From NCBI GenBank assembly GCA_010909165.1, contig VJWM01000280.1:62001-126000 (forward strand): a stretch of DNA of 64,000 nucleotides, read 5' to 3'. The notes under the pieces are model-generated. The model had not been told where the DNA came from. It was given only the letters and a program-made list of their open reading frames with translations, and did not search any database. Positions 1 to 64,000 of the stretch are shown in pieces (within the stretch, counting starts at the first letter, position 1; the number at the start of each line of letters is the position of its first letter). The position numbers were made by a program, and so were the translations under genes. The stretch is from Anthoceros angustus. Taxonomy: Eukaryota; Plantae; Anthocerotophyta.

Positions 1-1595
1 ATAATTAAAAAGTGGAATGTGTAGCCTTGAAATCGTTAACCCACGAGGGCTTTGGACAATGAGTGACTAAGCACAATGATTGTTTTTCAAACAAGAAAGG
101 ATTCCAGTGACCTTGAACCTTGACACCTTACGAGGGGCTTGTCCAATGTTTATGAATATATGTAAGTCGCATCCCTCATTTATATACCCAAGTTTTCCTT
201 GGCCCTTGGGAATCTTACGTGGAATTTTGCATCCCGAAACCCCCTAATTACCATGGGCCAAGGAACAATCATCCTTGGATTTCGTCATCCCCTTTTTTTC
301 CCCTTAAATTCGCCCCACTTCCTTCGAGGTTGATTCCGTCCTTGGACTTTGGCCTCACAAATTTTTCCACAAAGTTCTTCTTTCTCAGAACGCCGGGACG
401 CCAAGAGTCCGCTAGCCTACTTGCGCCTCGGGACGCCGGGAGTCTGCCGTCCTATTGGCGCACTCCCGGCACACCCGCAAGGCCAAGATGCACGGAGTCC
501 GTCGGCCTACCCGCACGATCGAGCCTCCCACTCCCCAATGCGACGTTCTCTCGGCCCACGGTTTAGGGTTATCGGGCCTACCACTCCCGAGTCGCCGTCC
601 TTTCGGCCCTCCGTGAGACTTCTCACCGGTGAGTGCACGATGGCATCGTGCAATCCCGACCAGAATCGGTGAAGCTTGAGAAACCGTTTTAATTTTTGAA
701 AGTGTTTCGTAGAAAGGGCCTATGTAAATTAGCCTACTTGTACCAAATATCAAAGGCTATCGCGGTCAAGCTATGTTGGAGCTTGAAATGACAACTTGCA
801 TGCGAGAAGGAAAACTGAAGTCAACCAAGAACAACCTTTAGACTAAACCACATCCTTGTAGGCGGTGAAAACCAAGCGTGGGATGAAAACAATCACTACT
901 ATTCAAGTTTTGAAAAGGGTGGAGACCCCATTAAAAGCGTTGAGCGTTTTTAGAGGACTTAACTTTCTCGAAGGAGAAGCTCTTTTGCCCACCAAAATTT
1001 TCAAACCTCCTAGGAGCAAAGATTTGCATAGTACTAAATTGCAATCAAGAATGTAGGTCGCTAGAATGAAGGTGGCGAGATAGTCTAAAATCTTATGTGA
1101 AACGAGTCATGTCCATGCACACGATGTTTGATTTAACGTAAGCAAAAATCTTGTCACTAAAGGGCGTGGACGAAGGTCTTTTTCCAATCCATGAAGTCCA
1201 TCGGCAAACCTTTAACTTTGCATGGTCGGGAGTGTGCATGAGTGTAAGTGTTGGGAATGCGTGTTGATGACCGTGGAATGCGATGCGGATGTATGGATGG
1301 GCGCGGGTCGGATGCATAGGATTCAAACATTGGATTAATGGAGGAGTCTCGGTCACGGCAGCTATGTCGACTATGTGCGACGCGACATACTCCTCACATC
1401 ATTCTTGGCACCCGGGACAAACATTTGACCCCTTGCTTCAAGCATAACAAATTGGCCGTCATAATGCACATCTATTGATACATTTAATTTTACGTAGTGA
1501 GAAAAAGTCACGACCATGCGCATGCTAGTATGTGAGCTCAAGCACACAGCTGAGCTATTTGATTGAAGGCAAGTTCACAACAGATAATCTAAGGC

Positions 1596-2541
1596 TCAAT
1601 TCGAGCTCTTCCAAACAAAAATTCCCACTTTGCAAAAACCATGCCGGTACTATAACGGATGCATGCGGACGCAAAAATCGGTAAGTGCTCTTGAGCGTAC
1701 TCACCGCCACATTACATCGTCGGCAATGCTCTTGAGCGAGCTGCAGTTCCCTCGAGATCTTCTGGACCATGTATATAACTCCGGTGACCGATCGTGGGAG
1801 CTTGGATATCGAATTTTGTTTTCCGAGGGCACTCACGGCTTGAAAGACAGCTCGCACTTCCTTGCGCATTTCGAGCTGGAACAAAAGCAGTCTTTGCAAA
1901 ATCCTTGGGCCGGATAGCTTTGGACGCGCACGGCGGATTTCCTCGGGTGCGCGGCTCGTCATGCACGGCCCTCATTTCTAGGAGGTCCACCAACTTCCCA
2001 ACAACCCCCTGGTCAAGGCTATAGCTGCGAGTACCCAAAGCCTCGTAGATTTCTTGCATTGACCGAGGAGTCCTTTCTTCTTTACAAGCCACGTACATAG
2101 CAGCAGCCACATACGTCTCTTCACAACTCCCTTTTCTCAAGACCCTCGCCTTCTTGTACAAGGAACTTGCCAATACCTGCGTGTTGTGCACAATTCTCAT
2201 TCTTTCTGCGAGCTCTGAAATCCTATCAAAGGCAGATATCAGGCTGCCGTCATGAGTGGGAACCCGTGCATTCGTGTTCCGCAGGTGTGGATGCAACCCA
2301 TTTTTCCTTGCGCTGTAGTGCGGATGCAAGTGGTTAGGCCAGCATGGTCGAGCAAGTCATCCGTGTCGTGGGGCGTCCCACACGCTCCTTCTCCTCGTGC
2401 TCGGTGTCATTATCGAACTTCCTATATTCCAAGGTTTCGTCGACACGACGTTCTTCTAACACTAGACCGCACTGCAAATGCTGCTCCACCTGTCCTCATA
2501 AATCTCTGTCTTTATCTTGCACTCTAGACATTTCACTCCAT
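1596..2541 (-). CDS. TFIIB: TFIIB-like transcription initiation factor, copy 1 (frameshifted as written)
   Basis: ORF 1712-2329 has SLISAFDRISELAERMRIV...AAAMYVACKEERTPRSMQEI (cyclin repeat 1) and AIRPKDF. ORF 1555-1962 has SVTGVIYMV...CNVAVSTLKSTYRFLRPHASVIVPAWF (repeat 2). Both match plant TFIIB motifs (LIQAF..I..M.ERL; AACLYIACRQE.KPRT.KEI; DF.RRFCS.L; SP.SIAA..IY; GVAEGTIRNSYK.L.P....I.P.W). Confidence 0.85.
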
Positions 2542-2732
2542 ATTCTCATGTCCGAGATAATTAAAAAGTGGAATGTGTAGCCTTGAAATCGTTAACCCAC
2601 GAGGGCTTTGGACAATGAGTGACTAAGCACAATGATTGTTTTTCAAACAAGAAAGGATTCCAGTGACCTTGAACCTTGACACCTTACGAGGGCTTGTCCA
2701 ATGTTTATGAATATATGTAAGTCGCATCCCTC

Positions 2733-2741
2733 ATTTATATA
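2733..2741 (-). promoter_or_regulatory. TATA-like box (TATATAAAT) ~190 nt upstream of the TFIIB ATG, present in each unit
   Basis: The plus strand reads CCCTCATTTATATACCC, i.e. minus GGGTATATAAATGAGGG. It is invariant in all copies and upstream of the ATG at 2541. Function is inferred. Confidence 0.5.
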
Positions 2742-4144
2742 CCCAAGTTTTCCTTGGCCCTTGGGAATCTTACGTGGAATTTTGCATCCGAAACCCCTAA
2801 TTACCATGGGCCAAGGAACAATCATCCTTGGATTTCGTCATCCCTTTTTTCCCCCTTAAATTCGCCCCACTTCCTTGAGGTTGATTCCGTCCTTGGACTT
2901 TGGCCTCACAAATTTTTCCACAAAGTTCTTCTTTCTCGCCGGACGCCAAGAGTCCGCTAGCCTACTTGCGCCCTCGGGACGCCGGAGTCTGCCGTCCTAT
3001 TGGCGCACTCCGGCACACCAAGGCCAAGATGCACGGAGTCCGTCGGCCTACCCGCACGATCGAGCCTCCCACTCCCCAATGCGACGTTCTCTCGGCCCAC
3101 GGTTTAGGGTTATCGGGCCTACCACTCCCGAGTGCGCCGTCCTTTCGGCCCTCCGTGAGACTTCTCACCGGTGAGTGCACGATGGCGGTGTCGTGCAATC
3201 CCGACCAGAATCGTGAAGCTTGAGAAACCGCTTTTAATTTTTGAAAGTGTTTCGTAGAAAGGGCCTATGTAAATTAGCCTACTTGTACCAAATATCAAAG
3301 GCTATCGCATCAAGCTATGTTGGAGCTTGAAATGACAACTTGCATGCAGAGAAGGAAAATCAAGTCAACCAAGAACAACCTTTAGACTAAACCACATCCT
3401 TGTAGAGGCGGTGAAAACCAAGCGTGGGATGAAAACAATCACTACTATTCAAGTTTTGAAAAGGGTGGAGACCCCATTAAAAGCGTTGAGCGTTTTTAGA
3501 GGACTTAACTTTCTCAAGGAGAAGCTCTTTTGCCCACCAAAATTTTCAAACCTCCTAGGAGCAAAGATTTGCATAGTACTAAATTGCAATCAAGAATGTA
3601 GGTCGCTAGAATGAAGGTGGCGATAGTCTAAAATCTTATGTGAAACGAGTCATGTCCATGCACACGATGTTTGATTTAACGTAAGCAAAAATCTTGTCAC
3701 TAAAGGACGTGGACGACGAAGGTCTTTTTCCAATCCATGAAGTCCATCGGCAAACCTTTAACTTTGCATGGTCGGGAGTGTGCATGAGTGTAAGTGTTGG
3801 GAATGCGTGTTGACGATGCCGACCGTGGAATGCGATGCGGATGTATGGATGGGCGCGGGTCGGATGCATAGGATTCAAACATTGAGTTAATGGAGGAGTC
3901 TCGGTCACGGCAGCTATGTCGACTATGTGCGACGCGACATACTCCTCACATCATTCTTGGCACCGGGACAAACATTTGACCCCTTGCTTCAAAGCATAAC
4001 AAATTGGCCGTCATAATGCACATCTATTGATACATTGAATTTTACGTAGTGAGAAAAAGTCATGACCATCTGCATGCTAGTATGTGAGCTCAAGCACACG
4101 GTGAGCTATTTGATTGAAGGCAAGTTCACAAGATAATCTAAGGC

Positions 4145-5091
4145 TCAATTCACGAGCTCTTCCAAACAAAAATTCCCACTTTGCAAAAACCATGCGGTAC
4201 TATAACGGATGCATGCGGACGCAAAAATCGGTAAGTGCTCTTGAGCGTACTCACCGCCACATTACATGCGTCGGCAATGCTCTTGAGCGAGCTGCAGTTC
4301 CCTCGAGATCTTAGACCATGTATATAACTCCGGTGACCGTGGGGAGCTTCGGATATCGAATTTTGTTTTCCGAGGGCACTCACTTGAAAGACCTCGCACT
4401 TCCTTGCGCATTTCGAGCTGGAACAAAGCAGTCTTTGCAAAAATCCTTGGGCGGATAGCTTTGACGCGGATTTCCTCGGGTCTGCTCGTCATGCACGGCC
4501 CTCATTTCTAGGAGGTCCACCAACTTCCCAACAACCCCTGGTCAAGGCTATAGCTGCAGTACCCAAAGCCTCGTAGATTTCTTGCATTGACCGAGGAGTC
4601 CTTTCTTCTTTACAAGCCACGTACATAGCAGCCACATACGTCTCTTCACAACTCCCTTTTCTCAAGACCTCGCCTTCTTGTACAAGGAACTTGCCAATAC
4701 TGCGTGTTGTGCACAATTCTCATTCTTTCTGCGAGCTCAAATCCTATCAAAGGCGGATATCAGTCTTGCATGAGTGGGAACCCGTGCATTCGTGTTCCGC
4801 AGTGTGGATGCAACCCATTTTCCTTGCGCTGTAGTGCGGATGCAAGTGGTTAGGCCAGCATGGTCGAGCAAGTCATCCGTGTCGTGGGGCGTCCCACACG
4901 CTCCTTCTCCTCGTGCTCGGTGTCATTATCGAACTTCCTATATTCCAAGGTTTCGTCGACACGACGTTCTTCTAACACTAGACCGCACTGCAAATGCTCT
5001 TGAGCGTACTCACCGCCACATTACATCGTCTCTTCACAACTCCCTTTTCTCAAGACCTCGCCTTCTTGCACTCTAGACATTTCGACTCCAT
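4145..5091 (-). CDS. TFIIB: TFIIB-like copy 2 (Zn-ribbon region overwritten by a mosaic patch at ~4993-5066)
   Basis: ORFs 4150-4440 and 4489-4716 carry the TFIIB repeat 1 and repeat 2 motifs. Sequence is near-identical to copy 1. Confidence 0.75.
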
Positions 5092-6695
5092 ATTCTCGTC
5101 ACGAGATAATTAAAAAGTGGAATGTGTAGCCTTGAAATCGTTAACCCACGAGGGCTTTGGACAATGAGTGACTAAGCACAATGATTGTTTTTCAAACAAG
5201 AAAGGATTCCAGTGACCTTGAACCTTGACACCTTACGAGGGCTTGTCCAATGTTTATGAATATATGTAAGTCGCATCCCTCATTTATATACCCAAGTTTT
5301 CCTTGGCCCTTGGGAATCTTACGTGGAATTTTGCATCCCGAAACCCCTAATTACCATGGGCCAAGGAACAATCATCCTTGGATTTCGTCATCCCTTTTTT
5401 CCCCCTTAAATTCGCCCCACTTCCTTCGAGGTTGATTCCGTCCTTGGACTTTGGCCTCACAAATTTTTCCACAAAGTTCTTCTTTCTCGAGCCGGACGCC
5501 AAGAGTCCGCTAGCCTACTGCGCCGGACGCCGGAGTCTGCCGTCCTATTGGCGCACTCCCGGCACACCCGCAAGGCCAAGATGCACGGAGTCCGTCGGCC
5601 TACCCGCACGATCGAGCCTCCCACTCCCCAATGCGACGTTCTCTCGGCCCACGGTTTAGGGTTATCGGGCCTACCACTCCCGAGTGCGCCGTCCTTTCGG
5701 CCCTCCCGTGAGACTTCTCACCGGTGAGTGCACGATGGCAGCTGTCGTGCAATCCCGACCCTGTAACTGGTGAAGCTTGAGAAACCGTTTTAATTTTTGA
5801 AAGTGTTTCGTAGAAAGGGCCTATGTAAATTAGCCTACTTGTACCAAATATCAAAGGCTATCGCAGTCAAGCTATGTTGGAGCTTGAAATGACAACTTGC
5901 ATGCAGAGAAGGAAAAGCAAGTCAACCAAGAACAACCTTTAGACTAAACCACATCCTTGTAGAGGCGGTGAAAACCAAGCGTGGGATGAAAACAATCACT
6001 ACTATTCAAGTTTTGAAAAGGGTGGAGACCCCATTAAAAGCGTTGAGCGTTTTTAGAGGACTTAACTTTCTCAAGGAGAAGCTCTTTTGCCCACCAAAAT
6101 TTTCAAACCTCCTAGGAGCAAAGATTTGCATAGTACTAAATTGCAATCAAGAATGTAGGTCGCTAGAATGAAGGTGGCGAGATAGTCTAAAATCTTATGT
6201 GAAACGAGTCATGTCCATGCACACGATGTTTGATTTAACGTAAGCAAAAATCTTGTCACTAAAGGGCGTGGACGGCGAAGGTCTTTTCAATCCATGAAGT
6301 CCATCGGCAAACCTTTAACTTTGCATGGTCGGGAGTGTGCATGAGTGTAAGTGTTGGGAATGCGTGTTGGCGATCGACCGTGGAATGCGATGCGGATGTA
6401 TGGATGGGCGCGGGTCGGATGCATAGGATTCAAACATTGGCTTAATGGAGGAGTCTCGGTCACGGCAGCTATGTCGACTATGTGCGACGCGACATACTCC
6501 TCACATCATTCTTGGCACCGGGACAAACATTTGACCCCTTGCTTCAAAGCATAACAAATTTGGCCGTCATAATGCACATCTATTGATACATTGAATTTTA
6601 CGTAGTGAGAAAAGTCACGACCATGCATGCTAGTATGTGAGCACAAGCACACATGAGCTATTTGATTGAAGGCAAGTTCACGCATAATCTAAGGC

Positions 6696-7618
6696 TCAAT
6701 TCACGAGCTCTTCCAAACAAAAATTCCCACTTTGCAAAAACCATGCCGGTACTATAACGGATGCATGCGGACGCAAAAATCGGTAAGTGCTCTTGAGCGT
6801 ACTCACCGCCACATTACATGCGTCGGCAATGCTCTTGAGCGAGCTGCACGGTTCCCTCGAGATCTTCTGAGACCATGTATATAACTCCGCGGTGACCGTG
6901 GGGAGCTTGGATATCGAATTTTTGTTTTCCGAGGCACTCACTTGAAAGACAGCTCTCGCACTTCCTTGCGCATTTCGAGCACAGAACAAAGCAGTCTGCA
7001 AAATCCTTGGGCGGATAGCTTTGACGCGACGGCGGATTTCCTCGGGTCCATGCACGGCCCTCATTTCTAGGAGGTCCACCAACTTCCCAACAACCCCTGG
7101 TCAAGGCTATAGCTGCAGTACCCAAAGCCTCGTAGATTTCTTGCATTGACCGAGAGTCCTTTCTTCTTTACAAGCCACGTACATAGCAGCCACATCGTCT
7201 CTTCACAACTCCCTTTTCTCAAGACCCTCGCCTTCTTGTACAAGGAACTTGCCAATACTGCGTGTTGTGCACAATTCTCATTCTTCTGCGAGCTCGAAAT
7301 CCTATCAAAGGCGGATATGTCATTGCCATGAGTGGGAACCCGTGCATTCGTGTTCCGCGGTGTGGATGCAACCCATTTTTCCTTGCGCTGTAGTGCGGAT
7401 GCAAGTGGTTAGGCCAGCATGGTCGAGCAAGTCATCCGTGTCGTGGGGCGTCCCACACGCTCCTTCTCCTCGTGCTCGGTGTCATTATCGAACTTCCTAT
7501 ATTCCAAGGTTTCGTCGACACGACGTTCTTCTAACACTAGACCGCACTGCAAATGCATCTCGGACTGCTGTCCTCATAAATCTGTCTTTATCTTGCACTC
7601 TAGACATTTCAGCTCCAT
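6696..7618 (-). CDS. TFIIB: TFIIB-like copy 3
   Basis: ORF 6696-7082 ends ...SLKSIADACNVAVSTLKSTYRFLRPHASVIVPAWFLQSGNFCLEELVN*. The 5' end reads ATG GAG CTG AAA TGT CTA GAG TGC (MELKCLEC). Confidence 0.8.
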
Positions 7619-9206
7619 ATTCTCCGTCCCGAGATAATTAAAAAGTGGAATGTGTAGCCTTGAAATCGTTAACCCACGAGGGCTTTGGACAATGAGTGAC
7701 TAAGCACAATGATTGTTTTTCAAACAAGAAAGGATTCCAGTGACCTTGAACCTTGACACCTTACGAGGGCTTGTCCAATGTTTATGAATATATGTAAGTC
7801 GCATCCCTCATTTATATACCCAAGTTTTCCTTGGCCCTTGGGAATCTTACGTGGAATTTTGCATCCGAAACCCCTAATTACCATGGGCCAAGGAACAATC
7901 ATCCTTGGATTTCGTCATCCCTTTTTTCCCCTTAAATTCCACTTCCTTCGAGGTTGATTCCGTCCTTGGACTTTGGCCTCACAAATTTTTCCACAAAGTT
8001 CTTCTTTCTCGAGCCGGACGCCAAGAGTCCGCTAGCCTACTTGCGCCCTCGGGACGCCGGAGTCTGCCGTCCTATTGGCGCACTCGGCACACCAAGGCCA
8101 AGATGCACGGAGTCCGTCGGCCTACCCGCGATCGAGCCTCCCACTCCCCAATGCGGCGTTCTCTCGGCCCACGGTTTAGGGTTATCGGGCCTACCACTCC
8201 CGAGTCGCCGTCCTTCGGCCCTCCGTGAGACTTCTCACCGGTGAGTGCACGATGGCGGTCGTGCAATCCCGACCAGAATCGTGAAGCTTGAGAAACCGTT
8301 TTAATTTTTGAAAGTGTTTCGTAGAAAGGGCCTATGTAAATTAGCCTACTTGTACCAAATATCAAAGGCTATCGCATCAAGCTATGTTGGAGCTTGAAAT
8401 GACAACTTGCATGCAGAGAAGGAAATCAAGTCAACCAAGAACAACCTTTAGACTAAACCACATCCTTGTAGGCGGTGAAAACCAAGCGTGGGATGAAAAC
8501 AATCACTACTATTCAAGTTTTGAAAAGGGTGGAGACCCCATTAAAAGCGTTGAGCGTTTTTAGAGGACTTAACTTTCTCGAAGGAGAAGCTCTTTTGCCC
8601 ACCAAAATTTTCAAACCTCCTAGGAGCAAAGATTTGCATAGTACTAAATTGCAATCAAGAATGTAGGTCGCTAGAATGAAGGTGGCGAGATAGTCTAAAA
8701 TCTTATGTGAAACGAGTCATGTCCATGCACACGATGTTTGATTTAACGTAAGCAAAAATCTTGTCACTAAAGGGCGTGGACGAAGGTCTTTTTCCAATCC
8801 ATGAAGTCCATCGGCAAACCTTTAACTTTGCATGGTCGGGAGTGTGCATGAGTGTAAGTGTTGGGAATGCGTGTTGACGATCGACCGTGGAATGCGATGC
8901 GGATGTATGGATGGGCGGGTCGGATGCATAGGATTCAAACATTGATTAATGGAGGGAGTCTCGGTCACGGCAGCTATGTCGACTATGTGCGACGCGACAT
9001 ACTCCTCACATCATTCTTGGCACCGGGGACAAACATTTGACCCCTTGCTTCAAAGAAGCATAACAAATTGGCCGTCATAATGCACATCTATTGATACATT
9101 GAATTTTACGTAGTGAGAAAAAGTCACGACCATGCATGCTAGTATGTGAGCACAAGCACACAGCTGAGCTATTTGATTGAAGGCAAGTTCACAGATAATC
9201 TAAGGC

Positions 9207-10016
9207 TCAATTCACGAGCTCTTCCAAACAAAAATTCCCACTTTGCAAAAACCATGCGGTACTATAACGGATGCATGCGGACGCAAAAATCGTAAGTGCT
9301 CTTTTGCCCACCAAAATTTTCAAACCTCCTAGGAGCAAAGATTTGCATAGTACTAAATTGCAATCAAGAATGTAGGTCGCTAGAATGAAGGTGGCGATAG
9401 TCTAAAATCTTATGTGAAACGAGTCATGTCCATGCACACGATGTTTGATTTAACGTAAGCAAAAATCTTGTCACTAAAGGGCGTGGACGACGAAGGTCTT
9501 TTTCCAATCCATGAAGTCCATCGGCAAACCTTTAACTTTGCATGGTCGGGAGTGTGCATGAGTGTAAGTGTTGGGAATGCGTGTTGACGATGCCGACCGT
9601 GGAATGCGATGCGGATGTATGGATGGGCGGGTCGGATGCATAGGATTCAAACATTGATTAATGGAGGGAGTCTCGGTCACGGCAGCTATGTCGACTATGT
9701 GCGACGCGACATACTCCTCACATCATTCTTGGCACCGGGGACAAACATTTGACCCCTTGCTTCAAAGAAGCATAACAAATTGGCCGTCATAATGCACATC
9801 TATTGATACATTGAATTTTACGTAGTGAGAAAAAGTCACGACCATGCATGCTAGTATGTGAGCACAAGCACACAGCTGAGCTATTTGATTGAAGGCAAGT
9901 TCACAACAGATAATCTAAGGCTCAATTCACGAGCTCTTCCAAACAAAAATTCCCACTTTGCAAAAACCATGCGGTACTATAACGGATGCATGCGGACGCA
10001 AAAATCGTAAGTGCTC
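9207..10016 (-). pseudogene. Two isolated TFIIB 3'-end fragments (9207-9302, 9922-10016) inside ~716-bp sub-duplications
   Basis: The last ~30 codons stop at GTAAGTGCTCTT, which continues into the spacer sequence GCTCTTTTGCCCACC. Confidence 0.75.
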
Positions 10017-10635
10017 TTTTGCCCACCAAAATTTTCAAACCTCCTAGGAGCAAAGATTTGCATAGTACTAAATTGCAATCAAGAATGTAGGTCGCTAGAA
10101 TGAAGGTGGCGATAGTCTAAAATCTTATGTGAAACGAGTCATGTCCATGCACACGATGTTTGATTTAACGTAAGCAAAAATCTTGTCACTAAAGGGCGTG
10201 GACGACGAAGGTCTTTTTCCAATCCATGAAGTCCATCGGCAAACCTTTAACTTTGCATGGTCGGGAGTGTGCATGAGTGTAAGTGTTGGGAATGCGTGTT
10301 GACGATGCCGACCGTGGAATGCGATGCGGATGTATGGATGGGCGCGGGTCGGATGCATAGGATTCAAACATTGATTAATGGAGGGAGTCTCGGTCACGGC
10401 AGCTATGTCGACTATGCGACGCGACATACTCCTCACATCATTCTTGGCACCCGGGACAAACATTTGACCCCTTGCTTCAAAGAAGCATAACAAATTTGGC
10501 CGTCATAATGCACATCTATTGATACATTTAATTTTACGTAGTGAGAAAAAGTCACGACCATCTTGCATGCTAGTATGTGAGCACAAGCACACAGCTATTT
10601 GATTGAAGGCAAGTTCACAACAGATAATCTAAGGC

Positions 10636-11565
10636 TCAATTCACGAGCTCTTCCAAACAAAAATTCCCACTTTGCAAAAACCATGCCGGTACTATAACGG
10701 ATGCATGCGGACGCAAAAATCGGTAAGTGCTCTTGAGCGTACTCACCGCCACATTACATGCGTCGGCAATGCTCTTGAGCGAGCCGCAGTTCCTCGAGAT
10801 CTTCTGACCATGTATATAACTCCGGTGACCGTGGGGAGCTTGGATATCAATTTTTGTTTTCCGAGGGCACTCACGGCTTGAAAGACAGCTCTCGCACTTC
10901 CTTGCGCATTTCGAGCTGGAACAAAGCAGTCTTGCAAAATCCTTGGGCGGATAGCTTTGACGCCAAGACGGCGGATTTCCTCGGGTCTGTGACTCGTCAT
11001 GCACGGCCCTCATTTCTAGGAGGTCCACCAACTTCCCAACAACCCCTGGTCAAGGCTATAGCAGTACCCAAAGCCTCGTAGATTTCTTGCATTGACCGAG
11101 AGTCCTTTCTTCTTTACAAGCCACGTACATAGCAGCAGCCACATCGTCTCTTCACAACTCCCTTTTCTCAAGACCCTCGCCTTCTTGTACAAGGAACTTG
11201 CCAATACACCGTGTTGTGCACAATTCTCATTCTTCTGCGAGCTCGAAATCCTATCAAAGGCGGATATCAGTCCGTCATGAGTGGGAACCCGTGCATTCGT
11301 GTTCCGCGGTGTGGATGCAACCCATTTTTCCTTGCGCTGTAGTGCGGATGCAAGTGGTTAGGCCAGCATGGTCGAGCAAGTCATCCGTGTCGTGGGGCGT
11401 CCCACACGCTCCTTCTCCTCGTGCTCGGTGTCATTATCGAACTTCCTATATTCCAAGGTTTCGTCGATCGACGTTCTTCTAACACTAGACCGCACTGTGC
11501 AAAATCTCGCCTGCACTGTCCTCATAAATCTGTCTTTATCTTGCACTCTAGACATTTCACTCCAT
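10636..11565 (-). CDS. TFIIB: TFIIB-like copy 4
   Basis: ORFs 10636-11031 (repeat 2 and C-terminus), 11016-11204 and 11358-11555 (SIDETLEYRKFDNDTEHEEKERVGRP). Confidence 0.8.
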
Positions 11566-14500
11566 ATTCTCGGTCACGAGATAATTAAAAAGTGGAATGT
11601 GTAGCCTTGAAATCGTTAACCCACGAGGGCTTTGGACAATGAGTGACTAAGCACAATGATTGTTTTTCAAACAAGAAAGGATTCCAGTGACCTTGAACCT
11701 TGACACCTTACGAGGGCTTGTCCAATGTTTATGAATATATGTAAGTCGCATCCCTCATTTATATACCCAAGTTTTCCTTGGCCCTTGGGAATCTTACGTG
11801 GAATTTTGCATCCCGAAACCCCTAATTACCATGGGCCAAGGAACAATCATCCTTGGATTTCGTCATCCCTTTTTTCCCCTTAAATTCGCCCCACTTCCTT
11901 CGAGGTTGATTCCGTCCTTGGACTTTGGCCTCACAAATTTTTCCACAAAGTTCTTCTTTCTCGAACGCCGGACGCCAAGAGTCCGCTAGCCTACTTGCGC
12001 CTCGGGACGCCGGAGTCTGCCGTCCTATTGGCGCACTCCGGCACACCAAGGCCAAGATGCACGGAGTCCGCCGGCCTACCCGCACGATCGAGCCTCCCAC
12101 TCCCCAATGCGACGTTCTCTCGGCCCACGGTTTAGGGTTATCGGGCCTACCACGATCGAGCCTCCCACTCCCCAATGCGACGTTCTCTCGGCCCACGGTT
12201 TAGGGTTATCGGGCCTACCACTCCCGAGTCGCCGTCCTTCGGCCCTCCCGTGAGACTTCTCACCGGTGAGTGCATCGATGGCGGTGTCGTGCAATCCCGA
12301 CCAGAATCGGTGAAGCTTGAGAAACCGTTTTAATTTTTGAAAGTGTTTCGTAGAAAGGGCCTATGTAAATTAGCCTACTTGTACCAAATATCAAAGGCTA
12401 TCGCATCAAGCTATGTTGGAGCTTGAAATGACAACTTGCATGCGAGAAGGAAATCAAGTCAACCAAGAACAACCTTTAGACTAAACCACATCCTTGTAGA
12501 GGCGGTGAAAACCAAGCGTGGGATGAAAACAATCACTACTATTCAAGTTTTGAAAAGGGTGGAGACCCCATTAAAAGCGTTGAGCGTTTTTAGAGGACTT
12601 AACTTTCTCAAGGAGAAGCTCTTTTGCCCACCAAAATTTTCAAACCTCCTAGGAGCAAAGATTTGCATAGTACTAAATTGCAATCAAGAATGTAGGTCGC
12701 TAGAATGAAGGTGGCGATAGTCTAAAATCTTATGTGAAACGAGTCATGTCCATGCACACGATGTTTGATTTAACGTAAGCAAAAATCTTGTCACTAAAGG
12801 ACGTGGACGAAGGTCTTTTCAATCCATGAAGTCCATCGGCAAACCTTTAACTTTGCATGGTCGGGAGTGTGCATGAGTGTAAGTGTTGGGAATGCGTGTT
12901 GACGATGCCGACCGTGGAATGCGGCGTTCTCTCGGCCCACGGTTTAGGGTTATCGGGCCTACCACTCCCGAGTCGCCCGTCCTTCGGCCCTCCCGTGAGA
13001 CTTCTCACCGGTGAGTGCACGATGGCGGTATCGTGCAATCCCGACCAGAATCGGTGAAGCTTGAGAAACCGTTTTAATTTTTGAAAGTGTTTCGTAGAAA
13101 GGGCCTATGTAAATTAGCCTACTTGTACCAAATATCAAAGGCTATCGCATCAAGCTATGTTGGAGCTTGAAATGACAACTTGCATGCGAGAGAAGGAAAA
13201 GCGAAGTCAACCAAGAACAACCTTTAGACTAAACCACATCCTTGTAGAGGCGGTGAAAACCAAGCGTGGGATGAAAACAATCACTACTATTCAAGTTTTG
13301 AAAAGGGTGGAGACCCCATTAAAAGCGTTGAGCGTTTTTAGAGGACTTAACTTTCTCAAGGAGAAGCTCTTTTGCCCACCAAAATTTTCAAACCTCCTAG
13401 GAGCAAAGATTTGCATAGTACTAAATTGCAATCAAGAATGTAGGTCGCTAGAATGAAGGTGGCGATAGTCTAAAATCTTATGTGAAACGAGTCATGTCCA
13501 TGCACACGATGTTTGATTTAACGTAAGCAAAAATCTTGTCACTAAAGGACGTGGACGACGAAGGTCTTTTCAATCCATGAAGTCCATCGGCAAACCTTTA
13601 ACTTTGCATGGTCGGGAGTGTGCATGAGTGTAAGTGTTGGGAATGCGTGTTGACGGCCGACCGTGGAATGCGGCGTTCTCTCGGCCCACGGTTTAGGGTT
13701 ATCGGGCCTACCACTCCCGAGTCGCCCGTCCTTCGGCCCTCCCGTGAGACTTCTCACGGTGAGTGCACGATGGCGGTATCGTGCAATCCCGACCAGAATC
13801 GGTGAAGCTTGAGAAACCGTTTTAATTTTTGAAAGTGTTTCGTAGAAAGGGCCTATGTAAATTAGCCTACTTGTACCAAATATCAAAGGCTATCGCATCA
13901 AGCTATGTTGGAGCTTGAAATGACAACTTGCATGCAGAGAAGGAAAATCAAGTCAACCAAGAACAACCTTTAGACTAAACCACATCCTTGTAGAGGCGGT
14001 GAAAACCAAGCGTGGGATGAAAACAATCACTACTATTCAAGTTTTGAAAAGGGTGGAGACCCCATTAAAAGCGTTGAGCGTTTTTAGAGGACTTAACTTT
14101 CTCAAGGAGAAGCTCTTTTGCCCACCAAAATTTTCAAACCTCCTAGGAGCAAAGATTTGCATAGTACTAAATTGCAATCAAGAATGTAGGTCGCTAGAAT
14201 GAAGGTGGCGAGATAGTCTAAAATCTTATGTGAAGCGAGTCATGTCCATGCACACGATGTTTGATTTAACGTAAGCAAAAATCTTGTCACTAAAGGACGT
14301 GGACGACGAAGGTCTTTTCAATCCATGAAGTCCATCGGCGGCAAACCTTTAACTTTGCATGGTCGAGTGTGCATGAGTGTAAGTGTTGGGAATGCGTGTT
14401 GGATCTTGGCCGTGGAATGCGATGCGGATGTATGGATGGGCGCGGTCGGATGCATAGGATTCAAACATTGACAGTTAATGGAGGGAGTCTCGGTCACGGC

Positions 14501-14731
14501 AGCTATGTCGACTATGTGCGACGCGACATACTCCTCACATCATTCTTGGCACCCGGGACAAACATTTGACCCCTTGCTTCAAAGCATAACAAATTTGGCG
14601 TCATAATGCACATCTATTGATACATTGAATTTTACGTAGTGAGAAAAGTCACCGACCATGCATGCTAGTATGTGAGCACAAGCACACATGAGCTATTTGA
14701 TTGAAGGCAAGTTCACAAGATAATCTAAGGC

Positions 14732-15062
14732 TCAATTCACGAGCTCTTCCAAACAAAAATTCCCACTTTGCAAAAACCATGCCGGTACTATAACGGATGC
14801 ATGCGGACGCAAAAATCGTAAGTGCTCTTGAGCGTACTCACCGCCACATTACATGCGTCGGCAATGCTCTTGAGCGAGCCGCAGTTCCTCGAGATCTTCT
14901 GACCATGTATATAACTCCGGTGACCGACCGTGGGGAGCTTGGATATCAATTTTTGTTTTCCGAGGGCACTCACGGCTTGAAAGACAGCTCGCACTTCCTT
15001 GCGCATTTCGAGCTGGAACAAAACAAAGGTCGCAAAATCCTTGGGCGGATAGCTTTGACGCG
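14732..15062 (-). pseudogene. TFIIB 3' fragment (repeat 2 only) in a ~540-bp sub-duplication
   Basis: Ends at GATAGCTTTGACGCGAC, which continues into the spacer ATACTCCTCAC. Confidence 0.7.
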
Positions 15063-15268
15063 ACATACTCCTCACATCATTCTTGGCACCGGGACAAACA
15101 TTTGACCCCTTGCTTCAAAGCATAACAAATTGGCCGTCATAATGCACATCTATTGATACATTTAATTTTACGTAGTGAGAAAAGTCACCGACCATGCATG
15201 CTAGTATGTGAGCACAAGCACACATGAGCTATTTGATTGAAGGCAAGTTCACGCGCATAATCTAAGGC

Positions 15269-16198
15269 TCAATTCACGAGCTCTTCCAAACAAAAATTCC
15301 CACTTTGCAAAAACCATGCGGTACTATAACGGATGCATGCGGACGCAAAAATCGGTAAGTGCTCTTGAGCGTACTCACCGCCACATTACATGCGTCGGCA
15401 ATGCTCTTGAGCGAGCCGCAGTTCCTCGAGATCTTCTGACCATGTATATAACTCCGGCGGTGACCGTGGGGAGCTTGGATATCAATTTTTGTTTTCCGAG
15501 GGCACTCACGGCTTGAAAGACAGCTCGCACTTCCTTGCGCATTTCGAGCTGGAACAAAGCAGTCTTGCAAAATCCTTGGGCGGATAGCTTTGGGCCGGCG
15601 GATTTCCTCGGGTCTGTGACTCGTCATGCACGGCCCTCATTTCTAGGAGGTCCACCAACTTCCCAACAACCCCTGGTCAAGGCTATAGCTGCAGTACCCA
15701 AAGCCTCGTAGATTTCTTGCATTGACCGAGGAGTCCTTTCTTCTTTACAAGCCACGTACATAGCAGCAGCCACATACGTCTCTTCACAACTCCCTTTTCT
15801 CAAGACCCTCGCCTTCTTGTACAAGGAACTTGCCAATACTGCGTGTTGTGCACAATTCTCATTCTTCTGCGAGCTCAAATCCTATCAAAGGCGGATATCG
15901 TGCCGTCATGAGTGGGAACCCGTGCATTCGTGTTCCGCAGTGTGGATGCAACCCATTTTTCCTTGCGCTGTAGTGCGGATGCAAGTGGTTAGGCCAGCAT
16001 GGTCGAGCAAGTCATCCGTGTCGTGGGGCGTCCCACACGCTCCTTCTCCTCGTGCTCGGTGTCATTATCGAACTTCCTATATTCCAAGGTTTCGTCGATC
16101 GACGTTCTTCTAACACTAGACCGCACTGCAAATGCATCTCGGACTGCTGTCCTCATAAATCTCTGTCTTTATCTTGCACTCTAGACATTTCACTCCAT
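15269..16198 (-). CDS. TFIIB: TFIIB-like copy 5
   Basis: ORF 15624-15878 has LASSLYKKARVLRKGSCEETYVAAAMYVACKEERTPRSMQEIYEAL. Both gene ends are present. Confidence 0.8.
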
Positions 16199-17802
16199 AT
16201 TCTCATGTCCCGAGATAATTAAAAAGTGGAATGTGTAGCCTTGAAATCGTTAACCCACGAGGGCTTTGGACAATGAGTGACTAAGCACAATGATTGTTTT
16301 TCAAACAAGAAAGGATTCCAGTGACCTTGAACCTTGACACCTTACGAGGGCTTGTCCAATGTTTATGAATATATGTAAGTCGCATCCTCATTTATATACC
16401 CAAGTTTTCCTTGGCCCTTGGGAATCTTACGTGGAATTTTGCATCCGAAACCCCTAATTACCATGGGCCAAGGAACAATCATCCTTGATTTCGTCATCCC
16501 CTTTTTTTCCCCCTTAAATTCGCCCCACTTCCTTGAGGTTGATTCCGTCCTTGGACTTTGGCCTCACAAATTTTTCCACAAAGTTCTTCTTTCTCGAGCC
16601 GGACGCCAAGAGTCCGCTAGCCTACTTGCGCCCTCGGGACGCCGGAGTCCGTCCTATTGGCGCACTCCGGCACACCCGCAAGGCCAAGATGCACGGAGTC
16701 CGCCGGCCTACCCGCACGATCGAGCCTCCCACTCCCCAATGCGACGTTCTCTCGGCCCACGGTTTAGGGTTATCGGGCCTACCACTCCCGAGTCGCCGTC
16801 CTTTCGGCCCTCCCGTGAGACTTCTCACGGTGAGTGCATCGATGGCGGTGTCGTGCAATCCCGACCAGAATCGGTGAAGCTTGAGAAACCGCTTTTAATT
16901 TTTGAAAGTGTTTCGTAGAAAGGGCCTATGTAAATTAGCCTACTTGTACCAAATATCAAAGGCTATCGCGGTCAAGCTATGTTGGAGCTTGAAATGACAA
17001 CTTGCATGCAGAGAAGGAAAATCAAGTCAACCAAGAACAACCTTTAGACTAAACCACATCCTTGTAGAGGCGGTGAAAACCAAGCGTGGGATGAAAACAA
17101 TCACTACTATTCAAGTTTTGAAAAGGGTGGAGACCCCATTAAAAGCGTTGAGCGTTTTTAGAGGACTTAACTTTCTCAAGGAGAAGCTCTTTTGCCCACC
17201 AAAATTTTCAAACCTCCTAGGAGCAAAGATTTGCATAGTACTAAATTGCAATCAAGAATGTAGGTCGCTAGAATGAAGGTGGCAGATAGTCTAAAATCTT
17301 ATGTGAAACGAGTCATGTCCATGCACACGATGTTTGATTTAACGTAAGCAAAAATCTTGTCACTAAAGGACGGACGACGAAGGTCTTTTTCAATCCATGA
17401 AGTCCATCGGCAAACCTTTAACTTTGCATGGTCGGGAGTGTGCATGAGTGTAAGTGTTGGGAATGCGTGTTGACGATCGACCGTGGAATGCGATGCGGAT
17501 GTATGGATGGGCGCGGGTCGGATGCATAGGATTCAAACATTGATGCTTAATGGAGGGAGTCTCGGTCACGGCAGCTATGTCGACTATGTGCGACGCGACA
17601 TACTCCTCACATCATTCTTGGCACCCGGGACAAACATTTGACCCCTTGCTTCAAAGCATAACAAATTTGGCGTCATAATGCACATCTATTGATACATTGA
17701 ATTTTACGTAGTGAGAAAAAGTCACGACCATGCTGCATGCTAGTATGTGAGCAAGCACACTGAGCTATTTGATTGAAGGCAAGTTCACAGATAATCTAAG
17801 GC

Positions 17803-18738
17803 TCAATTCGAGCTCTTCCAAACAAAAATTCCCACTTTGCAAAACCATGCCGGTACTATAACGGATGCATGCGGACGCAAAAATCGGTAAGTGCTCTTGA
17901 GCGTACTCACCGCCACATTACATGCGTCGGCAATGCTCTTGAGCGAGCCGCACGGTTCCCTCGAGATCTTAGACCATGTATATAACTCCGCGGTGACCGT
18001 GGGAGCTTGGATATCGAATTTTTGTTTTCCGAGGGCACTCACTTGAAAGACAGCTCTCGCACTTCCTTGCGCATTTCGAGCTGGAACAAAAGCAGTCTTG
18101 CAAAAATCCTTGGGCGGATAGCTTTGGGCGACGGCGGATTTCCTCGGGTCTGTGGCTCGTCATGCACGGCCCTCATTTCTAGGAGGTCCACCAACTTCCC
18201 AACAACCCCTGGTCAAGGCTATAGCTGCAGTACCCAAAGCCTCGTAGATTTCTTGCATTGACCGAGGAGTCCTTTCTTCTTTACAAGCCACGTACATAGC
18301 AGCAGCCACATACGTCTCTTCACAACTCCCTTTTCTCAAGACCTCGCCTTCTTGTACAAGGAACTTGCCAATACTGCGTGTTGTGCACAATTCTCATTCT
18401 TCTGCGAGCTCGAAATCCTATCAAAGGCGGATATCAGTCATGCCATGAGTGGGAACCCGTGCATTCGTGTTCCGCAGTGTGGATGCAACCCATTTTTCCT
18501 TGCGCTGTAGTGCGGATGCAAGTGGTTAGGCCAGCATGGTCGAGCAAGTCATCCGTGTAATGAGGACGCCCCACACGCTCCTTCTCCTCGTGCTCGGTGT
18601 CATTATCGAACTTCCTATATTCCAAGGTTTCGTCGACACGACGTTCTTCTAACACTAGACCGCACTGCAAATGCCGCCTGCACTGCTGTCCTCATAAATC
18701 TCTGTCTTTATCTTGCACTCTAGACATTTCGACTCCAT
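17803..18738 (-). CDS. TFIIB: TFIIB-like copy 6
   Basis: ORF 18434-18670 reads LQCGLVLEERRVDETLEYRKFDNDTEHEEKERVGRPHYTDDLLDHAGLTTCI (Zn-ribbon end and B-reader). ORFs 18160-18390 and 17803-18042 carry the cyclin folds. Confidence 0.82.
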
Positions 18739-20372
18739 ATTCTCTGTCACGAGATAATTAAAAAGTGGAATGTGTAGCCTTGAAATCGTTAACCCACGAG
18801 GGCTTTGGACAATGAGTGACTAAGCACAATGATTGTTTTTCAAACAAGAAAGGATTCCACAGTGACCTTGAACCTTGACACCTTACGAGGGCTTGTCCAA
18901 TGTTTATGAATATATGTAAGTCGATCCCTCATTTATATACCCAAGTTTTCCTTGGCCCTTGGGAATCTTACGTGGAATTTTGCATCCGAAACCCCTAATT
19001 ACCATGGGCCAAGGAACAATCATCCTTGGATTTCGTCATCCCTTTTTTCCCCTTAAATTCGCCCCACTTCCTTCGAGGTTGATTCCGTCCTTGGACTTTG
19101 GCCTCACAAATTTTTCCACAAAGTTCTTCTTTCTCGAACGCCGGACGCCAAGAGTCCGCTAGCCTACTTGCGCCTCGGACGCCGGAGTCTGCCGTCCTAT
19201 TGGCGCACTCCGGCACACCCGCAAGGCCAAGATGCACGGAGTCCGTCGGCCTACCCGCACGATCGAGCCTCCCACTCCCCAATGCGACGTTCTCTCGGCC
19301 CACGGTTTAGGGTTATCGGGCCTACCACTCCCGAGTCGCCGTCCTTCGGCCCTCCGTGAGACTTCTCACGGTGAGTGCATCGATGGCACCGTGCAATCCC
19401 GACCAGAATCGGTGAAGCTTGAGAAACCGCTTTTAATTTTTGAAAGTGTTTCGTAGAAAGGGCCTATGTAAATTAGCCTACTTGTACCAAATATCAAAGG
19501 CTATCGCATCAAGCTATGTTGGAGCTTGAAATGACAACTTGCATGCAGAGAAGGAAAACGAAGTCAACCAAGAACAACCTTTAGACTAAACCACATCCTT
19601 GTAGAGGCGGTGAAAACCAAGCGTGGGATGAAAACAATCACTACTATTCAAGTTTTGAAAAGGGTGGAGACCCCATTAAAAGCGTTGAGCGTTTTTAGAG
19701 GACTTAACTTTCTCTCAAGGAGAAGCTCTTTTGCCCACCAAAATTTTCAAACCTCCTAGGAGCAAAGATTTGCATAGTACTAAATTGCAATCAAGAATGT
19801 AGGTCGCTAGAATGAAGGTGGCGAGATAGTCTAAAATCTTATGTGAAACGAGTCATGTCCATGCACACGATGTTTGATTTAACGTAAGCAAAAATCTTGT
19901 CACTAAAGGACGGACGAAGGTCTTTTTCCAATCCATGAAGTCCATCGGCAAACCTTTAACTTTGCATGGTCGGGAGTGTGCATGAGTGTAAGTGTTGGGA
20001 ATGCGTGTTGTGCACAATTCTCATTCTTCTGCGAGCTCGAAATCCTATCAAAGGCGGATGTATGGATGGGCGCGGGTCGGATGCATAGGATTCAAACATT
20101 GATGATTAATGGAGGAGTCTCGGTCACGGCAGCTATGTCGACTATGTGCGACGCGACATACTCCTCACATCATTCTTGGCACCCGGGACAAACATTTGAC
20201 CCCTTGCTTCAAAGAAGCATAACAAATTTGGCGTCATAATGCACACGATCTATTGATACATTGAATTTTACGAGTGAGAAAAAGTCACCGACCATGCTGC
20301 ATGCTAGTATGTGAGCACAAGCACACTGAGCTATTTGATTGAAGGCAAGTTCACAACAAGATAATCTAAGGC

Positions 20373-21311
20373 TCAATTCGAGCTCTTCCAAACAAAAATT
20401 CCCACTTTGCAAAAACCATGCCGGTACTATAACGGATGCATGCGGACGCAAAATCTGGTAAGTGCTCTTGAGCGTACTCACCGCCACATTACATGCGTCG
20501 GCAATGCTCTTGAGCGAGCTGCACGGTTCCCTCGAGATCTTACAGACCATGTATATAACTCCGGCGGTGACCGACTGTGGGGAGCTTCGGATATCGAATT
20601 TTTGTTTTCCGAGGGCACTCACAGCTTGAAAGACAGCTCTCGCACTTTCCTTGCGCATTTCGAGCCTGGAACAAAACAGTGCTGCAAAATCCTTGGGCCG
20701 GATAGCTTTGGACGCGCACGGCGGATTTCCTCGGGTGCGCGGCTCATGCACGGCCCTCATTTCTAGGAGGTCCACCAACTTCCCAACAACCCCTGGTCAA
20801 GGCTATAGCTGCAGTACCCAAAGCCTCGTAGATTTCTTGCATTGACCGAGGAGTCCTTTCTTCTTTACAAGCCACGTACATAGCAGCCACATCGTCTCTT
20901 CACAACTCCCTTTTCTCAAGACCCTCGCCTTCTTGTACAAGGAACTTGCCAATACTGCGTGTTGTGCACAATTCTCATTCTTCTGCGAGCTCGAAATCCT
21001 ATCAAAGGCGGATATCGCCGTCATGAGTGGGAACCCGTGCATTCGTGTTCCGCGGTGTGGATGCAACCCATTTTTCCTTTGCTGTAGTGCGGATGCAAGT
21101 GGTTAGGCCAGCATGGTCGAGCAAGTCATCCGTGTCGTGGGGCGTCCCACACGCCTCCTTCTCCTCGTGCTCGGTGTCATTATCGAACTTCCTATATTCC
21201 AAGGTTTCGTCGACACGACGTTCTTCTAACACTAGACCGCACTGCAAATGTTGCCTGCACTGTCCTCATAAATCTCTGTCTTTATCTTGCACTCTAGACA
21301 TTTCACTCCAT
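20373..21311 (-). CDS. TFIIB: TFIIB-like copy 7
   Basis: ORF 20209-20778 has KAIRPKDFAALFCSRLEMRK...QKFDIRSSPQSVTAGVIYMVCKIS...SLKSIADACNVAVSTLKSTY. ORF 21002-21247 has the B-reader. Confidence 0.85.
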
Positions 21312-23655
21312 ATTCTCCTGTCACGAGATAATTAAAAAGTGGAATGTGTAGCCTTGAAATCGTTAACCCACGAGGGCTTTGGACAATGAGTGACTAAGCA
21401 CAATGATTGTTTTTCAAACAAGAAAGGATTCCATGACCTTGAACCTTGACACCTTACGAGGGCTTGTCCAATGTTTATGAATATATGTAAGTCGCATCCC
21501 TCATTTATATACCCAAGTTTTCCTTGGCCCTTGGGAATCTTACGTGGAATTTTGCATCCCGAAACCCCTAATTACCATGGGCCAAGGAACAATCATCCTT
21601 GGATTTCGTCATCCCCTTTTTTTCCCCTTAAATTCGCCCCACTTCCTTGAGGTTGATTCCGTCCTTGGACTTTGGCCTCACAAATTTTTCCACAAAGTTC
21701 TTCTTTCTCGAGCCGGACGCCAAGAGTCCGCTAGCCTACTTGCGCCGGACGCCGGAGTCTGCCGTCCTATTGGCGCACTCCGGCACACCAAGGCCAAGAT
21801 GCACGAGTCCGTCGGCCTACCCGCACGATCGAGCCTCCCACTCCCCAATGCGACGTTCTCTCGGCCCACGGTTTAGGGTTATCGGGCCTACCACTCCCGA
21901 GTGCGCCGTCCTTTCGGCCCTCCGTGAGACTTCTCACCGGTGAGTGCACGATGGCATGTCGTGCAATCCCGACCAGAATCGGTGAAGCTTGAGAAACCGC
22001 TTTTAATTTTTGAAAGTGTTTCGTAGAAAGGGCCTATGTAAATTAGCCTACTTGTACCAAATATCAAAGGCTATCGCGGTCAAGCTATGTTGGAGCTTGA
22101 AATGACAACTTGCATGCAGAGAAGGAAAATCAAGTCAACCAAGAACAACCTTTAGACTAAACCACATCCTTGTAGAGGTGAAAACCAAGCGTGGGATGAA
22201 AACAATCACTACTATTCAAGTTTTGAAAAGGGTGGAGACCCCATTAAAAGCGTTGAGCGTTTTTAGAGGACTTAACTTTCTCTCAAGGAGAAGCTCTTTT
22301 GCCCACCAAAATTTTCAAACCTCCTAGGAGCAAAGATTTGCATAGTACTAAATTGCAATCAAGAATGTAGGTCGCTAGAATGAAGGTGGCGATAGTCTAA
22401 AATCTTATGTGAAACGAGTCATGTCCATGCACACGATGTTTGATTTAACGTAAGCAAAAATCTTGTCACTAAAGGACGTGGACGAAGGTCTTTTTCCAAT
22501 CCATGAAGTCCATCGGCAAACCTTTAACTTGCATGGTCGGGAGTGTGCATGAGTGTAAGTGTTGGGAATGCGTGTTGACGATGCGACCGTGGAATGCGGC
22601 GTTCTCTCGGCCCACGGTTTAGGGTTATCGGGCCTACCACTCCCGAGTCGCCGTCCTTTCGGCCCTCCCGTGAGACTTCTCACCGGTGAGTGCACGATGG
22701 CAGTCGTGCAATCCCGACCTCAGAATCGTGAAGCTTGAGAAACCGTTTTAATTTTTGAAAGTGTTTCGTAGAAAGGGCCTATGTAAATTAGCCTACTTGT
22801 ACCAAATATCAAAGGCTATCGCGGTCAAGCTATGTTGGAGCTTGAAATGACAACTTGCATGCAGAGAAGGAAAATCAAGTCAACCAAGAACAACCTTTAG
22901 ACTAAACCACATCCTTGTAGAGGCGGTGAAAACCAAGCGTGGGATGAAAACAATCACTACTATTCAAGTTTTGAAAAGGGTGGAGACCCCATTAAAAGCG
23001 TTGAGCGTTTTTAGAGGACTTAACTTTCTCAAGGAGAAGCTCTTTTGCCCACCAAAATTTTCAAACCTCCTAGGAGCAAAGATTTGCATAGTACTAAATT
23101 GCAATCAAGAATGTAGGTCGCTAGAATGAAGGTGGCAGATAGTCTAAAATCTTATGTGAAACGAGTCATGTCCATGCACACGATGTTTGATTTAACGTAA
23201 GCAAAAATCTTGTCACTAAAGGACGTGGACGAAGGTCTTTTCCAATCCATGAAGTCCATCGGCAAACCTTTAACTTGCATGGTCGGGAGTGTGCATGAGT
23301 GTAAGTGTTGGGAATGCGTGTTGGATCTTGGCCGTGGAATGCGATGCGGATGTATGGATGGGCGCGGGTCGGATGCATAGGATTCAAACATTGATTAATG
23401 GAGGAGTCTCGGTCACGGCTATGTCGACTATGTGCGACGCGACATACTCCTCACATCATTCTTGGCACCCGGGACAAACATTTGACCCCTTGCTTCAAAG
23501 AAGCATAACAAATTGGCCGTCATAATGCACATCTATTGATACATTGAATTTTACGTAGTGAGAAAAGTCACCGACCATGCTGCATGCTAGTATGTGAGCT
23601 CAAGCACACATGAGCTATTTGATTGAAGGCAAGTTCACAACAGATAATCTAAGGC

Positions 23656-24586
23656 TCAATTCTCGAGCTCTTCCAAACAAAAATTCCCACTTTGCAAAAA
23701 CCATGCGGTACTATAACGGATGCATGCGGACGCAAAAATCTGGTAAGTGCTCTTGAGCGTACTCACCGCCACATTACATGCGTCGGCAATGCTCTTGAGC
23801 GAGCCGCAGTTCCCTCGAGATCTTAGACCATGTATATAACTCCGCGGTGACCGACCGTGGGGAGCTTGGATATCAATTTTTGTTTTCCGAGGGCACTCAG
23901 CTTGAAAGACAGCTCTCGCACTTCCTTGCGCATTTCGAGCTGGAACAAAACAAAAGGTCTTGCAAAAATCCTTGGGCGGATAGCTTTGACGCCAAGACGG
24001 CGGATTTCCTCGGTCTGGTCATGCACGGCCCTCATTTCTAGGAGGTCCACCAACTTCCCAACAACCCCTGGTCAAGGCTATAGCTGCAGTACCCAAAGCC
24101 TCGTAGATTTCTTGCATTGACCGAGGAGTCCTTTCTTCTTTACAAGCCACGACATAGCAGCCACATCGTCTCTTCACAACTCCCTTTTCTCAAGACCCTC
24201 GCCTTCTTGTACAAGGAACTTGCCAATACCGTGTTGTGCACAATTCTCATTCTTCTGCGAGCTCAAATCCTATCAAAGGCGGATATCAGTGCCGTCATGA
24301 GTGGGAACCCGTGCATTCGTGTTCCGCAGTGTGGATGCAACCCATTTTTCCTTTGCTCAGAGTGCGGATGCAAGTGGTTAGGCCAGCATGGTCGAGCAAG
24401 TCATCCGTGTCGTGGGGCGTCCCACACGCTCCTTCTCCTCGTGCTCGGTGTCATTATCGAACTTCCTATATTCCAAGGTTTCGTCGACACGACGTTCTTC
24501 TAACACTAGACCGCACTGCAAATGCATCTCGGACTGCTGTCCTCATAAATCTGTCTTTATCTTGCACTCTAGACATTTCACTCCAT
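23656..24586 (-). CDS. TFIIB: TFIIB-like copy 8
   Basis: Full-length homologous interval; ORF 23823-24053 carries a repeat 2 fragment. Confidence 0.78.
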
Positions 24587-25273
24587 ATTCTCGTCCCGAG
24601 ATAATTAAAAAGTGGAATGTGTAGCCTTGAAATCGTTAACCCACGAGGGCTTTGGACAATGAGTGACTAAGCACAATGATTGTTTTTCAAACAAGAAAGG
24701 ATTCCATGACCTTGAACCTTGACACCTTACGAGGGCTTGTCCAATGTTTATGAATATATGTAAGTCGCATCCCTCATTTATATACCCAAGTTTTCCTTGG
24801 CCCTTGGGAATCTTACGTGGAATTTTGCATCCGAAACCCCTAATTACCATGGGCCAAGGAACAATCATCCTTGGATTTCGTCATCCCTTTTTTCCCCTTA
24901 AATTCGCCCACTTCCTTGAGGTTGATTCCGTCCTTGGACTTTGGCCTCACAAATTTTTCCACAAAGTTCTTCTTTCTCGAGCCGGACGCCAAGAGTCCGC
25001 TAGCCTACTTGCGCCGGACGCCGAGTCTCGGTCACGGCTATGTCGACTATGTGCGACGCGACATACTCCTCACATCATTCTTGGCACCCGGGACAAACAT
25101 TTGACCCCTTGCTTCAAAGAAGCATAACAAATTGGCCGTCATAATGCACATCTATTGATACATTTAATTTTACGTAGTGAGAAAAAGTCACGACCATGCT
25201 GCATGCTAGTATGTGAGCACAAGCACACTGAGCTATTTGATTGAAGGCAAGTTCACGGCGCATAATCTAAGGC

Positions 25274-26213
25274 TCAATTCTGAGCTCTTCCAAACAAAAA
25301 TTCCCACTTTGCAAAAACCATGCCGGTACTATAACGGATGCATGCGGACGCAAAAATCGGTAAGTGCTCTTGAGCGTACTCACCGCCACATTACATGCGT
25401 CGGCAATGCTCTTGAGCGAGCCGCAGTTCCCTCGAGATCTTCAGACCATGTATATAACTCCGCGGTGACCGTGGGGAGCTTGGATATCGAATTTTTGTTT
25501 TCCGAGGGCACTCAGCTTGAAAGACAGCTCTCGCACTTCCTTGCGCATTTCGAGCTGGAACAAAGCAGTCTTGCAAAAATCCTTGGGCGGATAGCTTTGA
25601 CGCCAAGACGGCGGATTTCCTCGGGTCTGTGACTCGTCATGCACGGCCCTCATTTCTAGGAGGTCCACCAACTTCCCAACAACCCCCGGTCAAGGCTATA
25701 GCTGCAGTACCCAAAGCCTCGTAGATTTCTTGCATTGACCGAGGAGTCCTTTCTTCTTTACAAGCCACGACATAGCAGCAGCCACATACGTCTCTTCACA
25801 ACTCCCTTTTCTCAAGACCCTCGCCTTCTTGTACAAGGAACTTGCCAATACACTGCGTGTTGTGCACAATTCTCATTCTTCTGCGAGCTCAAATCCTATC
25901 AAAGGCGGATATCAGTCATTGTCATGAGTGGGAACCCGTGCATTCGTGTTCCGCGGTGTGGATGCAACCCATTTTTCCTTGCGCTGTAGTGCGGATGCAA
26001 GTGGTTAGGCCAGCATGGTCGAGCAAGTCATCCGTGTCGTGGGGCGTCCCACACGCTCCTTCTCCTCGTGCTCGGTGTCATTATCGAACTTCCTATATTC
26101 CAAGGTTTCGTCGATCGACGTTCTTCTAACACTAGACCGCACTGCAAATGCCGCTCTGCACTGCTGTCCTCATAAATCTGTCTTTATCTTGCACTCTAGA
26201 CATTTCACTCCAT
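25274..26213 (-). CDS. TFIIB: TFIIB-like copy 9 (in the 1.63-kb short unit)
   Basis: Full-length homologous interval; see ORFs 25391-25606 and 25441-25671. Confidence 0.78.
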
Positions 26214-29200
26214 ATTCTCTCACGAGATAATTAAAAAGTGGAATGTGTAGCCTTGAAATCGTTAACCCACGAGGGCTTTGGACAATGAGTGACTAAGCAC
26301 AATGATTGTTTTTCAAACAAGAAAGGATTCCAGTGACCTTGAACCTTGACACCTTACGAGGGCTTGTCCAATGTTTATGAATATATGTAAGTCGCATCCC
26401 TCATTTATATACCCAAGTTTTCCTTGGCCCTTGGGAATCTTACGTGGAATTTTGCATCCGAAACCCCTAATTACCATGGGCCAAGGAACAATCATCCTTG
26501 GATTTCGTCATCCCCTTTTTTTCCCCCTTAAATTCGCCCCACTTCCTTGAGGTTGATTCCGTCCTTGGACTTTGGCCTCACAAATTTTTCCACAAAGTTC
26601 TTCTTTCTCGAACGCCGGACGCCAAGAGTCCGCTAGCCTACTTGCGCCGGACGCCGAGTCTGCCGTCCTATTGGCGCACTCCGGCACACCAAGGCCAAGA
26701 TGCACGAGTCCGTCGGCCTACCCGCACGATCGAGCCTCCCACTCCCCAATGCGACGCTCTCGGCCCACGGTTTAGGGTTATCGGGCCTACCACTCCCGAG
26801 TCGCCGTCCTTTCGGCCCTCCCGTGAGACTTCTCACCGGTGAGTGCACGATGGCGGTATCGTGCAATCCCGACCAGAATCGGTGAAGCTTGAGAAACCGT
26901 TTTAATTTTTGAAAGTGTTTCGTAGAAAGGGCCTATGTAAATTAGCCTACTTGTACCAAATATCAAAGGCTATCGCGGTCAAGCTATGTTGGAGCTTGAA
27001 ATGACAACTTGCATGCAGAGAAGGAAAATCAAGTCAACCAAGAACAACCTTTAGACTAAACCACATCCTTGTAGAGGCGGTGAAAACCAAGCGTGGGATG
27101 AAAACAATCACTACTATTCAAGTTTTGAAAAGGGTGGAGACCCCATTAAAAGCGTTGAGCGTTTTTAGAGGACTTAACTTTCTCAAGGAGAAGCTCTTTT
27201 GCCCACCAAAATTTTCAAACCTCCTAGGAGCAAAGATTTGCATAGTACTAAATTGCAATCAAGAATGTAGGTCGCTAGAATGAAGGTGGCGATAGTCTAA
27301 AATCTTATGTGAAACGAGTCATGTCCATGCACACGATGTTTGATTTAACGTAAGCAAAAATCTTGTCACTAAAGGACGTGGACGACGAAGGTCTTTTTCC
27401 AATCCATGAAGTCCATCGGCAAACCTTTAACTTTGCATGGTCGGGAGTGTGCATGAGTGTAAGTGTTGGGAATGCGTGTTGACGATGCCGACCGTGGAAT
27501 GCGGCGTTCTCTCGGCCCACGGTTTAGGGTTATCGGGCCTACCACTCCCGAGTCGCCGTCCTTTCGGCCCTCCCGTGAGACTTCTCACCGGTGAGTGCAC
27601 GATGGCGGTATCGTGCAATCCCGACCAGAATCGGTGAAGCTTGAGAAACCGTTTTAATTTTTGAAAGTGTTTCGTAGAAAGGGCCTATGTAAATTAGCCT
27701 ACTTGTACCAAATATCAAAGGCTATCGTCAAGCTATGTTGGAGCTTGAAATGACAACTTGCATGCAGAGAAGGCGAAGTCAACCAAGAACAACCTTTAGA
27801 CTAAACCACATCCTTGTAGGCGGTGAAAACCAAGCGTGGGATGAAAACAATCACTACTATTCAAGTTTTGAAAAGGGTGGAGACCCCATTAAAAGCGTTG
27901 AGCGTTTTTAGAGGACTTAACTTTCTCAAGGAGAAGCTCTTTTGCCCACCAAAATTTTCAAACCTCCTAGGAGCAAAGATTTGCATAGTACTAAATTGCA
28001 ATCAAGAATGTAGGTCGCTAGAATGAAGGTGGCGATAGTCTAAAATCTTATGTGAAACGAGTCATGTCCATGCACACGATGTTTGATTTAACGTAAGCAA
28101 AAATCTTGTCACTAAAGGACGTGGACGACGAAGGTCTTTTTCCAATCCATGAAGTCCATCGGCAAACCTTTAACTTTGCATGGTCGGGAGTGTGCATGAG
28201 TGTAAGTGTTGGGAATGCGTGTTGACGATGCCGACCGTGGAATGCGGCGTTCTCTCGGCCCACGGTTTAGGGTTATCGGGCCTACCACTCCCGAGTCGCC
28301 GTCCTTTCGGCCCTCCGTGAGACTTCTCACCGGTGAGTGCACGATGGCGGTCGTGCAATCCCGACCAGAATCGGTGAAGCTTGAGAAACCGTTTTAATTT
28401 TTGAAAGTGTTTCGTAGAAAGGGCCTATGTAAATTAGCCTACTTGTACCAAATATCAAAGGCTATCGTCAAGCTATGTTGGAGCTTGAAATGACAACTTG
28501 CATGCAGAGAAGGAAAATCAAGTCAACCAAGAACAACCTTTAGACTAAACCACATCCTTGTAGAGGCAGGTGAAAACCAAGCGTGGGATGAAAACAATCA
28601 CTACTATTCGAAGTTTTGAAAAGGGTGGAGACCCCATTAAAAGCGTTGAGCGTTTTTTTAGAGGACTTAACTTTCTCTGAAGGAGAAGCTCTTTTGCCCA
28701 CCAAAATTTTCAAACCTCCTAGGAGCAAAGATTTGCATAGTACTAAATTGCAATCAAGAATGTAGGTCGCTAGAATGAAGGTGGCAGATAGTCTAAAATC
28801 TTATGTGAAACGAGTCATGTCCATGCACACGATGTTTGATTTAACGTAAGCAAAAATCTTGTCACTAAAGGACGTGGACGACGAAGGTATTTTTCCAATC
28901 CATGAAGTCCATCGGCGGCAAACCTTTAACTTTGCATGGTCGGGAGTGTGCATGAGTGTAAGTGTTGGGAATGCGTGTTGACGATGCTGACCGTGGAATG
29001 CGATGCCGGATGTATGGATGGGCGCGGGTCGGATGCATAGGATTCAAACATTGACAATTAATGGAGGGAGTCTCTGGTCACGGCAGCTATGTCGACTATG
29101 TGCGACGCGACATACTCCTCACATCATTCTTGGCACCCGGGACAAACATTTGACCCCTTGCTTCAAAGAAGCATAACAAATTTGGCCGTCATAATGCACA

Positions 29201-29321
29201 TCTATTGATACATTGAATTTTACGTAGTGAGAAAAAGTCACCGACCATGCTGCATGCTAGTATGTGAGCTCAAGCACACTGAGCTATTTGATTGAAGGCA
29301 AGTTCACAGATAATCTAAGGC

Positions 29322-30248
29322 TCAATTCACGAGCTCTTCCAAACAAAAATTCCCACTTTGCAAAAACCATGCCGGTACTATAACGGATGCATGCGGACGC
29401 AAAAATCGGTAAGTGCTCTTGAGCGTACTCACCGCCACATTACATGCGTCGGCAATGCTCTTGAGCGAGCCGCACGGTTCCCTCGAGATCTTACGGACCA
29501 TGTATATAACTCCGCGGTGACCGATGGGGAGCTTGGATATCAATTTTTGTTTTCCGAGGGCACTCACTTGAAAGATGCCTCGTGACTTTCCTTGCGCATT
29601 TCGAGCTGGAACAAAACAGTCTTGCAAAATCCTTGGGCGGATAGCTTTGACGCGACGGCGGATTTCCTCGTGCTCGTCATGCACGGCCCTCATTTCTAGG
29701 AGGTCCACCAACTTCCCAACAACCCCTGGTCAAGGCTATAGCTGCAGTACCCAAAGCCTCGTAGATTTCTTGCATTGACCGAGGAGTCCTTTCTTCTTTA
29801 CAAGCCACGTACATAGCAGCAGCCACATACGCCTCTTCACAACTCCCTTTTCTCAAGACCCTCGCCTTCTTGTACAAGGAACTTGCCAATACTGCGTGTT
29901 GTGCACAATTCTCATTCTTCTGCGAGCTCGAAATCCTATCAAAGGCGTATATCAGTCGTCATGAGTGGGAACCCGTGCATTCGTGTTCCGCAGTGTGGAT
30001 GCAACCCATTTTTCCTTGCGCTGTAGTGCGGATGCAAGTGGTTAGGCCAGCATGGTCGAGCAAGTCATCCGTGTCGTGGGGCGTCCCACACGCCTCCTTC
30101 TCCTCGTGCTCGGTGTCATTATCGAACTTCCTATATTCCAAGGTTTCACGACACGACGTTCTTCTAACACTAGACCGCACTGCAAATGCTCTGCACTGTC
30201 CTCATAAATCTCTGTCTTTATCTTGCACTCTAGACATTTCAGCTCCAT
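29322..30248 (-). CDS. TFIIB: TFIIB-like copy 10
   Basis: ORF 30042-30248 starts MELKCLECKIKTEIYEDSAEHLQCGLVLEERR. ORF 29322-29711 ends in EELVN*. Confidence 0.85.
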
Positions 30249-31842
30249 ATTCTCTGTCCCGAGATAATTAAAAAGTGGAATGTGTAGCCTTGAAATCGTT
30301 AACCCACGAGGGCTTTGGACAATGAGTGACTAAGCACAATGATTGTTTTTCAAACAAGAAAGGATTCCAGTGACCTTGAACCTTGACACCTTACGAGGGC
30401 TTGTCCAATGTTTATGAATATATGTAAGTCGATCCCTCATTTATATACCCAAGTTTTCCTTGGCCCTTGGGAATCTTACGTGGAATTTTGCATCCCGAAA
30501 CCCCTAATTACCATGGGCCAAGGAACAATCATCCTTGATTTCGTCATCCCTTTTTTCCCCTTAAATTCGCCCCACTTCCTTCGAGGTTGATTCCGTCCTT
30601 GGACTTTGGCCTCACAAATTTTTCCACAAAGTTCTTCTTTCTCGAGCCGGACGCCAAGAGTCCGCTAGCCTACTTGCGCCGGACGCCGGAGTCTGCCGTC
30701 CTATTGGCGCACTCCGACACCCGCAAGGCCAAGATGCACGGAGTCCGTCGGCCTACCCGCACGATCGAGCCTCCCACTCCCCAATGCGACGTTCTCTCGG
30801 CCCACGGTTTAGGGTTATCGGGCCTACCACTCCCGAGTCGCCGTCCTTTCGGCCCTCCCGTGAGACTTCTCACCGGTGAGTGCACGATGGCGGTCGTGCA
30901 ATCCCGACCTCAGAATCGTGAAGCTTGAGAAACCGTTTTAATTTTTGAAAGTGTTTCGTAGAAAGGGCCTATGTAAATTAGCCTACTTGTACCAAATATC
31001 AAAGGCTATCGCAGTCAAGCTATGTTGGAGCTTGAAATGACAACTTGCATGCAGAGAAGGAAATCAAGTCAACCAAGAACAACCTTTAGACTAAACCACA
31101 TCCTTGTAGAGGCGGTGAAAACCAAGCGTGGGATGAAAACAATCACTACTATTCAAGTTTTGAAAAGGGTGGAGACCCCATTAAAAGCGTTGAGCGTTTT
31201 TAGAGGACTTAACTTTCTCAAGGAGAAGCTCTTTTGCCCACCAAAATTTTCAAACCTCCTAGGAGCAAAGATTTGCATAGTACTAAATTGCAATCAAGAA
31301 TGTAGGTCGCTAGAATGAAGGTGGCGATAGTCTAAAATCTTATGTGAAACGAGTCATGTCCATGCACACGATGTTTGATTTAACGTAAGCAAAAATCTTG
31401 TCACTAAAGGACGTGGACGAAGGTCTTTTTCCAATCCATGAAGTCCATCGGCAAACCTTTAACTTTGCATGGTCGGAGTGTGCATGAGTGTAAGTGTTGG
31501 GAATGCGTGTTGACGATCCGACCGTGGAATGCGATGCGGATGTATGGATGGGCGGGTCGGATGCATAGGATTCAAACATTGATGCTTAATGGAGGAGTCT
31601 CGGTCACGGCAGCTATGTCGACTATGTGCGACGCGACATACTCCTCACATCATTCTTGGCACCCGGGACAAACATTTGACCCCTTGCTTCAAAGAAGCAT
31701 AACAAATTGGCCATAATGCACATCTATTGATACATTTAATTTTACGAGTGAGAAAAAGTCACGACCATGCTGCATGCTAGTATGTGAGCCTCAAGCAAAT
31801 GAGCTATTTGATTGAAGGCAAGTTCACAAGATAATCTAAGGC

Positions 31843-32782
31843 TCAATTCCGAGCTCTTCCAAACAAAAATTCCCACTTTGCAAAAACCATGCCGGTACTA
31901 TAACGGATGCATGCGGACGCAAAAATCGGTAAGTGCTCTTGAGCGTACTCACCGCCACATTACATGCGTCGGCAATGCTCTTGAGCGAGCCGCACGGTTC
32001 CCTCGAGATCTTACGGACCATGTATATAACTCCGCGGTGACCGATCGTGGGGAGCTTGGATATCGAATTTTTGTTTTCCGAGGGCACTCACACTTGAAAG
32101 ACGCCTCGCACTTCCTTGCGCATTTCGAGCACGGAACAAAATAAAGGTCTTGCAAAAATCCTTGGGCCGGATAGCTTTGACGCGGATTTCCTCGGTGCGC
32201 GTCATGCACGGCCCTCATTTCTAGGAGGTCCACCAACTTCCCAACAACCCCCGGTCAAGGCTATAGCTGCAGTACCCAAAGCCTCGTAGATTTCTTGCAT
32301 TGACCGAGGAGTCCTTTCTTCTTTACAAGCCACGTACATAGCAGCCACATACGCCTCTTCACAACTCCCTTTTCTCAAGACCCTCGCCTTCTTGTACAAG
32401 GAACTTGCCAATACCTGCGTGTTGTGCACAATTCTCATTCTTTCTGCGAGCTCTGAAATCCTATCAAAGGCAGATATCAGGCTGCCGTCATGAGTGGGAA
32501 CCCGTGCATTCGTGTTCCGCAGTGTGGATGCAACCCATTTTTCCTTTGCGCCTGTAGTGCGGATGCAAGTGGTTAGGCCAGCATGGTCGAGCAAGTCATC
32601 CGTGTACGTAGGACGTCCCACACGCTCCTTCTCCTCGTGCTCGGTGTCATTATCGAACTTCCTATATTCCAAGGTTTCGTCGATACGACGTTCTTCTAAC
32701 ACTAGACCGCACTGCAAATGCTGCCTGCACTGCTGTCCTCATAAATCTGTCTTTATCTTGCACTCTAGACATTTCACTCCAT
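31843..32782 (-). CDS. TFIIB: TFIIB-like copy 11 (longest intact N-terminal half)
   Basis: The 171-aa ORF 32202-32717 runs unbroken from QCGLVLEERRIDETLEYRKF through RVGRP, LTTCI and SLISAFDRISELAERM to YVACKEERTPRSMQEI. Confidence 0.88.
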
Positions 32783-33477
32783 ATTCTCGGCTGTCCCGAG
32801 ATAATTAAAAAGTGGAATGTGTAGCCTTGAAATCGTTAACCCACGAGGGCTTTGGACAATGAGTGACTAAGCACAATGATTGTTTTTCAAACAAGAAAGG
32901 ATTCCAGTGACCTTGAACCTTGACACCTTACGAGGGCTTGTCCAATGTTTATGAATATATGTAAGTCGCATCCCTCATTTATATACCCAAGTTTTCCTTG
33001 GCCCTTGGGAATCTTACGTGGAATTTTGCATCCCGAAACCCCTAATTACCATGGGCCAAGGAACAATCATCCTTGGATTTCGTCATCCCTTTTTTCCCCT
33101 TAAATTCGCCCCACTTCCTTCGAGGTTGATTCCGTCCTTGGACTTTGGCCTCACAAATTTTTCCACAAAGTTCTTCTTTCTCGAGCGGACGCCAAGAGTC
33201 CGCTAGCCTACTTGCGCCGGACGGGAGTCTCGTCACGGCAGCTATGTCGACTATGTGCGACGCGACATACTCCTCACATCATTCTTGGCACCGGGACAAA
33301 CATTTGACCCCTTGCTTCAAAGAAGCATAACAAATTTGGCCGTCATAATGCACATCTATTGATACATTTAATTTTACGTAGTGAGAAAAAGTCACGACCA
33401 TGCTGCATGCTAGTATGTGAGCTGAAGCACACATTGAGCTATTTGATTGAAGGCAAGTTCACAAGATAATCTAAGGC

Positions 33478-34421
33478 TCAATTCACGAGCTCTTCCAAAC
33501 AAAAATTCCCACTTTGCAAAAACCATGCCGGTACTATAACGGATGCATGCGGACGCAAAAATCGGTAAGTGCTCTTGGCGTACTCACCGCCACATTACAT
33601 GCGTCGGCAATGCTCTTGAGCGAGCCGCACGGTTCCCTCGAGATCTTACGGACCATGTATATAACTCCGCGGTGACCGATGGGGAGCTTCGGATATCGAA
33701 TTTTTGTTTTCCGAGGGCACTCACAGCTTGAAAGACAGCTCTCGCACTTTCCTTGCGCATTTCGAGCCTGGAACAAAACAGTGCTGCAAAATCCTTGGGC
33801 CGGATAGCTTTGGACGCGCACGGCGGATTTCCTCGGGTGCGCGGCTCGTCATGCACGGCCCTCATTTCTAGGAGGTCCACCAACTTCCCAACAACCCCCT
33901 GGTCAAGGCTATAGCTGCGAGTACCCAAAGCCTCGTAGATTTCTTGCATTGACCGAGGAGTCCTTTCTTCTTTACAAGCCACGTACATAGCAGCCACATA
34001 CGTCTCTTCACAACTCCCTTTTCTCAAGACCCTCGCCTTCTTGTACAAGGAACTTGCCAATACTGCGTGTTGTGCACAATTCTCATTCTTTCTGCGAGCT
34101 CAAATCCTATCAAAGGCGTATATCAGTGCCGTCATGAGTGGGAACCCGTGCATTCGTGTTCCGCAGTGTGGATGCAACCCATTTTTCCTTGCGCTGTAGT
34201 GCGGATGCAAGTGGTTAGGCCAGCATGGTCGAGCAAGTCATCCGTGTCGTGGGGCGTCCCACGCTCCTTCTCCTCGTGCTCGGTGTCATTATCGAACTTC
34301 CTATATTCCAAGGTTTCGTCGATCGACGTTCTTCTAACACTAGACCGCACTGCAAATGCCGCATCTCGGACTGCTGTCCTCATAAATCTCTTTATCTTGC
34401 ACTCTAGACATTTCACTCCAT
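33478..34421 (-). CDS. TFIIB: TFIIB-like copy 12 (in the 1.63-kb short unit)
   Basis: The 158-aa ORF 33584-34060 links repeat 1, the linker and repeat 2 (YVACKEERTPRSMQEI...IRPKDFAALFCSRL...KFDIRSSPS). Confidence 0.85.
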
Positions 34422-35954
34422 ATTCTCTGTCCCGAGATAATTAAAAAGTGGAATGTGTAGCCTTGAAATCGTTAACCCACGAGGGCTTTGGACAATGAGT
34501 GACTAAGCACAATGATTGTTTTTCAAGCAAGAAAGGATTCCACGGTGACCTTGAACCTTGACACCTTACGAGGGCTTGTCCAATGTTTATGAATATATGT
34601 AAGTCGCATCCCTCATTTATATACCCAAGTTTTCCTTGGCCCTTGGGAATCTTACGTGGAATTTTGCATCCCGAAACCCCTAATTACCATGGGCCAAGGA
34701 ACAATCATCCTTGGATTTCGTCATCCCCTTTTTTCCCCTTAAATTCGCCCCACTTCCTTCGAGGTTGATTCCGTCCTTGGACTTTGGCCTCACAAATTTT
34801 TCCACAAAGTTCTTCTTTCTCGAGCGGACGCCAAGAGTCCGCTAGCCTACTTGCGCCGGACGCCGGAGTCTGCCGTCCTATTGGCGCACTCCGGCACACC
34901 CAAGGCCAAGATGCACGGAGTCCGTCGGCCTACCCGCACGATCGAGCCTCCCACTCCCCAATGCGACGTTCTCTCGGCCCACGGTTTAGGGTTATCGGGC
35001 CTACCACTCCCGAGTCGCCGTCCTTCGGCCCTCCCGTGAGACTTCTCACCGGTGAGTGCATCGATGGCGTCGTGCAATCCCGACCAGAATCGGTGAAGCT
35101 TGAGAAACCGCTTTTAATTTTTGAAAGTGTTTCGTAGAAAGGGCCTATGTAAATTAGCCTACTTGTACCAAATATCAAAGGCTATCGCAGTCAAGCTATG
35201 TTGGAGCTTGAAATGACAACTTGCATGCAGAGAAGGAAAAGCGAAGTCAACCAAGAACAACCTTTAGACTAAACCACATCCTTGTAGAGGCGGTGAAAAC
35301 CAAGCGTGGGATGAAAACAATCACTACTATTCAAGTTTTGAAAAGGGTGGAGACCCCATTAAAAGCGTTGAGCGTTTTTAGAGGACTTAACTTTCTCAAG
35401 ACCCTCGCCTTCTCCTCGTGCTCGGTGTCATTATCGAACTTCCTATATTCCAAGGTTTCGTCGATCGACGTTCTCTCGGCCCACGGTTTAGGGTTATCGG
35501 GCCTACCCGCACGATCGAGCCTCCCACTCCCCAATGCGACGTTCTCTCGGCCCACGGTTTAGGGTTATCGGGCCTACCCGCACGATCGAGCCTCCCACTC
35601 CCCAATGCGACGTTCTCTCGGCCCACGGTTTAGGGTTATCGGGCCTACCACTCCCGAGTCGCCGTCCTTTCGGCCCTCCCGTGAGACTTCTCACCGGTGA
35701 GTGCACGAGTCCGCCGGCCTACCCGCACGATCGAGCCTCCCACTCCCCAATGCGACGCGACATACTCCTCACATCATTCTTGGCACCCGGGACAAACATT
35801 TGACCTTGAACCTTGACACCTTACGAGGGCTTGTCCAATGTTTATGAATATATGTAAGTCGCATCCCCTTTTTTCCCCTTAAATTCGCCCCACTTCCTTG
35901 AGGTTGATTCCGTCCTTGGACTTTGGCCTCACAAATTTTTCCACAAAGTTCTTC

Positions 35955-36150
35955 TTTCTCTTTTCTAGGTTTCTTCCTCCTCTCTTCTCTTTTCTCTTTT
36001 CTCCTCTCTTGCTCCTTCCTTCTCCTCTCTTGCTCCCTATCCTCTCTAGCTCCTCTCGTCCTCTCTCGCTCTCACTCTCTCGCTCTCTCGCTCTCTTTTC
36101 TCTTTTCTCTTTTCTCCTCTCTTCTCTAATCTACCTCTTCCACTCTTCCT
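35955..36150 (+). repeat. CT-rich low-complexity tract
   Basis: Almost purely C/T. It shares CTTTTCTAGGTTTCTTCCTCCTCTC and TTGCTCCCTATCCTCTCTAGCTCCTCTC with 36750-36860. Confidence 0.8.
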
Positions 36151-36374
36151 AGCTAACTATCGCCCCCCGCCGCCTCCCAAAGAATCGCCTCATCATAGGG
36201 CATTGCCCTCACGGCCCTCATTTCTAGGAGGTCCACCAACTTCCCAACAACCCCCGGTCAAGGCTATAGCTGCAGTACCCAAAGCCTCGTAGATTTCTTG
36301 CATTGACCGAGGAGTCCTTTCTTCTTTACAAGCCACATTACATGCGTCGGCAATGCTCTTGAGCGTACTCACCG

Positions 36375-37285
36375 CACCCACCGCTACCTCCAGAAAGAAA
36401 GGTTTGGGCCCCGCCTCACCCCAGTCACCGCACCTCAAGACCCTACCGGACACCATGCACCCTCACACGGTCGACGCACGCTTGTGTAGCAAGACAAGCA
36501 CACAGGTCGGAGAGCAAGGCATGACATTTTATTATGGGAGCTCCTCCCCTCTTATAGGAGCTCCCCAAACCCCTAGCATTAATTAAGTCCGGTGGGGTAG
36601 GTGGGGTTGCTTACGGTTTTAAGTAGGTGGCCTCTTAAAGGTTCTTAACCTACCTCCTAACAATCCCACTAACCCCTAGGGGTCTTAATGACCCATTCAC
36701 TCCCCTACCAACTATCCGCCTACTTCTTGGGTGTTGGCCCAACCACCGTCTTCCTCCTCTCTTGCTCCCTATCCTCTCTAGCTCCTCTCTTCTCTTTTCT
36801 AGGTTTCTTCCTCCTCTCTTGCTCCCTATCCTCTCTAGCTCCTCTCTTCTCCTCTCTTGCTCTTGTAGAGGCATCCTCTATAGCCATCAGACCGCATAAT
36901 TACCTCCAGGCGGTTGGGTGTTGGTGCAGCCCCGCCCGCCAGACACCCCACCAACTCTACCGCCCGCTGGAAATCTCTTCCTCTTCCATTGGCTCCTCCC
37001 ACATTGAGCCTTGCATCCATTTCACTCTCCAAGTCCCGAATCTCCGTTGAGGTGCAATTTCCAAAATCTCCTCGTCATCGTGGGGACCCAACAACTTCCT
37101 TGTCAACAAGGCGCATCTCCTTGGCAAACTTGTTGACCCTAGCATGTAAGTGGACTGCATCTCACGGCCCTTCAAACAAATCTCATCAAATTCCTCGAGG
37201 CCACTCTCACGAGGCTATCTTACATAAGCATCCCTCTCAAGCGTCACCTCACTCAAAGCAGTGACATTCTCGGCATCTCTCTTCT
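36375..37285 (-). mobile_element. LTR-retrotransposon fragment (LTR plus adjacent internal sequence), copy A
   Basis: Near-identical to 38365-39270. The minus strand has a purine-rich GGGGTTAGTGGGA followed by TGTTAGG (PPT and LTR-start-like), a TATA-like CCTATAAGAGGGG and AATAAA. Confidence 0.55.
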
Positions 37286-37671
37286 CCTCGTGCTCGGTGT
37301 CATTATCGAACTTCCTATATTCCAAGGTTTCGATGGCGTTGCTTCTGACGACCCGACATGCGATGCGGATGTATGGATGGGCGCGGGTCGGATGCATAGG
37401 ATTCAAACATTGATTAATGGAGGGAGTCTCGGTCACGGCAGCTATGTCGACTATGTGCGACGCGACATACTCCTCACATCATTCTTGGCACCGGGACAAA
37501 CATTTGACCCCTTGCTTCAAGCATAACAAATTTGGCCGTCATAATGCACATGTCTATTGATACATTGAATTTTACGTAGTGAGAAAAGTCACCATTATGC
37601 GCATGCTAGTATGTGAGCACAACAAATGAGCTATTTGATTGAAGGCAAGTTCACAACGCATAATCTAAGGC

Positions 37672-38357
37672 TCAATTCACGAGCTCTTCCAAACAAAAAT
37701 TCCCACTTTGCAAAACCATGCCGGTACTATAACGGATGCATGCGGACGCAAAAATCGGTAAGTGCTCTTGAGCGTACTCACCGCCACATTACATGCGTCG
37801 GCAATGCTCTTGAGCGAGCTGCAGTTCCCTCGAGATCTTACAGACCATGTATATAACTCCGCGGTGACCATGTGGGGAGCTTGGATATCAATTTTGTTTT
37901 CCGAGGGCACTCACTTGAAAGACAGCTCGCACTTCCTTGCGCATTTCGAGCACGGAACAAAGCAGTCTTGCAAAAATCCTTGGGCGGATAGCTTTGGGCC
38001 GCGGCGGATTTCCTGGCTCCATGCACGGCCCTCATTTCTAGGAGGTCCACCAACTTCCCAACAACCCCCGGTCAAGGCTATAGCTGCAGTACCCAAAGCC
38101 TCGTAGATTTCTTGCATTGACCGAGGAGTCCTTTCTTCTTTACAAGCCACGTACATAGCAGCAGCCACATCGTCTCTTCACAACTCCCTTTTCTCAAGAC
38201 CCTCGCCTTCTTGTACAAGGAACTTGCCAATACTGCGTGTTGTGCACAATTCTCATTCTTCTGCGAGCTCGAAATCCTATCAAAGGCGGATATGCCGCCG
38301 TCATGAGTGGGAACCCGTGCATTCGTGTTCCGCGGTGTGGATGCAACCCATTTTCCT
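37672..38357 (-). pseudogene. 5'-truncated TFIIB copy between the two retroelement fragments
   Basis: Both cyclin folds are present (ORFs 37677-37910 and 37911-38168). It is cut at CAACCCATTTTCCT. Confidence 0.75.
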
Positions 38358-38364
38358 CCGGTGG

Positions 38365-40425
38365 GCTACCTCCAGAAAGAAAGGTTTGGGCCCCGCCTCA
38401 CCCCAGTCACCGCACCTCAAGACCCTACCGGACACCATGCACCCTCACACGGTCGACGCACGCTTGTGTAGCAAGACAAGCACACAGGTCGGAGAGCAAG
38501 GCATGACATTTTATTATGGGAGCTCCTCCCCTCTTATAGGAGCTCCCCAAACCCCTAGCATTAATTAAGTCCGGTGGGGTAGGTGGGGTTGCTTACGGTT
38601 TTAAGTAGGTGGCCTCTTAAAGGTTCTTAACCTACCTCCTAACAATCCCACTAACCCCTAGGGTCTTAATGACCCATTCACTCCCCTACCAACTATCCGC
38701 CTACTTCTTCTTGGGTGTTGGCCCAACCACCGTCTTCCTCCTCTTGGCTTGGGACTGCCCCCGTCCGGATCTCTTCACTCGTCGTCGCGACAGGAACCTC
38801 CACACCTGTCTCGGCGATGCGACTGCTGAGCTGAACGCCACCCCTCTTGCTCTTGTAGAGGCATCCTCTATAGCCATCAGACCGCATAATTACCTCCAGG
38901 CGGTTGGGTGTTGGTGCAGCCCCGCCCGCCAGACACCCCACCAACTCTACCGCCCGCTGGAAATCTCTTCCTCTTCCATTGGCTCCTCCCACATTGAGCC
39001 TTCGCATCCATTTCACTCTCCAAGTCCCGAATCTCCGTTGAGGTGCAATTCTTCAAAATCTCCTCGTCATCGTGGGGACCCAACAACTTCCTTGTCAACA
39101 AGGAACGCATCTCCTTGGCAAACTTGTTGACCCTAGCATGTAAGTGGACTGCATCTCACGGCCCTTCAAACAAATCTCATCAAATTCCTCGAGGCCACTC
39201 TCACGAGGCTATCTTACATAAGCATCCCTCTCAGCGTCACCTCACTCAAAGCAGTGACATTCTCGGCATCTCTCTTCCATGCCTCCAGTATCCCTTATGC
39301 CATGCATATCGGGCGTTGCTTCTGACGACCCGACATGCGATGCATCATTTTCCTCCGGTGGGCTACCTCTTCCTTCCACCGTTGGTCGACCTCCGTTGCT
39401 TGCTTTAGCTCCTCACGCTCCTTGCTCCATGTGGCTGTCCTCCTCCGGCTCCTTGAGCTTGGCCTCGATTCTTCATTCTTGGCTTGGCGCCTCGGCCTCC
39501 CCGGGGCAGTCTTGGCGTCCTATTCTCTTTCTTCTCGGCTGAAGAGTCTTCTTCCGCTCCTTCCCACGGGCAGTCTCCTCAATTTTACGATTGAGGTAGC
39601 CACTTCCTTCATTCGCTCCCTACTTTCTTGTCTCATTTTGTTCTTCAATCTTGAACCTCTCTCCGGTCAACTAGGCGCCTTGCTAGCGCCATCTCCTTGA
39701 TAGCCTTGCTATCCTTCTCCCCACGGAGGGTCGCTTGGTGTCTCGGCGGCTCTCACCTCCAACTCCTCTACTTCACCTTGGCTTGCTTGGAGTATCAATT
39801 AGGCAGCGGATGGTCGGGATCCTTCAAAGCCTTTGTCTTCTCATTCCTCCGGGTCGACAACGCCTTTCTCTTGGTGAGCGCCTCCACCGACCGATGTTGG
39901 GTGGAACTCCTGTGACTCGGTCATCTCACAGGGTGGGTTACATCCACCACTGCTCCATGGGGTTGCCTCTCAGACACATGGTGGCACCGCCACCTCTTCC
40001 TCTTGTGCCTTGTCTCCACAGACGGGGCACCTCTCCTTCCTTGGCGTCGGGGCAGGGGGTCTCATCATCCAATCACCACGAGGTGGTGAAGCACTCCTTG
40101 CTCCACCTTGGGTTCCTCCTCTGCCTTCTTCACCTTCTTAGGAGAGGGACCCTGTCATCCCTCGGAGGGACCACTTCAAATGGTGGTAAGACTCCTCCAG
40201 CTCTTCTTCGTCGATAACCCATGTGCCCCCCATGCACAAGGTAAGTACTCAAATGGGTATGTCGCCCCTCATTATCCACAATGTTTGGCCTCGGACTTGT
40301 CTCGGTGATGCTCATAGGCCCGACATGGTTGTCCCCAGTCGGTGAGCTCCTTGCTTGACTTCCACATGAAATGAAAGAATGCATCAAGTAGGTGGTTCGA
40401 CGCAGTCAGCCCCCAAAACTATCCT
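38365..40425 (-). mobile_element. LTR-retrotransposon fragment, copy B: degenerate E/K/R-rich coiled-coil ORF (~38850-40400) followed by PPT-like tract and LTR (38644 to ~38365)
   Basis: Minus-strand frameshifted peptides (TATWSKEREELKQATEVDQRWKEEVAHRR; VNKFAKEMRSLLTRKLLGPHDDEEIL) resemble accessory ORFs of plant Ty3/Gypsy elements. No RT or integrase motif is seen, so the family is not assigned. Confidence 0.55.
38518..38547. promoter_or_regulatory. Perfect 10-bp inverted repeat enclosing the LTR TATA-like motif (also at 36536-36565)
   Basis: GGGAGCTCCT-CCCCTCTTAT-AGGAGCTCCC. Confidence 0.6.
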
Positions 40426-43400
40426 TGTAGAGGCGGTGAAAACCAAGCGTGGGATGAAAACAATCACTACTATTCAAGTTTTGAAAAGGGTGGAGACCCC
40501 ATTAAAAGCGTTGAGCGTTTTTAGAGGACTTAACTTTCTCAAGGAGAAGCTCTTTTGCCCACCAAAATTTTCAAACCTCCTAGGAGCAAAGATTTGCATA
40601 GTACTAAATTGCAATCAAGAATGTAGGTCGCTAGAATGAAGGTGGCGATAGTCTAAAATCTTATGTGAAACGAGTCATGTCCATGCACACGATGTTTGAT
40701 TTAACGTAAGCAAAAATCTTGTCACTAAAGGGCGTGGACGACGAAGGTCTTTTTCCAATCCATGAAGTCCATCGGCAAACCTTTAACTTTGCATGGTCGG
40801 GAGTGTGCATGAGTGTAAGTGTTGGGAATGCGTGTTGACGATGCCGACCGTGGAATGCGGCGGATGTATGGATGGGCGCGGTCGGATGCATAGGATTCAA
40901 ACATTGATTAATGGAGGGAGTCTCGGTCACGGCAGCTATGTCGACTATGTGCGACGCGACATACTCCTCACATCATTCTTGGCACGGGACAAACATTTGA
41001 CCCCTTGCTCAAAGAATACATAACAAATTTGGCCGTCATAATGCACATCCTATTGATACATTTAATTTTACGTAGTGAGAAAAAGTCACGACCATGCTGC
41101 ATGCTAGTATGTGAGCTACAACATGAGCTATTTGATTGAAGGCAAGTTCACGGCGCATAATCTAAGGCTCAATTCACGAGCTCTTCCAAACAAAAATTCC
41201 CACTTTGCAAAACCATGCATTTATAACGGATGCATGCGGACGCAAAAATCGGTAAGTGCTCTTGAGCGTACTCACCGCCACATTACATGCGTCGGCAATG
41301 CTCTTGAGCGAGCTGCAGTTCCCTCGAGATCTTACACTATGTATATAACTCCGCGGTGACCGTGTGGGAGCTTGGATATCGAATTTTTGTTTTCCGAGGG
41401 CACTCAGAAAGACAGCCTCGTGACTTTCCTTGCGCATTTCGAGCTGGAACAAAATAAGTCGCAAAATCCTTGGGCCGGATAGCTTTGGGCCACACGGCGG
41501 ATTTCCTGCGCGGCTGCGCACGGCCCTCATTTCTAGGAGGTCCACCAACTTCCCAACAACCCCTGGTCAAGGCTATAGCTGCAGTACCCAAAGCCTCGTA
41601 GATTTCTTGCATTGACCGAGGAGTCCTTTCTTCTTTACAAGCCACGTACATAGCAGCAGCCACATCGTCTCTTCACAACTCCCTTTTCTCAAGACCCTCG
41701 CCTTCTTGTACAAGGAACTTGCCAATACCGCGTGTTGTGCACAATTCTCATTCTTCTGAGCTCAAATCCTATCAAAGGCGGATATCGTCGCCGTCATGAG
41801 TGGGAACCCGTGCATTCGTGTTCGCAGTGTGGATGCAACCCATTTTTCCTTTGCTGTAGTGCGGATGCAAGTGGTTAGGCCAGCATGGTCGAGCAAGTCA
41901 TCCGTGTAGAGACGTCCCACACGCTCCTTCTCGGCATCCTTGGACTTTGGCCTCACAAATTTTTCCACAAAGTTCTTCTTTCTCGCCGGACGCCAAGAGT
42001 CCGCCTGCGCCTCGGGACGGGGAGTCTGCCGTCCTATTGGCGCACTCCGACACCAGAAGGCCAAGATGCACGGAGTCCGTCGGCCTACCCGCACGATCGA
42101 GCCTCCCACTCCCCAATGCGACGCTCTCGGCCCACGGTTTAGGGTTATCGGGCCTACCACTCCCGAGTCGCCGTCCTTCGGCCCTCCCGTGAGACTTCTC
42201 ACCGGTGAGTGCACGATGGCGTCGTGCAATCCCGACCAGAATCGGTGAAGCTTGAGAAACCGTTTTAATTTTGAAAGTGTTTCGTAGAAAGGGCCTATGT
42301 AAATTAGCCTACTTGTACCAAATATCAAAGGCTATCGCATCAAGCTATGTTGGAGCTTGAAATGACAACTTGCATGCAGAGAAGGAAAATCAAGTCAACC
42401 AAGAACAACCTTTAGACTAAACCACATCCTTGTAGAGGCGGTGAAAACCAAGCGTGGGATGAAAACAATCACTACTATTCAAGTTTTGAAAAGGGTGGAG
42501 ACCCCATTAAAAGCGTTGAGCGTTTTTAGAGGACTTAACTTTCTCAAGGAGAAGCTCTTTTGCCCACCAAAATTTTCAAACCTCCTAGGAGCAAAGATTT
42601 GCATAGTACTAAATTGCAATCAAGAATGTAGGTCGCTAGAATGAAGGTGGCGATAGTCTAAAATCTTATGTGAAACGAGTCATGTCCATGCACACGATGT
42701 TTGATTTAACGTAAGCAAAAATCTTGTCACTAAAGGGCGTGGACGACGAAGGTCTTTTTCCAATCCATGAAGTCCATCGGCAAACCTTTAACTTTGCATG
42801 GTCGGGAGTGTGCATGAGTGTAAGTGTTGGGAATGCGTGTTGACGATGCCGACCGTGGAATGCGGCGGATGTATGGATGGGCGCGGTCGGATGCATAGGA
42901 TTCAAACATTGATTAATGGAGGGAGTCTCGGTCACGGCAGCTATGTCGACTATGTGCGACGCGACATACTCCTCACATCATTCTTGGCACGGGACAAACA
43001 TTTGACCCCTTGCTCAAAGAATACATAACAAATTTGGCCGTCATAATGCACATCCTATTGATACATTTAATTTTACGTAGTGAGAAAAAGTCACGACCAT
43101 GCTGCATGCTAGTATGTGAGCTACAACATGAGCTATTTGATTGAAGGCAAGTTCAAGGCGCATAATCTAAGGCTCAATTCACGAGCTCTTCCAAACAAAA
43201 ATTCCCACTTTGCAAAACCATGCATTTATAACGGATGCATGCGGACGCAAAAATCGGTAAGTGCTCTTGAGCGTACTCACCGCCACATTACATGCGTCGG
43301 CAATGCTCTTGAGCGAGCTGCAGTTCCCTCGAGATCTTACACTATGTATATAACTCCGCGGTGACCGTGTGGGAGCTTGGATATCGAATTTTTGTTTTCC

Positions 43401-45417
43401 GAGGGCACTCAGAAAGACAGCCTCGTGACTTTCCTTGCGCACTCCCGCACACAGAAGGCCAAGATGCACGGAGTCCGTCGGCCTACCCGCACGATCGAGC
43501 CTCCCACTCCCCAATGCGACGCTCTCGGCCCACGGTTTAGGGTTATCGGGCCTACCACTCCCGAGTGCGCCGTCCTTCGGCCCTCCCGTGAGACTTCTCA
43601 CCGGTGAGTGCACGATGGCGTCGTGCAATCCCGACCAGAATCGTGAAGCTTGAGAAACCGTTTTAATTTTTGAAAGTGTTTCGTAGAAAGGGCCTATGTA
43701 AATTAGCCTACTTGTACCAAATATCAAAGGCTATCGCATCAAGCTATGTTGGAGCTTGAAATGACAACTTGCATGCAGAGAAGGAAATCAAGTCAACCAA
43801 GAACAACCTTTAGACTAAACCACATCCTTGTAGAGGGTGAAAACCAAGCGTGGGATGAAAACAATCACTACTATTCAAGTTTTGAAAAGGGTGGAGACCC
43901 CATTAAAAGCGTTGAGCGTTTTTAGAGGACTTAACTTTCTCAAGGAGAAGCTCTTTTGCCCACCAAAATTTTCAAACCTCCTAGGAGCAAAGATTTGCAT
44001 AGTACTAAATTGCAATCAAGAATGTAGGTCGCTAGAATGAAGGTGGCGATAGTCTAAAATCTTATGTGAAACGAGTCATGTCCATGCACACGATGTTTGA
44101 TTTAACGTAAGCAAAAATCTTGTCACTAAAGGACGGACGAGCGGTCTTTTTCCAATCCATGAAGTCCATCGGCGGCAAACCTTTAACTTTGCATGGTCGG
44201 GAGTGTGCATGAGTGTAAGTGTTGGGAATGCGTGTTGACGATGCTGACCGTGGAATGCGATGCCGGATGTATGGATGGGCGCGGGTCGGATGCATAGGAT
44301 TCAAACATTGACAGTTAATGGAGGGAGTCTCTGGTCACGGCAGCTATGTCGACTATGTGCGACGCGACATACTCCTCACATCATTCTTGGCACCCGGGGA
44401 CAAACATTTGACCCCCTTGCTTCAGCAAGCATAACAAATTTGGCCGTCATAATGCACACAGTGTATTGATACATTTAATTTTACGTAGTGAGAAAAAGTC
44501 ACCATATGTCAGATGCTAGTATGTGAGCACAAGCACAAATGAGCTATTTGATTGAAGGCAAGTTCACGAGCATAATCTAAGGCTCAATTCACGAGCTCTT
44601 CCAAACAAAAATTCCCACTTTGCAAAACCATGCCGGTACTATAACGGATGCATGCGGACGCAAAAATCGGTAAGTGCTCTTGAGCGTACTCACCGCCACA
44701 TTACATGCGTCGGCAATGCTCTTGAGCGAGCCGCGGTTCCCTCGAGATCTTGCTGCACCATGTATATAACTCCGCGGTGACCGATCGCGGGGAGCTTGGA
44801 TATCGAATTTTTGTTTTCCGAGGGCACTCACAGCTTGAAAGATGCTCTACTTTCCTTGCGCACTGAACAAAACAGGTCTGCAAAATCCTTGGGCCGGATA
44901 GCTTTGGGCCACACGGCGGATTTCCTGCGCGGCTGCGCACGGCCCTCATTTCTAGGAGGTCCACCAACTTCCCAACAACCCCTGGTCAAGGCTATAGCTG
45001 CAGTACCCAAAGCCTCGTAGATTTCTTGCATTGACCGAGGAGTCCTTTCTTCTTTACAAGCCACGTACATAGCAGCAGCCACATCGTCTCTTCACAACTC
45101 CCTTTTCTCAAGACCCTCGCCTTCTTGTACAAGGAACTTGCCAATACCGCGTGTTGTGCACAATTCTCATTCTTCTGAGCTCAAATCCTATCAAAGGCGG
45201 ATATCGTCGCCGTCATGAGTGGGAACCCGTGCATTCGTGTTCGCAGTGTGGATGCAACCCATTTTTCCTTTGCTGTAGTGCGGATGCAAGTGGTTAGGCC
45301 AGCATGGTCGAGCAAGTCATCCGTGTAGAGACGTCCCACACGCTCCTTCTCCTCGTGCTCGGTGTCATTATCGAACTTCCTATATTCCAAGGTTTCGTCG
45401 ATACGACGTTCTTCTAA

Positions 45418-45624
45418 GTGTTCTCAGTGCGTCCTCCGGCACGCCTCCGTCCTCAGTCCTTGATCCTCGACCAACTCAAATGAGCTAAACACTCCCCTCT
45501 GCTTACATATATAGGGTGAGGAGGATTTTCCACACCCAAAGGCCAAGGACGAAATTTCCCTGTCAAAGGCCAAGGACCTTTTCCCCCTTGGACGTTAGAA
45601 TTCCTCAACCACGAAGGCCAAGGA
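45418..45624 (-). mobile_element. Non-array LTR-like block (longer copy at 48103-48451)
   Basis: The two copies are identical over ~200 bp. The minus strand has CCCTATATATGTAAG (TATA-like), and there are repeated GGCCAAGGA/CCTTGG motifs. The LTR identity is inferred. Confidence 0.4.
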
Positions 45625-47434
45625 ACAATCATCCTTGGATTTCGTCATCCCCTTTTTTCCCCTTAAATTCGCCCCCACTTCCTTGAGGTTGATTCCGTCC
45701 TTGGACTTTGGCCTCACAAATTTTTCCACAAAGTTCTTCTTTCTCGCCGGACGCCAAGAGTCCGCTAGCCTACTTGCGCCTCGGACGCCGGAGTCCGTCC
45801 TATTGGCGCACTCCGACACCAGAAGGCCAAGATGCACGGAGTCCGGCCTGCCCTACCCGCACGATCGAGCCTCCCACTCCCCAATGCGACGCTCTCGGCC
45901 CACGGTTTAGGGTTATCGGGCCTACCACTCCCGAGTCGCCGTCCTTCGGCCCTCCCGTGAGACTTCTCACCGGTGAGTGCACGATGGCGTCGTGCAATCC
46001 CGACCAGAATCGGTGAAGCTTGAGAAACCGTTTTAATTTTGAAAGTGTTTCGTAGAAAGGGCCTATGTAAATTAGCCTACTTGTACCAAATATCAAAGGC
46101 TATCGCATCAAGCTATGTTGGAGCTTGAAATGACAACTTGCATGCAGAGAAGGAAAATCAAGTCAACCAAGAACAACCTTTAGACTAAACCACATCCTTG
46201 TAGAGGCGGTGAAAACCAAGCGTGGGATGAAAACAATCACTACTATTCAAGTTTTGAAAAGGGTGGAGACCCCATTAAAAGCGTTGAGCGTTTTTAGAGG
46301 ACTTAACTTTCTCAAGGAGAAGCTCTTTTGCCCACCAAAATTTTCAAACCTCCTAGGAGCAAAGATTTGCATAGTACTAAATTGCAATCAAGAATGTAGG
46401 TCGCTAGAATGAAGGTGGCGATAGTCTAAAATCTTATGTGAAACGAGTCATGTCCATGCACACGATGTTTGATTTAACGTAAGCAAAAATCTTGTCACTA
46501 AAGGGCGTGGACGACGAAGGTCTTTTTCAATCCATGAAGTCCATCGGCAAACCTTTAACTTTGCATGGTCGGGAGTGTGCATGAGTGTAAGTGTTGGGAA
46601 TGCGTGTTGACGATGCCGACCGTGGAATGCGGCGGATGTATGGATGGGCGCGGTCGGATGCATAGGATTCAAACATTGATTAATGGAGGGAGTCTCGTCA
46701 CGGCAGCTATGTCGACTATGTGCGACGCGACATACTCCTCACATCATTCTTGGCACCGGGACAAACATTTGACCCCTTGCTTGAAGCATAACAAATTGGC
46801 CGTCATAATGCACATCTATTGATACATTTAATTTTACGTAGTGAGAAAAAGTCACGACCATCTTGCATGCTAGTATGTGAGCAAGCACATGAGCTATTTG
46901 ATTGAAGGCAAGTTCACGCGATAATCTAAGGCTCAATTCACGAGCTCTTCCAAACAAAAATTCCCACTTTGCAAAACCATGCCGGTACTATAACGGATGC
47001 ATGCGGACGCAAAAATCGGTAAGTGCTCTTGAGCGTACTCACCGCCACATTACATGCGTCGGCAATGCTCTTGGCGTCTATCCCTCCGATGAGCATCTTT
47101 GAGAGCTTCCTCGGAAGGTCGACCACCAACGCTCTTTCCATCTTCATTCCTCCGTGAGCCACCCCATCACTCTCGGTTTCGGCCTCCCATACACCTTTCG
47201 AATGTGCCGATCCATCCCCTTCGGATCCGCCCGCACGCCTTCCTCCAGTCCTCTGCTTTCCCTCCGTCGAGCTCAGCAAGACTCAACCAATTCCACATTA
47301 GAATAGGCCCAATGCCTATCGAACCCATCGAGCTGCAGTACCCAAAGCCTCGTAGATTTCTTGCATTGACCGAGGAGTCCTTTCTTCTTTCTCGAAGGAG
47401 AAGCTCTTTTGCCCACCAAAATTTTTCCACAAAG

Positions 47435-47478
47435 TTCTTCTTTCTTCTTTCTTCTTTCTTCTTTCTTCTTTCTTCTTC
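47435..47478 (+). repeat. (CTTCTTT)n microsatellite
   Basis: About six copies of the heptamer are read directly from the sequence. Confidence 0.85.
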
Positions 47479-50400
47479 TCCTTTTTGTGACGCTCCCTCC
47501 TTCTTCTGGGCCTTGCGCACTCCTCCGATCACGGCCTTCATCTCCGCCTTTCCACATAACTTCTCCAAAATCCTTGGGCCGGATAGCTTTGGGCCACACG
47601 GCGGATTTCCTGCGCGGCTGCGCACGGCCCTCATTTCTAGGAGGTCCACCAACTTCCCAACAACCCCTGGTCAAGGCTATAGCTGCAGTACCCAAAGCCT
47701 CGTAGATTTCTTGCATTGACCGAGGAGTCCTTTCTTCTTTACAAGCCACGTACATAGCAGCAGCCACATCGTCTCTTCACAACTCCCTTTTCTCAAGACC
47801 CTCGCCTTCTTGTACAAGGAACTTGCCAATACCGCGTGTTGTGCACAATTCTCATTCTTTCTGCGAGCTCAAATCCTATCAAAGGCGGATATCGTCGCCG
47901 TCATGAGTGGGAACCCGTGCATTCGTGGCAGGTGTGATGCAACCCATTTTTCCTTTGCTGTAGTGCGGATGCAAGTGGTTAGGCCAGCATGGTCGAGCAA
48001 GTCATCCGTGTAGAGACGTCCCACACGCTCCTTCTCCTCGTGCTCGGTGTCATTATCGAACTTCCTATATTCCAAGGTTTCGCCGACACGACGTTCTTCT
48101 AAGTGTTCTCAGTGCGTCCTCCGGCACGCCTCCGTCCTCAGTCCTTGATCCTCGACCAACTCAAATGAGCTAAACACTCCCCTCTGCTTACATATATAGG
48201 GTGAGGAGGATTTTCCACACCCAAAGGCCAAGGACGAAATTTTCCCTGTCAAAGGCCAAGGACCTTTTCCCCCTTGGACGTTAGAATTCCTCAACCACGA
48301 AGGCCAAGGAAGAAATTTTTCCATTTGTTCACCAATTGCAAAGCCCAAGGAAGAAAAATCAGCGAGACATGCAAAAGGTCGACCCGCCGCCACGTCATGA
48401 CCCTAACCGCCGATGTCTTCCTTTGTCCAAAACCCTCGAGGCCAGAGACGCGATTTCCTCGCGGGCTCGTCATGCACGGCCCTCATTTCTAGGAGGTCCA
48501 CCAACTTCCCAACAACCCCTGGTCAAGGCTATAGCTGCAGTACCCAAAGCCTCGTAGATTTCTTGCATTGACCGAGGAGTCCTTTCTTCTTTACAAGCCA
48601 CGTACATAGCGCAGCCACATCGTCTCTTCACAACTCCCTTTTCTCAAGACCCTCGCCTTCTTGTACAAGGAACTTGCCAATACCGCGTGTTGTGCACAAT
48701 TCTCATTCTTCTGCGAGCTCGAAATCCTATCAAAGGCGGATATCAGTGCCGTCATGAGTGGGAACCCGTGCATTCGTGTTCGCAGTGTGGATGCAACCCA
48801 TTTTTCCTTTGCTGTAGTGCGGATGCAAGTGGTTAGGCCAGCATGGTCGAGCAAGTCATCCGTACGTAGACGTCCACACGCTCCTTCTCCTCGTGCTCGG
48901 TGTCATTATCGAACTTCCTATATTCCAAGGTTTCGCCGACACGACGTTCTTCTAACACTAGACCGCACTGCAAATGCTCTCTGCACTGTCCTCATAAATC
49001 TGTCTTTATCTTGCACTCTAGACATTTCACTCCATATTCTCTGTCACGAGATAATTAAAAAGTGGAATGTGTAGCCTTGAAATCGTTAACCCACGAGGGC
49101 TTTGGACAATGAGTGACTAAGCACAATGATTGTTTTTCAAACAAGAAAGGATTCCAGTGACCTTGAACCTTGACACCTTACGAGGGCTTGTCCAATGTTT
49201 ATGAATATATGTAAGTCGCATCCCTCATTTATATACCCAAGTTTTCCTTGGCCCTTGGGAATCTTACGTGGAATTTTGCATCCCGAAACCCCTAATTACC
49301 ATGGGCCAAGGAACAATCATCCTTGGATTTCGTCATCCCTTTTTTTCCCCCTTAAATTCGCCCACTTCCTTGAGGTTGATTCCGTCCTTGGACTTTGGCC
49401 TCACAACTCCCTTTTCTCAAGACCCTCGCCTTCTTGTACAAGGAACTTGCCAATACCGCGTGTTGTGCACAATTCTCATTCTTTCTCGAGGCCTCTCGCT
49501 GGCGTCTTCCTGGAGTAGAACCTTACTCCGCATGTTCGGGATGCGGGCGGGAGTGACTGGCGCCGCCATGGGCCGGCACCAACCCTCCTTTTCTGCGAGC
49601 TCGAAATCCTATCAAAGGCGGATATCAGTGCCGTCATGAGTGGGAACCCGTGCATTCGTGTTCCAGGTGGATGCAACCCATTTTTCCTTTGCTGTAGTGC
49701 GGATGCAAGTGGTTAGGCCAGCATGGTCGAGCAAGTCATCCGTAATGTAGGGACGCCCCACACGCTCCTTCTCCTCGTGCTCGGTGTCATTATCGAACTT
49801 CCTATATTCCAAGGTTTCGCCGACACGACGTTCTTCTAACACTAGACCGCACCTGCAAATGCCGCATCTGCACTGCTGTCCTCATAAATCTGTCTTTATC
49901 TTGCACTCTAGACATTTCACTCCATATTCTCGGTGTCACGAGATAATTAAAAAGTGGAATGTGTAGCCTTGAAATCGTTAACCCACGAGGGCTTTGGACA
50001 ATGAGTGACTAAGCACAATGATTGTTTTTCAAACAAGAAAGGATTCCACGTGACCTTGAACCTTGACACCTTACGAGGGCTTGTCCAATGTTTATGAATA
50101 TATGTAAGTCGCATCCCTCATTTATATACCCAAGTTTTCCTTGGCCCTTGGGAATCTTACGTGGAATTTTGCATCCCGAAACCCCTAATTACCATGGGCC
50201 AAGGAACAATCATCCTTGGATTTCGTCATCCCTTTTTTTCCCCCTTAAATTCGCCCCACTTCCTTCGAGGTTGATTCCGTCCTTGGACTTTGGCCTCACA
50301 AATTTTTCCACAAAGTTCTTCTTTCTCGAGCCGGACGCCAAGAGTCCGCTAGCCTACTTGCGCCCTCGGACGCCGGAGTCTGCCGTCCTATTGGCGCACT

Positions 50401-52749
50401 CCGACACCCGCAAGGCCAAGATGCACGGAGTCCGCCGGCCTACCCGCACGATCGAGCCTCCCACTCCCCAATGCGACGCTCTCGGCCCACGGTTTAGGGT
50501 TATCGGGCCTACCACTCCCGAGTGCGCCGTCCTTTCGGCCCTTGTGAACCTCCTCTCGTAGCGTAAACTTTCCGGACCTCACTGTCCGGACCTCAATCCT
50601 TCGGCCCACGGTTTAGGGTTTCACAAGTTTAGGATTTCATCCCTTTTTTTCCCCCTTAAATTCGCCCCACTTCCTTCGAGGTTGATTCCGTCCTTGGACT
50701 TTGGCCTCACAACTTCTTGCTGTCTTCCGTCGATTACATTGGTGAAAAAGAAAAAGAAAAATAAAACCTAACTAATATGAACAAAACTAAGAGGCATCCG
50801 CCTCTTCTAACACTAGACCGCACCTCTGCAAATGCCGCCTGCACTGTCCTCATAAATCTGTCTTTATCTTGCACTCTAGACATTTCACTCCATATTCTAC
50901 CGTCCCGAGATAATTAAAAAGTGGAATGTGTAGCCTTGAAATCGTTAACCCACGAGGGCTTTGGACAATGAGTGACTAAGCACAATGATTGTTTTTCAAA
51001 CAAGAAAGGATTCCAGTGACCTTGAACCTTGACACCTTACGAGGGCTTGTCCAATGTTTATGAATATATGTAAGTCGCATCCCTCATTTATATACCCAAG
51101 TTTTCCTTGGCCCTTGGGAATCTTACGTGGAATTTTGCATCCCGAAACCCCTAATTACCATGGGCCAAGGAACAATCATCCTTGGATTTCGTCATCCCTT
51201 TTTTTCCCCCTTAAATTCGCCCACTTCCTTCGAGGTTGATTCCGTCCTTGGACTTTGGCCTCACAAATTTTTCCACAAAGTTCTTCTTTCTCGCCGGACG
51301 CCAAGAGTCCGCTAGCCTACTTGCGCCCTCGGACGCCGGAGTCTGCCGTCCTATTGGCGCACTCCGACACCCGCAAGGCCAAGATGCACGGAGTCCGCCG
51401 GCCTACCCGCACGATCGAGCCTCCCACTCCCCAATGCGACGCTCTCGGCCCACGGTTTAGGGTTATCGGGCCTACCACTCCCGAGGCGCCGTCCTTTCGG
51501 CCCTCCCGTGAGACTTCTCACCGGTGAGTGCACGATGTCGTGCAATCCCGACCAGAATCGGTGAAGCTTGAGAAACCGTTTTAATTTTTGAAAGTGTTTA
51601 GAAAGGGCCTATGTAAATTAGCCTACTTGTACCAAATATCAAAGGCTATCGCATCAAGCTATGTTGGAGCTTGAAATGACAACTTGCATGCAGAGAAGGA
51701 AATCAAGTCAACCAAGAACAACCTTTAGACTAAACCACATCCTTGTAGAGGCGGTGAAAACCAAGCGTGGGATGAAAACAATCACTACTATTCAAGTTTT
51801 GAAAAGGGTGGAGACCCCATTAAAAGCGTTGAGCGTTTTTAGAGGACTTAACTTTCTCTCAAGGAGAAGCTCTTTTGCCCACCAAAATTTGGCGTTCCAC
51901 ATGCCCCCTCCCACTCCCCAATGCGACGCTCTCGGCCCACGGTTTAGGGTTATCGGGCCTACCACTCCCGAGGCGCCGTCCTTTCGGCCCTCCCGTGAGA
52001 CTTCTCACCGGTGAGTGCACGATGTCGTGCAATCCCGACCAGAATCGTGAAGCTTGAGAAACCGTTTTAATTTTTGAAAGTGTTTCGTAGAAAGGGCCTA
52101 TGTAAATTAGCCTACTTGTACCAAATATCAAAGGCTATCGCATCAAGCTATGTTGGAGCTTGAAATGACAACTTGCATGCAGAGAAGGAAATCAAGTCAA
52201 CCAAGAACAACCTTTAGACTAAACCACATCCTTGTAGAGGCGGTGAAAACCAAGCGTGGGATGAAAACAATCACTTCTCTCTTTGAAGCTTCCCGTCATG
52301 TCGATGCTTCCGTTGTTCTTAGTTTTGTAGGTCTCCTCAAATTGCCTCTTCTCGGTCCTCCTCAGCCCCAAAGTCGCGAAAGCCTCAATCCTGTGTTTAT
52401 TTGTCCTCCACAGTCATCCTTACATCCTCCATGATTCGATGTGTTGGAATCTCAAACTCAATTAGTAACACTGGTGACATCCAGTAGGTCGGATAGTAGG
52501 CGTTCGTTTATGGTTACCTTCAGGCTGTCCGATATGCCCAAGTCTTTGAATGAAGCTTGTGTGTGTGTGTGGCAGCACCTTAGTCAACTCTCGCCTTTGG
52601 CCTCGCTGCACCACCTCGCTGGCGCTGGAATTTTGCGGCGCAGCAACTCGAGGCCTCTCGCTGGCGTCTTCCTGGAGTAGAACCTTACTCCGCATGTTCG
52701 GGATGCGGGCGGGAGTGACTGGCGCCGCCATGGGCCGGCACCAACCCTC

Positions 52750-53087
52750 CTTTTCTGCGAGCTCGAAATCCTATCAAAGGCGATATATCAGTGCCGTGAG
52801 TGGGAACCCGTGCATTCGTGTTCCAGGTGGATGCAACCCATTTTTCCTTTGCTCAGTAGTGCGGATGCAAGTGGTTAGGCCAGCATGGTCGAGCAAGTCA
52901 TCCGTAATGTAGGGACGCCCCACACGCTCCTTCTCCTCGTGCTCGGTGTCATTATCGAACTTCCTATATTCCAAGGTTTCGCCGACACGACGTTCTTCTA
53001 ACACTAGACCGCACCTGCAAATGCCGCATCTGCACTGCTGTCCTCATAAATCTGTCTTTATCTTGCACTCTAGACATTTCACTCCAT
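52750..53087 (-). pseudogene. TFIIB 5' fragment (Zn ribbon and B-reader)
   Basis: ORF 52774-53004 LEERRVGETLEYRKF...RVGRPYITDDLLDHAGLTTCI; shares private variants with 49590-49925. Confidence 0.75.
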
Positions 53088-53699
53088 ATTCTCGGTGTCA
53101 CGAGATAATTAAAAAGTGGAATGTGTAGCCTTGAAATCGTTAACCCACGAGGGCTTTGGACAATGAGTGACTAAGCACAATGATTGTTTTTCAAACAAGA
53201 AAGGATTCCAGTGACCTTGAACCTTGACACCTTACGAGGGCTTGTCCAATGTTTATGAATATATGTAAGTCGCATCCCTCATTTATATACCCAAGTTTTC
53301 CTTGGCCCTTGGGAATCTTACGTGGAATTTTGCATCCCGAAACCCCTAATTACCATGGGCCAAGGAACAATCATCCTTGGATTTCGTCATCCCTTTTTTT
53401 CCCCCTTAAATTCGCCCACTTCCTTCGAGGTTGATTCCGTCCTTGGACTTTGGCCTCACAAATTTTTCCACAAAGTTCTTCTTTCTCGAGCCGGACGCCA
53501 AGAGTCCGCTAGCCTACTTGCGCCCTCGGACGCCGGAGTCTGCCGTCCTATTGGCGCACTCCGACACCCGCAAGGCCAAGATGCACGGAGTCCGGCTGGC
53601 CTACCCGCACGATCGAGCCTCCCACTCCCCAATGCGACGCTCTCGGCCCACGGTTTAGGGTTATCGGGCCTACCACTCCCGAGTGCCGTCCTTTCGGCC

Positions 53700-54480
53700 C
53701 TTGTGAACCTCCTCTCGTAGCGTAAACTTTCCGGACCTCACTGTCCGGACCTCAATCCTTCGGCCCGTTGGACCCATTTTGAATCCGTTTTCCTCCTTAC
53801 ATCACCGTCCGGTCGGGGGCTGCAAAATCTGTCCGCCCTTCTCAACTCACAACTTCTTGCTGTCTTCCGTCGATTACATTGGTGAAAAAGAAAAAGAAAA
53901 ATAAAACCTAACTAATATGAACAAAACTAAGAGGCATCCGCCTCTTCTAACCGTGGACCCAAAATTTGGTTCCACATGCCCCCTCCCACTTGTTTGCGTC
54001 CACGCAAACAACGGACTCAAAGTGAAAATACTTCTTGACCTTCCAGCCCATTCAGCGTCGATAGGGGGTCTCCATCAAGACTACGCTGGAATGAGACCCC
54101 ATTCTCCTTACCTCCTCAACCTTGTAGGGTCCCATCCACCTCAATCTCAACTTTCACTGGAAAATCTAAGTATCGGTCCGTCATCAAATCTCCAACAATC
54201 ACTTCTCTCTTTGAAGCTTCCCGTCATGTCGATGCTTCCGTTGTTCTTAGTTTTGTAGGTCTCCTCAAATTGCCTCTTCTCGGTCCTCCTCAGCCCAAAG
54301 TCGCGAAAGCCTCAATCCTGTGTTTATTTGTCCTCCACAGTCATCCTTACATCCTCCATGATTCGATGTGTTGGAATCTCAAACTCAATTAGTAACACTG
54401 GTGACATCCAGTAGGTCGGATAGTAGGCGTTCGTTTATGGTTACCTTCAGGCTGTCCGATATGCCCAAAGTCTTTGAATG
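53700..54480 (-). mobile_element. Non-array TE-like degenerate coding block (pieces also at 49488-49590, 50541-50810, 51890-51912, 52271-52750); tentatively LINE ORF1-like
   Basis: Exact shared segments across these sites. Minus-strand broken peptides FKDLGISDSLKVT, FEIPTH...DK.GFRDF and DFPVKVEIEVDG resemble plant LINE ORF1 only weakly. Confidence 0.3.
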
Positions 54481-57353
54481 AAGCTTGAGAAACCGTTTTA
54501 ATTTTTGAAAGTGTTTAGAAAGGGCCTATGTAAATTAGCCTACTTGTACCAAATATCAAAGGCTATCGCAAGCTATGTTGGAGCTTGAAATGACAACTTG
54601 CATGCAGAGAAGGAAAATCAAGTCAACCAAGAACAACCTTTAGACTAAACCACATCCTTGTAGAGGCGGTGAAAACCAAGCGTGGGATGAAAACAATCAC
54701 TACTATTCAAGTTTTGAAAAGGGTGGAGACCCCATTAAAAGCGTTGAGCGTTTTTTAGAGGACTTAACTTTCTCGAAGGAGAAGCTCTTTTGCCCACCAA
54801 AATTTTCAAACCTCCTAGGAGCAAAGATTTGCATAGTACTAAATTGCAATCAAGAATGTAGGTCGCTAGAATGAAGGTGGCGAGATAGTCTAAAATCTTA
54901 TGTGAAACGAGTCATGTCCATGCACACGATGTTTGATTTAACGTAAGCAAAAATCTTGTCACTAAAGGACGTGGACGACGAAGGTCTTTTTCAATCCATG
55001 AAGTCCATCGGCGGCAAACCTTTAACTTTGCATGGTCGGGAGTGTGCATGAGTGTAAGTGTTGGGAATGCGTGTTGACGATGCGGCCGTGGAATGCGATG
55101 CGGATGTATGGATGGGCGCGGTCGGATGCATAGGATTCAAACATTGATGCTTAATGGAGGGAGTCTCGGTCACGGCAGCTATGTCGACTATGTGCGACGC
55201 GACATACTCCTCACATCATTCTTGGCACCCGGGACAAACATTTGACCCCTTGCTGCTTCAAGCATAACAAATTTGGCGTCATAATGCACACGTCTATTGA
55301 TACATTGAATTTTACGTAGTGAGAAAAGTCACCGACCATGTTGCATGCTAGTATGTGAGCACGAAGCACACAGAGCTATTTGATTGAAGGCAAGTTCACG
55401 GCGCATAATCTAAGGCTCAATTCACGAGCTCTTCCAAACAAAAATTTTACTTGTATGTCGTCATCCCTTTTTTTCCCCCTTAAATTCGCCCACTTCCTTC
55501 GAGGTTGATTAGTCCTTGGACTTTGGCCTCACAAATTTTTCCACAAAGTTCTTCTTTCTCGAGCCGGACGCCAAGAGTCCGCTAGCCTACTTGCGCCCTC
55601 GGACGGAGTCTGCCGTCCTATTGGCGCACTCCGACACCCGCAAGGCCAAGATGCACGGAGTCCGCCGGCCTACCCGCACGATCGAGCCTCCCACTCCCCA
55701 ATGCGACGCTCTCGGCCCACGGTTTAGGGTTATCGGGCCTACCACTCCCGAGTGCGCCGTCCTTTCGGCCCTCCCGTGAGACTTCTCACCGGTGAGTGCA
55801 CGATGTCGTGCAATCCCGACCAGAATCGTGAAGCTTGAGAAACCGTTTTAATTTTTGAAAGTGTTTAGAAAGGGCCTATGTAAATTAGCCTACTTGTACC
55901 AAATATCAAAGGCTATCGCAAGCTATGTTGGAGCTTGAAATGACAACTTGCATGCAGAGAAGGAAAATCAAGTCAACCAAGAACAACCTTTAGACTAAAC
56001 CACATCCTTGTAGAGGCGGTGAAAACCAAGCGTGGGATGAAAACAATCACTACTATTCAAGTTTTGAAAAGGGTGGAGACCCCATTAAAAGCGTTGAGCG
56101 TTTTTTAGAGGACTTAACTTTCTCAAGGAGAAGCTCTTTTGCCCACCAAAATTTTCAAACCTCCTAGGAGCAAAGATTTGCATAGTACTAAATTGCAATC
56201 AAGAATGTAGGTCGCTAGAATGAAGGTGGCGAGATAGTCTAAAATCTTATGTGAAACGAGTCATGTCCATGCACACGATGTTTGATTTAACGTAAGCAAA
56301 AATCTTGTCACTAAAGGACGTGGACGACGAAGGTCTTTTCCAATCCATGAAGTCCATCGGCAAACCTTTAACTTTGCATGGTCGGGAGTGTGCATGAGTG
56401 TAAGTGTTGGGAATGCGTGTTGACGATGCCGACTGGAATGCGATGCGGATGTATGGATGGGCGCGGTCGGATGCATAGGATTCAAACATTGGCTTAATGG
56501 AGGAGTCTCGGTCACGGCAGCTATGTCGACTATGTGCGACGCGACATACTCCTCACATCATTCTTGGCACCGGGACAAACATTTGACCCCTTGCTTCAGA
56601 AGCATAACAAATTTGGCCATAATGCACATCTATTGATACATTGAATTTTACGTAGTGAGAAAAGTCACCGACCATGTTGCATGCTAGTATGTGAGCACGA
56701 AGCACACAGCTGAGCTATTTGATTGAAGGCAAGTTCACAACAGATAATCTAAGGCTCAATTCGAGCTCTTCCAAACAAAAATTCCCACTTTGCAAAAACC
56801 ATGCCGGTACTATAACGGATGCATGCGGACGCCAAGAGTCCGCTAGCCTACTTGTACCAAATATCAAAGGCTATCGCATCAAGCTATGTTGGAGCTTGAA
56901 ATGACAACTTGCATGCGACGCGACATACTCCTCACATCATTCTTGGCACCCGGGACAAACATTTGACCTTGAACCTTGACACCTTACGAGGGCTTGTCCA
57001 ATGTTTATGAATATATGTAAGTGTTGGGAATGCGTGTTGACGTCTTCGTGGAATGCGATGCGGATGTATGGATGGGCGCGGTCGGATGCATAGGATTCAA
57101 ACATTGGCTTAATGGAGGAGTCTCGGTCACGGCAGCTATGTCGACTATGTGCGACGCGACATACTCCTCACATCATTCTTGGCACCGGGACAAACATTTG
57201 ACCCCTTGCAGCATAACAAATTGTCATAATGCACACGTCTATTGATACATTGAATTTTACGTAGTGAGAAAAGTCACATGCATGCTAGTATGTGAGCACA
57301 AGCACACAAGCTGAGCTATTTGATTGAAGGCAAGTTCACACATAATCTAAGGC

Positions 57354-58250
57354 TCAATTCACGAGCTCTTCCAAACAAAAATTCCCACTTTGCAAAAACC
57401 ATGCCGGTACTATAACGGATGCATGCGACAATCTGGTAAGTGCTCTTGAGCGTACTCACCGCCACATTACATGCGTCGGCAATGCTCTTGAGCGCACTTC
57501 CCTCGAGATCTTACCATGTATATAACTCCGCCCTGACCGGCTGTGAGCTTGGATATCGAATTTTTGTTTTCCGAGGGCACTCACAACGAAGACAGCTCTG
57601 ACTTTCCTTGCGCATTTCGAGCTGGAACAAAATAGTCGCAAAATCCTTGGGCGGATAGCTTTGACGCGACGGCGGATTTCCTCGGTCTGTGACTGTCATG
57701 CACGGCCCTCATTTCTAGGAGGTCCACCAACTTCCGTCAAGGCTATAGCTGCAGTACCCAAAGCCTCGTAGATTTCTTGCATTGACCGAGGAGTCCTTTC
57801 TTCTTTACAAGCCACGTACATAGCAACACATACGTCTCTTCACAACTCCCTTTTCTCAAGACCCTCGCCTTCTTGTACAAGGAACTTGCCAATACCGCGT
57901 GTTGTGCACAATTCTCATTCTTTCTGCGAGCTCGAAATCCTATCAAAGGCGGATATCATTGCCGTCATGAGTGGGAACCCGTGCATTCGTGTTCCATGGT
58001 GTGGATGCAACCCATTTTCCTTTGCGCGCCAGTGCGGATGCAAGTGGTTAGGCCAGCATGGTCGAGCAAGTCATCCGTGTAATGGGACGTCCCACACGCT
58101 CCTTCTCCTCGTGCTGGTGTCATTATCGAACTTCCTATATTCCAAGGTTTTCGATCGACGTTCTTCTAACACTAGACCGCACTGCAAATGCTGTCTCGGC
58201 TGTCCTCATAAATCTGTCTTTATCTTGCACTCTAGACATTTCAGCTCCAT
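57354..58250 (-). CDS. TFIIB: TFIIB-like copy 13 (many indels)
   Basis: Full-length homologous interval from ATGGAGCTGAAATGT to GTGAATTGA; see ORFs 57456-57641 and 57743-57946. Confidence 0.7.
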
Positions 58251-58550
58251 ATTCTCGGTCTGAGATAATTAAAAAGTGGAATGTGTAGCCTTCAAATCGT
58301 TAACCCACGAGGGCTTTGGACAATGAGTGACTAAGCACAATGATTGTTTTTCAAACAAGAAAGGATTCCAGTGACCTTGAACCTTGACACCTTACGAGGG
58401 CTTGTCCAATGTTTATGAATATATGTAAGTCGCATCCCTCATTTATATACCCAAGTTTTCCTTGGCCCTTGGGAATCTTACGTGGAATTTTGCATCCGAA
58501 ACCCCTAATTACCATGGGCCAAGGAACAATCATCCTTGGATTTCGTCATC

Positions 58551-58655
58551 CTTCCTTATTTGCCTCCGCCTCTACCATCTTAGTGCGATGTCGGTGGCCA
58601 CCAATATGTGCTTAGGAGTCCACAGGTGGAGGTGGGCGAATCGGCCCAACCAATC
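58551..58655 (-). mobile_element. ~100-bp Ty3/Gypsy integrase core fragment
   Basis: The minus strand, with frameshifts, reads D.VGPIRPP...KHILVATD..TKMVEAEA, matching the integrase motif DFVGPI.P....KYILVATDY.TKWVEA.A. Confidence 0.6.
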
Positions 58656-59249
58656 AATTCCCACTTTGCAAAAACCATGCCGGTACTATAACGGATGCAT
58701 GCGGACGCAAAATCTTATGTGAAACGAGTCATGTCCATGCACACGATGTTTGATTAATGGAGGGAGTCTGCCGTCCTATTGGCGCACTCCCAATGCGACG
58801 CGACATACTCCTCACATCATTCTTGGCACCCGGGACAAACATTTGACCTTGAACCTTGACACCTTACGAGGGCTTGTCCAATGTTTATGAATATATGTAA
58901 GTGTTGGGAATGCGTGTTGATCGCGACCGTGGAATGCGATGCGGATGTATGGATGGGCGCGGTCGGATGCATAGGATTCAAACATTGATGCTTAATGGAG
59001 GGAGTCTCGTCAAGTAGTTTATGTCGACTATGTGCGACATACTCCTCACATCATTCTTGGCACCCGGGACAAACATTTGACCCCTTGCTTCAAAGCATAA
59101 CAAATTTGGCGTCATAATGCACATGCCTATTGATACATTGAATTTTACGTAGTGAGAAAAGTCACCGACCATGTTGCATGCTAGTATGTGAGCTCAAGCA
59201 CATAAATTGAGCTATTTGATTGAAGGCAAGTTCACAGATAATCTAAGGC

Positions 59250-60146
59250 TCAATTCACGAGCTCTTCCAAACAAAAATTCCCACTTTGCAAAAACCATGC
59301 CGGTACTATAACGGATGCATGCGGAAAAATCGGTAAGTGCTCTTGGCGTACTCACCGCCACATTACATGCGCAATGCTCTTGAGCGAGTTTGCACGGTTC
59401 CCTCGAGATCTTCTGCACCATGTATATAACTCCGCGGTGACCGATCGTGGGAGAGCTTGGATATCGAATTTTTGTTTTCCGAGGGCACTCCTTGAAAGCC
59501 TCGTGACTTTCCTTGCGCATTTCGAGCTGGAACAAAATCGCAAAATCCTTGGGCGGATAGCTTTGACGCGACGGCGGATTTCGTCATCCCTCATTTCTAG
59601 GAGGTCCACCAACTTCCCAACAACCCCCTGGTCAAGGCTATAGCTGCAGTACCCAAAGCCTCGTAGATTTCTTGCATTGACCGAGGAGTCCTTTCTTCTT
59701 TACAAGCCACGTACATAGCAGGCACATACGTCTCTTCACAACTCCCTTTTCTCAAGACCCTCGCCTTCTTGTACAAGGAACTTGCCAATACCGTGTTGTG
59801 CACAATTCTCATTCTTTCTGCGAGCTCGAAATCCTATCAAAGGCGTATATCGTCCGTCATGAGTGGGAACCCGTGCATTCGTGTTCCGCGGTGTGGATGC
59901 AACCCATTTTCCTTTGCGTGCGGATGCAAGTGGTTAGGCCAGCATGGTCGAGCAAGTCATCCGGTCGTGGACGTCCCACACGCTCCTTCTCCTCGTGCTC
60001 GGTGTCATTATCGAACTTCCTATATTCCAAGGTTTTCGCCGACACGACGTTCTTCTAACACTAGACCGCACTCTGCAAATGCCGCCTGCACTGCTGTCCT
60101 CATAAATCTCTGTCTTTATCTTGCACTCTAGACATTTCAGCTCCAT
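59250..60146 (-). CDS. TFIIB: TFIIB-like copy 14 (last near-full copy)
   Basis: ORF 59934-60146 starts MELKCLECKIKTEIYEDSSAGGIC. ORF 59597-59812 carries repeat 1. Confidence 0.75.
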
Positions 60147-61482
60147 ATTCTCGGCTGTCCTGAGATAATTAAAAAAGTGGAATGTGTAGCCTTGAAATCG
60201 TTAACCCACTAGGGCTTTGGACAATGAGTGACTAAGCACAATGATTGTTTTTCAAACAGTAAAGGATTCCACAGTGACCTTGAACCTTGACACCTTACGA
60301 GGGCTTGTCCAATGTTTATGAATATATGTAAGTCGCATCCCTCATTTATATACCCAAGTTTTCCTTGGCCCTTGGGAATCTTACGTGGAATTTTGCATCC
60401 GAAACCCCTAATTACCATGGGCCAAGGAACAATCATCCTTGGATTTCGTCATCCCTTTTTTCCCCTTAAATTCGCCCCACTTCCTTGAGGTTGATTAGTC
60501 CTTGGACTTTGGCCTCACAAATTTTTCCACAAAGTTCTTCTTTCTCGAGCCGGACGCCAAGAGTCCGCTAGCCTACTGCGCTCGGACGCCGGAGTCTGCC
60601 GTCCTATTCCACCGGACACCAAGGCCAAGATGCACGGAGTCCGTCGGCCTACCCGCACGATCGAGCCTCCCACTCCCCAATGCGACGCTCTCGGCCCACG
60701 GTTTAGGGTTATCGGGCCTACCACTCCCGAGTGCCGTCCTTTCGGCCCTCCCGTGAGACTTCTCACCGGTGAGTGCATCGATGGCATGCGTGCAATCCCG
60801 ACCAGAATCGTGAAGCTTGAGAAACCGTTTTAATTTTTGAAAGTGTTTCGTAGAAAGGGCCTATGTAAATTAGCCTACTTGTCCAATGTTTATGAATATA
60901 TGTAAGTCGCATCCCTCATTTATATACCCAAGTTTTCCTTGGCCCTTGGGAATCTTACGTGGAATTTTGCATCCGAAACCCCTAATTACCATGGGCCAAG
61001 GAACAATCATCCTTGGATTTCGTCATCCCTCATTTATATACCCAAGTTTTCCTTGGCCCTTGGGAATCTTACGTGGAATTTTGCATCCGAAACCCCTAAT
61101 TACCATGGGCCAAGGAACAATCATCCTTGGATTTCGTCATCCCTTTTTTCCCCTTAAATTCGCCCCACTTCCTTGAGGTTGATTCCGTCCTTGGACTTTG
61201 GCCTCACAAATTTTTCCACAAAGTTCTTCTTTCTCGAGCTCTTCCAAACAAAAATTCCCACTTTGCAAAAACCATGCGGTGAAGCTTGAGGTGAGCTTAA
61301 AAAATTTCGGTGAGGTTTCGTGTATCTTGACCTTGAACCTTGACACCTTACGAGGGCTTGTCCAATGTTTATGAATATATGTAAGTGTTGGGAATGCGTG
61401 TTGTGCACAATTCTCATTCTTTCTGCGAGCTCGAAATCCTATCAAAGGCTATCGCATCAAGCTATGTTGGAGCTTGAAATGA

Positions 61483-61725
61483 CCACGCCATCGATCCACT
61501 ATGACACCGACACTCCGTGGACTTGACCTCCACGATCCTCGCGCGTATACTGCTGGCTGGAGTGCCGAGAGTGTCATTTGTTTGGCGTTGAAGATGGCAG
61601 GAATCCCAGGCGCAGGTTGCTGAAGCAGGCAAGCCATTGCGATGGCCTGCGATCTGTCGCAATGTGTATGAGGGCCCGTGGCCGTCGGCGGCTGACGGGC
61701 TGTCTGCTCGTCAACCCGTCGGCGG
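61483..61725 (-). mobile_element. Ty3/Gypsy integrase C-terminal fragment (moss/algal type)
   Basis: ORF 61462-61662 has HLQRQTNDTLGTPASSIRARIVEVKS, like the moss Gypsy motif YLQRQPNDTL...ILRI (recalled, not searched). It is a diverged nucleotide homolog of 63885-64000. Confidence 0.6.
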
Positions 61726-62039
61726 CCTACCCGCACGATCGAGCCTCCCACTCCCCAATGCGACGCGACATACTCCTCACATCATTCTTGGCACCCGGGA
61801 CAAACATTTGACCTTGAACCTTGACACCTTACGAGGGCTTTGGACAATGAGTGACTAAGCACAATGATTGTTTTTCAAACCTCCTAGGAGCAAAGATTTG
61901 CATAGTACTAAATTGCAATCAAGAATGTAGGTCGCTAGAATGAAGGTGGCGATAGTCTAAAATCTTATGTGAAACGAGTCATGTCCATGCACGGCCCTCA
62001 TTTCTAGGAGGTCCACCAACTTCCCAACAACCCCTGGTC

Positions 62040-63110
62040 AATTAGTGCCATCAGCGGTCTTGGAATTCCCTAGGAATTACAGACCTTGGTCGGTGAGACA
62101 CTCGCGCAGCGCCAGCGGCTCGGCGTTACGCAGAAAACTGTGATGTGCTCTGGATGACATGGAACAGCGCAGCGGCCTCCACCACTTGCTAAAGTGCTCT
62201 ATCATCACCAAGATGTACCGTTACCTTGGTGTCTTAGGCGGCTCTCCTATGAGGTCGCGGGACCACGAAGAAGAGCCCCATGATGGGGAGTGGAGTGCGG
62301 CTACAGGTGCTGCATAGTGAAGGATGTTTTGTGGCGGTCACATGGCTCCTGACAAGCGACACATTCCGGACTTGTGCATGCATGCCAAACCCGGATTGAT
62401 GAGGGGGCGATAATTGTAGGTCCTCTTGACTCCAAAATGCCCCATGTCATCATGTACTCTTGAATGAGATATTACACGATCTCCGGGAGGTGGAACCGTT
62501 CCACACCATGGGCCTCTCGGATGAGGTACCCATCTCTCCAGTAGTAGGCAGCAGCACGTTCATGCCACGCTCACGAGCTTTGCTCCAATCTTCACCTAGG
62601 CGGCGGTTGCACAAAGCGTTATGCGTCCTCCCATATGTCCTTGGGGACATGTTGAGCTGCTGCAACCTCAAGCTGTCCAAGGCATGTCATGGCCACCAAG
62701 GCAGCTCTGACCGTCTGCACATCCTCGTGGCTGATCATCCTCATCCTCATCCTCATCCTCAATGTGTGTGGTGGCGTGGCGCACCTCGGTGCAAATATCT
62801 GAATCAAAGGGCTGCCTACGGGCTGCACAGGTTGGTAATCCATGACCTGCCGCGGCACCCACACACATTACGTCGTTACGGGCCACATGCACACCAAAAC
62901 CTTGCATTCATAATCCAGCAACACCGCGGTTTTGCGTGAGTCTCAGCAACATTCCTTTCCACGGACTTCGACAACTGGTTGTTGCAGCTGCCATCGCCGA
63001 TCTTGAGGTCTTGGCCGCCATCATGAGCAAGCACCTCCTCTCGGTGTGATGAGGCCACCACCTCGCATGATCCTTGGCCGTTGCAGCAGCGGGCTTCATG
63101 ATGTAGCCCA
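62040..63110 (-). mobile_element. Degenerate Ty3/Gypsy pol: RNase H-integrase linker, HHCC zinc-binding domain and integrase core start
   Basis: Frameshifted minus-strand peptides: DIWED...YYWRDG.LIR...LIQEY(H)DDMGHFGVKRTY...CDRHKTSF...LHS.PIMG...DLIGEPPKTPR.RYILVMIEHFSKW...ECLTDQG...ALID. These match bryophyte/algal Gypsy integrases (GHFGVKRTY; LHPLPIMG; MIEHFSKW; ECLTDQG). Confidence 0.85.
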
Positions 63111-63689
63111 CGAGCCACCTGCCGGGTTTGCAGCCCTGGTTCTAGAAATGACCTAAATGGCCTAATAACCTATCCTGATAATGTCAGTTAAATAGCTTCA
63201 TATGGGGTAAGCTAATTAATAGCTATTTCCTAATGGCCAAAATCACATATATAGCCAGCCTACCTCTAGGCTACTATATATATTCTTGTAAAACAAGTCT
63301 GGTGCCACGGTACCGCCGTGCATCACCGGCTGTTGGGCACATAAGACGTGCATCCCGCCTCAGTCCGGCCCGACCTTCAGCTGCAACAAGAAAACAGGGC
63401 AAAAGGAAATTTTCACGCCACACCACCGATGGATCGGCTAGAAGAAAGGCAGCATGGCGAAGAAGGAGAATGGAATTATCCAGCACCTGGAAGGAAAGAA
63501 TAAGGAAACCCCAAACAGATCGATCACAGCCATGCTCAAGCACGATTGCAACGCTATGGGGCCATAGCACGTCACACGTAGAATGGCAGATGCCACATGA
63601 ACCCAATTGTGACTAGCAGCCATGAAACCTTGCAATGCAATCACATCCATCTTCACAATCGAAACGAATTGAAACACACACCGAGTAGC

Positions 63690-64000
63690 GACACTTTGAA
63701 CAATACCAAAGTTGCCGAACCCCGCACCAAAGGTGGCTGCAAGCGAAAAAGGTGGAACCCCATTGCATCCATCACAGCGGCATGAGCTGCGTCATCCGGG
63801 CGCAGATCGCATGGGTAATCAAGGATCCAATCCGTTACAATGGTGGGGTCAAGGTTAGGAGATACGGGCACAATTTTGGTGTGATCGAAATGACCGCCAT
63901 CGGATCCTGCAAGACCAACACTCCATTGGACTTGACCTCCCGATCCTAAGCACATGTCTGCCGAAGTCTCAAGAGTGTCACTGTTGAAGAAAGATACAGA
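63690..64000 (-). mobile_element. Ty3/Gypsy integrase C-terminus with PHD finger (degenerate)
   Basis: Across frameshifts: VLRI.EVKSNGVLVLQG.DG...NCA...PNLDPTI...PC..C..PDDA....CDGCN.GFHLF.LQPPL..V..LWYCSKC (C4HC3 PHD pattern). Confidence 0.7.

Follow-up and report, generated by a model that had tools for sequence, protein, structure and literature searches.

The window analysed here, a stretch of 64,000 nucleotides from Anthoceros angustus, contains a genuine high-copy macrosatellite, in which probably near-identical copies of a TFIIB-variant gene would be silenced and in which the breaks in their reading frames would mostly be methylation-linked base-calling errors. The macrosatellite unit combines a promoter with an intronless transcription-factor gene, a layout like that of D4Z4/DUX4. 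The unit, ~2.54 kb long, comprises a TATATAAA promoter element, an intronless minus-strand gene predicted at ~318 codons and a spacer of ~1.4 kb; the predicted product is a TFIIB-family protein that is very divergent and has two cyclin repeats, preceded by a B-reader/linker and a zinc ribbon. Errors at methylated CG and CHG cytosines, especially in CAG/CTG, would then have broken the assembled copies, and the array would lie silenced as heterochromatin in the tissue sequenced, which was probably vegetative. Initiation factors of the general class usually exist in low copy number, and plants diversify TFIIB via dispersed paralogues, some of which have reproductive roles. Tens of near-identical TFIIB-like genes with their own TATA boxes would give this family its first known macrosatellite, and would serve as an experimentally accessible example, in plants, of a transcription-factor array that is silenced epigenetically and possibly released at a particular stage.

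Self-BLAST of the window revealed a head-to-tail direct repeat over positions 1-62,041, with a modal offset of 2,550 and without inverted self-matches. Mapping of the window onto a canonical unit (15225-17760; 2,536 bp) yielded 24 unit starts, all in one orientation, where a preliminary description drawn from the letters of the sequence had counted at least 19 head-to-tail units, and the median multiplicity across the array is 19-23. Since base 1 of the window corresponds to unit position 991, the window opens mid-unit and the array extends further left, as had also been supposed; its right end lies at 62,041. The canonical length of 2,520-2,566 bp is found in only 5 of the 23 unit-start intervals, the remainder departing from it through an internal duplication of 755 bp that recurs, through deletions, through inserts of unrelated sequence or through patchwork. 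The principal features are as follows.

1..62041, gene on the minus strand: tandem array of ~2.54-kb units with 24 unit starts (self-BLAST and unit walk)
15225..17760, minus strand: canonical unit of 2,536 bp, with 3' flank, CDS span, promoter region and ~1.4 kb spacer (unit walk)
12151..14687, no strand assigned: 755-bp sub-repeat (unit positions 1514-2268) in three tandem copies with 6-bp overlaps at the joins (unit walk)
38358..40420, no strand assigned: non-array insert, 54% G+C, its plus strand pyrimidine-rich
53702..54478: second non-array insert
56700..62041, minus strand: right array edge, where two copies show greater divergence (57312, 59208) and pieces of the unit, 47-320 bp long, form a patchwork
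62042..64000, no strand assigned: non-array flank, serving as control for assembly error

The junction of the 755-bp sub-repeat is found again at 22593, 27498 and 28241, and part of the insert at 38358-40420 is duplicated at ~36.0-37.3 kb. Array and flank share no sequence. Pfam scans of the spacer, insert and flank ORFs gave no matches, so that no domain was recognised in the insert ORFs, and the window yielded no RNA genes in Rfam or tRNA scans. Gypsy elements are located just outside the window.

Near-identical units are easily mis-sized in a noisy assembly, and the patchwork segments, with their overlaps of 3-9 bp, could be chimeric consensus. It is nevertheless extremely improbable that the array is an artefact, be it of assembly over-expansion or of rolling-circle or extrachromosomal-circle reads from a locus of one or two copies, given that the unit variants recur at identical junctions, that unrelated inserts are present and that a defined flank is joined to the array. 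Moreover, independent short-read unitigs attain a depth of 337-436 on the array against 7-46 in the flank, roughly 10-50x, as judged from Logan contigs, which lose rare variants and whose depth is not a copy number. A depth of one to two copies, by which the preliminary description would have recognised an artefact, is not what these unitigs give.

On the minus strand, 14 ATG-to-stop spans of 897-947 nt bear out both the 14 near-full copies and the CDS length of ~945 nt that had been described, and 17 ATG contexts and 24 stop contexts were counted in the window. The TATA-like box reported upstream was found as well, the window containing 21 TATATAAA contexts, each ~203 nt upstream of its own ATG.

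16391..16398, minus strand: TATATAAA box of the canonical unit, ~200 nt upstream of the start codon; 21 units have the context GGGTATATAAATGAGG
15269..16198, minus strand: CDS span of the canonical unit, ATG 16198, last base of TGA 15269, frameshifted as assembled
Minus strand, further CDS spans (ATG/stop): 2541/1596, 5091/4145, 7618/6696, 11565/10636, 18738/17803
Minus strand, further CDS spans (ATG/stop): 21311/20373, 24586/23656, 26213/25274, 30248/29322
Minus strand, further CDS spans (ATG/stop): 32782/31843, 34421/33478, 58250/57354, 60146/59250

The notion of a TFIIB-like CDS in each unit can be upheld only in part: the ATG-to-stop spans are there, but no open frame of ~315 codons exists as assembled. 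Not one copy in the window has an uninterrupted frame between its ATG and its stop (the longest ORF is 206 aa), and every assembled copy is interrupted by many frameshifts, which had been overlooked at first, as had their nature, apparently that of assembly noise for the most part. Each break is missing from at least one copy. The majority consensus of 13 copies is still frameshifted, which fits systematic errors common to many copies and not random ones. A frame-blind rule choosing the allele richest in CG/CWG leaves 169 aa open, against 126 for the majority and 109 for the opposite rule, with no full ORF. Stop-free paths obtained by dynamic programming over the observed alleles (306-310 codons) proved uninformative, being partly in the wrong frame, and a tile of three unmodified in-frame pieces was used in their place.

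32274..32717, minus strand: piece A, 148 aa, with the second Zn-ribbon knuckle, B-reader, B-linker and first cyclin repeat (PF00382, E 2e-6)
1712..2329, minus strand: piece B, a 205-aa ORF with the B-linker and first cyclin repeat, extending into the inter-repeat linker (PF00382 and alignment)
20209..20778, minus strand: piece C, a 189-aa ORF with the inter-repeat linker, second cyclin repeat and C-terminal tail (PF00382)
30045..30248, minus strand: the sole copy that holds a single frame from its start codon across the zinc ribbon and on into the B-reader (MELKCLECK...HLQCGLVLEERR)

Judged by its predicted protein, the array gene is related to TFIIB and very divergent. The best library matches of piece A are canonical TFIIBs (at most 38% identity, E 1.3e-15), human TFIIB in the PDB is matched at 1.7e-13, and identity to Marchantia polymorpha TFIIB is 38%, a value also reached by piece C, which matches the TFIIB core in the PDB at 5e-6 and whose tail carries the plant-type PHAS..VP.WF motif. 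Against streptophyte TFIIBs the 294-aa tile aligns colinearly, its residues 2-284 with their 27-300 (33-36% identity, E ~1e-44), and in the alignments ribbon and core are separated by a B-reader and a B-linker, with colinearity kept along the whole protein. That the three in-frame pieces tile colinearly onto canonical TFIIB means that the gene is intronless, as the preliminary description had it. The Pfam check it had proposed gave a divided answer. Both cyclin repeats exceed the PF00382 cut-off of 23.6 bits, repeat 1 with 38.8 bits (E 9.6e-10; ORF 1712-2329) and repeat 2 with 35.3 bits, covering 4-90 of 92 (ORF 20209-20778), whereas the zinc-ribbon profile (Zn_Ribbon_TF, PF08271) stays below its cut-off of 29, with 18.3 bits for the copy at 30045-30248 and 21.2 for a half ribbon. 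The ligand pattern of that copy is CxxC...HxxC, CLEC...HLQC being readable, and none of the copies has four Cys zinc ligands in one frame. In no copy can the third ligand be read as an in-frame Cys, so that a shared genuine defect of the zinc ribbon is possible; CAG/CG errors also cluster at the zinc-ribbon site.

Among solved structures, human TFIIB is matched best, and only TFIIB/TFB chains are matched in the PDB at E up to 0.01. Membership of the BRF (Pol III) and Rrn7/TAF1B/MEE12 (Pol I) branches was rejected, there being no BRF or Rrn7 match in the PDB at that threshold and the CDS stopping right after the second cyclin repeat. In the phylogeny the array protein has a branch length of 2.42, against 0.003-0.3 for canonical TFIIBs, and sits on this long branch without resolved placement in a tree free of labelled BRP1 or BRP5 sequences. 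A canonical (orthologous) TFIIB was likewise rejected, given 33-38% identity, this branch and at least 14 CDS spans in the window. Best matches include divergent TFIIB-like proteins from Oryza, Ranunculus, Oxalis and Turnera. A word-indexed protein search with the 205-aa ORF returned no match at E up to 0.001, since the protein is too divergent for shared 5-mers. Among the nearest ESM Atlas clusters are giant-virus TFIIBs (0.88-0.89, below the 0.9 lead threshold); a giant-virus origin was discarded, and the streptophyte-type C-terminal motif and the eukaryotic top matches argue against it. The gene appears to have been under coding constraint, since the 294 codons defined by homology are free of stops at an identity of ~35% to the parent family.

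The differences among copies are strongly bound to sequence context. Variable positions lie within 2 nt of CG/CHG in 80% of cases, against 38% of all positions (z = 7.3, circular shift); the variable share is 66% for CAG/CTG bases and 10% for A/T bases, and homopolymers are without enrichment. Gap openings exceed mismatches ~2:1 in every copy pair, and substitutions comprise 101 transitions and 107 transversions (ts/tv ~1), with C<->G frequent. Random long-read error is ruled out by the clustering in hot spots, homopolymer error by the lack of homopolymer enrichment, and deamination of 5mC by the ts/tv ratio near 1 together with the excess of indels. In nanopore consensus sequences, ~70% of errors have been found in 5mC CC(A/T)GG motifs with default models (PMC6591954). 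The same type of difference recurs in the flank, where 85% of 33 differences between the window and short-read or RNA contigs lie at CG/CHG (background 44%), and where the contigs give CAG/CTG back at sites garbled in the window. Within the array, the two dominant unitigs match about half of the copies exactly, the rest differing almost only by 1-3 indels. The fraction of 31-mers of the stretch present in the DNA run is 0.32 and the share found in at least 15 window copies is 0.33, while bins of copy-specific 31-mers have a depth of 0-5. We therefore read most of the apparent divergence (~6%), and of the frameshifts interrupting the copies, as long-read base-calling error at methylated cytosines.

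An array of truly decayed pseudogenes, descended from a TFIIB retrocopy and carrying real frameshift mutations in heterochromatin, would account for the fact that all assembled copies are broken, that their consensus is still frameshifted and that the array is silent in the RNA run. We consider such a dead satellite quite improbable, as the breaks are restricted to CG/CHG contexts and dominated by indels with ts/tv near 1, the flank displays the same error type against independent contigs, and the copy-specific 31-mers are missing from short reads. When columns close to CG/CHG or gaps are set aside, which leaves 1,203, divergence among the 11 core copies is only 0-0.3%; the edge copies are more divergent even at such clean sites (0.4-0.8%), which would suit decay. 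The absence of every break from at least one copy, and the tiling of 294 codons in frame by three copies, also speak against decay. Some variants form short haplotype blocks common to non-adjacent copies, so part of the variation may be real. Overall, the underlying copies are likely to be almost identical, with one shared reading frame that may be intact.

RNA contigs from one run of the same sample have depth 0 on the right edge of the array (58,001-62,041), against 164-244 over the flank at 62776-63404. The binding of the error pattern to CG/CHG implies dense CG/CHG methylation, which would extend over promoter and gene body alike; as this is a mark of silenced repeats, it points away from an active housekeeping-type gene. 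The array is thus probably heterochromatic, and silenced heterochromatin fits the missing RNA contigs. Heavy CG/CHG methylation marks the repeats and sex chromosomes of Marchantia, but not the genes in its vegetative tissue (PMC5784723).

The preliminary description had envisaged an initiation factor that is dosage-amplified, stage-specific or selfish and possibly competes with canonical TFIIB; the RNA depths given above lend this no support. An active amplified factor, providing a high dosage of an initiating TFIIB variant either constitutively or at a stage such as gametogenesis, where it may compete with canonical TFIIB, appears rather doubtful to us. The consensus TATA box kept ~200 nt upstream in each unit, the complete domain architecture with its long-term coding constraint, and the reported precedent of a male-expressed V-chromosome gene embedded in repeats in M. 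polymorpha (ORF162) would favour it. Plant TFIIB-like expansions are moreover lineage-specific, and several divergent paralogues, e.g., BRP4 and BRP5/PTF2, have reproductive-stage roles (PMC7865254, PMC4036515, PMC10671200). The array nonetheless lacks RNA contig cover in the sample's run, promoter and gene body appear densely methylated, the branch is 2.4 long where those of canonical TFIIBs are 0.003-0.3, and the zinc ribbon scores below threshold; with copies that are near-identical, an open frame is uninformative on current selection. A plant counterpart of D4Z4/DUX4 can also be imagined, with dozens of intact, fast-evolving TFIIB variants that are CG/CHG-silenced vegetatively and released in spermatogenesis, zygote or spore, where they might redirect or compete for TBP/Pol II at special promoters or be selfish; we hold this to be unlikely.

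As for the origin of the silenced macrosatellite, the likeliest course is that a plant TFIIB copy lost its introns through retroposition and then evolved fast under coding constraint, followed by recent amplification or ongoing homogenisation by unequal crossing-over, which may also be the source of the 755-bp internal duplications and the degenerate right edge. Derivation from a transposon, with the TFIIB-like gene as retrotransposon cargo (e.g., by LTR-internal-LTR tandem formation), would be in keeping with the intronless gene, the repeat-like methylation and the Gypsy elements just past the window. It is very unlikely in view of the unit itself, where a comparison with four common tRNA primers, allowing up to 2 mismatches, reveals no primer-binding site and where purine runs are short (11-16 nt), with no long PPT beside a repeat border; nor did Pfam detect a transposon domain in the spacer or insert ORFs, and array and flank have no sequence in common.

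Compared with canonical plant TFIIB (M. polymorpha TFIIB, P0159; Arabidopsis TFIIB1/2), the array protein has the same domain order, colinear end to end, and keeps the B-reader motifs E-x-R-x-F and RVG-x-P, both cyclin repeats and the streptophyte-type C-terminal PHAS..P.WF. It is, however, only 33-38% identical, its gene is intronless and multicopy, and its third zinc ligand is His or unreadable; liverwort TFIIBs are almost identical among themselves (branches 0.003-0.012 against 2.42). BRP1/pBrp, BRP2, BRP4 and BRP5/PTF2 are likewise divergent TFIIB paralogues, but the BRP genes are single or low-copy and dispersed, whereas the array gene forms a tandem macrosatellite. Full-text literature searches found no TFIIB macrosatellite described, in line with the initial impression.

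D4Z4/DUX4, TSPY and CT47 are gene-bearing macrosatellites. The architectural parallel with D4Z4/DUX4 drawn earlier is sound, since the units of the array, at least 1 kb long and arranged head to tail, each bear a gene and a promoter element of their own. The two also share one intronless, probably retro-derived transcription-factor ORF per kilobase unit and degenerate edges, and the array may further resemble D4Z4/DUX4 in being methylated and silent in ordinary tissue. Unlike D4Z4/DUX4, TSPY and CT47, the present array belongs to another kingdom and carries a general initiation factor, not a homeobox or testis gene, and its putative methylation, unlike that of D4Z4, would lie in CG plus CHG contexts. 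In a liverwort, Okada et al. reportedly described in 2001 the gene ORF162, embedded in repeats on the M. polymorpha V (Y) chromosome, which encodes a sex-linked RING-finger protein expressed in male organs. It too is a many-copy protein-coding gene within kilobase tandem repeats in heterochromatin, its RING-finger product differing from the TFIIB-like product of the array. ORF162 of Marchantia polymorpha is named in PMC9261002.

Frameshift and pseudogene calls on this assembly should be discounted for the artefact bound to CG/CWG, which could in turn double as an indirect map of methylation.

The repeat array that occupies the window up to about 62,040 is genuine: a macrosatellite whose unit bears a gene, here a paralogue of the TFIIB family. 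Comparison of the window with itself revealed direct repeats only, most often offset by 2,550 bp. Between base 1 and about 62,040 the median multiplicity is 19-23; the final 2 kb are unique. When the window was mapped against a single canonical unit (15225-17760, 2,536 bp), 24 unit starts emerged, with just five intervals of canonical length (2,520-2,566 bp). As window base 1 corresponds to unit position 991, the array extends further to the left, as the preliminary description had expected. The TFIIB-like gene lacks introns and its frames lie on the minus strand, where 17 ATG contexts and 24 stop contexts form 14 ATG-stop pairs spanning 897-947 nt, and GGGTATATAAATGAGG occurs in 21 copies, in each case some 203 nt upstream of the corresponding ATG. 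That description is therefore right on the copy counts, the span of ~945 nt and the TATA box. Moreover, summed contig depth per bin in a public short-read DNA run is about 130-1,000 on the array, with single unitigs at 337-436, against 7-46 on the non-array flank; contig depth is not copy number, yet it excludes a locus of one or two copies.

The identification of the encoded protein as TFIIB-like is borne out by Pfam, in which fragment translations exceed the cut-off of the TFIIB repeat for both cyclin repeats. Among solved structures, human TFIIB matched best (1.7e-13), and the search returned no chain of BRF or Rrn7. An exhaustive HMMER search with a 148-residue in-frame piece against 1.84 billion representatives returned canonical or divergent eukaryotic TFIIBs only (best 38% identity, E 1.3e-15) and no close relative. 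Unmodified in-frame translations of three copies (32274-32717, 1712-2329 and 20209-20778), identical in residues where they overlap, tile into 294 amino acids colinear with streptophyte TFIIBs (2-284 against 27-300, 33-36% identity, E ~1e-44). Marchantia polymorpha TFIIB is 38% identical to both halves of the array protein and has in common with it a C-terminal PHAS..P.WF motif, which argues for a plant rather than a giant-virus origin. The latter was considered since TFIIB-repeat proteins from Nucleocytoviricota occur in the ESM Atlas clusters nearest to the 148-residue piece, although at 0.88-0.89 they fall short of the lead threshold of 0.9. A maximum-likelihood tree left the array protein unplaced, on a branch of 2.42 compared with 0.003-0.3 for canonical plant TFIIBs. 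The least secure part is the zinc ribbon: fragments score below the Pfam cut-off for its profile, no array copy as assembled shows a canonical ribbon, and just one copy (ATG at 30248) runs from the ATG to the B-reader in one frame, with the ligands CxxC...HxxC.

The preliminary description had assigned an intronless ~945-nt coding sequence to each unit. In the assembly, however, no copy is open, the frame changes many times within each, and the longest ORF in the window has 206 residues. Pairs of copies are about 94-96% identical, with roughly twice as many gap openings as mismatches, and their differences fall into about 100 hot spots between blocks identical in all copies. Within 2 nt of a CG/CHG cytosine lie 80% of the variable positions (81-83% of events), compared with 38% of all positions (z = 7.3, circular shift). 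The variable share is 66% at CAG/CTG, 28% at CG, 12% at CHH and 10% at A/T, and no homopolymer enrichment was found among variable positions. Deamination was considered as a source of these differences and is ruled out because the substitutions comprise 101 transitions and 107 transversions, many of them C<->G changes.

Short reads locate the source in the window consensus itself. The two dominant array unitigs (depth 337 and 436) are exact matches to about half of the copies in the window, and the other copies depart from them almost only by 1-3 single-base indels. For 31-mers sampled from 29200-34600, the fraction present in the DNA run is 0.32, and a fraction of 0.33 is shared by 15 or more copies in the window. 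Of four near-empty 200-bp bins, three are made up of copy-specific 31-mers, with depth 0-5, and one falls in the 114-bp duplication described below. In the flank, 85% of the 33 places at which contigs and window differ are within 2 nt of CG/CHG (background 44%), and the contigs, whether from short-read DNA or RNA, have CAG/CTG where the window shows, for example, ACA, CGA or GTAC. From these comparisons, the window consensus is in error at CG/CWG sites in the flank as well as in the array, and the frameshifts in the array copies are mostly artefacts. In one study that used default models, about 70% of nanopore consensus errors were located in CC(A/T)GG motifs (PMC6591954). The errors in the window match the behaviour of nanopore base callers at 5-methylcytosine, from which we infer both the platform and the methylation. 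Against RNA contigs, flank 62776-63404 shows 18 substitutions and 23 gaps, most of which fall on CG/CWG sites.

The true units are probably near-identical. In 1,203 clean columns, each separated by more than 3 nt from the nearest CG/CHG or gap, divergence is 0-0.3% for the 11 core copies and 0.4-0.8% for two copies from the right edge. The reading frame appears to have been constrained for coding until recently, since 294 homology-defined codons run without a stop while identity to the parent family is ~35%. The true unit is possibly fully open, but frameshifts persist in the majority consensus, a frame-blind rule preferring motif-rich alleles brought only a partial gain in open frame, and a canonical zinc ribbon is seen in no copy. 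The unit's own sequence gives no support for a transposon origin.

CG and CHG are the contexts of maintenance methylation in plants. The binding of the artefact to CG/CWG sites suggests dense CG/CHG methylation across promoter and gene alike. In Marchantia, repeats and sex chromosomes are rich in such methylation, and genes in vegetative tissue have little (PMC5784723). In one RNA run from the same sample, contig depth is 0 over array positions 58,001-62,041, one whole CDS span included, and 164-244 over flank 62776-63404, in which no Pfam-recognisable ORF was found. The probable methylation and the lack of RNA both favour a silenced macrosatellite over an active, dosage-amplified initiation factor. 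As with DUX4, or with the male gene embedded in repeats on the V chromosome of Marchantia, stage-specific release would be possible.

Plants expand TFIIB-like factors as dispersed paralogues (PMC7865254), whereas here the expansion is a tandem array. Full-text literature searches found no described TFIIB tandem array, in agreement with the preliminary description. Ranunculus cassubicifolius, among the best matches, has two adjacent near-identical divergent TFIIB-like genes (027364, 027365), so that angiosperms, too, have tandem duplications of divergent TFIIB-like genes on a small scale.

Further, the array departs from simple repetition in several ways. Unit positions 1514-2268 (755 bp) are recurrently tandem-duplicated, always with a 6-bp overlap at the junction, and a deletion from ~1408 to ~2330 of the unit also recurs. 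Unit mapping placed the following features within the array.

Unrelated inserts and unit-internal jumps
38358-40420, unrelated insert, part duplicated at ~36000-37300
53.7-54.5 kb, unrelated insert
9165-10592, unit-internal jump, identical recurrent breakpoints
12151-14687, unit-internal jump, identical recurrent breakpoints
22593-23609, unit-internal jump, identical recurrent breakpoints
27498-29279, unit-internal jump, identical recurrent breakpoints

The jumps share breakpoints (142->1962; 2268->1514) with overlaps of 3-9 bp, and are either real higher-order variants or consensus chimeras. In the insert at 38358-40420, G+C is 54% and the + strand is strongly enriched in pyrimidines (GC skew -0.24); its long + strand ORFs give low-complexity translations without domain matches. 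Near the right edge, unit pieces of 47-320 bp form a patchwork. Mosaics of 47-67-bp pieces, 100% identical to the unit, occupy 35400-35960, 56840-57020, 58640-58900 and 61230-62041; the piece order 2365-2419, 1098-1156, 2225-2536 occurs three times in full and once more lacking the final piece. The spacer (unit ~1481-1560) holds perfect 68-71-bp tandem duplications at 12083-12221 and 35466-35649, which include a single plant telomere-like GGTTTAGGGTT. At the right edge, a further perfect duplication in tandem, of 114 bp (60910-61144), spans the TATATAAA context and yields two TATA contexts, at 60929 and 61043.
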